From NCBI GenBank assembly GCA_951406725.2, contig OX597818.1:29078001-29142000 (forward strand): 64,000 nucleotides of DNA, written 5' to 3'. This DNA comes from Octopus vulgaris. Its lineage: Eukaryota. Position numbers and translations under genes: made by a program. Positions 1-64,000 of the stretch are shown here, piece after piece. Each line of letters begins with the position of its first letter. The stretch's first letter is position 1. The notes below the pieces were generated by a model. That model searched no databases. It had not been told where the DNA came from and saw nothing but the letters and a program-made list of their open reading frames with translations.

Positions 1-276
1 AAGGGACGGTGTCCAGATCCTACCAGGGCATCAGCAATTAAAAATATGCCCTCACCAAAGAATGTGGCAACATTATAAGCATTTTGAGGTTTGGTGAATT
101 ATTACCAAAGTTACATCCCTAATGTTCATAACTTGTGAGCACCATTAAATTACCTACTAAAGAAAGGAATGAAATGGAATTTGATACAAAGATGCCAAGA
201 AGTTGTCAAACAGCTAAAAGATATATTAATGTCAGAGTTATCTTTAGCACACTATAATCTGAAAAAGGAAATTATA
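1..276 (+). pseudogene. Ty3/gypsy LTR-retrotransposon pol fragment (RT thumb / RNase H connection), degraded
   Basis: Frame 1 reads KGRCPDPTRASAIKNMPSPKNVATL*AF*GLVNYYQSYIPNVHNL*APLNYLLKKGMKWNL..CQEVVKQLKDILMSELSLAHY, the typical gypsy RT-RNaseH linker, with in-frame stops. Confidence 0.85.
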
Positions 277-507
277 AGGAAATCACAAAACATTGGCTTA
301 GTCCATAATAAAAGAAGCTATGCTTAAAAGAGACATTAATTATTCTCTTTATACACAACTCCTCAATACTATATAAATTTTCCAACACCATTTAATCTTG
401 CAAACGTAGGTTTTACTCAATATTTATGTATTATGATTCTAGATAGAGTTGAGAACCAGCTACCACACCCATTGAAGCTTTTTCTGAAAAATAAAACAAT
501 ATTTATT

Positions 508-808
508 CCAGGACCTATTCTTTGTAAGCCTAGTATTTATTCTACCAGTCTCTTTTGCTGGACCACTAAGTTACGGAGATGTAAACACACCAACATCAGT
601 TGTCAAGTGATGGTGGGGGGACAAACACAGACACACAAACATATACATATATATACAATGGGCTTCTATATATACAATGGGCTTCTTTCAGTTTCTGTCT
701 ACCAAATCCACTCACAAGGCTTTGGGCGGCCCGAGGCTATAGCAGAAAACACTTGCCCAAGATGCCATGCAGCGGGCAAGCTACTTACCACACAGCCACT
801 CCTGTGCC
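508..808 (-). mobile_element. tRNA-derived SINE (family A), partial copy
   Basis: Minus strand begins GGCACAGGAGTGGCTGTGTGGTAAGTAGCTTGC (A-box head, B-box region deleted); body matches copies at 29593-30002 and 38519-38928. Confidence 0.85.
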
Positions 809-894
809 TATACATGCATGCATACATACATACATACATGCATACATACATTCATACATACATCCATACATACATATATATATATATATATATA

Positions 895-1547
895 ATCGAA
901 ACTGGTTTCAAAGGAAAAAGACTACACATGGTATAAATAGGGGAAAAGTAAAAAGAAACAAAGAAAATACATACTAGGTATAGAAGTAATGGCTTTCTTT
1001 TATAAAAACAAAGATATATACATACAGATAAATGATTTGAGGAGGAATTAAGAAGTATAAAATCATTATTATGAGTCAATATAGAAAGTCATACCGGTTT
1101 TGTCATTGCTGTTCACTGACTTTGAATCAACACCGATTTCCAAATGATGTTGGATCTAATAGTACCCGAGTGAAAAGATTGCATGCAAGGGAGGTAAGCA
1201 GTTCTGAAAGTGATGCAATTAAGGTAGATATGATTAATAGAATATGAATGGTATATGGGATGTATGAGGATTAGTGGTATTATTAGTATTAGTAAGGTTA
1301 GTAGTGTCTGTATTAAGTTGTGTGTTCATGTTAAGTTGTGGTTGATATTAAAGTTGCCTGTTTATTTAATCTTTGCTGCACTGAGATGTTCTTGAAACAT
1401 TAATAGAGAGAGAAGATTAAGAAGTATGGTTTAAGGTTCCTAGTACATCGCTCTATGTGCTCACTGACCTGCATCTGTCTATATTGTAGGAAGCAGATTT
1501 GTTCTTTGTTAAGTGTTGTTCTTTGTCTGAGGGACATTCGTGTTTGG

Positions 1548-1556
<9 letters not shown>
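895..1556 (-). mobile_element. Penelope-like element 3' fragment (GIY-YIG C-terminal half plus terminal repeat)
   Basis: Minus strand from ~1556 reads [43 protein letters not shown], homologous to the GIY-YIG end of the PLE at 36730-38465; hammerhead-like motif downstream. Confidence 0.75.
1085..1123 (-). ncRNA. Minimal type I hammerhead ribozyme motif, G3-C8 core, G12A-decayed
   Basis: Minus strand: AAAGUCA-GUGAACA-GCAAUGAC-AAAA-CCGG-UA-UGACUUU; 7-bp stem I, palindromic CCGG stem III, GUA site; GAAA appears decayed to AAAA. Confidence 0.6.
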
Positions 1557-1591
<35 letters not shown>

Positions 1592-1611
1592 TATATATGT
1601 ATAAAGATATG

Positions 1612-1664
<53 letters not shown>

Positions 1665-1668
1665 TATG

Positions 1669-1749
<81 letters not shown>
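1550..1749. repeat. (TA)n / (GA)n microsatellite
   Basis: Direct reading. Confidence 0.95.
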
Positions 1750-1754
<5 letters not shown>

Positions 1755-1901
1755 ATATCTATATAGAAATATATTACAGATATAGGGTAAAAATTATTAA
1801 TTTAATAAAATTAACAAATTTTACCAAGTAGTTTTCAGTATGGAAAAGAACCATATTTGGTAAAAACTTATACAAAAAGTTGTTTTTATATATAATTATA
1901 A

Positions 1902-2185
1902 TAATAACTAAGGGTTTAGCAACAAGCTGCTTGACCACATACCAAAAATTTTAGAAATAGCAGCCAAAAGATTGTTATTTCTTTTTTCTACAAAATATGT
2001 CTCCACAGATAACACTTATTTGTAACTCATTTCATTATTTTTCTTCTTTTTGCCTATGTGAGTTACAAATAAGTGCTATCTGTGGAGACATATTTTGTAG
2101 AAAAAAGAAATAACAATCTTTTGGCTGCTATTTCTAAAATTTTTGGTATGTGGTCAAGCAACTTGTTGCTAAACCCTTAATTATT
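1902..2185. repeat. Long inverted repeat (~128-bp arms, ~29-bp spacer), probable PLE-type fold-back
   Basis: 1902-2029 is the near-perfect reverse complement of 2059-2185; flanked by TA-rich runs. Confidence 0.9.
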
Positions 2186-2249
2186 AATATATAGAAATAT
2201 ATATATATATAAATATATGAATATATATATAAATATATATATATGTATA

Positions 2250-2370
2250 TATATAAATATCTAAATGTATATATATATAAATATCTAAATGTATATATAT
2301 ATAAATATCTAAATGTATATATATATAAAATATCTAAATGTATATATATATCTAAATATCTAAATGTATG
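2250..2370. repeat. ~24-bp AT-rich minisatellite (ATATATATAAATATCTAAATGTAT)n
   Basis: About five tandem units visible. Confidence 0.85.
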
Positions 2371-2420
2371 TATATATATATATATATATATATATACAAG
2401 CAGTATATATATATATATAT

Positions 2421-3747
2421 ACAAGCAGTATAGCCGGGATTAAGTTAGGAGTATTAAGTTAATCAAGTTTCAAAACAAAGTAACACTGACAGGAAATATG
2501 AGCGAAATCCGTTGAAAATGTTAAACATTTGGCTGAAAATGGGTTGCAGACAATTTGATTGGAAATCCCATAAGAATCAGAGTATCGATTTTTCCACTCA
2601 TTGATTGGGTTTTTTTTTGGGGGGGGAGAGAACAAAATACGTCAAAATTGGTAAAAGTTATGGTTGAAAATAGGGTGTAGCCAATCTTAGTGGGAAATCC
2701 TATAAGGAATCGGTTTATTGATTTTTCATCCTGATTGAATGGAAAACCCTATAAGGAATCAGTTTATTGATTTTTTTTTACACCAAATAGGACTTAACCA
2801 AGCACAACATTGCTGATTCAAAAATGTCTATATTTATACTTTAAAGTTGGTTTCCACACCCAACCCAGTTCTGCAGAATCAGTGTCACGACAGGAACGCA
2901 TGGGTTGGGAGTTTGACCAGCAGAAGCAATCAGGTTGCACATGCTGGCCCTTTCAAAAACTTCTAAGGCTTCCACTTCACCCAACCCCATTTTTCGGATC
3001 CCAAAGAGGGTTTTGTAGCATTTTCGGAGGTCACAGGAATTCATTCAATGAAAAAAATTCCCAATTTTTTCCAAACAAAAATAAGGGATTTGCAGCATAT
3101 TAGAAGGTCAGGGTACTTGATTCCATGCAAAAAAAAAATCCGATTTTTATTTTTTTCCCTTAGTGAAAATCATGTGGATGAAAAGACCAATGGAGTGGGA
3201 GTAAAATTTCTGAGGCTTCCACCTTACCCCACCCTGTTTTTCAGATCCCAAAAAGGGTTTTGTAGCATATTAGGAAGTCACAGGAATTCATTTAACGAAG
3301 AAAAAAAATTTCCAATAATTCTGGGATGGGGAGCTCCCCCCTTGGCCTACCCAACTTTTTTCTGAATCAAAATAAGGGATTTGCAGCATATTACGAGGTC
3401 AGGGTACTTGATTCCATGCAAAAAAGCCGAGCTTTTTTTCTTACTGAAAATTGTGCAGGTGTTAATCTGAAAATTTACCCTTTGTTTTTCTTTTTCGCCA
3501 TTGCTAAACAGGGGACTTAACTCATGTTAGCAAACTTATGGATTTCACCAACATGGAAACTGGTAAAAGTTATGGTTGAATGTAGATTTTACAGCTATCC
3601 GCTGGTACCTTGGGAAAAGTAAGTTGACAAAAACACAGCCAGGGTCGTAACCAATTTCCTCCTAAAATTGGAGCAACATGCATGCTAATTTGTGAACGTA
3701 CAGAAATTACATTCGCATACACACACACACACACCCTACCTTTTACG

Positions 3748-3798
<51 letters not shown>

Positions 3799-4569
3799 GA
3801 AAATGTCACATTTATATTGTGTAATTCACTGACAAATTGTTACCTACCTCTTTGTTTTTTTGTTGTTAAATAAATGGATTCTCAACAAAACACTTTTTCC
3901 TCGGTGTAAAATAAAAACAAAACTCTTTCACACCCAAAGTAATGTGTGTGTATGAGAGGGGGAAGAAAGATAAACGATTAAAATAAATAAATAAGTGATT
4001 TAAAATAAATATATTTTAATTGTTGTGTGAGAAAGTATATTATAAAATATAGTGTCTTTCAAATAATTATAAAATATAGTGTCTTTCAAAAACAACCTAA
4101 ATTTGAAGACTATATCTCGTGTTTAAGAAAAAAATTTTACATTTTTATTGTTGATGAATGCTGTCTCGTACTATCTCTCCCTCACACACACTTTTTCTTT
4201 ACATTTGTTTTTGTTAAACACTGTCAAACTCCCTCTTTTTCTCTCACACACACACTTTCTATTTACATTTTTTGTTAGATGCAGTCAAACTCTCTCTCTC
4301 CCTCACACACATACACATGCACTTTCACTTCGCTATAGCAAGAAAGGGTCTTAACTCATGTTAGCAAACTTCAAAATTGGTAAACGTTAGGGTTGAAAAT
4401 CAATTTTTACGGCTATCCGTGGGTGTCTCGGGAAAAATAATTTGACAAAACCCAGCTAGGCTCGTAACGAATGTCCTAAAATTGGAGCGACATGTGTACT
4501 AATTTGTGGACATGCATAAATTACATTCACGTACACACACACAAACCTCACTTTTATAGATATACAGAT
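2421..4569 (-). mobile_element. Non-autonomous Helitron-like element with duplicated subterminal block
   Basis: Minus-strand 5' end aTCTGTATATCTATAAAAG (~4569) and 3' end CCCGGCTATACTGCTTGT (degenerate CTAG end, ~2421); homologous to 23847-25953; block 3515-3750 repeated at 4348-4560. Confidence 0.65.
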
Positions 4570-4575
4570 ATATAT

Positions 4576-4900
4576 CTCTATATATAAAACTGAAATGCGT
4601 TTTTACCGCTTGGATCGCTTTCAAGGCCACTACATCCCGTCCGATTCACTCCAAAATTTACAGGGACATGTAAAATGAGGTGACGATGCCGGTGGGCTAC
4701 CTTAGAAATCCCTATCTTAAAAGGTGTCGTTGCTAGGGGCCAAAAACCCACTTTGACAAGTCCACTCCCGTTCTTTTACGTATATGTCTTCCTCACTCAC
4801 TCACACTATTTCCTCCATTCCCCTCTAACTCCCTTTCACTTTCCCTTTATAAGTTCGTCAAACGGCGTTCTTTTATGTATCTGTCTGCATTCGTAGAGAG
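4576..4900 (+). mobile_element. Helitron-like 5' end (non-autonomous), right boundary unresolved
   Basis: aTCTCTATATATAAAACTGAAATG start followed by CCGATTCACTCCAAAATTT, a motif type common in non-autonomous Helitrons. Confidence 0.45.
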
Positions 4901-6233
4901 AATTAATCATCGCCACCAACAACACACAATCATGAGAACAAATATTATGAATCAGATATTTCTTGCGTTCATTTATATATGTGTGTGGGTGTGTGTTCTA
5001 TATATAAATATGTATATATAATGTATATATACAAAGTCTATATTTCTGTATTTATGTATATTAAACTTTTTAATACTTTTTGATAGTTACATAAAGGGAA
5101 CTGGTTGCTTCTTTACACTTTTTGTGTGCAACTTGGGTGCGAGACAGATAATTTTCTCTGTTAATTACGTGACCAACAGGGGTCTAACAGGGGGAAATTA
5201 TGCCTAAACATGAGCGCAGCGCATGTGATCATCCGACGTGCTTTGAGTCGGGAGAAGAATTGAGCTGACGCAGATGTGTTGCAAAACAAGGGAGTACACG
5301 TGCAGAACAGAGGTGCATGAGTGCAATAGGTCTTGCTAGGCTGAAATACAGTGTACAGTATTGAATATGCCAGTGATTAATGCAGTAAAGCTGAGGCTGC
5401 CAGCCAGTGCTTCAGCTATTATATGCCTCGGTCATGCAGGAACAAAAGTGTGGCATGCTGGCGCGTTGTAAGGAACAAACAACTTTCTCTATGTATGCGT
5501 GACCGACCTAGGGTCTTACAGAGATGAGTTGTGTTTACAAGGGCACATTGAGCATGGAAAACAAGCGAGAAAGGCATGTGTGGCGTATGAATGTGACAGA
5601 GATAGCATTTGTGTGTGTATTAACTATGTGTGTTCGTGTGTGCGACAAAAGTACAAACAAGGTGTATGCGGGCAAAACAAAATACAGCGCATAGGAAAAG
5701 TCTCTCAGGTATTTCAGACAAGATAGAGTTAATTTACCAGTTCGTAGTAAAGTACATAATAGCAGTTCGTTCTGTAACAGGATGTTCGGATCACAAGTGC
5801 AGATGCCGGTTGAACACATGTCGTGTAGCGGTTGTGGCTTCAATGCTGTGCCAGGTTACATTGGTACAGAAGATCTCGCAGGTAGTGCTGTGCTGTTAAC
5901 CTCGGTGAAAATCATAACAGTATGAAAGCTAAACCTGAATGAGTGCTATGTACATATTAATGTTGCTGGAGTTGAAGGCGACAGAGATGGAGACGACATG
6001 AAGTTGAGGGACGACGATGGTGATGGCGACGGCAGAGAAAGGCGACGTTGAGATGAAGGCGTCGGTGGCGTTGCTGGTGTATGTTAGCGTCGTCATTGGC
6101 TGGAGCAGGAACACGACTGGCTGGTCTGGTCGTCTGTCGCTGGAACTGGAACATGGTTGAGTAAGCTCTGTGTGGATGAAGAATGCGGCGGATTGATTGG
6201 TTCAGACTAGGTAGAAACTAGATTTTAGCTAAG

Positions 6234-6342
6234 TGTTCTATGGTCTATGACCAGAACTCGGGAAACTTGGTTGACTGTTCTATGGTCTATGACCAGAACT
6301 CGGGAAACTTGCTTGACTGTTCTATGGTCTATGACCAGAACT
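6234..6342. repeat. 42-bp tandem repeat x2.6 with internal hairpin
   Basis: Unit TGTTCTATGGTCTATGACCAGAACTCGGGAAACTTGGTTGAC starting at 6234, 6276 and 6318. Confidence 0.9.
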
Positions 6343-6785
6343 TGGGGTCACCACTGTAAAGGGAACTGGTTGCTTCTTTACACTTTTTGGGTGCAACTTG
6401 GGTGCAACACAATTTCCTTTCTTTTGTTTCTAGAAACTACCAGTCAGGAACAAAATGCAAGTTTAAAAATATATATGATTCTTTATTCTCTTATTCACAA
6501 ATGAAGCACGTTGGTATATTAGTATCCACTTAGTTCAACACAGCAAGGCTGAATTTTAACGTTTGTAAGAATCTTACAACAATTCAGCAGCAATAGAACA
6601 GGTCAAATCCTTAGCGTCTGGGACAGGAGAATAGGCTGATCACACGTTTAAAAATACGTCCTTTCTCTTCGATCACCGTGTCTCAATTCAACGACGCTAT
6701 TAAGGAACGCGGTAGAATTTCTTCCCCAGTCTCTAGCGCATGTGCATGAGGGAACTTCCTTATGCCTTTCCAGAAGGTTCCAACC

Positions 6786-6925
6786 CCGCACACGCACACT
6801 GAAGAAGGACGTTCCGCACACGCACACTGAAGAATACGTTCCGCACACACACACTGAAGAATACGTACTGCACACGCACACTGAAGAATGACGTTGTGTG
6901 TGCGCACACTGGAATATGACGTCAC
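6786..6925. repeat. ~27-bp minisatellite x5
   Basis: Unit CCGCACACGCACACTGAAGAATACGTT repeated with divergence. Confidence 0.85.
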
Positions 6926-7183
6926 TACAGTTATATATATTTTTAAACAAATTATAAATATAATTTAATAATTTTTATTTTAAATTTAAATAATTTAAAT
7001 TTTTCAATTTTATATTTTATATATTTTCTATATTATATTTTTATTTTTATGTTTTTGTTTTTGGTTTTTCACTGTTTGATTTGCCTATTAGTGGTTTTAT
7101 CTCTAATTTAATTTATACATATATATATGTATACATTTGTATATATAATGCGTGCACACACACACACACATATATATATACAC

Positions 7184-7228
<45 letters not shown>

Positions 7229-8016
7229 GTATGCATTATGTGGTCGGTCGGTTCAGCTGAAAATATGCACACCTATGTCTAAAGTGCTGGCAAGTTTGCA
7301 TGACAACAATTTTTTTCCTCAAATGAAAGGCGTGACCTCTAGGACAAAATTCCTCATCTTATAAAATGTGGCCCCAGTAGACCCGAATGAAATCGGGTTA
7401 TATTAACCAAAATGTGAAAAGGTGTCTAAATGGGGCTGGAAGGGGATTAAAATTTAAATGAGCGAGTGTTTAGGAATTCTCTGTTACATCAAGCTAAAAA
7501 ATTTGCGCCAGCCTTTTAATCGTCAATGTGTTGCTGTCCATGATGAAGAAGTTTTCAATGCTTGCCATGGTGAGTCTACTGCCGTAAGAAAGAATCACTT
7601 CAAAACTTGGTGTTTACGAATTTTCTTTTACATCAAGTTCAAAATTTTACGCCAGCCGTTAAGCTGTCAATACATTGCTGTCCGTCGTTAAGAAATGCCA
7701 GCCATGGTGACTCTACTATCCTCAGATTCTATCCCTTCAAACTTTCGTTTCCAATATTTTATTTTTTTTATTCAGCTCGCAAGTTCGTCTGTCCCTTTTG
7801 AATGTTAGCGTTTTGCTGTCTGCCTTGAAGCAGACCTTTCCGTTGCCACTGCATGATATTTGTGATTGATCTTTCTAAATAATTTATTTCTCAACTTACT
7901 CAAGATCTTTGGTTGTTTATAAATGGGAGAGAGAGAGATAAAGATAGAGAGTAAGAGAAAGCGAGAGAAAAGAAAAGTAAGAAAGTGGGAAAGTGAGAGA
8001 GAAACAAAGAGGGAGA

Positions 8017-8330
8017 ATCATCATCATCACCATCGTTTAACGTCCGTTTTCCTTGCTAGCACGGGTTGGACAGTGTGACCAGGGTCTGGGAAGTCAGGAG
8101 GCTGCACCAGGCTCCAGTCTGATCTGGCAGTGTTTCTACAGGTGGATGACCTTCCTAACGCCAACCACTCTGTGTGTGTAGTGGGTGCTTTATTCGTGCC
8201 GCCGGCACAGGTGCCAGGGGGGCTCGTAGCGTCAACGATTGGTTGGTGCTTTTTACGTGCCACCGGCAGAGAAGCCAGTCAAGGCGGCGCTGCAATCGGC
8301 CACATTCAGATGGTGCTTTTTACGTGCTGA
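8017..8330 (-). mobile_element. RTE LINE 3' UTR/tail fragment with (GAT)n end
   Basis: Same sequence as the 3' UTR of the RTE at 31582-34545. Confidence 0.85.
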
Positions 8331-8409
8331 AAGGAACCAACAGAAAGTAACAACCACACTCTTACCCGCACGTAGAGCGGGTCACCTTCAGCTAGTATAT
8401 ATATATATA

Positions 8410-8469
8410 TTGATTGATTGATTGATTCCAGTTTTAGCTTATGAGCTGTGGCCATGCTGGGGCACTGCC

Positions 8470-8470
<1 letters not shown>
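8410..8470 (-). mobile_element. CR1-group LINE 3' tail stub
   Basis: Minus strand GGCAGTGCCCCAGCATGGCCACAGCTCATAAGCTAAAAC followed by (AATC)n; matches LINE end at 43378-43415. Confidence 0.6.
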
Positions 8471-8506
<36 letters not shown>

Positions 8507-8559
8507 CATATATAAACATGTGTATATATACATATATAAAGAAAACCTTCCGTTTCGCG

Positions 8560-8863
8560 ACCGTTGCCAGCACCGCCCCGTTTCGTGTCCATTGCCAGAC
8601 TCGCCTGGCCCTCGTGCCGGTGGCACATAAAATGCACCATCCGTTCGTGGCCGTTTGCCAGCTCTGTCTGGCACCTGTGCGGGTGGCACGTAAAAAGCAC
8701 CCACTACACTCACGGAGTGGTTGGCATTAGGAAGGGCATCCAGCCGTAGAAACACTGCCAGATTTGACTGGGCCTGATGAAGCCTTCTGGCTTCACAGAC
8801 CCCAGTAGAACCGTCCAACCCATGCTAGCATGGAAAACGGACGCTAAAAGATGATGATGATGA
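8560..8863 (+). mobile_element. RTE LINE 3' UTR/tail fragment with (GAT)n end
   Basis: GTGCCGGTGGCACRTAAAA units, GGTTGGCATTAGGAAGGGCATCCAGCC motif, ends GATGATGATG. Confidence 0.85.
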
Positions 8864-8869
8864 TAAACA

Positions 8870-9026
8870 TGTGTATATATATATAAATATACATATATAA
8901 ACATGTGTATATATATATATACATATATAAATATCCATATATATATATATATATATATATATATCCATATATATATATACATATATATATATATATCCAT
9001 ATATATATATATATATATATATATCC

Positions 9027-9061
<35 letters not shown>

Positions 9062-9164
9062 TATATATATATACATATATATATATATATCCATATATAT
9101 ATATACATATATATATACATATATATATATATATTATATATATATAGATATATATATATATACA

Positions 9165-9195
<31 letters not shown>

Positions 9196-9349
9196 TATAT
9201 ATATATACATATATATATATATACACAATATATATATATATACATATATATATATACATATATATATATAAATATATATATATAATATATATATATAATA
9301 TATATATATAAATTATATAAATAATATATATACATATATATATATATAC

Positions 9350-9394
<45 letters not shown>

Positions 9395-9499
9395 CATATA
9401 TATATACACATATATATATACATATATATATACATATATATATACATATATATATATACATATATATATACATACATATATATACATATATATATATAC

Positions 9500-9558
<59 letters not shown>

Positions 9559-9589
9559 TATATACATATATATATATACATATATATAC

Positions 9590-9626
<37 letters not shown>

Positions 9627-9633
9627 TATATAC

Positions 9634-9688
<55 letters not shown>

Positions 9689-9713
9689 CATATATATATA
9701 CATATATATATAC

Positions 9714-9760
<47 letters not shown>

Positions 9761-9761
9761 C

Positions 9762-9802
<41 letters not shown>

Positions 9803-9953
9803 TATACATATATATATATATACATATATATATACATATATATACATATATATATACATATATATATATATACATATATATACATATATATATATATACA
9901 TATATATACATATATATATATACATATATATATACATATATATATATACATAC

Positions 9954-10013
<60 letters not shown>
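8870..10013. repeat. Long compound (TA)n/(TATATACA)n microsatellite
   Basis: Direct reading; source of the many Y/I-rich spurious ORFs. Confidence 0.97.
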
Positions 10014-10018
<5 letters not shown>

Positions 10019-10160
10019 GCAATAAAGATTCAAGTTAATTTAAATGAATTTACTTGAATATGGTACCTAACATAGATGCACCAAAAAACTATACTGTTTT
10101 AACAATACAATAATGTGGGGTGATTATAAGCGAGAAAGAAGCAACAAGAATGGATAGGTT

Positions 10161-10251
10161 TTTTAGTACAATCGTTTCATACAAGGACAGGCTTTATTAA
10201 AAGTTGCAAAAATTACAGCATATAAACGTGTCCTGTACTCATCAGCTAAAA
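10161..10251 (-). ncRNA. Type I hammerhead ribozyme, canonical C3-G8 core, enlarged stem II
   Basis: Minus strand: UUUUAG-CUGAUGA-GUACAGGACA...UGUCCUUGUAU-GAAA-CGAUUG-UA-CUAAAA; 6-bp stem I, ~10-bp stem II, GUA cleavage triplet. Confidence 0.85.
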
Positions 10252-10527
10252 TACATGTGAGTTCTCTAGACATCCTATTGGTTGAGGCTATACTCATGAA
10301 GTAGATAATTAAGTAACATAAACAGATTTCCAAAGTTCATTAAAGTTCTTTAAAGATGATGTACAGTCTTATCACAGAATTTTAAAAAAGTTTTAACAGC
10401 ATCACAGAGAAGGTCACCTTCTCTGTGATGCTGTTAAAACAATGGGAGTAGGGTAGAGAGCCCCAATAGCATCCCCAGCATCATTTCCCGCTATAGCAGC
10501 ACCACGGGCAGTAGCAATGACAGCACT

Positions 10528-11067
10528 TTGATAGATAGTGGAGAATCAGGGGTTATTCCTATAGTTAATAGTGACGTAGTGGAAAATAGAGTAGTAAGCG
10601 GCTGCAGGTCTCAGAACGAATATAGTGACAGGAACGCAGTTCTAATTTCAGAAACTAATCCTAGCAGAATTAGATTCACGTCGGCGAACTCCAAGATCAA
10701 AAACGCCGTCTACCAATGCAAGGTTTACACGGACTCAGATGTCTTCACTTATGTAGGGGCCTCATCCTCAAGATTGTCTTTGCGTGTCTCCAACCATTAC
10801 GCAACTTTTCGGGACATGAACAAGCGCCAGACCACGGGACTCAGTAAGCTAATATGGCGACTGAAGGATACGAACTTAAGCTACAGGCTGGAATGGTCCA
10901 TTTTGTCGGTGGCCCTCCCATTTGATAGGGGCAGAAGGCAGTGCAACCTTTGTGTCTCCGAACTCTTCCATATTTTGTTTGCCAGAGGCCGGATGGTAAA
11001 CGGGCTTTTACAGTCGGCTTTTCGATGCCCCCATTGGCGGCGTTACACTTATCTGGCTTTTAAATAG
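10528..11067 (+). pseudogene. GIY-YIG endonuclease domain of Penelope-like retroelement
   Basis: KNAVYQCKV..TYVGASSSRLSLRVSNHYATF..TGLSKLIWRLKD..LEWSIL..QCNLCVSE, the PLE GIY-YIG pattern with CxxC. Confidence 0.85.
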
Positions 11068-11531
11068 CGTTTATAAATAATACCGGCACCCATAGCCCTT
11101 GGTAACAAATTATGAAATAGCCTTTAAGATATCTACGATTAACCACTGCAAGGGGAATTACTCCTGTAAGACAAACGGGGCTTGGTTTTTTCACAGCGGG
11201 GGGTTTCCTTGACAAGGCAGGCTTAGATGAACACACACACACATAAAACATGATATATATATATTTTTTTTCTGCCACCCAACGGTTATCACGGCAGTAG
11301 CCACTGACAGCCGAACGATCAAACGCACACACGTACACAAAAAATGTTTTCTACCCCTACGCCAACACACACATATATAGAACAGTATACACACACACAC
11401 GTCTCTAAGTAGATTTTTTCTCGCCCCTTATAAAACATCCAATATTCTTTAAATAGTCAGAACTTTATTCTCGGTCACAAAGAACATCTACGCACCCTCA
11501 CCCACATGATTGACCGATGCTTGACCCGTTG

Positions 11532-11631
11532 NNNNNNNNNNNNNNNNNNNNNNNNNNNNNNNNNNNNNNNNNNNNNNNNNNNNNNNNNNNNNNNNNNNNN
11601 NNNNNNNNNNNNNNNNNNNNNNNNNNNNNNN
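11532..11631. other. Assembly gap (100 N)
   Basis: Run of N. Confidence 1.
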
Positions 11632-11790
11632 ATAGCTAACAAGGGTGGTCATCTTAGCAACTGAGGGTATGTCTGAAGGGGCCACTATGAACAGCAGTGG
11701 CCCCAAGACAGTGCCCTGTGGAACACCGCATGTTATTTGTGCTTTCTTGGAGGTGGCTCCATTGACCACAACTGCCTGCCTTCTATCTTT
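11632..11790 (-). pseudogene. CR1-group LINE RT fragment
   Basis: [28 protein letters not shown], same family type as 17100-19832. Confidence 0.8.
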
Positions 11791-12070
11791 TGTATGTGTA
11801 TGTATATATATATATGTATATGTATATATGTATATATGAATATATATATATATATGTGTATATGTATATATATGTGTATATATATATATATATGTGTATA
11901 TGTATATATGTGTGTATATGTATATATATATGTATATATGTATTTATATATGTGTATATGTCTATATATGTGTATATGTATATATATGTGTGTATATTAA
12001 TATATATGTATATATACATATATATTTGTATAAATGTATATATGTGTATATATGTATATATATATGTATA

Positions 12071-12476
12071 TATTGTTATTGCCATATTAATATGGCATTC
12101 TTATAGATATAAGAATAATCGCTGCCGCTGGTCAGCTCCATGAGGCCACCGCCTTAAGATAGCTATTGATACACGATCTGTATCCATTATAACCTTCCAA
12201 CAAGGGAGGTCAGCCACTTCACACTGCCAGTCCGACAGCTACAGACGCGTTTCGAGGTATTGCCCCTTGTCAATGTAGCGCACTCAGACCCCAAAACGCA
12301 TCTGTAGCTGTCGGACTGGCAGTGTGAAGCGGCTGACCTCCCTTGTTCGAAGGTTATAATGGATACAGATCGTGTATCAATTGCTATCTTAAGGCGGTGG
12401 CCTCATGGAGCTGACCAGCGGCAGCGATTATTCTTATATCTATAAGAATGCCATATTAATATGGCGATAACAATTA
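12071..12476. repeat. Long inverted repeat (~185-bp arms) with hammerhead motif at the turn; PLE-type fold-back
   Basis: 12071-12257 is the near-perfect reverse complement of ~12289-12476. Confidence 0.9.
12238..12279 (-). ncRNA. Minimal type I hammerhead ribozyme motif, U3-A8 core variant
   Basis: Minus strand: GCUACA-UUGACAA-GGGG-CAAUA-CCUC-GAAA-CGCG-UC-UGUAGC; 6-bp stem I, 4-bp stem II, palindromic CGCG stem III, GUC site. Confidence 0.8.
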
Positions 12477-12579
12477 ATTTCCAGTAAACGCTGTCGTAAT
12501 CTCTTTTATAGAGTCTTAGTAATTTTAATATTTCTATTATATGTATATATACATATATGTATATATATATTTGTGAGGA

Positions 12580-13945
12580 ATTCCAGGCAATAACGGAGGA
12601 ATTCAAGCAATAACAGATGAATTCAAGACAGGATGCCCCTGGAAGTTCCTCTATGCTGCTGACCTTGCTCGAATTGCTGAGTCACTATCAGAACTGGTAG
12701 AGAAGTTTCAGGTGTGGAAGCAAGGATCAGAATCAAAGGGCCTTAGAGTCAACCTAGCTAAAACCAAAGTCCTAATAAGTAGGAAGGTAGACAAATCACA
12801 AACGCCGTCAGGTAGATGACCCTGCTCGATCTGTAGAAAAGGTGTATGTAGAAACTCTACAAGATGCACCAAGTGTAAGCTATGGATACATAAGAGGTGA
12901 AGCAATGTCAAAGGAAGGCTAACTAGGAAAATAGTTTTTGTATGTAGCAGATGCTCAGGAGCAATAAACACTGAAAATGTGCAGAGACCAACTTCCACCA
13001 CATTCCAGGGAGAAAAACTAGAAATTCTTGATAGCTTCCGTTACCTAGGTGACCAAGTCAGTAGCAGGGGCAGGTGTGCTGAAAGGGTAACTGCTAGAGT
13101 AAGAATAGCCAGGGCAAAGTTCAGAGAGCTCTTACCCCTGCTGGTGACAAAAGGCCTCTCACTCAGAGTAAAAGGCTGTATGATGCATGTGTACGAACAA
13201 CCATGCTACACGGTAGTGAAACATGGGCCATGACTGCTGAGGATATGTGTAACTCACAAGAAATGAATCCAGTATGTTCCAATGGATGTGTAATGTCAGT
13301 GTTCATACTCGACAGAGTGTAAGTACCTTGAGAGAAAAGTTGGACATATGAAGCATCAGTTGTGGTGTGCAAGAGAGACGTTTGCGCTGGTATGGTCATG
13401 TGACGAGAATGGCTGAAGATAGTTGTGTGAAAAGTGCCGCACCCTAGCGGTTGAGGGAACCTGTGGAAGAGGTAGACCCAGGAAAACCTGGGACGAGGTG
13501 GTGAAGCATGACCTCCAAACTTTAGGTCTCACCGGGGAAATGACTAGAAACACGAGACCTATGGAAATATGCTGTGCCTGAGAAGACCCGGCAGGGCAAG
13601 TGATTTCATAACCCATGGCCTCTACCTGGGATGTAGCCAGTCCACTTATGCATATCTTTCCTTCTTGGGACACAAAACTCTACTTGTGAAGACCTGTTGA
13701 GGCAAGTGGAAATCGAAATCAAAATCGAAATCGATCAACATCAATGGAAATTGTAGCTGTGATATCAGTGCCAGAGACACGTAAGCGAACCATCCGAACA
13801 TGGCTGTTGCCAGCCCCACCCCGGCGGGCCTCCGTGCCGGTGGCATGTAAAAAGCACCAACCGACAGTGGCCATTTGCCAGCCCCACCTGGCACCTGTGC
13901 TGGTGGCACGTAAAAAGCACCACTACACTCACGAAGTGGTTGGCG
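12580..13945 (+). mobile_element. RTE-clade LINE, 5'-truncated, degraded
   Basis: EFKTGCPWKFLYAADL.., GLRVNLAKTK, DSFRYLGDQVS..RVRIARAKFRELLPLL, GRPRKTW; 3' UTR follows and is cut by a TA run. Confidence 0.9.
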
Positions 13946-13980
<35 letters not shown>

Positions 13981-14045
13981 ATATATGTATATATATGTTT
14001 GTATTCATATGTATATATATATATATATATGTATATATATGTATG

Positions 14046-14085
<40 letters not shown>

Positions 14086-14235
14086 TGTATATATATATAT
14101 ATGTATATATGTATGTATATATATATATATGTATATATGTATGTATATATATATATGTATATATGTATGTATATATATATATATATATGTATATACGTAT
14201 GTATATATATGTATATATATATATATGTATATATG

Positions 14236-14272
<37 letters not shown>

Positions 14273-14295
14273 GTATATATATATATGTATATATG

Positions 14296-14330
<35 letters not shown>

Positions 14331-14339
14331 GTATATATG

Positions 14340-14434
<95 letters not shown>
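13946..14434. repeat. Compound (TA)n/(TATG)n microsatellite
   Basis: Direct reading. Confidence 0.97.
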
Positions 14435-14435
<1 letters not shown>

Positions 14436-14438
<3 letters not shown>

Positions 14439-15265
14439 AAATTAATAAATAAAACATATGCATATGTACATACATTTATGTACGTACCTACATCTACATG
14501 TACATATACATGCATATATGTGTACAGGACACCAAAAAACGTCGAACACAATGAGAAACGAAAACATAAACAGAAAACTAAGGAAATGGACATTTTTCTT
14601 AAACAACGAAAAATAGAGTACAAGACATACAACACAAGGAAAATTCCCCCTCTTCAGTCGCCTCTGTTTCATCAACTCCGCGTTTCGAAGGTAAAGGCGA
14701 GACACGACTTCATTGAAACATTCCTTCCCGCAAAAGGCAAATTAAATAAAATTTGAGATTTTTTTGTGGAGGGGTAAAAATGGTAACAAAAACAGGACAG
14801 TAAAAGCAGTACAAAATATAAACAGTAAAAGAAAGGACAAGGAGAATAACAGTTACACAGACATTGAGAGCTGTTAAGCCAAACAAGAGAAAATATTACA
14901 AACGCTTTTTGAGAATGGCGAGAGAGAGACGCAGGAAAGCTGTCTACACTTGAAGGAAGTGAGGTCAGAAAGACAGTAGTTTTCTCATTGCGGGCCAGCA
15001 ATGGGACAGATGATGAGGAGTAAGAGAAAGGGAGAGAAAAAGGGAATGGTTATAGAGAAAACCAGAAAGAATGAAGAATGAGAGAGAGAAGCACAGTAAG
15101 GTAGAAGAAAAGGAAACCAGAACGAATGAAGGCTGAGAAAGGGAGGGGGAAAGAAAGGTTAAGAGTGCGCATCATTATTTATATATAGAAAAAACTTACT
15201 TAGAAATGAATGTGTGCATTCCGTCATATAATAACAAATTAATAAATAACACATATGCATATATA

Positions 15266-15315
<50 letters not shown>

Positions 15316-15730
15316 GTACCTACATCTACATGTATATATACATGCATATAGGGTACAGGACACCAAAACGTCGAACACAATGAGAAACGAAAACATAAAC
15401 ACAAAACCAAAGAAATGGACATTTTTCTTAAACGACGAAAAAAGAGTACAGGACATACAACACAAGGAAAATTCCCTTTCTTCAATGCCCTGTACTCTAT
15501 TTTTTCGTTGTTTAATAAAAATAGCCATTTCCTTGGTTTTGTGTTTATGTTTTCGCTTCTCATTGTGTTCAACGTTTTTTTGGTGTCCTGTACCCATATA
15601 TGCATGTATGTATACATGTAGATGTAGGTACGTACGTATATGTATGTATATATGCATATGTTTTATTCATTAATTTGTTATTATATGACAGAACGCATTC
15701 ATCCATTTCTAAGTAAGGTTTTTTATATAT
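14436..15730. mobile_element. Non-coding element with tandem and inverted terminal repeats (PLE-like architecture)
   Basis: Block 14436-14655 recurs directly at ~15235-15485 and inverted at ~15490-15730. Confidence 0.6.
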
Positions 15731-15761
15731 ATATATGTATGTATGTATGTATGTATATATA

Positions 15762-15873
15762 TATCATCATCATCATCATCATTGTCGTTTAACGTCCGTT
15801 CTCCATGCTAGCATGGGTTGGACGGTTCGACTGGGGATCTGGGAAGCCAGAAGGCTGCACCAGGCTCCAGTCT
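15762..15873 (-). mobile_element. RTE 3' tail stub
   Basis: (CAT)n followed by GTTTAACGTCCGTTCTCCATGCTAGCATGGGTTGG, as in other copies. Confidence 0.8.
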
Positions 15874-15909
15874 TATAGATATAAATATGTGTGTGTGTAT
15901 ATATGTATA

Positions 15910-16705
15910 TATATAAGAATGAATGTTTTTATATATAATGAACGTGAAATACAGGAAGGGACGAACACGGAACACAGACAAATCATTCGAAGCCTTCAAT
16001 CTTCAGTCAGACACCGAATCATCATAGCAAATTTCGGCTGTTCAATTCTGATATTTGCTCCAACTCGGCCAGCCCCAAGAAAAAAACTAAGCTGTAAGCA
16101 TTAGATTTCTTGGTAGAAGACAGGAATGTGAACGCACAAGACGGATGTAAATACAAGAGACGAAAACGAAATTGAAAACAGTAATGAAAAAACAAAATAT
16201 ATATAACGGTGGTTGTCATACGACTTTAGACCAAATGAGACAAAAACAACAACAACATAGCTGGCGTAGAAATAATTACCGTTTCGGTAGCGGGGACACA
16301 TGTTGGTCGAGATACGATGGCCAACAGAATGGTTTAAGAAGCAGCAGGTTGCAGGAGAGAGAGAGAAAGAGAGACAGAGAGAGAGGGAATCAAAGAGGGT
16401 AGAAGGCAGGGGACAGAATCAGTGACCAAGAGAAAAGGAGAAAGAAGGGATTAAGGAGGATGGGAGGAAGAGAGGGGAAGAATCGGAGGGCGCCAAAAAG
16501 TTTGGTGAAGAAGCAATGGCGGGTAGGAAAGACAGTGTGTATAGAAGTCGTGCAGGGTTTAAAATTGGACAAACAAACGGGGGGGTGCACGTAACGCCGC
16601 AATAATATAAGAATGAATGTTTTTATATATAATGAACGTGAAATACAGGAAGGGACGAACACGGAACACAGACAAATCATTCGAAGCCTTCAATCTTCAG
16701 TCAGA
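15910..16705. mobile_element. ~800-bp non-coding unit bounded by ~100-bp direct repeats
   Basis: ATAAGAATGAATG...CAATCTTCAGTCAGA at ~15912-16010 and ~16607-16705; microsatellite flanks. Confidence 0.6.
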
Positions 16706-16708
16706 TAT

Positions 16709-16776
<68 letters not shown>

Positions 16777-16971
16777 GTGTGTGTATATATATGTATATGT
16801 ATATATATGTGTGTGTATATATGTATATATATATGTGTGTGTATATAAGTATATATATATATATGTGTGTGTATATAAGTATATATATATATTATGTGTG
16901 TGTATATATGTATATATATATATATGTATATGTATATATGTATATATATATGTATATACATATATGTATAT

Positions 16972-17023
<52 letters not shown>

Positions 17024-17099
17024 ATATATATTATATAATTACAGCTACGCTGAAGAGCAATGGTTACAGTAGGACGTTAGCACAGATAGAGTGAAAGAA

Positions 17100-19832
17100 G
17101 CAGGAGTTTATACGCTCCTATACACTCATAAGATCCCATATCAGCACTCTTGACGCCATCTTTGACAATGAACAAAGCAAAGATGACAAGGATGGAGGCA
17201 TGGATGCAGATGAAAGATGTCACCCCACTTGGTAGACACCCAGGACAACAAAGAAGATTCAAGTGAGAAACCTGCCCTGGAAGTAAACCCAAATGCAAGT
17301 ACCCCTACCAGCATCAACAGGCAAAACCATGGAGAGGAAAGAGCCAAAAAAAGAAGTAAAAGAAAAACAAAAGATGTAACAGCCAAGGAAAGAAGCATAC
17401 CTGACTATCCATATACCAAAAAGGATAGAAAGAGACAGCACACACGAATGTGTAAATTCTACCTGAAAGGTGTCTGCTGGCATGGAGAGGAAGGTGTAGG
17501 CTGCCGTTTTGCACACCAAAGACCCTGACACATAAACATGAAACAGGGCGGAAACCACCTGCCAAAAGGAAAAGGTAAGGACTACGCACCACCTGCCCCA
17601 AAATGGAGGTGCGCAGATGTAGTGCGTGTTACAAACCATCAGCATGTTATTAAAAGGGCATCTGCTGAACAAGAATCATTTTTGTGTATGGCACAAAAGA
17701 TTGTACTGCAGCTAACCTGGCTCCATCAAACTCAAACTCACGGATGGGACTATCCACAATGCACAAGACCACCACAGCAAATAGACCCAAGGTGGACACC
17801 ACTGGCAACAACACACACATCACCTCGATGCTCCTACTGAACATCAGAGGTCTGCTAACACTCAGTAACAGGACAAAAATCCCTTTCTTGAGAGACTTTG
17901 TTGCATGCAATCAAGCCTTGTGCATAGCACTTACGGAAACACACCTGAAACCAGATATAGCAGATGCAGAAATACACATACCACAGTATGATGTATTACG
18001 GACCGATGGAAAAGAAAGGAGTCATGGTGGAGTTGCTATGTACATCCGCGAGGACATCACACCCCAGGTCCTTTTGTCATATTCAAATTTGGTGTGTGAC
18101 ACACTAATTGTATGTATAAGGCAACTCAGTGTAGTTATATGTGCTACATATTGCCCTCCAGATGTTCCAAGCCATGTAGGCAAGTTTGAAGACTGCCTTA
18201 CAAAAATAGAAGTTCTAGTCACATTAGAACAACACATAAGTATACTTCTTATGGGAGACTTCAATCTGCCCAATGTCAGATGGCCCAAGGGCTTTTCTCT
18301 TCCAGGAATGAAATGATGCGAACGAGGACAGGTGAGGTCCCTCCTGAACCTCATCAACACTCTATACATGGAGCAAATAATACTCCAACCAACCAGAGCA
18401 GGTAACATACTGGATCTCTGCTTCACAAATAATATGGATCTCATCCTTAATGTGAAAGTGACACCGACGCTACTCTCGGATCACAGCATGGTAGAGCTGA
18501 CCATGTGCGGGCCAAAGGAAAGCATGGACATGCAGCCTACAAGAAACTCTCAGAATCTTTCCAGCTTGAACTTCCATAAAGCAAACTGGAAACAAATTGA
18601 GAAAGAGATCCTCAAACAAAACTGGCCTAAATGTCTCTCCTCACCAGACATCGACATGAAACTTCAACAATTCATGTCTGTAATGCAAGCCATATGCTAC
18701 AAATGTGTCCCAGAGAGAAAGGCCACTGTACACAAGAACAAAATCCCCAGAGTAAGGAAAATTCTTAACAGACGGTGTACAAAAGTTTCAAATCGCCTAA
18801 ACAAACAAATTGAAAGCAGTGAAAAGTCCCACCTGAAAATAAAACTGCTGGAAATTGAAAAATGTCTGCAACTCTTCCATGAAAAAGAAGGAGCAGACAA
18901 ATAAGCCTGGGCTATAGACAATATAAAATCTAACCCCAGAATTTTCTACAAATTTGCCAAAGAAACAGCTACGGTGCACTGCAGGATATGGCTACTCCTT
19001 AAAAAAGATGGTACACTCACAGGAAATCCAATGAGGATAAGTGAAATACTAAATGAGCAATTCAAAAGTATTTTCACTCCACCCCTAGGGCACTTTCAAG
19101 TTAACAATCCAACTGACTTCTTTACTACATCAGATATAAAAACAGAGGCAATGATGATTGATTACATCAATATAAAGGAAGACGTTGTAATAAGGGCTTT
19201 AGATGAAATGAACCCAAACTCAGCTACTGGCCCTGATGGATTCCCAGCAATCCTTCTAAAAGTATGTAAGCAAGTCCTAGCAAGACCACTGCAGTTCCTC
19301 TTTCAGAGCTTCCTTGCAACTGGCAAACTTCCAAGAAAATTGAAGGAGGGTAAAATATGCCCTATTCATAAAGGAGGTAGCAGAGGAGAGGCCAAGAACT
19401 ACAGACCTATCTCTCTGACCTCACACATCAGCAAGGTCATGGAACGGATAGTCAGAAGGAAAATTATTGCCTTCCTTGAAGAAAATGACTTGCTGCCTGA
19501 TACCCAACATGGTTTCCAACCAGGAAGAAGCTGCCTAACTCAGCTCTTATAACACTATGACTGGGTGCTGAAACAACTGCTCAACCACTCAAATGTGGAA
19601 GTGATATATCTCGACTTTGCCAAGGCCTTTGATAAAATCGATCATGGAATGATATGTCACAAACTGCGTGATCTTGGCATAGTTGGAAAAGTGGGAGAAT
19701 GGCTTCATGACTTTCTGAAGGATAGAAGTCAGGTTGTAGTAGCCAATGGGGCTACCTCCAATGACATGCAAATAGTGAACGGTGTTCCGCAAGGCACTGT
19801 TTTGGGACCGCTGCTGTTCATAATGGCCCTCT
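17100..19832 (+). mobile_element. CR1-group LINE (CCCH zinc finger, APE endonuclease, RT), frameshifted, 3'-truncated
   Basis: CKFYLKGVCWHGEEGVGCRFAH; LLLNIRGL..IALTETHL..HGGVAMY..LMGDFNLP..NILDLCF..SDH (APE); [59 protein letters not shown] (RT). Confidence 0.92.
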
Positions 19833-19873
19833 ATATATATATATATATACATATGTGTGCGTATATATATATA

Positions 19874-19956
<83 letters not shown>

Positions 19957-19958
19957 CG

Positions 19959-19997
<39 letters not shown>

Positions 19998-20024
19998 ATA
20001 TGTATATATATATATATATATATA

Positions 20025-20160
20025 GGCATGGCTGTGTGGTAAGTAGCTTGTTTTCGAACCACCTGGTTCCGGGTTCAGACCCACTGCGTGGTACCTTGGG
20101 TAAGTGTCTTCTACTATAGCCTCGGACCGACATAGATAGAAACTGAAAGAAGCCTGTCAT
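20025..20160 (+). mobile_element. tRNA-derived SINE family A, 5' head only
   Basis: TGGCTGTGTGGTAAG (A box) ... GGTTCAGACCC (B box) ... ACCTTGGGTAAGTGTCTT. Confidence 0.8.
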
Positions 20161-20179
20161 ATATATGTATATATGTGTG

Positions 20180-21400
20180 TGTGTTAAAATGAGGTAGATT
20201 TTGTGAAGCACTTTGAGGTATGATTTAAAGAATGTAGTTGTGTAAAGCCAGAACAATGCAAGAAGGTACAAATTAAATTACAAATTGAAAAGGAAAAAAA
20301 TCAAAGTTGCAGTTTTACCTTTTATTTCTATATTTTGACATGAAGACCCATTCTTCAGGAAATTCAGAAAAGTGGTGGCTGGAAAAAAATTTCTTGCTTA
20401 GAAGTGTGTGTGGTGGGGCAGTGAAGGAGGGAAGAAGTGACATGTGCCGACTGCTGTTGCTATAGCAACTAGTCTGCTTTGTATAGTTTCTTCCTGTCAT
20501 TAATGGCTTGTTTCAATTTATTTATAAGGAGGGCTTCCATAATTCTGAGATTACCCCTGTTGTGTTGTGTTGCTTTAATGGAAACTTTGAAATTCTGGGT
20601 TTAGCACTTCTTGAGGTGTTTCTTTATCAAAGTGTCTATCTGCATATGCTTATTTATTCGAATGTGTAGTTTCCTAGTAGTGCTCCCTATGTAGGGTGCT
20701 CCACATTTATTGCAGAAAACCTCATATACTGCATGTTTTGATGTCATTGATGGGGCAGTTGGTGAGTGTGCACCCGACAGTGCGCTCTTTGGTATTTTTC
20801 ATTGAAAGAGCTTTCTTCAGGGATAGACTGGTGTGTACTAGATGTATGTTAAGTCTCTCGCTGCGGATGGCATGTTGGATAGCTGCTGATGTTCTGTCAT
20901 CAAAGTAGGGCAGTCTAAGGAAGCACGTTTCTGATCTGATGTTATGGGCTTCTCTGTGTTGTTTACCCACTTTCATGATTCACAGAGGCAGTCTTTTAAC
21001 TGTGGATGGTAGATAACCGTTGTGTGCTAAGTTCCTGAGAAACCGCTTCATGCTGATGGCTTTGTCACTTACTTCACTGCATCTGTCCCTTATGCATGTT
21101 ATTTCATTTTTTATATGTACGGTTTTGTCTCTGGTGGACCGGGCCAAATCATAATGCATGAATAGATTCCTAGTCACTGCTTCTTTTGTAAAGATTCATG
21201 TAGATGTAACCATCCTCTGTGATCCTGATTTGGAAATCCAGCAGAGAGAGGGTTCTGGACTTATGTGGATGTTCATTCTCAAATTTATGTGACTGTCAAT
21301 GTAGTTGAATTTTTCATGTATGGAATTTACTCCTTCCTGTGAAGGGGTGAGCATCTCACATTATTCCATCTTTACACAACTACATTCTTTAAATACATAT
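20180..21400 (-). mobile_element. Penelope-like element remnant (RT C-terminus plus GIY-YIG start) with short inverted end
   Basis: LAHNGYLPSTVK, LRLPYFDDRTSAAIQHAIR, CTLTNCPINDIKTC; 20225-20248 inverted at ~21371-21394; degenerate hammerhead at 20324-20363. Confidence 0.7.
20324..20363 (-). ncRNA. Degenerate hammerhead remnant (C3-G8 core)
   Basis: Minus strand AUUUC-CUGAAGA-AUGGGUCUUCAUGUC-AAAA-UA-UA-GAAAU; stem I and CUGAAGA intact, G12 and stem III damaged. Confidence 0.45.
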
Positions 21401-21420
21401 GGATATATATTCATATATAT

Positions 21421-22726
21421 ACTAGCTAACATACCCGGTAATTCCTAGGAAAGTGGGGCTTGTCCCTTCATTCCATTCTCATAATTGTTTTGCTAATCCA
21501 ATAACAACAATACAAAGTATCAGTCTTACATAGGATCTTGTTTTTAGGAATTCCCAATAAGTTATGAATTCCCAAATTGTGAAGTCAGTTATGTAATAAC
21601 ATGAAATTAATTACCCAATAGTAAGATTTCAAACAAAGTAGCCCCAAAATGGCTTTAATACATTCCCAGAGTATATAGAACTTAAGAGGAAACACTAATA
21701 AGGTATGTATACTAAAATCATGAAGCATGTTATGTAAGGACAAGCTAATCAGATAGGAGATAATAACAATTCAAAGTAAATAACTCTGAAAAAAGCTTCT
21801 GTGTGTCTGCAGAGAATATTACCCTCAGGGGCACTAGTGTTGGTATATTCGTGAATAATTCACTAACTGAATTAAGTAGATCTATTGTATAGGAAAAGAC
21901 TATTTACTTGTTTCAGGGTTGTACTAAATGAATTGCAAAAATAACTCTGTCGGTTCAAATACTAAGAAATAAAGATACTCAATTTCATTTTTGCTAAATG
22001 ATTTAGGAAAATGGAAGGGTTATTTCTCTTGGCTTTAAATAAGGATCCCTTCCAGGGGCAAATGGGTTATTTCCCTTGGTTTTCAAAATAGAATATATTA
22101 GATATATATAAGGATCTCTTCCAGGGACCCTATTATCGATTTTGCAACAATCTGAGGGTGCCATGAGGTTTTCAGACATGTGTTTTACTCTCATGTCAAG
22201 TTTCATCAAAATTGATAAAACTAATTTGGAGGAGTTAGCTAACAACTCCACAAACTCACCCACAGACAGAATTTCCCACATATGTAGTACTAGCTAATGT
22301 ACCCAGTAATTTCTTGGAAATCGGTGATTATCCCTTGGTTCCATTCTCATAATTGTTTCGCTAATCCAATAACAATAATACAAAATATGTAGCCATTTAA
22401 ACGTTTTTTTGTGCATTTATTGAGAATACCAAACTATCTTACACCGGATTCTGTTTTTAGGAATCCCAAATTGTGAAGTCAGTTATGCAATAACATGAAA
22501 TTAATTACTTGATAGTAAAAATTCAAATAAAGTAGCCCCGCTTTAATACGTTCCCAGAGTATATAGAACTTAAGAGGAAACACTAATAAATATGTATACT
22601 AAAATCATGAAGCATGTTATGTAAGGACAGGCTAATCAGATAAGAGATAATAACAATTCAAAGTAAATAACTCTGAAAAAAGCTTTTGTGCATATGCAGA
22701 GAATATTACCCTCAGTGGTGCTAGTG
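21421..22726 (-). mobile_element. Head-to-tail tandem non-autonomous Helitrons (one full ~870-bp unit plus a partial unit)
   Basis: Units start at ~21421 and ~22289 (ACTAGCTAAYRTACCCRGTAATT = reverse complement of hairpin + CTAGT end); ~440 bp duplicated. Confidence 0.7.
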
Positions 22727-23845
22727 TTTACTTTGTAAGTTGTGAAATTTGTGTTTTTGTGATCATGTTTGTGCTGTAATTTGCAATTTTGTCATAAACT
22801 GGAAGTTGAAACCAAGAGCCAATGTGAAATTTTGCGTTAAACTTGGGAAGTCTGCTACAGAGACATTGATCATGCTTTGGCAAGCTTACAGCGATGAGGC
22901 AATGAGTTGTATATAAAGTTTCAAGTAGTGTGGGTGCTTCAAAAGTGGAAGAACATCCTAAGAAGACAGGGAGCAATCTGGGAGACCTACCATGAATGTC
23001 TGCCTGTAAAATTCATCAGCCTGTGCATGAGGATCATCTGAAGACAACAACATTGCTGATGATGGTTTGTCATATTGGTCCATGGAGGCAATCCTAATGT
23101 CTGAATTGAAATGTGGTGTGTCTTTACCAAGTTTGTCTCCTGCCTGCTGACTAGTGAACAGAAAGAACATCATGTCAAAGTCTGTCAAGATCTCCATTGG
23201 CATGCCACTGATGACCCATCCTTTATGTCAAGGATCATCACCGGTGATAAGAGTTGGGTCTATGGGTACAACCCTGAGATGAAGCAACCATCATCCCAAT
23301 GGAAGAGGCCTTCATCACCATAACCAAAGAAGGCATGACAGAGCTGTAGCTCAATCAAGAGCATGCTCATTGTTTTTTCAACATCACCAGTATTGTGCAT
23401 AAAGAATTCAACCACCAAGGCCAGACAGCCAATGGAGAATTTTACTGTGATATTGTGAAGCATTTGAGGGAGGACATTCGGCTAAACAACTGGATCTATT
23501 GAGCACACAGAAGTGGATTCTTCATGATGACAATGCTCCCTATCTGAGTTCCTTGCCAAAAACAACATGGTATCACTCCAACACTTGCCCTATTTGCCAG
23601 ATTTAGCATCTGCAGACTGCCATCTCTTTGCCAAGGTAAAACTTTAGCTCAAAAGTTGCCATTTTAACACTGTTGTCATGATCTAGAGTGAATCACAGAA
23701 AGTCCTCAACTCGCTTACAGAAAATGATTTCCAGGCCAGATTCCAATAGTGGCAGGAATGCTACGATCAGTGTATTGCTGTGAAAGGTGACTATTTCAAA
23801 AAAGATGATGTTAAAACTTAAGTAAACAAGTTATTTTTTTTTAAC
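22727..23845 (+). mobile_element. Mariner transposon, degraded
   Basis: LTSEQKEHHVKVC..SRIITGDKSWVYGYNPEMKQPSSQWK; WILHDDNAP; HLPYLPDLASAD (YSPDLAP-like). Confidence 0.9.
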
Positions 23846-23846
23846 A

Positions 23847-24605
23847 CTAGCAGTGTAGCCCGGCTTTTCCCAGGATTAATTTAAGATTATTAAGCTAATC
23901 AAGTTCTTTATTTCAAACCAAACTAAGTAACATCGATGTTATATTTGAGCAAAATCTTTTGAAATTGGTAAACTTTTGGCTGAAAATGAGTTGCAGACAA
24001 CTTGATTGGGAAATCCCATAAGGAATCGGTTTATCGCTTTTTTTTTTCCACTCATCGATTTTTTTTTTGTTTTTGGAGAACTTAAAGCATTCAAAGATCC
24101 CATGAGTCCTAAGTAATGCTGGTATCAAGTTTGAACAAAATACATCAAATTTGGTAAAAGTTATGGTTGAAAATGGGGTGTAGCCAATTTTATTGGGAAA
24201 TCCTATAAGGAATTGGTTTATCGATTTTTTTAAATCCTGATTAAGTGGAAAACCCCATAAGGAATCAGTTCATTGATTTTTCACCCTAAATAGACCTTAA
24301 CCGAACACAATATTGCTGATTCAAAAACATAAATATTTATACTTGAAAACGGTTTTCACACCCAACTCAGTTCTGCGGAATCAATGTTGCGACGGGAGCA
24401 CATGGATTGGGAGTTAGATTGCCAGAGGTGATCAGGCTGCACATGCCAGCCCTTTAAAAACACCACCCCCATCATCTAACCCCTTCCTTTGCCCATGGGT
24501 TGGGAACCCTTCAAGCAAGGAAAATAGAATGCCCAAAGGGGCTCCCGATTCTCTGTGTCAGAAGTGGTTACATTCAGATCACAACTAAGTCTTAAGTATA
24601 CATAA

Positions 24606-24654
<49 letters not shown>

Positions 24655-25128
24655 TAAAAAATGGAGTTAACGCAGGTGTAATCAAATATTTTTACTTTTG
24701 ACACATGTTTCGAAAATTCCACTGATACTATTCAAAAGTCTAACTGTAAATTCAATAATGTAAATAAGACTTCCAGTCGCAAAAGAACCACTGATAACAA
24801 GCACAACCTACGCACCGATACATTTGCTTTGTATCGGTGCGTAGGTTCTTTTGCGACTGGAAGTCTTATCTACATTATTGAATTTACAGTTAGACTTTTG
24901 AGTAGTATCAGTGGAATTTTTGAAACATGTGTCAAAAGTAAAAATACTTTATTACACCTGCGTTAACTCCATTTTTTATTCATATATTCAAAATATTCAA
25001 CGTAAACACGAAGTTTCTACCTTTATAAAGAAGGAGTTACAACACCTTTACTTGTGAGATTTTTGCTGCCTTGGTAACTATTTATTTATTTTTCCGTGTT
25101 AATTGTTAACAAGGTAAAAATACACTCA

Positions 25129-25204
<76 letters not shown>

Positions 25205-25953
25205 TGTATGTATGTATGTATGTATGTATGTGCGTGTGTGTGTGTATACACACACTTATGTACATACACCTATTGCATACATGTTTTTTGTATGCATACA
25301 TGTTCGTGTGTGTGTGTATGTATTGCCTGTATATTAACAAAACACTTAACAAAAGTCAATAAAAACTTACTCGTTGCTAGAAAGGGACTTAACTCTTGTT
25401 GTAAACAATAGTGGATTTCTCCGACTTGAAAATTGCTAAAAGTTTTGGTTGAAAATTTATTTTTATCACTATTTGCTGGTGCCTCTGGGAAAATAAGTTG
25501 ACGAAAATACAGCTAGGATCATGACGAATGTCCTCCTAAAATTGGAGCGACATGCATGCTAATTTGTGGATATGCATAAATTACATCCACATACACAAAC
25601 ACACACACACATACGGTCATACGCCTATTGCATACATGTTTTTTGTACGCTTACATGTTCGTGTGTGTGTGTATTTCCCTCATATCAACAAAACACTTAA
25701 CAAAAGTCTTAACAAAAACTTACTCATAGCTAGAAGGGGACTTCACACCTGTTGTAAGCAATAGTGGATTTCTCTGACTTGAAAATTGTTAATAGTTTTG
25801 GTTGAAAATTTATTTATACCACTATGCTGGTGCGTCTGAGAAAAATAAGTTAACAAAAATACAGCTAGGGTCATGATGAATGTCCTAAAATTGGAGCAAC
25901 ATGCATAAATTACATCCACGTACAAACACATCATGCCTTTTATATATATACAG
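23847..25953 (-). mobile_element. Non-autonomous Helitron-like element with nested insertions
   Basis: Minus 3' end CCTGGGAAAAGCCGGGCTACACTGCTAGT, 5' end aTCTGTATATATATAAAAGG; internal blocks shared with 2421-4569; ~360-bp block duplicated (25270-25600, 25625-25935). Confidence 0.7.
24645..24988. repeat. Long inverted repeat (~140-160-bp arms), probable PLE-type fold-back inserted at a TA run
   Basis: ATATGAATAAAAAATGGAG...GCAAAAGAACC mirrored by GGTTCTTTTGC...TTTATTCATAT, with inner hairpin CCTACGCACCGATACA/TGTATCGGTGCGTAGG. Confidence 0.9.
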
Positions 25954-26012
25954 ATAACTAATCTGGGAACTTTTTAATACCACTCCCTACCTTTTAATAT
26001 TCTCATTGTCTT

Positions 26013-26228
26013 TAAGGCAGTGAACTGGCAGACTCATTAGCACACTGAGCAAGATGTTTAGTGGCATTTTGTCTGGCTTTACATTCTCAGTTCAAATTCC
26101 ACTGAGGTTGAGACTTTGCCTTTCATCCTTTCCAGGTCAATAAAATAAGTACTAGTTGAGCACTGAGGTCAATGGGATCAACTTATCCCCTCCCCCAAAA
26201 TTCCTGGCCTTGTACCAAAATTTGAAAT
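26013..26228 (+). mobile_element. tRNA-derived SINE family B with Nin-like central domain
   Basis: GAGTTCAAATTCC-like B box followed by GACTTTGCCTTTCATCCTTTC..ATAAAATAAGTAC; second copy 27435-27640. Confidence 0.7.
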
Positions 26229-26768
26229 CAATATTTTCATTGTCTTCTTCATTGTTCTCGCCACTGTTAATTTTTGCCCAATTAAATATATTAAATAAAA
26301 TCTTTTAAATTTTAAAACTAAATGCGAATACAAATACAGATTTCACAGAAAATAAAACAAAATGGTAATCATCTGTGTTATTTAAATAAAGTTCAGGAAC
26401 CGAATATCTCTTCACATTTCAATGTCTGATTTCACATCATAAAGTAGGTGTGTGCTTCTGATTGACATGTTTCTTTTACATTTCTCTTGGGCAGATGATA
26501 TCATTATAATATTTGAGTCATTGACAGAAAGTTGATGCCTTAGGCATTACCTATGATACATGGGTGTGATTCTTATTCTCTCTGAAATATTCTCCGTACA
26601 TCTATTCACATTTAATTTTAAATTATACTTTAAAAGGAATTTTTCAATTAATCCTTTTAATTTTTATTTATTTCAAGTTGTTGTTCTTGCATTAGAAAAA
26701 TTACTCCTTTGAATAACAAGGTAGCTATTAAATGATATGTATGTGTTTTATATTTTCATTTCCTTCAG

Positions 26769-27041
26769 TTTCTCTTGGAATAATTGAGGGTGGTGCAAAA
26801 TTTCTCAGGGCGAATCAATCAGTCACTTTTGAATGTCCTTTTGGAAAGGAAAAGCTTAAACACTGGAAAATTGATGTAAACGTCGTTAACGGAACTAATA
26901 AAAGTAAAAACTTTGAAGCAAATGTGCTTCCTAACAATGTCAGAATCATAAACATCACACTTCTTCAAAATATTGAGCAAACAATTGTTTGTGAAAGCAC
27001 CACTGGTGAGAAGACAAGATTTCATGTAAGGCCATTATTCA
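26769..27041 (+). CDS. Internal coding exon encoding an Ig-like domain of a host cell-surface/secreted protein
   Basis: Polypyrimidine acceptor ttttcatttccttcag, donor A|gtaagt, 273 bp (91 codons), phase 1-1; SVTFECPF..KHWKI..TIVCES gives Ig C-W-C spacing; four N-glycosylation sequons (NQS, NGT, NKS, NIT); not repeated elsewhere in the window. Confidence 0.75.
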
Positions 27042-27434
27042 GTAAGTACAAATATAAATCATTTGTATGTATTTTCCTGTCAATATTAATCTATTATGAC
27101 CATGAAGAAAGTATATTTCTATAAATACTAACTTTGAGTTTCAGTCAATTCACAAAATGTTGTAACAAACTAATACTGCCAATAATACATTGAAAGAATG
27201 TTCATTTTAATACATGATGAAGATGATGATAATTTTTCTTCTCTGTAAGTATTTTATCCTATATATGTTGTTCTATCAGTATTTACATGTTGAAAAATAT
27301 ATCTTTCTACTTGTACTATAATACATTTCAGTGCTACAAAAACAAACTTGTTTATATATTGCTGCCAATAATATTTTAATGTTTATAATTTTCCTCGTTA
27401 TATTATTCCAGTGTTGTTGAAATAGCAATATTCT

Positions 27435-27640
27435 GGCTGAGCTGGCAGGATTGTTACTGTGCTAGGAAAAATTCTTTGCAGCATTTCTTTTGATTTTAAG
27501 TTCTGAGTTCAAATGCTGCTGGAATCAGTTTTGCCTTTAATTCTTTTGGCATCGACAAATTAAGTACCAATTGAACACTAGGGTCGATTTAATTGAGTTT
27601 ACTCCTTTGAAATTGATGGCCTTGTGCCAAAACTTGAAAT
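27435..27640 (+). mobile_element. tRNA-derived SINE family B (Nin-like), degraded
   Basis: Homologous to 26013-26228. Confidence 0.65.
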
Positions 27641-27904
27641 CAGTTTTATCACTGAGATTAAATGTTTGATTTCAGAAGAGTGACCTAGTTGCTAGCAAGT
27701 GATTCATAAATTATTCTTGGTTTGATGAAATTAACAAAATTATTAATTATTCTAAAAAGCTGAGAAGTCATCATCATCATCTTCGTATCTTAAAATGAAC
27801 ATTCTTTCAATGCATTAACTTTTTTAGTGTGTATACTGGTTGGATTTCTGATTGTCATCAGAAATGTTATTCTTGAATATGCACACACGCACATACACAC
27901 AAGT

Positions 27905-30255
27905 ATATATTATCATCATCACCATCATCATTGTCATCGTTTAGCATCAATTTTCCATGTCGGTATGAGTGAGATGGTTTGACTGGAGCTGGCATGGCCA
28001 TGAGCTGTACCAGGCTCCATTGACTTCTGTAGGTTGATAAGGTTGAGATGTTGGAGATGGTGAGGGGAAAGAGCCCCTTGCAGACAAACATTACACATCA
28101 TACTGAACATAGTAACTTCATACCTTTCTAGTCTTTGCATGCCCTCTACATTCAGGGACCATGGCTGACTATCACGTAGCATTCCTGTTTCTGCACAGGC
28201 ATCACACAACTTTCCTTTCTCTCAGAAAGAGAGACTTTTGGTTGCTACTTGAAGTAAAAGATCTCTGAACTTTCTCCATCTTATTCTAACAATTTCATTT
28301 CCTCCTCCACTGAAAATTAGGTCACCTAGCTAGCAGATATTGCCCAGTACCTTTAGAGCACCTTCTTAGGCATTTGTGAAAATCCATTTCCTGTATACTT
28401 GTAGATTTTATGACTCCTATGCATTTTCCACATACAGACACTACTTTCTCTGTTAACCTCCCTACTGTTCCACTGCACCTGTTGTGCATCCATTGCTTGC
28501 CCTGAATACACTGAAATGAATTTCTGCCTACACCATTCTTACATTCTGAGAAAAACCGTTTACCTGAAGTGAGTAGGGTCCTGTTTGTTTTCTTGTTTAC
28601 TAAGGCTTTTGTCTTTGCTAAGTTAACTTCAGGGCTCTTTGATTCCAGGCTTTGCTTCCACACCTGAAACTTTTTCTAGTTTTGTTACAGATTCTGCTAT
28701 GAGAGCAAGGTAATTTACATATAGTAGTTCTCATTGGTTTCCAGGCTTAAATTCCTCTGTTATGACCTGGAGGACAATTCTGAATAAGAGGTGGCTGAGG
28801 ACTGAGCCTTGATGTACACCTAACCCTAAAATTTATCTAAATCTATCACTGTTCTCATGACTAACCCTAATATTATTTATAGCAACCCTGTATAATACCT
28901 GTAGTGCTTTTCACAAGCCATCTATCCATCTCTAGCTTCCTGAAAGACCAGCATATTACAGAGCAGGGTGCTCTGTTGAATGCTTTCTCCAGGTCAACTA
29001 ATGCCAAGTACAACAGCTTATTCTTAGCTTAATATTACCCTTGTACTTGCCTGACTTCTTCCCATTACTGTGCCAAACTGCATTTCATCTAGCTTAATTT
29101 GTTTCTAATTAATTGGGTTATTATTCTCTCCATAACTGTTATCACTTTGTCAAGTAATTTGAGGCCTCTATAATTAATTATGTTAAATGCATTTCATTTA
29201 CTGTTTTAGTAGCTGATTATGATCCTGGTATACCAGTCATTGGGGATTATACCTTCCTGAATAACCTAATTAACTAAACAGTGTCCAGACTGTATCCTTC
29301 TTTATAGATATTTTAAGCATCTCAACAGTGACTCCTGATGAACCAAGGATTTTTCCAGTCTCTATATCTTTAATTACATTATTTTTCATACTGCTGTCTA
29401 TATGAATGGTTGGCCCCTCTGTTGGGTTCACATGATGGGGAGACTCCCTTTTTCTATTCATCCGCTACATTTAATAGCCCTTCACAGTAGCCCTTTCACA
29501 CATTTTTCTTTTCCAAATCACTAAATACTAGCATGCCATTATCTATCTGTACACATTTTATCTCACACAACATCTCAATTCTCTCTGACACACTCTTTTA
29601 CTATTTTACTTGTTTCAGTCATTTGACTGCGGCCATGATGGAGCAGTGCCTTTAGTCGAGCAAATCGACCCCAGGACGTATTCTTTGTAAGCCTAGTACT
29701 TACTCTCTCGGTCTCTTTTGCTGAACTGCAAAGTTACAGGGATGTAAACACGCCACAATTGGTTGTCAAGCGATGTGGGGGGGGGGGCAAACACAGACAC
29801 ACAAATATTTACACACACACATATATATATATATATATACGACAGGTTTCTTTCAGTTTCCGTCTACCAAATCCACTCACAACACTTTGGTCAGCCTGAT
29901 GCTATAGTAGAAGATACTTGCCCAAGGTGCCACACAGTGGCAATAAACCCGGAACCATGTGGTTGGTAAGCAAGCTACTTACCACACAGCCACTCCTGCA
30001 CCTGTGTAGCAATATGCAAAATCTCAAGTCTCTGGTCTTCATACTGTAAGATATTGGCAAACCTCTTCCTGTCTGCTTCTACCTTAGCAAGATAAATCTG
30101 GTACCTTGCTTCCTTTTCAGCTACCTAATATGATTCTTTGCTACCATCCCTTTTCCACACTTTCCAAACCCATTTCTTCTCTTTTATAGCCCTGTCGACC
30201 TGATTGTTCCACCACCATATCACCTTTGATCTGGCAAAAGCTTTGCTCCAACCAC
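27905..30255 (-). mobile_element. Old RTE-clade LINE, heavily degraded, interrupted by a SINE
   Basis: VWWWNNQVDRAIKEKK, VNPTEGP, VNLAKTKALV..CIQGKQWMHNRCSG, LERYEVTM; (CAT)n tail at ~27915. Confidence 0.8.
29593..30002 (-). mobile_element. tRNA-derived SINE family A, near full length
   Basis: Head GGTGCAGGAGTGGCTGTGTGGTAAG, central TA/CA run, tail CATGGCCGCAGTCAAATGACTGAAAC + (AGTAAAA)n. Confidence 0.88.
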
Positions 30256-31581
30256 AAATCATCATCATCATCATTTCACATCTGGGTTGGATATTTGACA
30301 GGCTGGCTTGGCAGAAGATTGCGACAGGTTTCACTAACTGTTTTGGCAGGGGTTTTATGACTGGATGCCCTTGCTAACACCAACCAACTTATAGATTGAA
30401 CTGAATGATTGGAGAAACGAAAGAAAGAGGCACTCAATGCATTTGACTAGGAATACATATGTTAGTATTTAATAACAGTTTGGTTTGACTCCAAGCAACC
30501 TAAAGTTTTGTAGGCTTGTCATATGAACCTAGCTCCTCAGACTTAGGTAATCAAATATATATTTATACATATATATATAGTTGAAAAATTTCATTATAGG
30601 TATAAATATACCAAAAACAAGTATAAAAAATGGAGAAAAATGATGTTGAATCAATATTAGATTTAATACAATATTGAATTCAATACATATGCACATTTTG
30701 AAAGACAAAAATATATGTAAGAAAAAATTATAATCATAGTAATTATAATTAAATCTATGCAGTGTCATTCTTATCAGTGTGAGGAATTTTTGGAACAACA
30801 TCAAAAAAGTTTAATAAAAGAAAAATTTTTTTAAAAATAAAAATAAAATAAAATAAGGTACAATGAGAGAGAATACAGATGGGGTAATAGGAAAAAAACG
30901 GATATTTACAAACAAGTTGTAAAAGAGAAAATTAATAATAGTGAGAGGGAAGAAAAAGAAAGACATATCAATGTGTATGCAAGTCTATATGTGCAGTAAA
31001 CTAGAACATAAAAATAAAAATCTAATGGATATGTTTAAAGAAATAATAACAGGCTGAGACAAAGTATAATATAAACAAACCCACATGTGTCTAGTAGAGT
31101 ATAACGCAACAGGTTCACTAGCAGAAAAAATCCATAGAGAATTATATGTATACATATTAATAATGGAAAACGAAAATATATATATATTACAAGAGGCTTA
31201 AACCTGAGAGACAAGACTATGTTTAAAAATGATACAATATTTATGTAAAATGGTACATACAAGCAGAGAAAAAAACAAAACAAAAAAAAACTTAACAAAG
31301 AGAAACAATGATCTCAGACAGGACAGGCCAGTGTACTCAGAAGTGTTCTCTTACTCAAAAACTAGCCCGGGTAGGGGAGACAATAAAAAAAGAATAAGCA
31401 CAAATACAAATATATGAAGGAGAAAATTATTGATTTACAAATTATAGAAAAACGTATACACTTATCACAAGGATATACAGTCATACATAGATACACACAT
31501 ACACATACATACAAGGGTGCATGTGTAAAGGAAGATACAAATAAAATAATAAAGGAGTACGTATTCACATGAGACGTATAT

Positions 31582-34545
31582 ATCATCATCATCATCATCA
31601 TCATTTAGCATTCGCTTTCCATGCTAGCATGGGTTGGAGAGTTCAACTGGGGTCTGGGAAGCCAGAAGGCTGCACCAGGCCCAGTCTGATCTGGCAATGT
31701 TTCTACAGTTGGATGCCCTTCCTAACGCCAACCACTCCGTGAGTGTAGTGGGTGCTTTTTACGTGCCACCGGCACGGGGACCAGGCGAGAAATTGGCAAT
31801 GGCCACGATCCAATGGTGCTTTTTACGTGCCACCAGCACAGGGGCCAGGCCAGGCTGGCAACGGCCACAATCGGATGGTGCTATTTATGTGCCACCGGCA
31901 CGGGGGCCAGGCGATACAGGCAACAGCCACGATCGGATGGTGCTTTTTACGTTCCACCGGCACAGAGACCCGCCGGGGCACTACTGGCAACGGCCACGTT
32001 TGGATTGTTTGCTTACGTGCCCCTGGCACTGGCATCATAGCTACAATTTCCATTGATGTTGATCGATTTCGATTTTGATTCTGATTTCCACTTGCCTCAA
32101 CAGGTCTTCACAAGTAGAGTTTTGTGTCCCAAGAAGGAAAGGTATGCATAAGTGGACTGGCTACATCCCAGATAGAGGCCATGGGTTATGGTCTCACTTG
32201 TCCTGCCAGGTCTTCTCATGCACAGCATACTTCCATAGGTCTCGGTCTCTAGTCACTTCGTCGGTGAAACATAAAGTTTGGTGGTCGTGCTTCACTACCT
32301 CGTCCCAGGTTTTCCTGGGTCTACCTCTTCCACAGGTTCCCTCAACCGCTAGGATGTGGCACATTTTCACACAACTATCTTCAGCCATTCTCGTCACATG
32401 ACCATACCAGCGCATACGTCTCTCTTGCAAACCACAGCTGATGCTTCTTAGGTCCAACTTTTCTCTCAAGGTACTTACACTCTGTCGAGTATGAACACTG
32501 ACATTACACATCCATCGGAGCATACTGGCTTCATTTCTTGCGAGCTTACACATATCCTCAGCAGTCACAGCCCATGTTTCACTACCATGTAGCATGGCTG
32601 TTCGTACACATGCATCGTATAGTCTGCCTTTTACTCTGAGCGAGAAGCCCTTTGTCACCAGCAGGGGTAAGAGCTCTCTGAACTTTGCCCAGGCTATTCT
32701 TACTCTAACAGTTACACTTTCAGCACACCCACCCCCGCTACTGACTTGGTCACCTAGGTAACGGAAGCTATCAACTATTTCTAGTTTTTCTCCCTGGAAT
32801 GTGGTGGAAGTTGGTCTCTGCACATTTTCAGTGTTTTTGCTCTTGAGCATCTGCCACATACAAAAACTATCTTCCTAGTTAGCCTTCCTTTGACATTGCT
32901 GCACCTCTTATGTGTCCATAGCTTATACTTGGTGCATCTTATAGAGTTTCTACCTACGCCTTTTCTACAGATCGAGCAGGGCCATCTGCCTGAAGGCGTT
33001 TGTGATTTGTCTACCTTCCTACTTATTAGGACTTCGGTTTAGCTAGGTTGACTCTAAGGCCCTTTGATTCTAATCCTTGCTTCCACACCTGAAACTTCTC
33101 CAGTTCTGATAGTGACTCAGCAATTAGAACAAGGTCATCAGCATAGAGGAGCTCCCAGGGGCATCCTGTCTTGAATTCCTCCATTATTGCCTGGAGGACT
33201 ATGATAAATAGGAGGGGGCTGAGGACTGAACCTTTGTGGACCCCAACCTCTACCCAGAATTCTTCACTGTACTCGTTGCCAACCCTCACCTTACTAGTAG
33301 CATCCCTGTACATGGCTCGCACAGCTCTCACTAACAATTCATCTATCCCTAGTTTCCTCATTGACCACCAGATAAGTGATGGGAGGACCCTGTCGAAGGC
33401 TTTCTCCATGTCAACAAAAGCCAGGTACAGGGGCTTGTCTTTGGCTAGGTATTTCTCCTGCAGCTGTCTTACCAGGAATATAGCATCAGTAGTACTTTTC
33501 CCTAGCACGAACCCAAACTGCACCTCATCTAAACTAACTCTCTCTAATTAGTTGGGCTATGACTCTCTCCGTAACCTTCATTACCTGATCCAATAGCTTG
33601 ATACCCCTGTTGTTATTTGTATATAGGGCGTCATCTTTAACTTTTTAGCAGTTGACTATTATGCTGCTACACCAGTCATTGGGTATGACTCCTTCGTGTA
33701 TCACCTGGCTAACTATATGGGTTACTGGGCTATAGCCGACACTGCCAGATATTTTGAGCATCTCTGCATTAAATTATGATGGGTCTGGGGCTTTCCCTCA
33801 CTTCATGCTTCTAATTGCCTTAACTACCAAGGAACTGTCAACTCGGATAGCTTGCCCCTCTGTTGGGTCGACATTCGGCAGACTCTCTTTATCCCATTCA
33901 TTTTCTTTATTCAGCAACCTTTCATAGTGGCGTCTCCAAACCTCTCTCTTTGCATCCTCATTTAGCGCAAGTGAACCATCATCCATGCGAACACATTTCT
34001 GTCCTACCACATCACGATTTTCTCTCACATTCTGTCTTGCAACACGAAATACCTCAAGTCTTTCTTCCTCATGGTGCAGAACATTGTTAAATTTTTTCTT
34101 ATCTGCTTCCCCTCTGGCTAAATACACCTGCCTTCTAGCTTCCCTTCTGGCAGTCTGATACACTTCCCTGCTACCACCGTTCTTCCAGTCCTTCCAAGCC
34201 TGTTTCTTTTGTCTAATAGCCCTGTCAACTATATTGTTCCACCACCACGTTATTTTGGGTCTTGAGAGGACTTTGCACCAACCACAGATTTGGTCAGTGG
34301 CTCTCAGCAGGTTGTCCCTTAGAGACCTCCAGTTGTCTTCTGCCCCATGTGAAGCTATATCCCCTTCTATTTCGTCAAAGGCTTCAAGTAATATGTCTCT
34401 AAATCTCTATCCATTTGTTGGATTTTTAAGCTTCCAGATCCTTCTTCTCCATGTTGGTCGTCTTGTGGTCGTCCTCTTAGTCTTGATCCTAAAGTCACTA
34501 ACTACCAGTCTATGTTGTGGGGTACATTCTTCGCCTGGGAAATTT
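31582..34545 (-). mobile_element. RTE-clade LINE, best-preserved copy (APE C-terminus, RT, long 3' UTR, (GAT)n tail)
   Basis: QFGFVLGKSTTDAIFLVRQLQEK..AFVDMEKAFDRV..GVHKGSVLSPLLF..LLYADDLV; DSFRYLG; RWYGHV; GRGRPRKTW; frameshifted. Confidence 0.95.
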
Positions 34546-34557
34546 ATATATATATAT

Positions 34558-34734
34558 AAAAACAATTGCAGTGTGGAAGGTGTTTATAAGCACAAAGTTT
34601 TGTCAGTGAACAGGTTGCAGTCTCAAAGCGACGAAAATATTTTGACAAATTAAATTTAAATGTTGAAGTGAATCTAACGGTTTTTGTGTGTTTCTTAAAT
34701 GGTTTATAAACACCTTCCACACTGCAATTGTTTT
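34558..34734. repeat. 31-bp inverted repeat enclosing a hammerhead motif
   Basis: AAAACAATTGCAGTGTGGAAGGTGTTTATAA ... TTATAAACACCTTCCACACTGCAATTGTTTT. Confidence 0.85.
34599..34649 (+). ncRNA. Type I hammerhead ribozyme motif, G3-C8 core variant
   Basis: UUUGUCA-GUGAACA-G-GUUGC-AGUCUCAAA-GCGAC-GAAA-AUAU-UU-UGACAAA; 7-bp stem I, 5-bp stem II, palindromic AUAU stem III. Confidence 0.7.
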
Positions 34735-35028
34735 CATTCCATCACATGAACTCAGATCAAGTCACTCACTATGCAAGTATATCACCGTAATATATATATA
34801 TATATAAATTAGAGAAAAGCCACTATTATGTAATTCAAACAATGATAGATGTAAATCATACCATATAGAAAAAATAAAATATATGATAAAACATTTACCA
34901 AGAACACAATAAAGTACATAATAATAAATAAACAAACAGTATATAAATAGTAAATAGACTACATATATTTTGTGGCCATATCTTCAATTTAAATTACAAT
35001 TAAATTTAAATTTAATCGAGCATTAAAT

Positions 35029-35565
35029 GTGGTTGCTTTGTGAAATAGTTTGTAATGTAAAATATTATAGTATAGGTAATGAAAAGTTTTAATTTCTTTT
35101 GTACTATTGAATTGAATAATAATAATAATAAGTACTTTCGTTATTCCCTTAATATTCGAAATATTATATCTGGACATATAAACACTAAGTTATATGTTTT
35201 AATTTAAAATTTTTTAGTTCATAAAATATCTTTGAAAAATAAGTATACATTTTATTTAAGAAATAATGGTGAAATTCATATGATTATTGATTAAAAAAAT
35301 ATGTATTTCTAATTTTATTTATTTAATTATAATTTAAAATACTTTCATTTATTTAATTATTCTTATTATAATAATTATTATATGAGAACTAAAATCTAAA
35401 AGTATTATTCGTGGTTGTTTTGTGAAATAGTTTGTAATGTAAAATATTACAGTATAGGTAGTGAAAAGTTTTTTTCTTTTTTTCTTTATATACTATTGAA
35501 TTTAATAATAATAATAAGTACTTTGTTTATTCTATCAATGAGCGAAATATTACTTCTAGACATAA
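35029..35565. repeat. ~150-bp direct repeat pair in AT-rich sequence
   Basis: GTGGTTGYTTTGTGAAATAGTTTG...GACATA at ~35029-35178 and ~35411-35564. Confidence 0.8.
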
Positions 35566-36169
35566 ATTAATTTACTTATATAATAAGTTTAAATTATTTG
35601 TGAGTATATTTTTGAAATATATACAAAATAAAATTGCAGGGTTGTGGCTGCAGCATTGTTGATATAAGATATATATAAGTGTACACATGTTTGTGTAGGG
35701 TTTAGTACATAGTTAGAATCATATCAAATTAGATGTTTATTTAATTAGTAAATAAATATATAATTTAATTAATTAATGAATATAGATTAAATTATAGTAA
35801 TTTAGCTTAAATTAAGTATATGATGTATTTCAAGTATTTTTATTTTAATTAATTGGACTCTATATATTTTTCCAGTAAAGATATAAAAAACTTGAAAGAA
35901 GATGTTAGCTGATAATTAAGGGGTCACCCACTAGCAGACCATTGATAATGAAAAGGGGAAGTCTTATCATGTAGTACTATAGTTGAATACTATAAAACAA
36001 TGTTGCTATATTGTATACAGATAAAGTTATTCAAAAGATTATTAAGAATAATATTGTAACAAAAGATAGAAATTTATGAATACTTTTGAGTATATATCAA
36101 ACTTTTACCACAATAGAGGGAGGAAAAGAAATTATATTAGAAATAGTTTAATATTTATACATATTGCAT

Positions 36170-36700
36170 ACTTAATATAGATATCTCCCCTATGTACATC
36201 ATGTTCATGTCTTTACAAGCACCTTCTATGCATCTTCTGCTGTAAACTACATTTCGAGGTCTACAGTTAATGCCAGGGTTTGAAAAGTCAGGAAACTCCG
36301 TCAGATCACAACTATGTAGGATGTACCCTTTGAGAATACCATATGCACCAATGATAACTGCATGGTAAGTAGGATTAACCCTGGTATTAACTGTAGACCT
36401 TGAAATGTAGTTTACAACATAAGATGCGCAGAAGGTGCTTGTAAAGACATGAACATGATGTACATAGGGGAGACATCTAGGAGCATTGCGGAACAACTAA
36501 ATGAACATCTGAGACAATATGATGACAAAAAACAGTCCTCCATACTCTACCAACATGCCAAAGACCACCACGGAGGCAACTTGGGTCAACTTGACATCCA
36601 CATCTTATCCAAGCACCCAAAAGACCCAACACTCAGACAAATATGGGAGTACATCCTTATAAAGGAAACCTCCCCAATACTAAATAGGAAATATACATAG
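36170..36700 (+). pseudogene. Penelope-like GIY-YIG fragment with inverted partial duplicate
   Basis: + strand NVVYNIRCAEGACKDMNMMYIGETSRSIAEQLNEH..LYQHAKDHH..LRQIWEYILIKETSPILN; 36180-36255 is an inverted copy of ~36404-36477. Confidence 0.85.
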
Positions 36701-36729
36701 TAGATATCATACCTCCATACCACAGTTTA

Positions 36730-38465
36730 CACAGAAGATAATCAAACATATTGGGAATGACTAATTTAACATGATTTGGTTCAGAAGGAATAGAATGTTA
36801 CAAGTGGTTAGGTTTTGCTTTATATTTTTTTCAATGAGGTGAGTTTCCTTATTTAAAAATGTTAGAAATGGTTAAGTTTTGGCTTATATTTTTCAATGAA
36901 GAAGGTATCCTTATTTAATCTAACTTGTGTTGGAGTTCCAATGGTACATTGATAGAATGGAAAGATTATAAATTGTGGTAGTAGTTGCTTTGCACATTAC
37001 TCAATATGTTCACTAAAGGGTATCATTCTGTATTCTGGGAATGCAATCTGCTGTCAATGCAGAGTGCATCTGCATCTGAGTGATAATCCCGTGGACCCTA
37101 TGTAGTTTGGTGGCAGCCCAAGAATCTTATGGCATAAATCAGGTTTTCTGAAGCACAAGTAAAATTAGATTTGATTTTGAATTTTTGTCCCTCTTGAAGA
37201 GGAATTCTGATCCTTTTAGAAGGTTTGGGGCATGTTGTGCAATTTGGTCTACCACATTTCTTCACTTTTGCATCCGTTATTTTAGAAAATAATTTTGCCT
37301 TTGTGAGGATCTTTTTTAGTGATTTCAGTTGTTTGTAGCTTTTAATGATTTTATGTATATGTAAAATTTTCTTTAATTTAGGGTCCTTATGTAGCGTTGG
37401 TAAATTTTGGGTGATGATGGTGAAGGCTTCTTTGTTTCTGGGGTTGTATGTGGAAATGTACGGCAGTATTTTCGGTGAAGGTGTGTTGCTGTGTTGAACT
37501 TTTCTTAACGTTTCTATGTCGATTTGTGTTGCACGTCTGATTCCATCCTCTATGAGTTGAACTGGGTAGTGTCTGTCAATTAGGGTGTTTTTGAGTTCTT
37601 GCCATTTAAAGTTTCTGGTATTTTGTTCTGACACTATTGTGCATATCCTTCTTGCAAGGTTGAATGGGATGTTTGTTTTGGTGTCTTGGGTGGCATGAAT
37701 CAAAAAATAGATATTGTCTGGCGTCTGTGGTTTTGTAAAATATGTCCATTTCTGTTTTTAGGTTTATTTTTTTAATTAGTATATCTAAGAATGGAAGCTC
37801 CTTTTGGTTGTACTCCATTGTGAACTGTATGTTTGGGTTGACGCCGTTCAATAGGCTTTTGAATTTTAGGAGTTTTTCTTTGTTTTCATTCTATATTATG
37901 AAACAGTCATCTAGGAAACTTTTCCAATTTTCTTTTATGTATTGGGAAAAGGGTTTCCAAAGGTAGATAAAGATTCCTGGCATATTATTACCTCCAGGTA
38001 GCCCATTGTTAGGTTCGCAATGACTGGTGCTGCCCTAGTACCCATAACAATTCTGAATTTTTAATGGTAAAATGCATTGTCAATCATGACGTGGTTATTT
38101 TGTAGGATGAATTCAATCGATTTAGTTATGAATTCTTTACTGATCCTTTTTGGTATTTCTTCCGGAAATTGATCGAGCCAGAACTGAATTGCCTCTAGGC
38201 CATAATTATGAGGTATACTGGTATATAAATTAACTATATCAAATGAAACCATGATTGTTTCTTCCTTGACTTTTTTTGGAAGGTGATTTTAACATATCCA
38301 AGTCACCTCTGGTATGGCTATTGATGTGTTTAAGGAGGATGACTATAAATAGATTTAGTCTGAGTGATTCACAGGCTGGGCCAGCTACAATTGGTTGTAG
38401 TTTTATGTCCCCTGGGTTTGGTATATGTATGTACGTCTTTGGTGATTTTTTAATGGTTTCATTTA
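36730..38465 (-). mobile_element. Penelope-like element (RT + GIY-YIG), 5'-truncated, frameshifted
   Basis: MVSFDIVNLYTSIPH, MGTRAAPVIANLTMGYLE, FLDDCF, ELPFLDI, YKTTD..YLFFDSCHP, KCGRPNCTTC, NFTCASENLIYAI..YIGSTG. Confidence 0.92.
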
Positions 38466-38501
38466 GAAATTTGAAAAGAAAATATGAAACCGGTTATTTC
38501 T
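38465..38501 (+). ncRNA. Minimal type I hammerhead motif, U3-A8 core variant, at the 5' truncation point of a PLE
   Basis: AGAAAU-UUGAAAA-GAAAAUAU-GAAA-CCGG-UU-AUUUCU; 6-bp stem I, palindromic CCGG stem III, rudimentary stem II. Confidence 0.55.
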
Positions 38502-38518
38502 CCAAAAATTATATTACT

Positions 38519-38928
38519 ATACTTTTTACTCTTTTACTTGTTTCAGTCATTTGACTGTGGCCATGCTGGAGCACCACCTTTAATCGAGCAAATCGACCCC
38601 GGGACTTATTCTTTTGTAAGCCCAGTACTTATTCTATCGGTCTCTTTTGCCAAACCGCTAAGTAACGGGGACATAAACACACCAGCATCGGTTGTCAAGC
38701 AATGCTAGGGGTACAAACACAGACAAACAAACACACACACGCATATATATATATATACATATATACGACGGGCTTCTTTCAGTTCCCGTCTACCAAATCC
38801 ACTCACAAGGCTTTGGTCGGCCCGAGGCTATAGTAGAAGACACTTGCCCAGGGTGCCACGCAGTGGGACTGAACCCGGAACCATGTGGTTGGTAAACAAG
38901 CTACTTACCACACAGCCACTCCTGCGCC
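38519..38928 (-). mobile_element. tRNA-derived SINE family A, full length
   Basis: Head GGCGCAGGAGTGGCTGTGTGGTAAG..GGTTCAGTCCC (A/B boxes), CORE-like GCACCCTGGGCAAGTG, tail GGTGCTCCAGCATGGCCACAGTCAAATGACTGAAAC. Confidence 0.9.
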
Positions 38929-39611
38929 TATACGCAAAGTTTTATAACATTTTTCTAACATAATGATTTTAATATATTCTTTAACCATATTACACAAGCC
39001 TTCTGTAGTTTTTTCCTCTTTTTTGTCTTTTATACATCCAACCATGTGCTTTCACATACCATCTCTCTCACCTATATATAATACATGTGAGACTGGTTTA
39101 TTCAGTTAGAAAACAAAAACCTAATGATGATGTAATTAGCAACTAGCACATTTTGTTTCTTAATTTCTGTTTGTTTTAATATTTAAATTCTTTATTTGAC
39201 TGTTATTTTCAGCCACAACTTAATTATTTTTGTTTATGAAATTCTCTGTACGTACTTTTTCTTTCTCAGCAATCAAAACAAATCAAAGCAAATTGATGAC
39301 TTCGTGCTGTAGCCATTTTTCTTCCTATGTGATTTAAAGCATTTTTTGATATGTGGCATTTCAAAATTAAAAATGAGTTCCAAACATGCTATTCAAGTTC
39401 GCTGAAACTTATCTCCTGCCACTCAAAACAACAACTCAAATGAGATAAAGAGTACACGCATCACAACAACAACAGCAAGTGTATATTTGTGTGTGTGTGT
39501 GTGTGAGTGTAGACTTACAATATATCCTATTGTTAAGAAAATTTTACACAATCATTCAATAAAACTAAAATGGATAAAGAGTACACACTTTATCTGCCTA
39601 AACAGTGCAAA

Positions 39612-39860
39612 GAGACCTGCTTCATAGTCAAGTCCCTGACGCCCCACTTTATTGAGACCACCATTGTTACGGGGAACGGGAGTGGAGAAATGTTTTCATT
39701 TCAAGGATGCACCTTTATCCCACGAGGTCAGACATACCGTTTAACATCTGCAGATTGCTATGTTCATCAACAAATCCCAAGGCTGAACACTATCAGTGGC
39801 GGTCATACATTTAGGAGAGCCATGCTTTTCACATGAGCAACTTTATGTGGCAGAACACGC
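39612..39860 (+). pseudogene. Helitron Pif1-like helicase C-terminal fragment
   Basis: IVKSLTPHFIETTIVTGNGSGE.. and AMFINKSQG*TLSVAVIHLGEPCFSHEQLYVA (helicase motifs V-VI). Confidence 0.85.
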
Positions 39861-39879
39861 AATGTCGTCTATAGCGACG

Positions 39880-42648
39880 GAGAAAGAACAAGAAGTCATC
39901 ACGATTTGTGGCCCGTTTGTGTTGGACACTTTGGTATTGGCAACATGAACGACAGTGGTAGAGACTACTTGAATTTTGCACATACCATAACCTGTGCATC
40001 ACCAACACATTCTTTGCCAACAAGACATCCCACAAGGCATCTTGGAGACATCCAAGATTTCACCACTGGCATCAGTTGGATCTCATCATAACATGAAGAT
40101 CCTTTCTAAATTCTGTTCAACTGACCCGTAGTTACCACAGCGCAGATTGTGACACAAATCATTCACTAATAAAAAGCAGGGTGAGGATTCTGCCTAAAAA
40201 TGTCCATCACTCCAAGAAAATGGGACGACCATGCATTAAAACTGCCAGAACCTCAGACCCTACACTGTGAAAATGTTTTGCTGTTTCTATCAAGGTTGCC
40301 CTCAGTAGCTACCCAACTTCCTATGCTGAAAATAGGTGGAATTATATCAGGGAAGCTTTGTATACCACATCAATAGATACTTTCAGCATGCGAGAAAGGC
40401 AAAACTCAGATTGGTTCAGATGGAACCAGTTATCGAAGCAAAGTGCACAGCTCTGATGCAATACAAGAGTGATTCTTCTACAAAGACACTCAAAGAACAC
40501 AGAAAGGCAAGAAATAAAACCCAACTGACTGCCAGATGCTGTGCAAATAGGTATTGGCAAGAAATGTGTCAGAGTATCCAGTCAGCTGCTGACAGTAGTG
40601 ACACCCGTGGGATGTATGCTGGTCAGAAGAAGGCCCTTGGTCCATTTGCAACCAAGTCAGACCCTCTGAAATCAACTACTGGAGATCTCATCAAGGACCA
40701 AAGCAAGAAAATGGATAGATGGGTGGAGTACTACCAGGATCTCTACTCACGGGAGACCAGAGTAGCTGAGGCTGCAATCGAGGGTGTCAAGATCTTGCCA
40801 GTCATGTGTGAACTTGACAGTCTGTCATCTATTGCAGAGCTCACCAAGGCTATTGACTCCCTAGCCAGTAACAAGGCTCTGGGAAAAGATGGCATCCACT
40901 CATAGATAGTCAAAGCTGGCAAAAACACCGTCCTGCTTCGGCACCTTCATGAGCTTCTGTGTCAGTGCTGGGAAGAGGGTACAGTCACTCAGGATATGCG
41001 GGATGGATGCTAACATCATTATGCTTTACAAAAACAAAGGTGACCGTGGTGATTGTAACAATTACTGTGGAATATCTCTTCTAAGCACTGTTGGAAAGAC
41101 CTTTGCTCACGTTATCCTGTTCAGGCTACAACTGCTTACTTCTCAAATTTATCCAGAATCACAGTGTGGTTTTAGAAGAAGCAGATCAACTATTGACATT
41201 ATATTCTCCATACGCCAACTTCAGGAGAAGTCCAGACAGCAGAAAATGCCATTATATATGGCCTTTATTGATCTGACAAAGGCCTTTGGCTTGGTTAGTA
41301 GAAAAGGCCTCTTCATCATGCTCCAAAAAGTTGGATGTCCACTAAAGCTGCTGAAGATCATCAAATCTTTCCATGATGATATGCAAGGCACCATACAGCA
41401 GAATGTTTCAACATCAGTCACCTTCCAAATAAAAAACGGGATAAAGCAAGGTTGTGTCCTTGCTTCTACATTATTTGGCATCTTCTTCTCGCTGCTGCTG
41501 TCACATGCCTTTGAGACATCAGATGATGGAGTGTTTCTGCACAGTGGAAGTGATGAGAAACCGTTCAATCTCTCGCGTCTGCATGCCAAGACCAAAATCA
41601 GAAGTGTCCTGATCAAGGCGATGCTATTTGCTGCTGCTGCTGCTCTGGTATCACACACAGAAGAAGCCTTGCAAAGGCTCATCAACTGTTTTGAGGAAGC
41701 ATGTAGTGACTTGGGCTTAGTTATCAGCCTCAAGAAGACCAACATCATGGGTCAGGCTACATCGGACATCCCAAACATACATATTGGAGACCACAGACTA
41801 CAGGAGGTGGAGAAGTTTGCCTATCTTGACTCTACCATCACCTACAACCTATCCCTTGATGCCGAGCTCAATATACGCATTGGCAAGGCAGCTGCTTGAT
41901 GGCCCAACTCTCCAAACGGGCATGGGACAACAATAAGCTGACCAAGACCACAAAAATAAAGATTTACCAGGCATGTGTACTTAGCATTCTACTGTATAGA
42001 AGTGAGACTTTGACGCCATACACACACCAAGAGCGTTGCCTAAATATCTTCCACCTGCGCTGCCTCCGGAAAATCCTTGGCATCAAATGGCAGAATCATA
42101 TCCCCAACAAAGATGTCCTCAAGCAAGCAGGAATACCAAGCATGTTTACACTCCTCACATAAAGACGCACGAGATGGCTTGGACATGTTAGCCATATGGA
42201 AGATGGCAGAATCCCCAAGGACATACTCTGCAGAGAGCTTGCTAAGTGCACTAGGTCTGTGGGAAGACCGTTCTTATGATACAAGGATGTTTGCAAAAGG
42301 GACATGAAGGCCTGCGACATCAATATTAGCAACTGGGAAGCAGTTGCCAGCAACTGTGGAGATTTGTGGCGTACCGTAAAAGAGGGAACACAAAGGAGTG
42401 ACAGAGGGAGAGAGGAGAAATGGAAAGACAAGAAAAGACATCAACAAGAAACTATGACATTACAACCAGCCAGGCAAAGTCTTCGCTACATTTGCGGCAC
42501 CTGCCAGAGGGAGTGTTTGTCCAGGATAGGACTACACAGCCACAGCAGGAGATGTATTAAGACATGAAATGTAAAAGCTGGACTAGATTATTTTATGCGC
42601 AACTCCATTGTCTCCCAAGACAAAAAGCATGCCAACAACAACAACAAT
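39880..42648 (+). mobile_element. RTE-BovB-like LINE (APE part, RT, C-terminal C2H2 finger, (CAA)n tail), degraded
   Basis: SWRHPRFHHWHQLD; LYKNKGDRGDCNNYCGISLLS; PESQCGFRRSRSTID; FIDLTKAF; GIKQGCVLASTLF; RLHAKTK; YICGTCQRECLSRIGLHSHSRRC; ends CCAACAACAACAACAA. Confidence 0.93.
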
Positions 42649-42825
42649 ATATATATATTTATATATACACTTCAAGACATATATATATGTATTGTGCCAT
42701 ACATATATATAAATAGATAGATAGATAGATAGATAGATATTTATGTATATATAATATATATAATTCAATACATATATATATTTGTATATATATACATGTA
42801 TATATATACTTCATATATATATATA

Positions 42826-43425
42826 TATGTGGATTACTGCTCACAGCTATGGTCACTCACCAGTGTGAAATTAACAGCAGACCTTGAAGCAATCCAGAGA
42901 AGATTCACAAAGAAGTTCATCTCTTTGCAACAGCTCAGCTACTGGGAAAGGTTGAAACAGCTAAGACTCTACACTCTGGAGAGAAGATGGGAGAGGTATG
43001 CAGTAATATATATCTGGAAGATCCTGGAAGGAATTGTGCCAAATTTTGGCATTGAAAGCTAAACCAATGCCAGAACGGGACGACACTGCATAGCGCCAAA
43101 GATCCCAGCAATGCCATCACACTTCAGGACCAGTTACTGCAACAGCCTGGGTTTCAAGGGCCCACAGCTTTTTAATATTCTCCTAAAGAGTCTGAGGAAC
43201 TTGCACAAAGTAGATGTAGGGGTTTTTAAATCAAAACAGGACCTCTTCCTAGCGAGAGTCCCAGATGAACCTACCTTACGGCAAGAGGTGCAAATGAGGG
43301 TAGCTATATCAAACTCCATTCTTCACCAAGTGCCACATATTAGAGGAGGTTCTTAGTAATAACAGTGTAGCAAAACAGCGGTGCATTAGCATGGCCGCAG
43401 CTCTGAGCTGAAACTAAAGAGAAAA
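42826..43425 (+). mobile_element. CR1-group LINE 3' fragment
   Basis: DYCSQLWS..LEAIQRRFTK..SYWERLKQLRLYTLERRWERY..GPQLFNIL..VPDEP; tail GGTGCATTAGCATGGCCGCAGCTCTGAGCTGAAAC. Confidence 0.88.
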
Positions 43426-43474
43426 AAATATATATATACATATATATATGTGTATATATATATGTATATATAAT

Positions 43475-44470
43475 CTTAGATAAACTTAGATATGTTTCGA
43501 CCAAAGATTGGTCCAGGCCATGTCTAACTTAATAGCACCACCTGATAGGATTATTCAAATCCTGTTTAAGTCAAGTTTTGTTTATGGTCCATTCAAGTAG
43601 TGAGTTTTTGTTGGGTGAGTTGTATCCAATTATGGATGGCTTATCTGGTATTCTTTGAAGGAATCTATCCAGACTCCGTTTAAAGTTGATGGGATCCATT
43701 TCCTCTTTGATCTCTTTTGGGACAATGTAAAATAGGGCAGGGCCTGTTGAGGAAAAGAAATTATGTTGCAGTGTACATGTATGCTGTGATCTTGAATTGG
43801 GCAGGGGACGTATAGCCCATGGTCCCAGTCTTGGATGAACCTTGAATCTAATGTTCAGGTCGTTTGGGCAAAGTTGGCGGTATATTCTCCACATCATACA
43901 AATGATGTACCGCTCACGGCGACGCTGGCGAGAGTAGAGTTTCAAGGCTTTAAGGCGATCCCAATAATCGAGAGCAGCCATGCCTTCAATACGTTTAGTG
44001 AGTGCCCTCTGGGGTGATTCAATCCTCAAGATGTTTTGTCTTGTATGGGGAGACCACAGTGGGCAGCAGTATTCGAGGTGTGGCCGTACAAAGGAGGAGA
44101 AAAGTGGTATGATGACACCTTGTTCTCTGGACCGGAAAGTTCTTAAGATCCAGGAACTCATCCTACGAGCTATATCGACCTTCATGTTGATGTGTGCACT
44201 CCAACTGAGAACGTCATCAACAATTACACCCAGGTCTCTGATATTGTTAGAGGCTGTGAGTGGTTCCCCTGAAGGAAGAGAGTATGGCTGTTTTAGTGAG
44301 GAATTTCTTCCAAAATGCATCAGCTCAAATTTTCCCTCGTTCAGTTGCATTTTGTTTCTGTCTGCCCATTGACTCACAGCATATAGATCAGACTGGAGTT
44401 GAGTTCGGTCTGCTTCTTCATTGACGATTTGCTGGAACTTAGTGTCATCAGCAAATATTTTCACTTTGCA
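43475..44470 (-). mobile_element. CR1-group LINE 3' ~1 kb, reading frame open to the stop at 43571
   Basis: [55 protein letters not shown]; 3' stem-loop GACCAATCTTTGGTC and TCTAAG-type tail. Confidence 0.92.
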
Positions 44471-44575
44471 GTAATGTATATATACACACACACATATATA
44501 TGTGTGTATATATACATACATACATATATATATATATATATGTATATCTGTCTATCCATATATATATATACACAC

Positions 44576-44611
<36 letters not shown>

Positions 44612-44615
<4 letters not shown>

Positions 44616-44950
44616 GTAAAGACCCCCTTCGGTCATAAATGACCATGGGATTGCACCTAGAAAGTTACCCTCCTAGACACAAGTCCGGGCACGGTTGTTT
44701 ATGGAAGACCAGCAGTCGCCCATGCATACCAGCCTCCCCTCTCCACGCCACCAGTGTTATCCAAGGGAAAGACAAAGGTCGATACAGCTTGGCACCAGTG
44801 ACGTCGCAACTCATTTCTACAGCTGAGTGAACTGGAGCAACGTGAAATAAAGTGCCTTGCTCAAGAACACAACACCCAGCCCGGTCCGGGATTCGAGCTC
44901 ACAACCTCACGATCGTAAGCTCGACGCTCTAACCACTGAGCCATGCGCCA
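44612..44950 (-). mobile_element. tRNA-derived SINE family C (Meta/Deu-like central domain)
   Basis: Minus strand GGCGCATGGCTCAGTGGTTAGAGCG..GAGCTCGAATCCC head, then GTGTTGTGTTCTTGAGCAAGGCACTTTAT. Confidence 0.85.
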
Positions 44951-45059
44951 TATATATATATATATATGATAATAATAATATTAGGGAATAAATCCAAACT
45001 TACAGGGAAAAATTAGATTTAGGATTAAATCCAACTTTATAGTATAAATATATTATTAT

Positions 45060-45198
45060 ATTATATTAAATTAGAGATAAAACCACTATTAAGCAAATCA
45101 AACAGTGAAAAACATAAGCCAATACATAAAATTAATTTAAAAATATAAAAGTTAAAAATTTAAAAAATTATTTAGATAATTTAAACTTATCAATTTAA

Positions 45199-45230
<32 letters not shown>

Positions 45231-45469
45231 GTAGGTATATCTTTATATCTATATATTATTTTATTTATTTATTTATTTTTTATTTATTTATTTATTTATT
45301 TATTGATTGATTTTTTATTTATTTATTTATTTTATTTTTTTAATTTTATTTTTTTTATAAATATCAAAAGTATTAAAAGTTTAATAAAAGATAAAGAGCA
45401 TTAATTAATTTTATGTATTGGCTTATGTTTTTCACTGATTTGCCTAATAGTGGTTTTATCTCTAATTTA

Positions 45470-45476
<7 letters not shown>
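45060..45476. repeat. Inverted repeat (~80-bp arms) of a dispersed AT-rich family
   Basis: TAAATTAGAGATAAAACCACTATT...ATAAAATTAAT mirrored at 45402-45476; related sequence at ~7065-7112 and ~34805. Confidence 0.8.
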
Positions 45477-45537
<61 letters not shown>

Positions 45538-45541
45538 CATA

Positions 45542-45602
<61 letters not shown>

Positions 45603-46009
45603 TTCAATACAGGTTATGAGAGGTAATGGTGTCAATAAGACCAAAAGGTGTCAGGTAATGCTGAGTAATTGCTATGGATAGACCATAGTTAAGCTCTAGG
45701 TTTGGTGATTATGCGAATAAGGCTTGGATTTTCATCTCATGCTGAAAAAAAAATTTATATACACATGCTGATGTGTAACCTATATTCGACTCCTTATTCG
45801 CACAATCACCAAACCAGGAGCTTAACTATGATCTGTCAATATACTTCATATATACATGCATGCATGTATGCATACATATATACATACATACATACATACA
45901 TAAATGAAATATATATATATACTTCAATACATTATGGCTAAAATTGGTCTTGGCCACTTAGTAGATCAATCTAAGCCATTTTTAAGTCGAGCTTTGTGGT
46001 ATCATGGCT

Positions 46010-47398
46010 TATTACCTCTGCCAAGTAAGGAGGTTATGTTTTCATCAGCGTTGGTTTGTCTGTCTGTCCCACTTTGTGCATAATAACTCAAAATGTTGTG
46101 AACAGTAGTTGATGAAACTTGCAGGAAAATTTAGTAATAACACAAGGAACAAATGATGAAATTTTGGTAGTGGTCCAGGAATTTTTACGGATTCTTGAAG
46201 GATTTTTCATTTGTTATATTTGCTTTACATGAAGTATTACAATGTTACGTTCTTTGATTATCTCTTTTGAAAACACGTTCATGTTTTCATGTTATCTATG
46301 GTTGTGTTTCTGTTTCCAAAGTTTATTTTTGTTTCTCTATTAGTAATTTTACTTACTTATCTATCTTACTAGAAACTGATGGATAAAGAGATGAAATTAC
46401 ATAAACAAATGGTAGCGAAACAATCTGCACTCGTCCATCTGTTGTTCATGAAATCAACAGGCTTCAACGTCTGAAACTTTACCTTCTGCTGCTCCCACAG
46501 TTACTCATGGATGACTGCAGATTAGACTGCTCAGTATCATGTCCTACTTTGAACATGAACAAAACTTGAAAGCGGACAACACTCTTCAAAATGTTGATGT
46601 GTTTTGATTCATGGAAATGTTCTTGAAGCAGAATCAACAAGTAGCATCCATCCTACCGCAGTTGAAGAGCAGACAGTCCTGCTGCACTGGGGTGTGGAGA
46701 TGGGGTGATGACTGTTGCAAAGCAGGAGATCACCCCCACAGATATACATTTGAATGTCAGTGGCTTAGAGTACACTGCTGTTGTGGTAACCATCTCATCA
46801 ACAAAAATCAGTATCATCACCATTTACAGATCTCCTTCCGTACCAGTTGCTCCTTTCCTCACCAGCCTGCATCATCTTATAAGATCTCTGCCAAGGAATC
46901 ATCTGACCATTGTCCTTGTTGATTTCAATGTGGATCTTCTTGATTCCCTTAACCATGAGATCTTGACAACTATGAACCAGTTTGGATTCGACCAACTAGT
47001 CCAAAAACCCACCACCGACTATGGAAGCCTGCTAGATCATGCTTACGTGAACCAGGATCAGCATCCACAAGTCACCATAACCAACTGTTAGTTTTCCCAC
47101 CATGACGTTGTGTGTGTATCACTTAAGTTTTAGTTAATTGTTGTTTCTTTTTAGTTGTATGGTGAAACTAGCTTGCTGTTGTCATTGATGTATTATAACT
47201 GCTTCAGATGATTCCTGTTTTTAGAAGGTTCTTTTCCTAAAATCATATGGCCGTGTTATTTTTTTTTTACCCCTGCCAAGGAGGTTATGTTTTTGCTGGC
47301 ATTGGTTTTGGAAATTCGGCAATTTTCAGCATGTGTGTATATGGGTGGAAATGAGCTGCTTGGTGGAGGTCTGCACTCTCCAAGTGCTTTTCTAGTTG
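46010..47398 (+). mobile_element. Helentron (Helitron2)-derived element carrying an APE endonuclease remnant
   Basis: Subterminal inverted repeats TTACCTCTGCCAAG / CTTGGTGGAGGT, GTCTGTCTGTC run, 3' hairpin GCACT-CTCCA-AGTGC then CTAGTT; internal IITIYRSP..IVLVDFNVDL..QLVQKPTTDYGSLLDHAY..SHHD. Confidence 0.8.
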
Positions 47399-47419
47399 AA
47401 ATAAGGAGTTGTTGACTGA

Positions 47420-49460
47420 GATGTATTTAAGTATTGGTGGCTTGTCTGGTATTCCTTGAAGAAAATTTGTCCAGATATTGTATGAAATTAATGAGATCTT
47501 TTCCTTTATAGATTTGTTTTGGACTAATGTTAAGTAGAAAAATGTGTTGCAATGTGTTTATGTGTTGTGAACCTGAATTGTGTAGGGAGTGACACATGGC
47601 ACTGGGTGCCATGTGTCACTCCCTACACAAGATGAATTCTGAATTTGATGGCAATGCTGGTGTTATATCCTCCATTGTTAGTGGTGTTGGAAAAATAAAG
47701 TTTAAGAAATTTGGAATGGTCCCAATAATCAAGATTAATCATACATTTTAATTTTTTTAGTAATTGCTCTATGGGTTTAAATTCATGTAATGTTTTATTT
47801 GGTATGGGAGACTATAAGGGGAAGTAGTTTTCTAGGTGTGGCTATACTAAACAAAAAAGAGGAATGATAACATTTAATGCCCTGGACCAGAAACTCTGAG
47901 GATGCAGGAGCTCATCCTGCAAGCTATATTGAATTTGTTATTGATATAAGTGCTTCTTGAAGGAAGTAGATAAAGTTGTTTGAGCACATTCTCTTTTCTA
48001 AAGTGCATGAGTTCAAATTCTCCATTTAACAGCTTGTTGTTTCTGTCTGTGACTTACAGCACACAAATCAAACTGGGTCTTCTTCTCCCCTGATAAGTTT
48101 TTGAAGCTTGGTGTCATCTCTGAATATTTTCATTTTGATGTACTTGATGACAGTTGTGATGTTATTTATACAGACTATGAAGCAAAGTGGACTCAGAATG
48201 TCCCCTCAAGGAACACCACTGGTGACTTGCTGTGCTCATGGATTCGATTGAACACCACTTGTTGGGTTCTGCTCGCTAGGAAATACTTGATCCAGTGCAT
48301 TCCAGTCTTGAAAAATTTTAGTATTAGGATGTTGTGGTTGACTCTATCAAAGGCTTTGCTGAAGTCAACATATATTACATCAGTATTGAAGCCTTCTTCC
48401 AAATCTTCATGGGTAAAGTGTTCTTATTGATGCTGACTGTGGATGTTGTTGGTGGTAGTATTTTAATTAGTTAATATTTTTATTATTAAATCTTTTGATT
48501 CTCCTGATGTGTGTTTTCTTTCTCCCTCTTGGGAGTCTGTTTCTGTCTGTGTATTGAGTTTTATCGGAGTGGTGTATTTTAAACATGTACAGGTTACAAT
48601 GTTCTCAAACCTTTATCAGGTTGTTGCTTCATTATCAGAGGATGTCTGTGAGTGAAAGACTAGTTAATAAATGGCAGATCTTGTCTAATTGCTCCTGTAT
48701 ATGCTTTATGAAAATTGATGTTATCAAATGGGAGCAGGGGTGAAAGAGTGACTAATTTCTTTTTTCTCATACTACTAAGATTGCAAAGTGCCATGTAATG
48801 GTCTGGTGTAAGAGTACTTTCAGCTGAAATGTTTTGTTTGGAGCTAGAGTGATTTCTTTATATCAAGTCCTAGATATTTTTGTTTTGTCTTGTTGTTGGT
48901 TTAAGTACAAGTGTGGGTAGGAAAAATTCATCCATTAAATTAAATAGCAATTCTGCTTCTGCTTTGTATGGTGTTGAGATGCAATTTCCTGGTTTCAGTG
49001 TACTTGTGGTCCAATTCACACAAGCAATATTAAAAAATCATCTATCATTGATTTGTTTCCAGAATTGTGGAAAGGACTTGATTTCATTGTGGCACTCTTC
49101 AAAGCCTTGCAGAAATGCCTGAGGAGTCCTATAAAGACAAATAATGATTATACTTTTAACTTTGTTGTATAATGACATAGATTGACAGTAGCCATTAGAA
49201 AATGTGTCATTGGCATCCATAGCAAAGGAATCATGGTGTAAAATAGTTTTTCCTCTTTTGTTTAGGCCAGTGTGATTTGCATGGATGATGATGAAATTTT
49301 TCATCTTGGCATCTATGTGGAAGTCATTTTGGAGGGTTTCAGTTGGAATAAATACTGGGGTGCAGTGTGTTATTTCAGCATTCCAACCTTCTATGTATGA
49401 AATCTTCCATTTTTAGCATTGAATTGTGGATGGATGCCTGATATATTAAGAATGGCAATA
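47420..49460 (-). mobile_element. Old CR1-group LINE, heavily degraded
   Basis: IICLYRTP (APE), DVIYVDFSKAFDRVNH (RT), 3' part resembling 43571-44470. Confidence 0.75.
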
Positions 49461-49464
49461 TATA

Positions 49465-49503
<39 letters not shown>

Positions 49504-49527
49504 AATATATGTATATATATTATTATT

Positions 49528-49826
49528 ATCATCATTTAGCGTCTGCTTTCCATGCTAGCATGGGTTGGATGGTTCAACTGGGGTCTGGGAAGCCAGAAGG
49601 CTGCACCAGGCCCAGTCTGATCTGGCAGTGTTTCTACGGCTGGATGCCCTTCCTAACGCCAACCACTCCGTGAGTGTAGTGGGTGCTTTTTACGTGCCAC
49701 CCGCACAGGTGCCAGATGGGGCTAGCAAACGGCCACGGTCGGATGGTGCTTTTTACGTGCCACCGGCACAGGGGCTAGACAAGGCTGCCAATGGCCACGA
49801 TCGGATGGTGCTTTTTACGTCCCACC

Positions 49827-49828
<2 letters not shown>
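49528..49828 (-). mobile_element. RTE 3' UTR/tail fragment
   Basis: Same tail and ~62-bp units as 31582-32040. Confidence 0.85.
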
Positions 49829-49882
<54 letters not shown>

Positions 49883-49885
<3 letters not shown>

Positions 49886-50856
49886 TCATCATCATCTTTG
49901 ATTAATGTCCATTTTCCATGCTGATATGGGTTGGACAGTTTGACTGAGGTCTGGAGAGCCAGCGGCTGCACCAGGCTCCAATCTAGTCTGGCAGAGTTTC
50001 TACAGCTGGATGTCCTTCCTAATGCCAACCACTCTAAGAGTATAGTGGGTGCTTTTTACATGTCCCTGGCATGAGAGCCAGTAAGGCAGGTTTGGCAACG
50101 GTCACATTTGGATGGTGATTTTTATGTGCTACCAGCACAGGAGCCAGTTAGAGGGTACTGGCATCGGTCATGATTGGTCGGTGCTTTTTATGTGCCACTG
50201 GCACAGGAGCCAGTAAGGCGAGACTGGCAACGAATGCATTTGGATAGTGCTTTTTACATGCCACCAGCACAGGAGCCAGTCAAGCAGACCTAGCAGCAAC
50301 CATGTTCAGATGATGCTTACTACATGCCATCAGCATGGGGAGTCAGTCAGCAGGCACTGGCCCCAGCTACAGTATTAGTTTTACCTGATTCGACTGGTCT
50401 TCTCAAGCATATCATATTGCCTGACACATCAAGAATATTCTTAACAGGGTAGGGCGTGCATGACTGTGATCTCACTTTAGTTGCTGGGTCTTCTCAATCA
50501 CAGCATATCTCCAAAGGTACCGATTTCCTGTCATTGTTTTTGTGAGTCTCAATGTTTGAAGGTCATGCTTCACCACCTCATCCCATGTCTTCCTGGGTCT
50601 ACTTCTTCCTCAGGTTCCTTCTACAGTTAGGGAGTGGCACTTCTTCACACAGCTGTCTTTATGCATATGTAACATATGGCTATACCAGTGCAGTCGCCTC
50701 TCTTGTGCACCACATTTGATGCTTCTTATAGGCAACTCTTCTCTCAGGGCACTTACACTCTGTCATGTATGTACACTGACATTACTCATCCAGCGGATCA
50801 TACTAGCTTCATTTCTTTCAAGGTTACACATGTCCTCAGCATTCATGGTCCATATT

Positions 50857-50860
<4 letters not shown>
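49883..50860 (-). mobile_element. RTE LINE 3' fragment with five-unit 3' UTR array
   Basis: ORF end (GRSRPRKTWDEVVKHD) at ~50565-50610, units at 50048-50370, (CAT)n tail. Confidence 0.85.
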
Positions 50861-50887
<27 letters not shown>

Positions 50888-51678
50888 TCTGACAATGGTT
50901 TAGCTGGTTGAAATTGTCAACAACATTCTTGTATAAAAATAATAAATATGCATAGATATATATGCCAATAAATTATATATACTAATGGATGCATTACAGA
51001 CATTGCTGGCTTCGTATAGGGGTTAACCTAATTATATGGAGTGAAATAGAATATGAAACCAAAGCCTGGGGAAAGGCATGTGATGTTTTAAGTAGGTGCT
51101 AGTGGGAACGATAGAAATTCCACAGAATGAAAAAGATTAGGGAGGCTATTTAAGAAAGAAAGGATGATTTGCATTTTTATTTCCATTTTGCTAAGTTATT
51201 TCACTTCCAATCACAATAATATATTATATAATTTTCAAAATTTCCTCCTGCTTAGCAGTTTATATTTCTCTTTTTCTCTCCAACAAACTTTTTAACTATG
51301 TAATTTCCCTCTTCATGTCTTTAACATTTCCATTTTTTTTAATACCTCTCACTTCCACTAACCACATGAGTGACAGCATAATGCATCAGCTGACTATCTG
51401 TTCTTTCACTCTCTCTTACATTCACTCTTCCTCTCTCTCACTGCCCCTTCTCCTCTTCTTTAACAAACTAAACCATAAAGTGTGAATGAACAGGTAGAAG
51501 AATAATATTAGAGATTTAGTTCAAGAAGAAAAAATACTCTTCACTATCAACATACCACCACCATCACCACCAATATCATCACTGTAGTTTTCAGTAACAG
51601 AGCTCATTTAATTTCAGCTCAACTGTTTGTTTATATCCTTTTCTTTCTGTTGATGTATCTCTCCAACGCTATCTACTG

Positions 51679-51718
<40 letters not shown>

Positions 51719-52323
51719 TACACACACACACACACACTGCCTCCTCTGTACCTGCCCTTCTTTAGCCTCACCACCAGAACCTCACCCGCTACTGAATATT
51801 GTCTACTAAAAATATCTTTCTCTTTACCTTTCTTTCCCCATCATACAGCATGTCGTTAACACTTCTCTCTCCCTCTTTTTTCTCACCGTCGTTTTCCTCA
51901 CTCCATTCAGCTAACCACATGATGCATTTGGCCTTACTATACATCTTTCTCTACTTCTTTCTTCTCTATTCTCTCCTCCCTCTCGCACTTTTATTCCACC
52001 TCTCACGCAATACACCTGCACCTCTCTTACTAACCAATGTGCAGCGGGTGAATGAACAAGCAGATTACTATATAGATTGAGTGACTGGTCATTAAGCATT
52101 AAACAGATATCACTTGTGTCCAGTTATCTCCCCCTCCCCCCTCCCCATACTTTTCTGTCCACTGTCAATTCTTGTTTAGGAATTTGGAGTGAATTTATAA
52201 CTGCATCACATATCTGTCCAACCACATATACTGATGTGCACACACATTGGTACATGTACACCCTGAAATGCCATACTACATATTGAGATATACACGAGAA
52301 AGAAGCAACAAGAATGGATTAGT

Positions 52324-52414
52324 TTTTAGTACAATTGTTTCATACAAAGACAGGCTTTATTAAAAGTTGCAAAAATTGCAGCAGATAAAAGTGTCCCGTA
52401 CTCATCAGCTAAAA
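52324..52414 (-). ncRNA. Type I hammerhead ribozyme, C3-G8 core, enlarged stem II (second copy)
   Basis: Minus strand UUUUAG-CUGAUGA-GUACGGGACA...UGUCUUUGUAU-GAAA-CAAUUG-UA-CUAAAA; palindromic CAAUUG stem III; within repeat 52295-52575 homologous to 10130-10390. Confidence 0.85.
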
Positions 52415-52609
52415 TACATATGAGTTCTCCAAACATCTTAGTGGGTGAGGCTATACTCATGAAGTATTGGAGATAATTTCATTAAAAGTAGATTTAGGTT
52501 GTAAACAGATTTCCGAAGTTCCTTAATGATGATGCACAGTCTTATCACAGGTTTTTAAAAAAGCTTATTAGCTTCACAGATAAAATTCAGTTTAGTCAAT
52601 TGAATAACT

Positions 52610-53112
52610 GTAGTGGTCTTTTTGTGTGCCTTAGGCTCAATTGCTGGAGACCGCTGGTTATGTGAAGCTGCTGTAGACTTATTAAACCCTGACTGGATAA
52701 GGTTGATGCAGGAAGGCCATATGTATGACAGCAGGATTCAGTCCCTTGCTGTATCTGCAGAAAGAGCCAGAAGTGGTTTTTGGAAAATTCCTGTAACTTC
52801 ACCAGCTCCAGTTTCAAGTCTCCTAATTTCCCCTTGTAATCTCAGGGATAACTATGCATAGTACGTGATTGTGAAAGACACCAACTGCTCTGCCTGCAAC
52901 ACCAAAGCTGAGCTGGTAACCAAGATCAAGGAAGTCATCCAGAGCTATTTTGAGGCAGTGGTGGAAGCTAGAGGTGACTACTTTGAGTAAATTATTATCT
53001 CCCAGTCATATTCTAGTCAATATTCTTTTTGATATTTTTAAATTCTTTATTTTTGGATGGGATTTTGAGTTTTCTTTTTGTTTTATGCAAACTGTCAAAT
53101 TTAGCCCAGACA
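52610..53112 (+). mobile_element. Tc1/mariner-superfamily transposase 3' remnant
   Basis: QQDSVPCC..QKWFLEN, VKDTNCSACNTKAELVTKIKEV..AVVEARGDYFE*, terminal CCCAGACACC. Confidence 0.6.
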
Positions 53113-53113
53113 C

Positions 53114-53183
<70 letters not shown>

Positions 53184-53849
53184 ATGATTATGATGATCAT
53201 TTAACATCGATTTTCCATGCTGGCATTGGTTGGATGGTTGGGTATGATCCAGCATATTGCAGCGCTGTACCAAGTTCCAGTGTTAATTTTAGTATGATTT
53301 CTACAGCTGGATGAGCTTACTAATGCCACCCACATTACAACGTGTATTGTGCACTTCTTTCATGCCACCAGCACTGGTGTGGTCACCAAGTGACTTGCAA
53401 GACAAGAGAACAACAAGAAAAAAATAAAAAAAAAAGCTCCTGCTACTAAGTGGTGGGGGAGAGTATTTGAGATGGAGTGGTTGCTTTATACCAGGTGTTA
53501 AAAGGCTAGAGTATGATAGAGGGATAAGCACAGGTGTCTTACTATAGTGGAGGTATATGGCTACTCAACATTACATAGAGGTAGATGGGATCAGCTGGGG
53601 ACATGGTAAAAGAAGATAGTGATGCAGTGTGAAGACAAATTCTTAAGGTACAAGGTGAGCATAAGATATGATGTAGACAGTAGGTCTGGGAAGGGGAGGG
53701 GAGAATGGATAAGTTCATAAAAGTATGAGGGAGAAGTAACATATTGTTAGAGATGGAGGCAGAAGTGAATGTAGTGAGTGATAGACAAAGGTGGTGGGCT
53801 GGTCTTCTGAGGCATAGTGAATAGTCAATTTTCTCAGTCCTTTGTTGTT

Positions 53850-55760
<1,911 letters not shown>

Positions 55761-55852
55761 TGGTCCTGCTGAAGCTTCGCTTCAATTAGGGATTTGCTCT
55801 GTTTCCTTGTCTCATAATAATTTCATCTGTTCTGAATTTTACACATTTCTAA

Positions 55853-55889
<37 letters not shown>

Positions 55890-57079
55890 TGTGTTTGTGT
55901 GTATGCATCTGTCTGTCTGTCTGCATGTATTTCTATACATGTGCATATATGTATGTATTTGTGTGTGTGTGTGTGTGTGCATGTGTATGTGTGTGTGCGT
56001 GTGTGTATTTATGTATGTGTAATATGTATATATTTGTATATCATCAACTTTTAACATCCATGGGTCAGATAGTTTGCCAGGATCTGGTATGCCAGAGGAC
56101 TGTACCATGCTCTATTGTCTGCTTTAGCATGGTTTCTACTGGTTGATGCCCTTCATAACACTAACCACTTTATGGAATGTGCTGGGTGCTTTTTACATTG
56201 CACCAGCCCCACAGGAAACACTAAGTAACTTGACAAAGACCCAGAGGAGAAATACTGAGGGAAGTGGCTTTGTGCTAGTTGATGAGAGCTTAAAAAGTTT
56301 GATCATGTAAGTAAATATAGGTGTCTTGCTGAAGAAGAGATATATCGATAACCCTATTGGAAAAGAAAGGAATTAAAGAGTGAGACAGTTAGACAGAAGG
56401 ATAAAGAGAGAGACAGGGAGTATGATTGAGAGAGAGAGAGAGTTAGGGAGAAAGAGAGAGAGAGTGAGAGAAATGATGGTAGACATGTGTTGGGACATAC
56501 CTGCAAGGTACAATGGGGGGTAAATATAACTTAAGTGGTACAGTGAATCGGCAGTGGGTAATAGAAGGGCAAATTTCATATGAGTGTGAGGAGAGAAGGT
56601 TAGAGATGGGGTAGAGGTGATCATATTAAGTGAACATGGGAGATATAGGAGTGGCTCAGGATGGGGTGGCATGAAGACTATGGTAGATATGTGAAGGCGT
56701 TAGAGTGAGGAATAGAAAATAAAGTGTTAAGGATGGAGTGTAGTAAAGAGGAGAGAGAGCACTGGCTAAAGGCAATAAAAGGTGGTGATTGGTGAAAACA
56801 GTGAGAAATGGAAGTGGTTCCAGGGGGAAGAGGAAGAAGATAACCAAAAGGGAGGGGATGTATGTGCCTGAGAGCAGAATCTACTCTCAGGTGATTACAG
56901 CAGCTGAGTAATACAAAAGATAGAGAAGCCAAGTAATACTATAGATAGAGAAGTGATGAATGTTAAGGGATGAGAGTTTAGGGAAATGATTGATGAGGGG
57001 AGAGAATGGAGTTGGGGCAGAGCTCCACATATCCAAGCTTTACAAATGTGGTTTCAGGATATCAGTTCTACTGTGGTGA

Positions 57080-58000
57080 TGGCCTTCTTGAGTACAAAAA
57101 CCATCAATCATCTTGATCCTTTGTCATCTTTGTAAGACTGAGCATCTTGATATCTGCCTTCAATACATCATTCCATGTCTTTCTCGGTCTTCCTCTTCCA
57201 CAAGTTTCATCCACTTTAAGTGCTCAGTACTTCTTTATGCAACTGTCCTCGTCCATAAGCATCCCATGACCAAATCAATGCAGTCTTCTCTCTTGCACAA
57301 TATATCTAATTCCTCTTACACCTAACTTTCCACTCAATAGATTACCACTTTCTTGTATATACACACTGGTATTGCACATGCAATGGAGCATACTAGCTTT
57401 ATTCCTCTCCAGACTTGCATGTCTCACTATAGCATTGCCATTCATTTCACTCAGAGAGAGAGAGAGTTTTTGTTGCCAACAGAGATAAAAGCTCTCTGAT
57501 TTCTTCCATCCTCTTCTTATTTCATCAATTACACTTTCAGAACATCTTCCTCCACTGCTAATTAGTCAGATAGCAGAAATTATCTTCTACCTCTAGGGAG
57601 CCTTTGGGCATGTCAATAAATCAATTTCCCATGTATCTGTTGACCTCATGGCTCCTATGCATTTTCTATGTAGAAACACTTCTCTCTCCATTAACCTTCC
57701 TGTGATTCCACTGCATCTCTTGTTTATCCATTGCTTTCACTGGGTATACTGTATGGAATTCCTGCCTATACCTTTCCTTCATATAGAGCATAGCCATTTA
57801 CCTGAAATGGGTAGAGTCTTATCTATATTCTTATTTTCTAGAACCTTGGTCTTTCCTAAATTCACTTTAAGTCTACTCAGTTCCAGGGTTTTCTTCCACA
57901 CCTGGAATTCTTTTCCAACTTTGCTACAGATTCTGTTATGAGAGCCAGGTCATAAGCATACTGTAATTCTGAAGTGAAGCTGGTCTTAGATTCCTCTTGT
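57080..58000 (-). mobile_element. Old RTE-clade LINE 3' fragment
   Basis: YAYDL, FQVWKKTLE..VNLGKTKVL; homologous to 32194-33150. Confidence 0.75.
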
Positions 58001-58269
58001 AAAATGGGGCCCCACTTCTGTTCCAACATAGCTCTAAAGGTTTATAACTCTTATTTCTTACAATATACGTGCTACCTGGCACCCTCAGTCACAATAAGTG
58101 ACAATCGAATTTTTGCTTTACGGTTTTATATTGTGTATAGCTGCCTTTGTATTTTATAATTTGTACATTAGTATTTTGCTGAATCAGCCATAAATTCATA
58201 GCCTGCCAACAGATGGCAGCACGCAGTTTATGTACACAAAGCTAGCAGTGGCTTTCACAAGGCAGAGTG

Positions 58270-58922
58270 CAGAGTGCTGAGTGACATAGCTGAGATTACT
58301 TCACAAGTTGTGAAATTTGTGTTTTTGTGATTACATGTATGCTGTAGTCTGGTGATTTTTTCATGGACTAGAACAAAGAACCAATGGGAAATTTTGTGTT
58401 AAACTTGGGAAGTCTGTTGAAGAAACATTGGGCATGCTTCTGCAAGCTTATGGTGATGATGCAATGGGTTGTATGCAATGTTTCTTGTGGCATGGGCACT
58501 TCAAAAGTAGAACTTCCCTGGAAGATGATGAGTTTTCTGGAAGATCTGCCACAAGTATCAACCCCAAAAATGTGGCATTGTGCATCGATAATTTGTTCCC
58601 CAAGACCAGATGGTCAGTTGAGAGTTCTACCATGATGTTTTGAAGCATTTGAGGGAGGACATTCAGTGGAAGTGACCATATCTGTGGAGCATGAAGAACT
58701 GGATTCTTCATGCCAACAATGCACACTGTCACTGAACTCTCCTCACTCATGAGTTTCTCATAAAGCAATATGGTATCTCTTCTGCACCTGCCCTATTTGC
58801 CAGATTTAGCTCCAGATTCCCACCTCTTCCCCAAGATGAAAATGCAGCTCAAAGGTTGCTGTTTTAACATTGTTGTCAAGATCCAAAGTGAATCGCAGAA
58901 AGTCCTCAACTCACAGAAAACT
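58270..58922 (+). mobile_element. Mariner remnant with internal deletion (same family as 22727-23845)
   Basis: Shared 5' region AAGTTGTGAAATTTGTG; LHLPYLPDLAPDSHLFPKMKMQLKG. Confidence 0.85.
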
Positions 58923-58924
58923 AC

Positions 58925-58990
<66 letters not shown>

Positions 58991-59222
58991 ACACACACAC
59001 ACACACTTTCTCTTGTTTTATATGTATACATATTTCTTATTTGATGTATTTAATATATTTGATGTGTCCAATTTGTTTATCCCCATAATTGCTTCTATAC
59101 CTGCTTAACCAGATCCCTCTTACAGCCTTTCTTTACATTGTGAAATGATCCCCTGTAAAGACATCAGAGTCTAAGTCTGAATCTTTTGAGCACTGTTAAG
59201 GGTTTTCTGGATCTCATCTGTG

Positions 59223-59253
<31 letters not shown>

Positions 59254-59257
<4 letters not shown>

Positions 59258-61725
59258 GAAACCAGGCTTCTGGAGTTCTGTGATGCATGTAAACTTTTAA
59301 TCTGCAACACTCACTACAGGAAGCCAGTCAGCCACCTGATAACATATCAATCAGGGGACTCTACTAGCAAGATTGATTTCATCCTCACCAGAAAGCGGGA
59401 CGCAAGGTTGCTCTTAAATACAAAGACCCTTCCGGGAGAAGAATGTACCCCCCACCCCAGCATAGGTTAGTCATTGGTGACTTTAGGCCAGAAGGATACC
59501 AAGAAGCAGACCAATCCAAAAAAGAAGGATTTGGAAGCTAAAAAACCCTTCACATGGTCAGAGATTTAGGGACATCCTCATCAAGAAATTTGAGAGAGGA
59601 GGAGGAGCTACAGACATCAGACATAGAAGGTAGCTGGAAATTCTTACAGGACAGCTTGCTGAGTGCCACAGACCAAGTCTGTGGTTGGTGCAAGTCCATC
59701 TCATCAGAGGGTCATAGTCCATCTCATCAGAGAGAGAGTCTGCTTAGATGAGATGCAGTTCAGTTTTGTGCCAGGTTGAAGCACCGCTGATGCCATATTC
59801 CTGGTTCCACAACTGCAGGAGAAATACCTAGCTAAAGATAAACCTCTATACTTAGCTTTTGTGGACTTGGAGAAAGCCTTTGACAGGGTCCCCCAATCCC
59901 TTATCTGGTAGGCGATGCGGAAACTGAAGATTGAGGAATGGTTAATAAAGGCTGTACAGGCCCTTTACAGAGAGGCCATTAGTAAGGTTAGGATTGGCAA
60001 TGAGTATAGTGAAGAATTCCGGGTAGAAGTAGGGTGTCCACCAATCCTCAGTCCCCTTTTATTCATGATAGTCCTCTAGGCAATAACAGGGGAATTCAAG
60101 ATGGGTTGCATTTGGGAGCTCCTCTATGCTGATGACCTGGCCTTCATAGCAGAATCACTACCAGAACTAGAAAAGAAATTTTGTGTGTGAAAGCTAAGTT
60201 TAGAATCAAAAGGCCTTAGAATCAATGTAGCAAAGACCAAAGTTCTAGTAAGTAGGAAGGCGAACACATCACACACTGCCTCAGGTGGCCCTGCTCGATC
60301 TGTGGAAAAGGTGTAGGTAGAAACTCCATAAGATGTACCCAGTGTGAGTTATGGACACATAAGAGGTGCAACAACATCAAAGGAAAATTAACCGAGAAGA
60401 TAGCTTTCATGTGTGGCAGATGCACAGGGGCAATAGACACCACAGATACTCAGAAAACAGATTCCATCACACTCCAGGGGAGAAACCAGAAGTAGTTGAT
60501 AGTTTCCACTACCTAGGCAACCAAGTTAGTAGTGGGGGTGGATGCTCAGAGAGTGTCACCACTAGAATAAGAATAGCCTGGCCAAAGTTTAGAAATCTTC
60601 TTCCCCTACTGGCGACAGAGGGTCTCTCGCTCAGAGTGAAAGGTAGATTGTGCAACACATGTGCGAACTGCCATGCTTCATTGCAGTGAAACATGGGCCA
60701 TGACTGCGGAGGACTTGTGTAGGCTCGAAAGAAATGAAGCTACCATGATCCATTGGATGTGTTATGTCAGTGTACATGCACAACAGAGTGAAAGCGCCCT
60801 GAAAGAAATGTTGGACATAAGAAGCATTGGATGTGGCATGCAGGAGAGACATTTGCATTGATATGATCATGTACTACGGATGGATGAGGAGAGATGTGTG
60901 AGGAAGTACCACCCCCAAACTGTTGAAGGAATCCAGGGTAGAGGTAGACCCAGGAAGACATGGGATGAGGTGGTCAAGCATGTCCTTTGAATGTTGGGCC
61001 TCACAGAGGCCATGACAAAAGACCGAGACCTCTGGAGATATGCTGTGACTGAGAAGACCTGACAAATGAAGTGAGTTCATGGCTTGCAGGATGGCCTGCT
61101 GTGCTGTTCTTGAGGAGACCTATTTAGTCAAATACATCAACATCAAAATAAAAATCAAATGGATATTGTAGTTGTGATACCCATGGCGGTGGCATGTTGG
61201 GCCTCACAGAGGCAATGACGAAAGACTGAGACCCGTGAGATATGCTGTGACTGCAAAGATCCAACAAATGAAGTGAGTTCAGGGTTCACAGGGTGGCCTG
61301 CTGTGCTTACCTTGGATCGTAGGGCAACCTGCTGTGCTTGAGGAGACCTATTGAGTTAAGTACATCTACATCAAAATAAAAATCAATGGAAATTGTAGTT
61401 GTGATACCCGTGCTAGTAGCATGTAAAAAGCACCATCCAAACGTGGCCGATGCCAGCACCGCCTTGACTGGTGTCCATGCCGGTGACACGTGAAAAGCAC
61501 CAAACAATCATGGCCATGTACCATCCTCCTCTGGTCTCTGTGCTAGTGGTACGTAAAAAGCACCCACTACACTCATGGAGTGGTTGACGTTAGGAAAGGC
61601 ATCCAGCTGTAGAAACACTGCCAGATCAGACTGGAGCCTGGTGCAGCCTCCTGGCTTCCCAGACCCTGGTCGAACCATCCAACACATGCTAGCATGGAAA
61701 TTGGATGTTAAACGATGATGATGAT
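59254..61725 (+). mobile_element. RTE-clade LINE with internal deletion and 3' tandem duplication
   Basis: RLLEFCDACKLLICNTHY..SKIDFILTR..LPGEECTP (APE), AFVDLEKAFDRVP, LLYADDL, DSFHYLG, GRPRKTWDEV; 3' UTR and (GAT)n tail. Confidence 0.92.
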
Positions 61726-61899
61726 GTATGTATATCCATGTAACTCCTCTACAGCAAGACATGGCATATCCATGTAATTCCTACTACAGCCAGACACCTA
61801 TATCTGTCCCCTCTGTACTTTAAATCTCACAACTGCTACAAAGCTATACTCTCCCAGTTGGTAGGGTATTTTGTGTTGCAAGGTACTTGTTGACCCTGT

Positions 61900-62116
61900 T
61901 AATGCTGTTACCATGTAAAAAGCACTGGTGATGGGGCCATATAAAAACACTAATACAATCTGTAAAGTGGTTGGCATCAGAAAGGGCATCCAGCTGCAGA
62001 AACCATACCAAAACAGACAATGAACATTGTTGTGGCTTATAGCCTTGTCAGTTCCTGTCAAATTTTCCAACCCATTCCAGCATGGAAAACAGATGTTATG
62101 ATGATGATGATGATGA
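61900..62116 (+). mobile_element. Older RTE 3' tail
   Basis: GGTTGGCATCAGAAAGGGCATCCAGCTG motif and (GAT)n end. Confidence 0.7.
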
Positions 62117-62149
62117 TATATACTTAGATGTACATACATATAAGCATAC

Positions 62150-62551
62150 ACCACACCTTGTCTACAAATGAGAGTTGAGAAATTCCACAGTAATTATCTT
62201 CTCTTTCTCTTATAAGCAAGGTTTTGTTTCATTCTGGATTGACTTCCCAGCAACATTGCTGAGGAGCTTCTTCTTGAGTCTCAGTGTAGTTTCAGAAGTG
62301 GCAGAGTGATATTGGATAGGATTTTTGTTTTGCATCCTGTCAGGCAACTTCAAGAGAAATGCAATGAACAGAAGCTGGACTTGTATGAAGTCTCTGTTGA
62401 TCTGAAGAAGACTTTTGATCCTGTAAATAGAAATTCTTTATGGAGTGTTCTGAAGCTTCGGTGTCCTGTTAAGTGTGTTCCTCAGCTTAGATGTTTTCAT
62501 GATAGAATTGAGAGTATGTGTTGAAATGGTGTTAAACAAAGCCACATATAT

Positions 62552-62640
<89 letters not shown>

Positions 62641-63600
62641 AACTTCATTTGCCTTGTATTTTCTTTAGTGTTGTCGATGGCTTTTGAGGAGTGCTTACAT
62701 GGTTTCTATATCGGATACTGAACAATGGGGATGATGTTGCTGCCAAAATAAAGTGTTCTTATATGTAAATTCCTGTATATTGATGACTTTCATATTTATC
62801 TTGATGCTCACTCCCAGAATGATATGCAGCATCTTATGGACTCCTTTTCAACAGCATGCAATGCATTGAGCCTAACAACCAGCCTACAAAAGACAGTCAT
62901 AATATACCAATGTGCACAAGGTAAAGCCTACTCTTGTGTTTATGTATATGGACAGAAATTGTTGCTTGTGGAAAAATTTGTGTATTTAGACAGTACTGTG
63001 AAAATGACGAATATTCTTGATAATGAAATTTCCCTCCATATCAAGAAAGCCTGTGATGCATTTGGAAAATTTGTTAGAAGTTTATGGTCTTGGTATGGAA
63101 TTTCAGTTGTGACAAAATCAAAAGTCTGCAATACTTGTATTTTGTTTTTATTGCGATAGTCTTGTCAGATCTTTGTTATTTACTAGAGACATATGAATAG
63201 GCTGTCATCTACTAAATGTTCAGTAACAAACATAAGTGACAAATTCCTTGAATTCAATAAGCCTAGTAGTGTATAGTCTCTTGTAGTTCAAGATTATGAT
63301 GCAGTGGTTATATGGTCAAGATGGAAGATGGTTGGATTCCTTAGCAATTTATATGTTGTAAGTTTGGTCAGGGTAAAAGACCAGCACACAATCTTAAATG
63401 AAATAAGAACTGCATCAAGAATATACTGGAAAAAGTTAAAATGTTGGAAAATGGATGGGAAAACATCATTCTAGATCATTCCTTATATATAAAAGCAGTG
63501 CATCATCACTGGAAGGAATTTGAATGAAATTGTACTGAGCATGAAAATCTCAAGAGAGATGTTCATAAGGGTCTTGATGTTAATTTGCCTGAGAATGTTG
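62150..63600 (+). mobile_element. Old RTE-BovB-like LINE, heavily degraded, interrupted by (CA)n
   Basis: VRQLQEKCNEQKLDLY..VDLKKTFDPVNR; MQHLMDSFSTAC..SLQKT..VEKFVYLDS..EISLHIKKACDAFGK. Confidence 0.8.
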
Positions 63601-64000
63601 GTTTAACATGTAACAAATGTGGTTGTTTCTAAGACAGACATACCATAGAAGTCACCAGAGAAGCCACACACACACAGAGGAACATTGTTAACTATACATT
63701 GTGCAGCATCTCTTCTTGCAGTGAATGTGGAAAAGAATGTGCATCAGGAGACAGAGTGAAATGCCATGACAATTCACCAAAGCAATACTATAACACCTAC
63801 TACAAAAGGTGCCCATCATTGTGACATATCAAAAGCCACATCAATGTTGCTTATGTTCAAAAGAACTATCAAGTAGTGGCATTATTTGAAATGAAGTTGC
63901 AACTATTATATATTTGTGTGTGTGTGTGATGAGAGAGAGAGAGAGAGAAGAAAAAATATTACTATACTGCTGAGTATTGTGCCTTATTGTATGAAAATTA

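Follow-up and report, generated by a model that had tools for sequence, protein, structure and literature searches.

Sequence comparison indicates that positions 3 and 8 of hammerhead-shaped motifs in the Octopus vulgaris genome are fixed per family as C-G, U-A, G-C or A-U, and that selection likely maintains this pair. The non-canonical cores are family traits and not the outcome of decay. Natural G3-C8 and A3-U8 were not found in the literature searched; natural U3-A8 was known before.

Hammerhead-shaped motifs in the window

All seven type I hammerhead-shaped motifs described in an initial annotation of the window (the whole stretch of 64,000 nucleotides analysed) were confirmed, with cores exactly as written there. 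The positions given there mark the left end of stem I and not the core. The motifs and accompanying features are as follows:

1085..1123, minus strand: family B motif, type I hammerhead-shaped, core GUGAACA, G3 at 1116, C8 at 1111
1343..1549, minus strand: remains of a GIY-YIG endonuclease, upstream of the preceding motif (tblastn: 38% across 69 aa, E 2e-8)
10161..10251, minus strand: family E motif, canonical CUGAUGA, position 3 at 10245, stem I of 6 pairs, long stem II
12072..12474, no strand assigned: inverted arms of a retrozyme-like repeat unit (12072-12258 and 12288-12474) flanking the family C motif
12238..12279, minus strand: family C motif, core UUGACAA, U3 at 12273, A8 at 12268, stem I of 6 pairs
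20324..20363, minus strand: family F motif, canonical CUGAAGA, position 3 at 20358, stem I of 5 pairs
34556..34737, plus strand: short piece from the 3' end of a Penelope-like element of family A, inverted arm 34556-34589 versus 34704-34737
34599..34649, plus strand: family A motif, core GUGAACA, G3 at 34606, C8 at 34611, stem I of 7 bp
36871..38430, minus strand: broken family D ORF with reverse transcriptase (RT) and GIY-YIG, inverted arm of the insertion bearing the 38465 motif
38465..38501, plus strand: family D motif, core UUGAAAA, U3 at 38471, A8 at 38476, stem I of 6 pairs
52324..52414, minus strand: second and younger copy of the family E motif, canonical CUGAUGA, position 3 at 52408, stem I of 6 pairs

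Only three of the seven motifs feature the literal core C3-U-G-A-N-G8-A, the other four being U3-A8 or G3-C8. Positions 3 and 8 are complementary in all seven, and the earlier observation that position 8 complements position 3 wherever the latter is not C therefore holds throughout the window. The motifs had moreover been described as lying in elements with unrelated flanks. They represent six families and not seven independent cases, since 10161 and 52324 are copies of one family, with the caveat that the families of 1085 (B) and 38465 (D) are related at the protein level.

Stem I is open and comprises 5-7 pairs in each window motif; it is weaker (interrupted) in families J, K and I2 and in the family F consensus. 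A palindromic stem III, in one case with a wobble, and a U-H site were likewise found in all seven, and GAAA in five, as expected from the claim that most motifs keep GAAA, the palindrome and an NUH site. The same five copies carry G12-A13-A14-A15.1 together with U16.1-H17. In the remaining two, 1085 and 20324, GAAA is replaced by AAAA, with G12 lost at a CpG, and both families retain G12; the 1085 copy (G12 at 1101) has a stem I of 7 bp and a stem II of 1-2 bp, and the decayed 20324 copy has a broken stem II.

Stem II, for which G10.1-C11.1 is the expected closing pair, includes 4-7 pairs in families A, C, E, J, K and M (5 bp at 34599, where an additional G occupies position 9.1, and 4 bp with loop CAAUA at 12238) and 1-2 pairs in families B, D and I (1 bp at 38465). 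The latter three families have weak predicted monomer folds of -0.8 to -5.8 kcal/mol. Two-copy folds were predicted to be more stable than two monomers, in a comparison of fold energies.

A strict descriptor leaving positions 3, 7 and 8 free was applied to the whole window, with 20 block shuffles as control. It recovered five of the seven motifs and no others, missing the two AAAA copies, and yielded 0 matches in the shuffles.

Carrier elements of the motifs

A Penelope-like ORF is linked to five of the seven window motifs, and for these the designation as associated with Penelope-like elements (PLEs) is appropriate. No such link was found for 12238, which belongs to an ORF-less tandem repeat, or for 20324, whose family F showed no linked PLE ORF in a small sample of 15 loci. 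RT followed by a C-terminal GIY-YIG domain is located upstream of the motif in families A, D, K, E, G and I (for family E, in locus L270). Subfamily A2 possesses an intact 1025-aa ORF of this type, and the family A stop lies about 1 kb upstream of the motif, which rules out an overlap of the motif with the ORF end. Family B retains upstream endonuclease and RT remnants, and the element to which the 1343..1549 remnant belongs is presumably a Neptune-like PLE. Pfam searches with the two endonuclease fragments of the window gave no relevant match. The CxxC linker present in families A and D/K is compatible with Neptune or Nematis, based on motifs only. Tandem and inverted 5'-truncated arrangements, often within TA repeats, were seen in these elements.

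Several candidate carriers were rejected. The window ORF 10438-11067 is not that of family E; it belongs to family H, a young and distinct family that has a canonical motif of its own. The family H protein features DKT and is devoid of a CCHH-type endonuclease, which fits the description of Hydra in the part of PMC8557442 considered, as far as motifs only are compared. The L121 ORF, initially attributed to family I, is a family D fragment, and the L139 ORF beside family A sequence is a separate insertion, which we take to be Neptune-like. A LINE between two family C motifs was inserted into the repeat unit and is not its carrier.

Families C and M consist of tandem, ORF-less units of 359-363 bp, as seen in loci L033 and L036. 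The 12238 motif belongs to such a retrozyme-like repeat of approximately 362 bp, a spacing within the 150-450 bp expected of non-LTR retrozymes, whose tandem units lack an ORF and contain a type I hammerhead. The arms at 12072..12474 are 86-87% identical to the tandem unit in L033, and family C has no linked PLE ORF in the small sample of loci L032 and L033. At the DNA level, both families resemble the metazoan non-LTR retrozymes described in the passages cited (Cervera and de la Pena 2020, PMC7229834; Li et al. bioRxiv 10.64898/2026.07.22.740005), sharing tandem ORF-less units, type I topology, a 4-bp stem II and a CAAUA-type loop. They differ from them in the U3-A8 core of family C and in the C-G, U-A and C·A sisters of family M.

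The 3-8 pair within and between families

Families were searched genome-wide with positions 3 and 8 left free; reversed patterns used as controls gave 0 matches for each of families A, B, C, D and I. Family A yielded 7406 matches, 7187 with G3 and 219 without, and G3-C8 was present in 94 of the 100 matches listed. The same pair occurred in 31 of 35 family B matches. U3-A8 was found in all of the first 100 of 375 family C matches and in 98 of the first 100 of 1628 family D matches, while CUGAUGA characterizes family E (25 of 25 loci). The genome searches also uncovered the fourth Watson-Crick form, A3-U8, in family I (97 of the 100 listed among 685 matches). The range of pairs is thus larger than the C-G, U-A and G-C seen initially. 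Furthermore, family A showed no variant of at least 10% at positions 3 and 8 in four runs (four organism codes).

Family G is split into A3-U8 and G3-C8 subfamilies (76 and 17 copies, with 7 others, among the first 100 of 123 matches). Among 488 columns of 26 aligned copies, positions 3 and 8 are the sole perfectly diagnostic sites (20/20 versus 6/6); two such sites are linked by descent, and copy counts therefore do not represent independent events. Across families A-K, the majority state is complementary at 3-8. Position 7 varies inside families B, C and G independently of position 3. Retained throughout are U4, G5, A6, G12-A14 and G10.1-C11.1, as well as stem I and the palindrome, the stems changing by paired substitutions. 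A fixed-interval sample of 390 kb gave four strict matches, all Watson-Crick at 3-8 and too few for a family census; shuffles gave 0.4 each, none of them Watson-Crick. Taken family by family, the suggestion that several families have fixed non-canonical cores was borne out by these free-position searches, and the opposite outcome, CUGANGA consensi with decayed variants, was contradicted, G3-C8 and U3-A8 being the family norms.

Covariation proved to be a property of master lineages. Within single copies, the two positions decay independently, as illustrated by family A copies lacking G3, of which 91 of the 100 listed keep C8. Moreover, the pairing rule is not absolute, since two small subfamilies were amplified with a mismatch. 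One is a family D subgroup with G8 (30 of the first 100 of 201 matches), in which U3·G8 was present in all three loci read, one of them with an uninterrupted RT-EN frame. The other belongs to the retrozyme-like family M, where C3·A8 was observed in three insertions between U3-A8 and C3-G8 sisters (six rows among the matches listed). In family J, the sister of family A, position 9 is occupied by C and not by A, and the core accordingly tolerates other departures.

Quick trees of the elements, for which the 69-aa family B fragment of the window was too short and from the final version of which the L121 ORF was dropped, place at least five switches of the 3-8 pair, double transversions included. 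A single G3-C8 clade was rejected (AU test p=4e-7), as was a single A3-U8 clade (p-AU 1.5e-4). G3-C8 occurs in two distant Penelope-like lineages, one of them young with an intact ORF; one switch separates two subfamilies about 89% identical, and in the sister of family A the motif has C3-G8 and a stem II pair that changed with compensation (9 motifs).

Proposed function and alternative readings

In the hammerhead, the nucleotide at position 8 supplies a catalytic 2'-OH and is the pairing partner of position 3, and the engineered C3G/G8C double change partly rescues activity. The identity of the pair is consequently free to change if pairing is kept. It is proposed that the motifs, located at the 3' ends of PLEs and in retrozyme-like repeats, self-cleave, probably slowly and as dimers, and that selection on transposing lineages likely maintains a base pair at 3-8. 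Tandem or read-through transcripts would be cleaved after the U-H site, with stem III completed between two copies via the palindrome, possibly with the help of the element's protein. Switches would proceed through single-change states (U3·G8, C3·A8) that stay transposition-competent for a while. Counting against this proposal are the amplified mismatch subfamilies, the short stem II and weak monomer folds of families B, D and I, the C at position 9 in family J, the uncut motifs of most family A copies, and the poor cleavage and dispensability in vitro of other PLE hammerheads. A more far-reaching version is advanced only tentatively from the sequences: that exchange among all four forms occurred at least five times, that intermediates survived, that the purine-3 forms act as ribozymes in young elements that still transpose, and that CUGANGA censuses miss many of them.

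Minimal type I hammerheads in PLE pseudo-LTRs were reported by Cervera and de la Pena (2014, PMC4209133). In the parts of that source considered, they share with the present motifs the type I topology, the palindromic stem III, G10.1-C11.1, an optional nucleotide at 9.1, the location behind RT and GIY-YIG, and copies that are mostly single and truncated or inverted. U3-A8 is described there for about 1,300 Schistosoma motifs; the representatives in Fig. S3 have C3 or U3 cores only, one of them U3·G8. In octopus, by contrast, purine-3 forms are the norm in abundant families, a single genome contains all four pairs, and several families have a stem II of 1-2 bp. Passages of Perreault et al. (2011, PMC3088659) likewise describe a C3-G8 pair that, in several natural examples, has covaried to U3-A8, the only natural variant named. 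Short palindromic stem III, PLE association and a dimer model are also common to the dimer-cleaving small PLE hammerheads of Lünse, Weinberg and Breaker (RNA Biol 14:1499), as summarised in PMC6765202. The G3-C8 swap itself corresponds to engineered C3G/G8C hammerheads, one of which is the PAc PLE hammerhead (Frangieh et al. 2024, PMC11167929; review PMC8495972), in which, according to the passages cited, single mutants were dead and the double mutant partly active; the same swap is here the norm in two PLE lineages. Passages in PMC11167929, PMC8495972, PMC6155905 and PMC4209133 were further cited in favour of the proposed explanation. Within the literature searched, to which the Lünse et al. 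collection does not belong, the only variants found were engineered ones and the reported U3-A8, and corresponding terms for natural G3-C8 or A3-U8 were absent from PMC11014351. Any novelty would concern G3-C8 and A3-U8, natural U3-A8 having already been published, also for PLEs.

A second reading, considered unlikely, assumes that fold and pair are kept for a role other than cleavage, for instance to bind the element's reverse transcriptase or to position it, the variant cores barely cutting. Most family A copies indeed hold an entire, uncut motif, stem II is minimal in families B, D and I, mismatch subfamilies still spread, and unprocessed RNA is the dominant insertion substrate of a lizard PLE (PMC11167929, passages cited). 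However, every family examined retains the catalytic G12 and a U-H site in which H is never G, which structure alone would not obviously need, and related PLE motifs do cleave, albeit weakly, according to the passages of PMC4209133.

It is improbable that the motifs are defunct remnants whose positions 3 and 8 drifted in master copies under AT-biased mutation, complementarity being a coincidence multiplied by amplification. C-G to U-A and G-C to A-U are transition pairs favoured in sequence of 37% GC, the intermediates exist, and thousands of copies stem from few independent events; yet the compensated switches include double transversions, the family G subfamilies differ perfectly at the two paired sites only, and, in lineages with only 21-30% protein identity, G5, G12 and G10.1-C11.1 have withstood this bias. 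The possibility that a loose pattern was matched by chance in AT-rich repeat DNA is already largely refuted and can practically be dismissed: the background of a generic G3 search was high (327 against 156) and Rfam reported no hammerhead, neither in the window (only microsatellite-driven miRNA matches among the 150 of 189 listed) nor in eight reference loci, but the latter include canonical C3-G8 copies (L036, L270), making the Rfam result uninformative, and the shuffled windows were empty and the position behind the endonuclease is fixed in unrelated PLE lineages.

Hammerheads of PLEs cleave poorly, even as dimers (PMC4209133, passages cited), and in one in vitro test insertion did not depend on cleavage (PMC11167929, likewise). 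That a tertiary core pair was exchanged repeatedly and with compensation provides direct evolutionary evidence for selection on the active fold in these elements. Near-identical sister subfamilies are available as ready controls (A3-U8 versus G3-C8; C3-G8, C3·A8 and U3-A8; U3-A8 versus U3·G8). Provided that purine-3 forms are active, the families would form a natural mutational series for testing the function of PLE hammerheads, and much of the animal hammerhead repertoire would escape CUGANGA-based censuses. Where the stem III loop is CCGG or CGCG, 7754 matches with U3 and 1651 with A3 were counted against 469 with C3; searches fixed to CUGANGA therefore undercount, as the initial annotation had anticipated for G3-C8.

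Hammerhead motifs of the window and their core pairs

The initial annotation had described seven hammerhead motifs with individually specified cores, and all seven are present with the cores as given. They represent six families (positions denote the left end of stem I in the window):

34599: family A, core G3-C8
1085: family B, core G3-C8
12238: family C, core U3-A8
38465: family D, core U3-A8
10161 and 52324: family E, core C3-G8
20324: family F, core C3-G8

A strict descriptor returned five matches in the window, all belonging to the seven motifs, and none in 20 block shuffles. It left positions 3, 7 and 8 free and required GAAA, a palindromic stem III, U-H and at least five pairs in stem I. 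In both missed copies, 1085 and 20324, G12 was lost at a CpG site. The window (37% GC, with many TA repeats and LINE remnants, within a 2.8-Gb animal genome) is several-fold denser in strict matches than sequence sampled elsewhere (5 per 64 kb vs 4 in 390 kb). Just upstream, at G000:C5:28.976-29.009 Mb (loci L002, L052 and L227), the stretches surrounding 20324, 34599 and 52324 recur, nearly identical and in inverted orientation, through either a recent segmental duplication or a haplotype that the assembly contains twice.

Families were searched in the whole genome with positions 3, 7 and 8 left free and the reversed pattern as control; tallies were counted by eye among matches listed from the first contigs only. 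G3-C8 was found in 94 of the first 100 listed of 7406 family A matches and in 31 of 35 family B matches, and U3-A8 in all of the first 100 listed for family C (375 matches) and in 98 of the first 100 for family D (1628 matches), while the reversed patterns of these four families gave no matches. The proposal that families carry fixed non-canonical cores was thus borne out for A to D. Family E showed CUGAUGA at 25 of 25 loci, and aligned relatives of family F share CUGAAGA and a stem II of 4 bp. Among the 7406 family A matches, 219 lack G3; the first 100 of these kept C8 in 91 cases and were compensated in two, with C3-G8 in none, a pattern indicating that such copies are ordinary decay after insertion.

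Core pairs across the genome and their switches

A generic genome pattern covered only motifs whose stem III loop is CCGG or CGCG, so that families A, E, H and J, having other loops, lie outside its counts. Matches numbered 7754 for U at position 3 (control 255), 1651 for A (control 211), 469 for C (control 109) and 327 for G (control 156), some of the C and U matches being false upstream starts. Those with A are mostly A3-U8, the fourth Watson-Crick pair. It occurs in 97 of the first 100 listed of 685 matches of family I, whose stem I has 6 bp and which is preceded by remains of an endonuclease.

Family G carries both purine forms, with 76 A3-U8, 17 G3-C8 and 7 others among the first 100 of 123 matches. 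When 20 A3-U8 and 6 G3-C8 copies were compared on one reference, four mixed-state copies being left out, the majority differed at 8 of 488 columns and only positions 3 and 8 separated the groups perfectly; one further site distinguished them at p=0.002. Identity was 89% between the groups vs 90-91% within them. Several family G copies (L067, L075, L094, L095) show short tandem duplications at the 5' junction, reaching from just upstream into the hammerhead core.

Nineteen proteins, several of them partial, were placed in a quick maximum-likelihood tree, which divides into three deep lineages. One holds H and E, each with C3-G8; another pairs A (G3-C8) with its sister J (C3-G8, 9 motifs); and the last joins K and D (U3-A8) to I (A3-U8) and B/G (G3-C8 and A3-U8). 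A single clade was rejected for all G3-C8 members (p-AU 4e-7) and for all A3-U8 members (p-AU 1.5e-4). Sisters within the retrozyme-like family M, about 90% identical, carry C3-G8, C3·A8 and U3-A8. By count, the Penelope-like element (PLE) tree would need four to five double changes and family M would add one, giving at least five in total, a count that is unpolarised and takes 3' ends to have stayed with their elements.

Speaking against exchange of 3' ends between elements, the motifs of families A and B have no common stem sequence. Across lineages, U4, G5, A6, G12-A14 and G10.1-C11.1 persist. Stems change in paired steps: A and J, for instance, differ in one pair of stem II, and G lacks a stem I pair that B has. 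In the young family J (L255:4218-4265 and eight more motifs) the core is CUGAUGC, with C replacing the conserved A9; its open frames span 1312 aa and its stem III is non-palindromic.

Interpretation of the core variants

Position 8 takes part in catalysis by way of its 2'-OH (PMC6155905), and G8C is strongly damaging, C3G partly restoring activity (PMC8495972, PMC11167929). The motifs probably still fold as active hammerheads; cutting would be slow, taking place in transcripts of tandem copies, either through dimers or aided by protein. Lineages breaking the 3-8 pair could spread briefly and would persist only once pairing is regained in any of its four forms. Against this reading, two non-Watson-Crick subfamilies have been amplified. 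In a family D subgroup with 201 matches, 30 of the first 100 have G8; the three of these G8 loci that were read all carry U3 and have diagnostic flanks of their own. In family M, three insertions carry C3·A8.

Also against it, stem II comprises only one or two pairs in families B, D and I. Cleavage by PLE hammerheads described so far is weak, in dimers too (PMC4209133), and in a lizard PLE, cleavage needed protein and insertion did not require cleavage (PMC11167929). That the fold is kept without meaningful cleavage is unlikely, and neutral drift of dead motifs is less likely still.

PLE hammerheads (PMC4209133) and natural U3-A8 (PMC4209133, PMC3088659) have been published, and the cores listed in Fig. 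S3 of PMC4209133 are C3 or U3 only. For natural G3-C8 or A3-U8, a literature search, with Lünse et al. and most subscription papers outside it, yielded engineered forms only. The finding is real, and the present analysis adds the four-way core panel within one genome, the within-family pair switch, G3-C8 of two origins and the pair-switch intermediates.

Elements carrying the motifs

The initial annotation had regarded the motifs as PLE-associated, which held for A, B, D and E, where reverse transcriptase (RT) or endonuclease sequences lie upstream or as remnants; for C and F no PLE ORF was found in the loci examined. Family D and its relative K include full-length elements with RT, cysteine linker and GIY-YIG endonuclease, the family D motif lying about 150 nt past the ORF stop; the remnant at 36871-38430 is the inverted arm of the insertion with the 38465 motif. 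In family B, remains of an endonuclease persist at 1343-1549, and the 3' region is common to B and G. The family E motif lies behind RT and endonuclease of a third lineage, distinct from those of D and A. No ORF was found near the 15 family F loci examined.

Most family A copies consist of an end 170-200 bp long. Copies of subfamily A2 are 98-99% identical and have an intact 1025-aa RT and GIY-YIG ORF ending about 1 kb upstream of the motif; identity of its protein to that of K is only 21-30%. At 36282-36691 (+), an endonuclease remnant with 50% identity to A2 stems from another element of this lineage. The start of most short family A copies (L139, L046, L047; L140:3380-3410; window 34585-34598) lies no more than a few bases from an AG that shortly precedes stem I, and long copies have a branch-point-like, pyrimidine-rich stretch before it, which suggests a 3' splice site adjoining the hammerhead. 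Such a site has reportedly been described next to the hammerhead of Drosophila virilis Penelope.

At 10438-11531 (+), a fragment of the very young PLE family H shows Hydra-clade-like motifs and lacks its own canonical hammerhead; all 150 scored family matches are 98-100% identical, with 899-aa frames and 3.6-kb tandems. A 100-N assembly gap in the 11600-11700 region separates it from the family C motif.

Family C fits non-LTR retrozymes better, since it forms a tandem unit of about 362 bp in which no PLE ORF was found, and its loop and stem I bulge resemble those of classical type I hammerheads. One family C repeat unit harbors an intact two-ORF LINE at L033:1536-6960 (G000:C2:114.467-114.473 Mb), accompanied by a duplication spanning about 17 bp. 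Its ORF1 has a zinc knuckle and its ORF2 (1140 aa) comprises endonuclease and RT; this L1/Tx1-like element may target family C units specifically.
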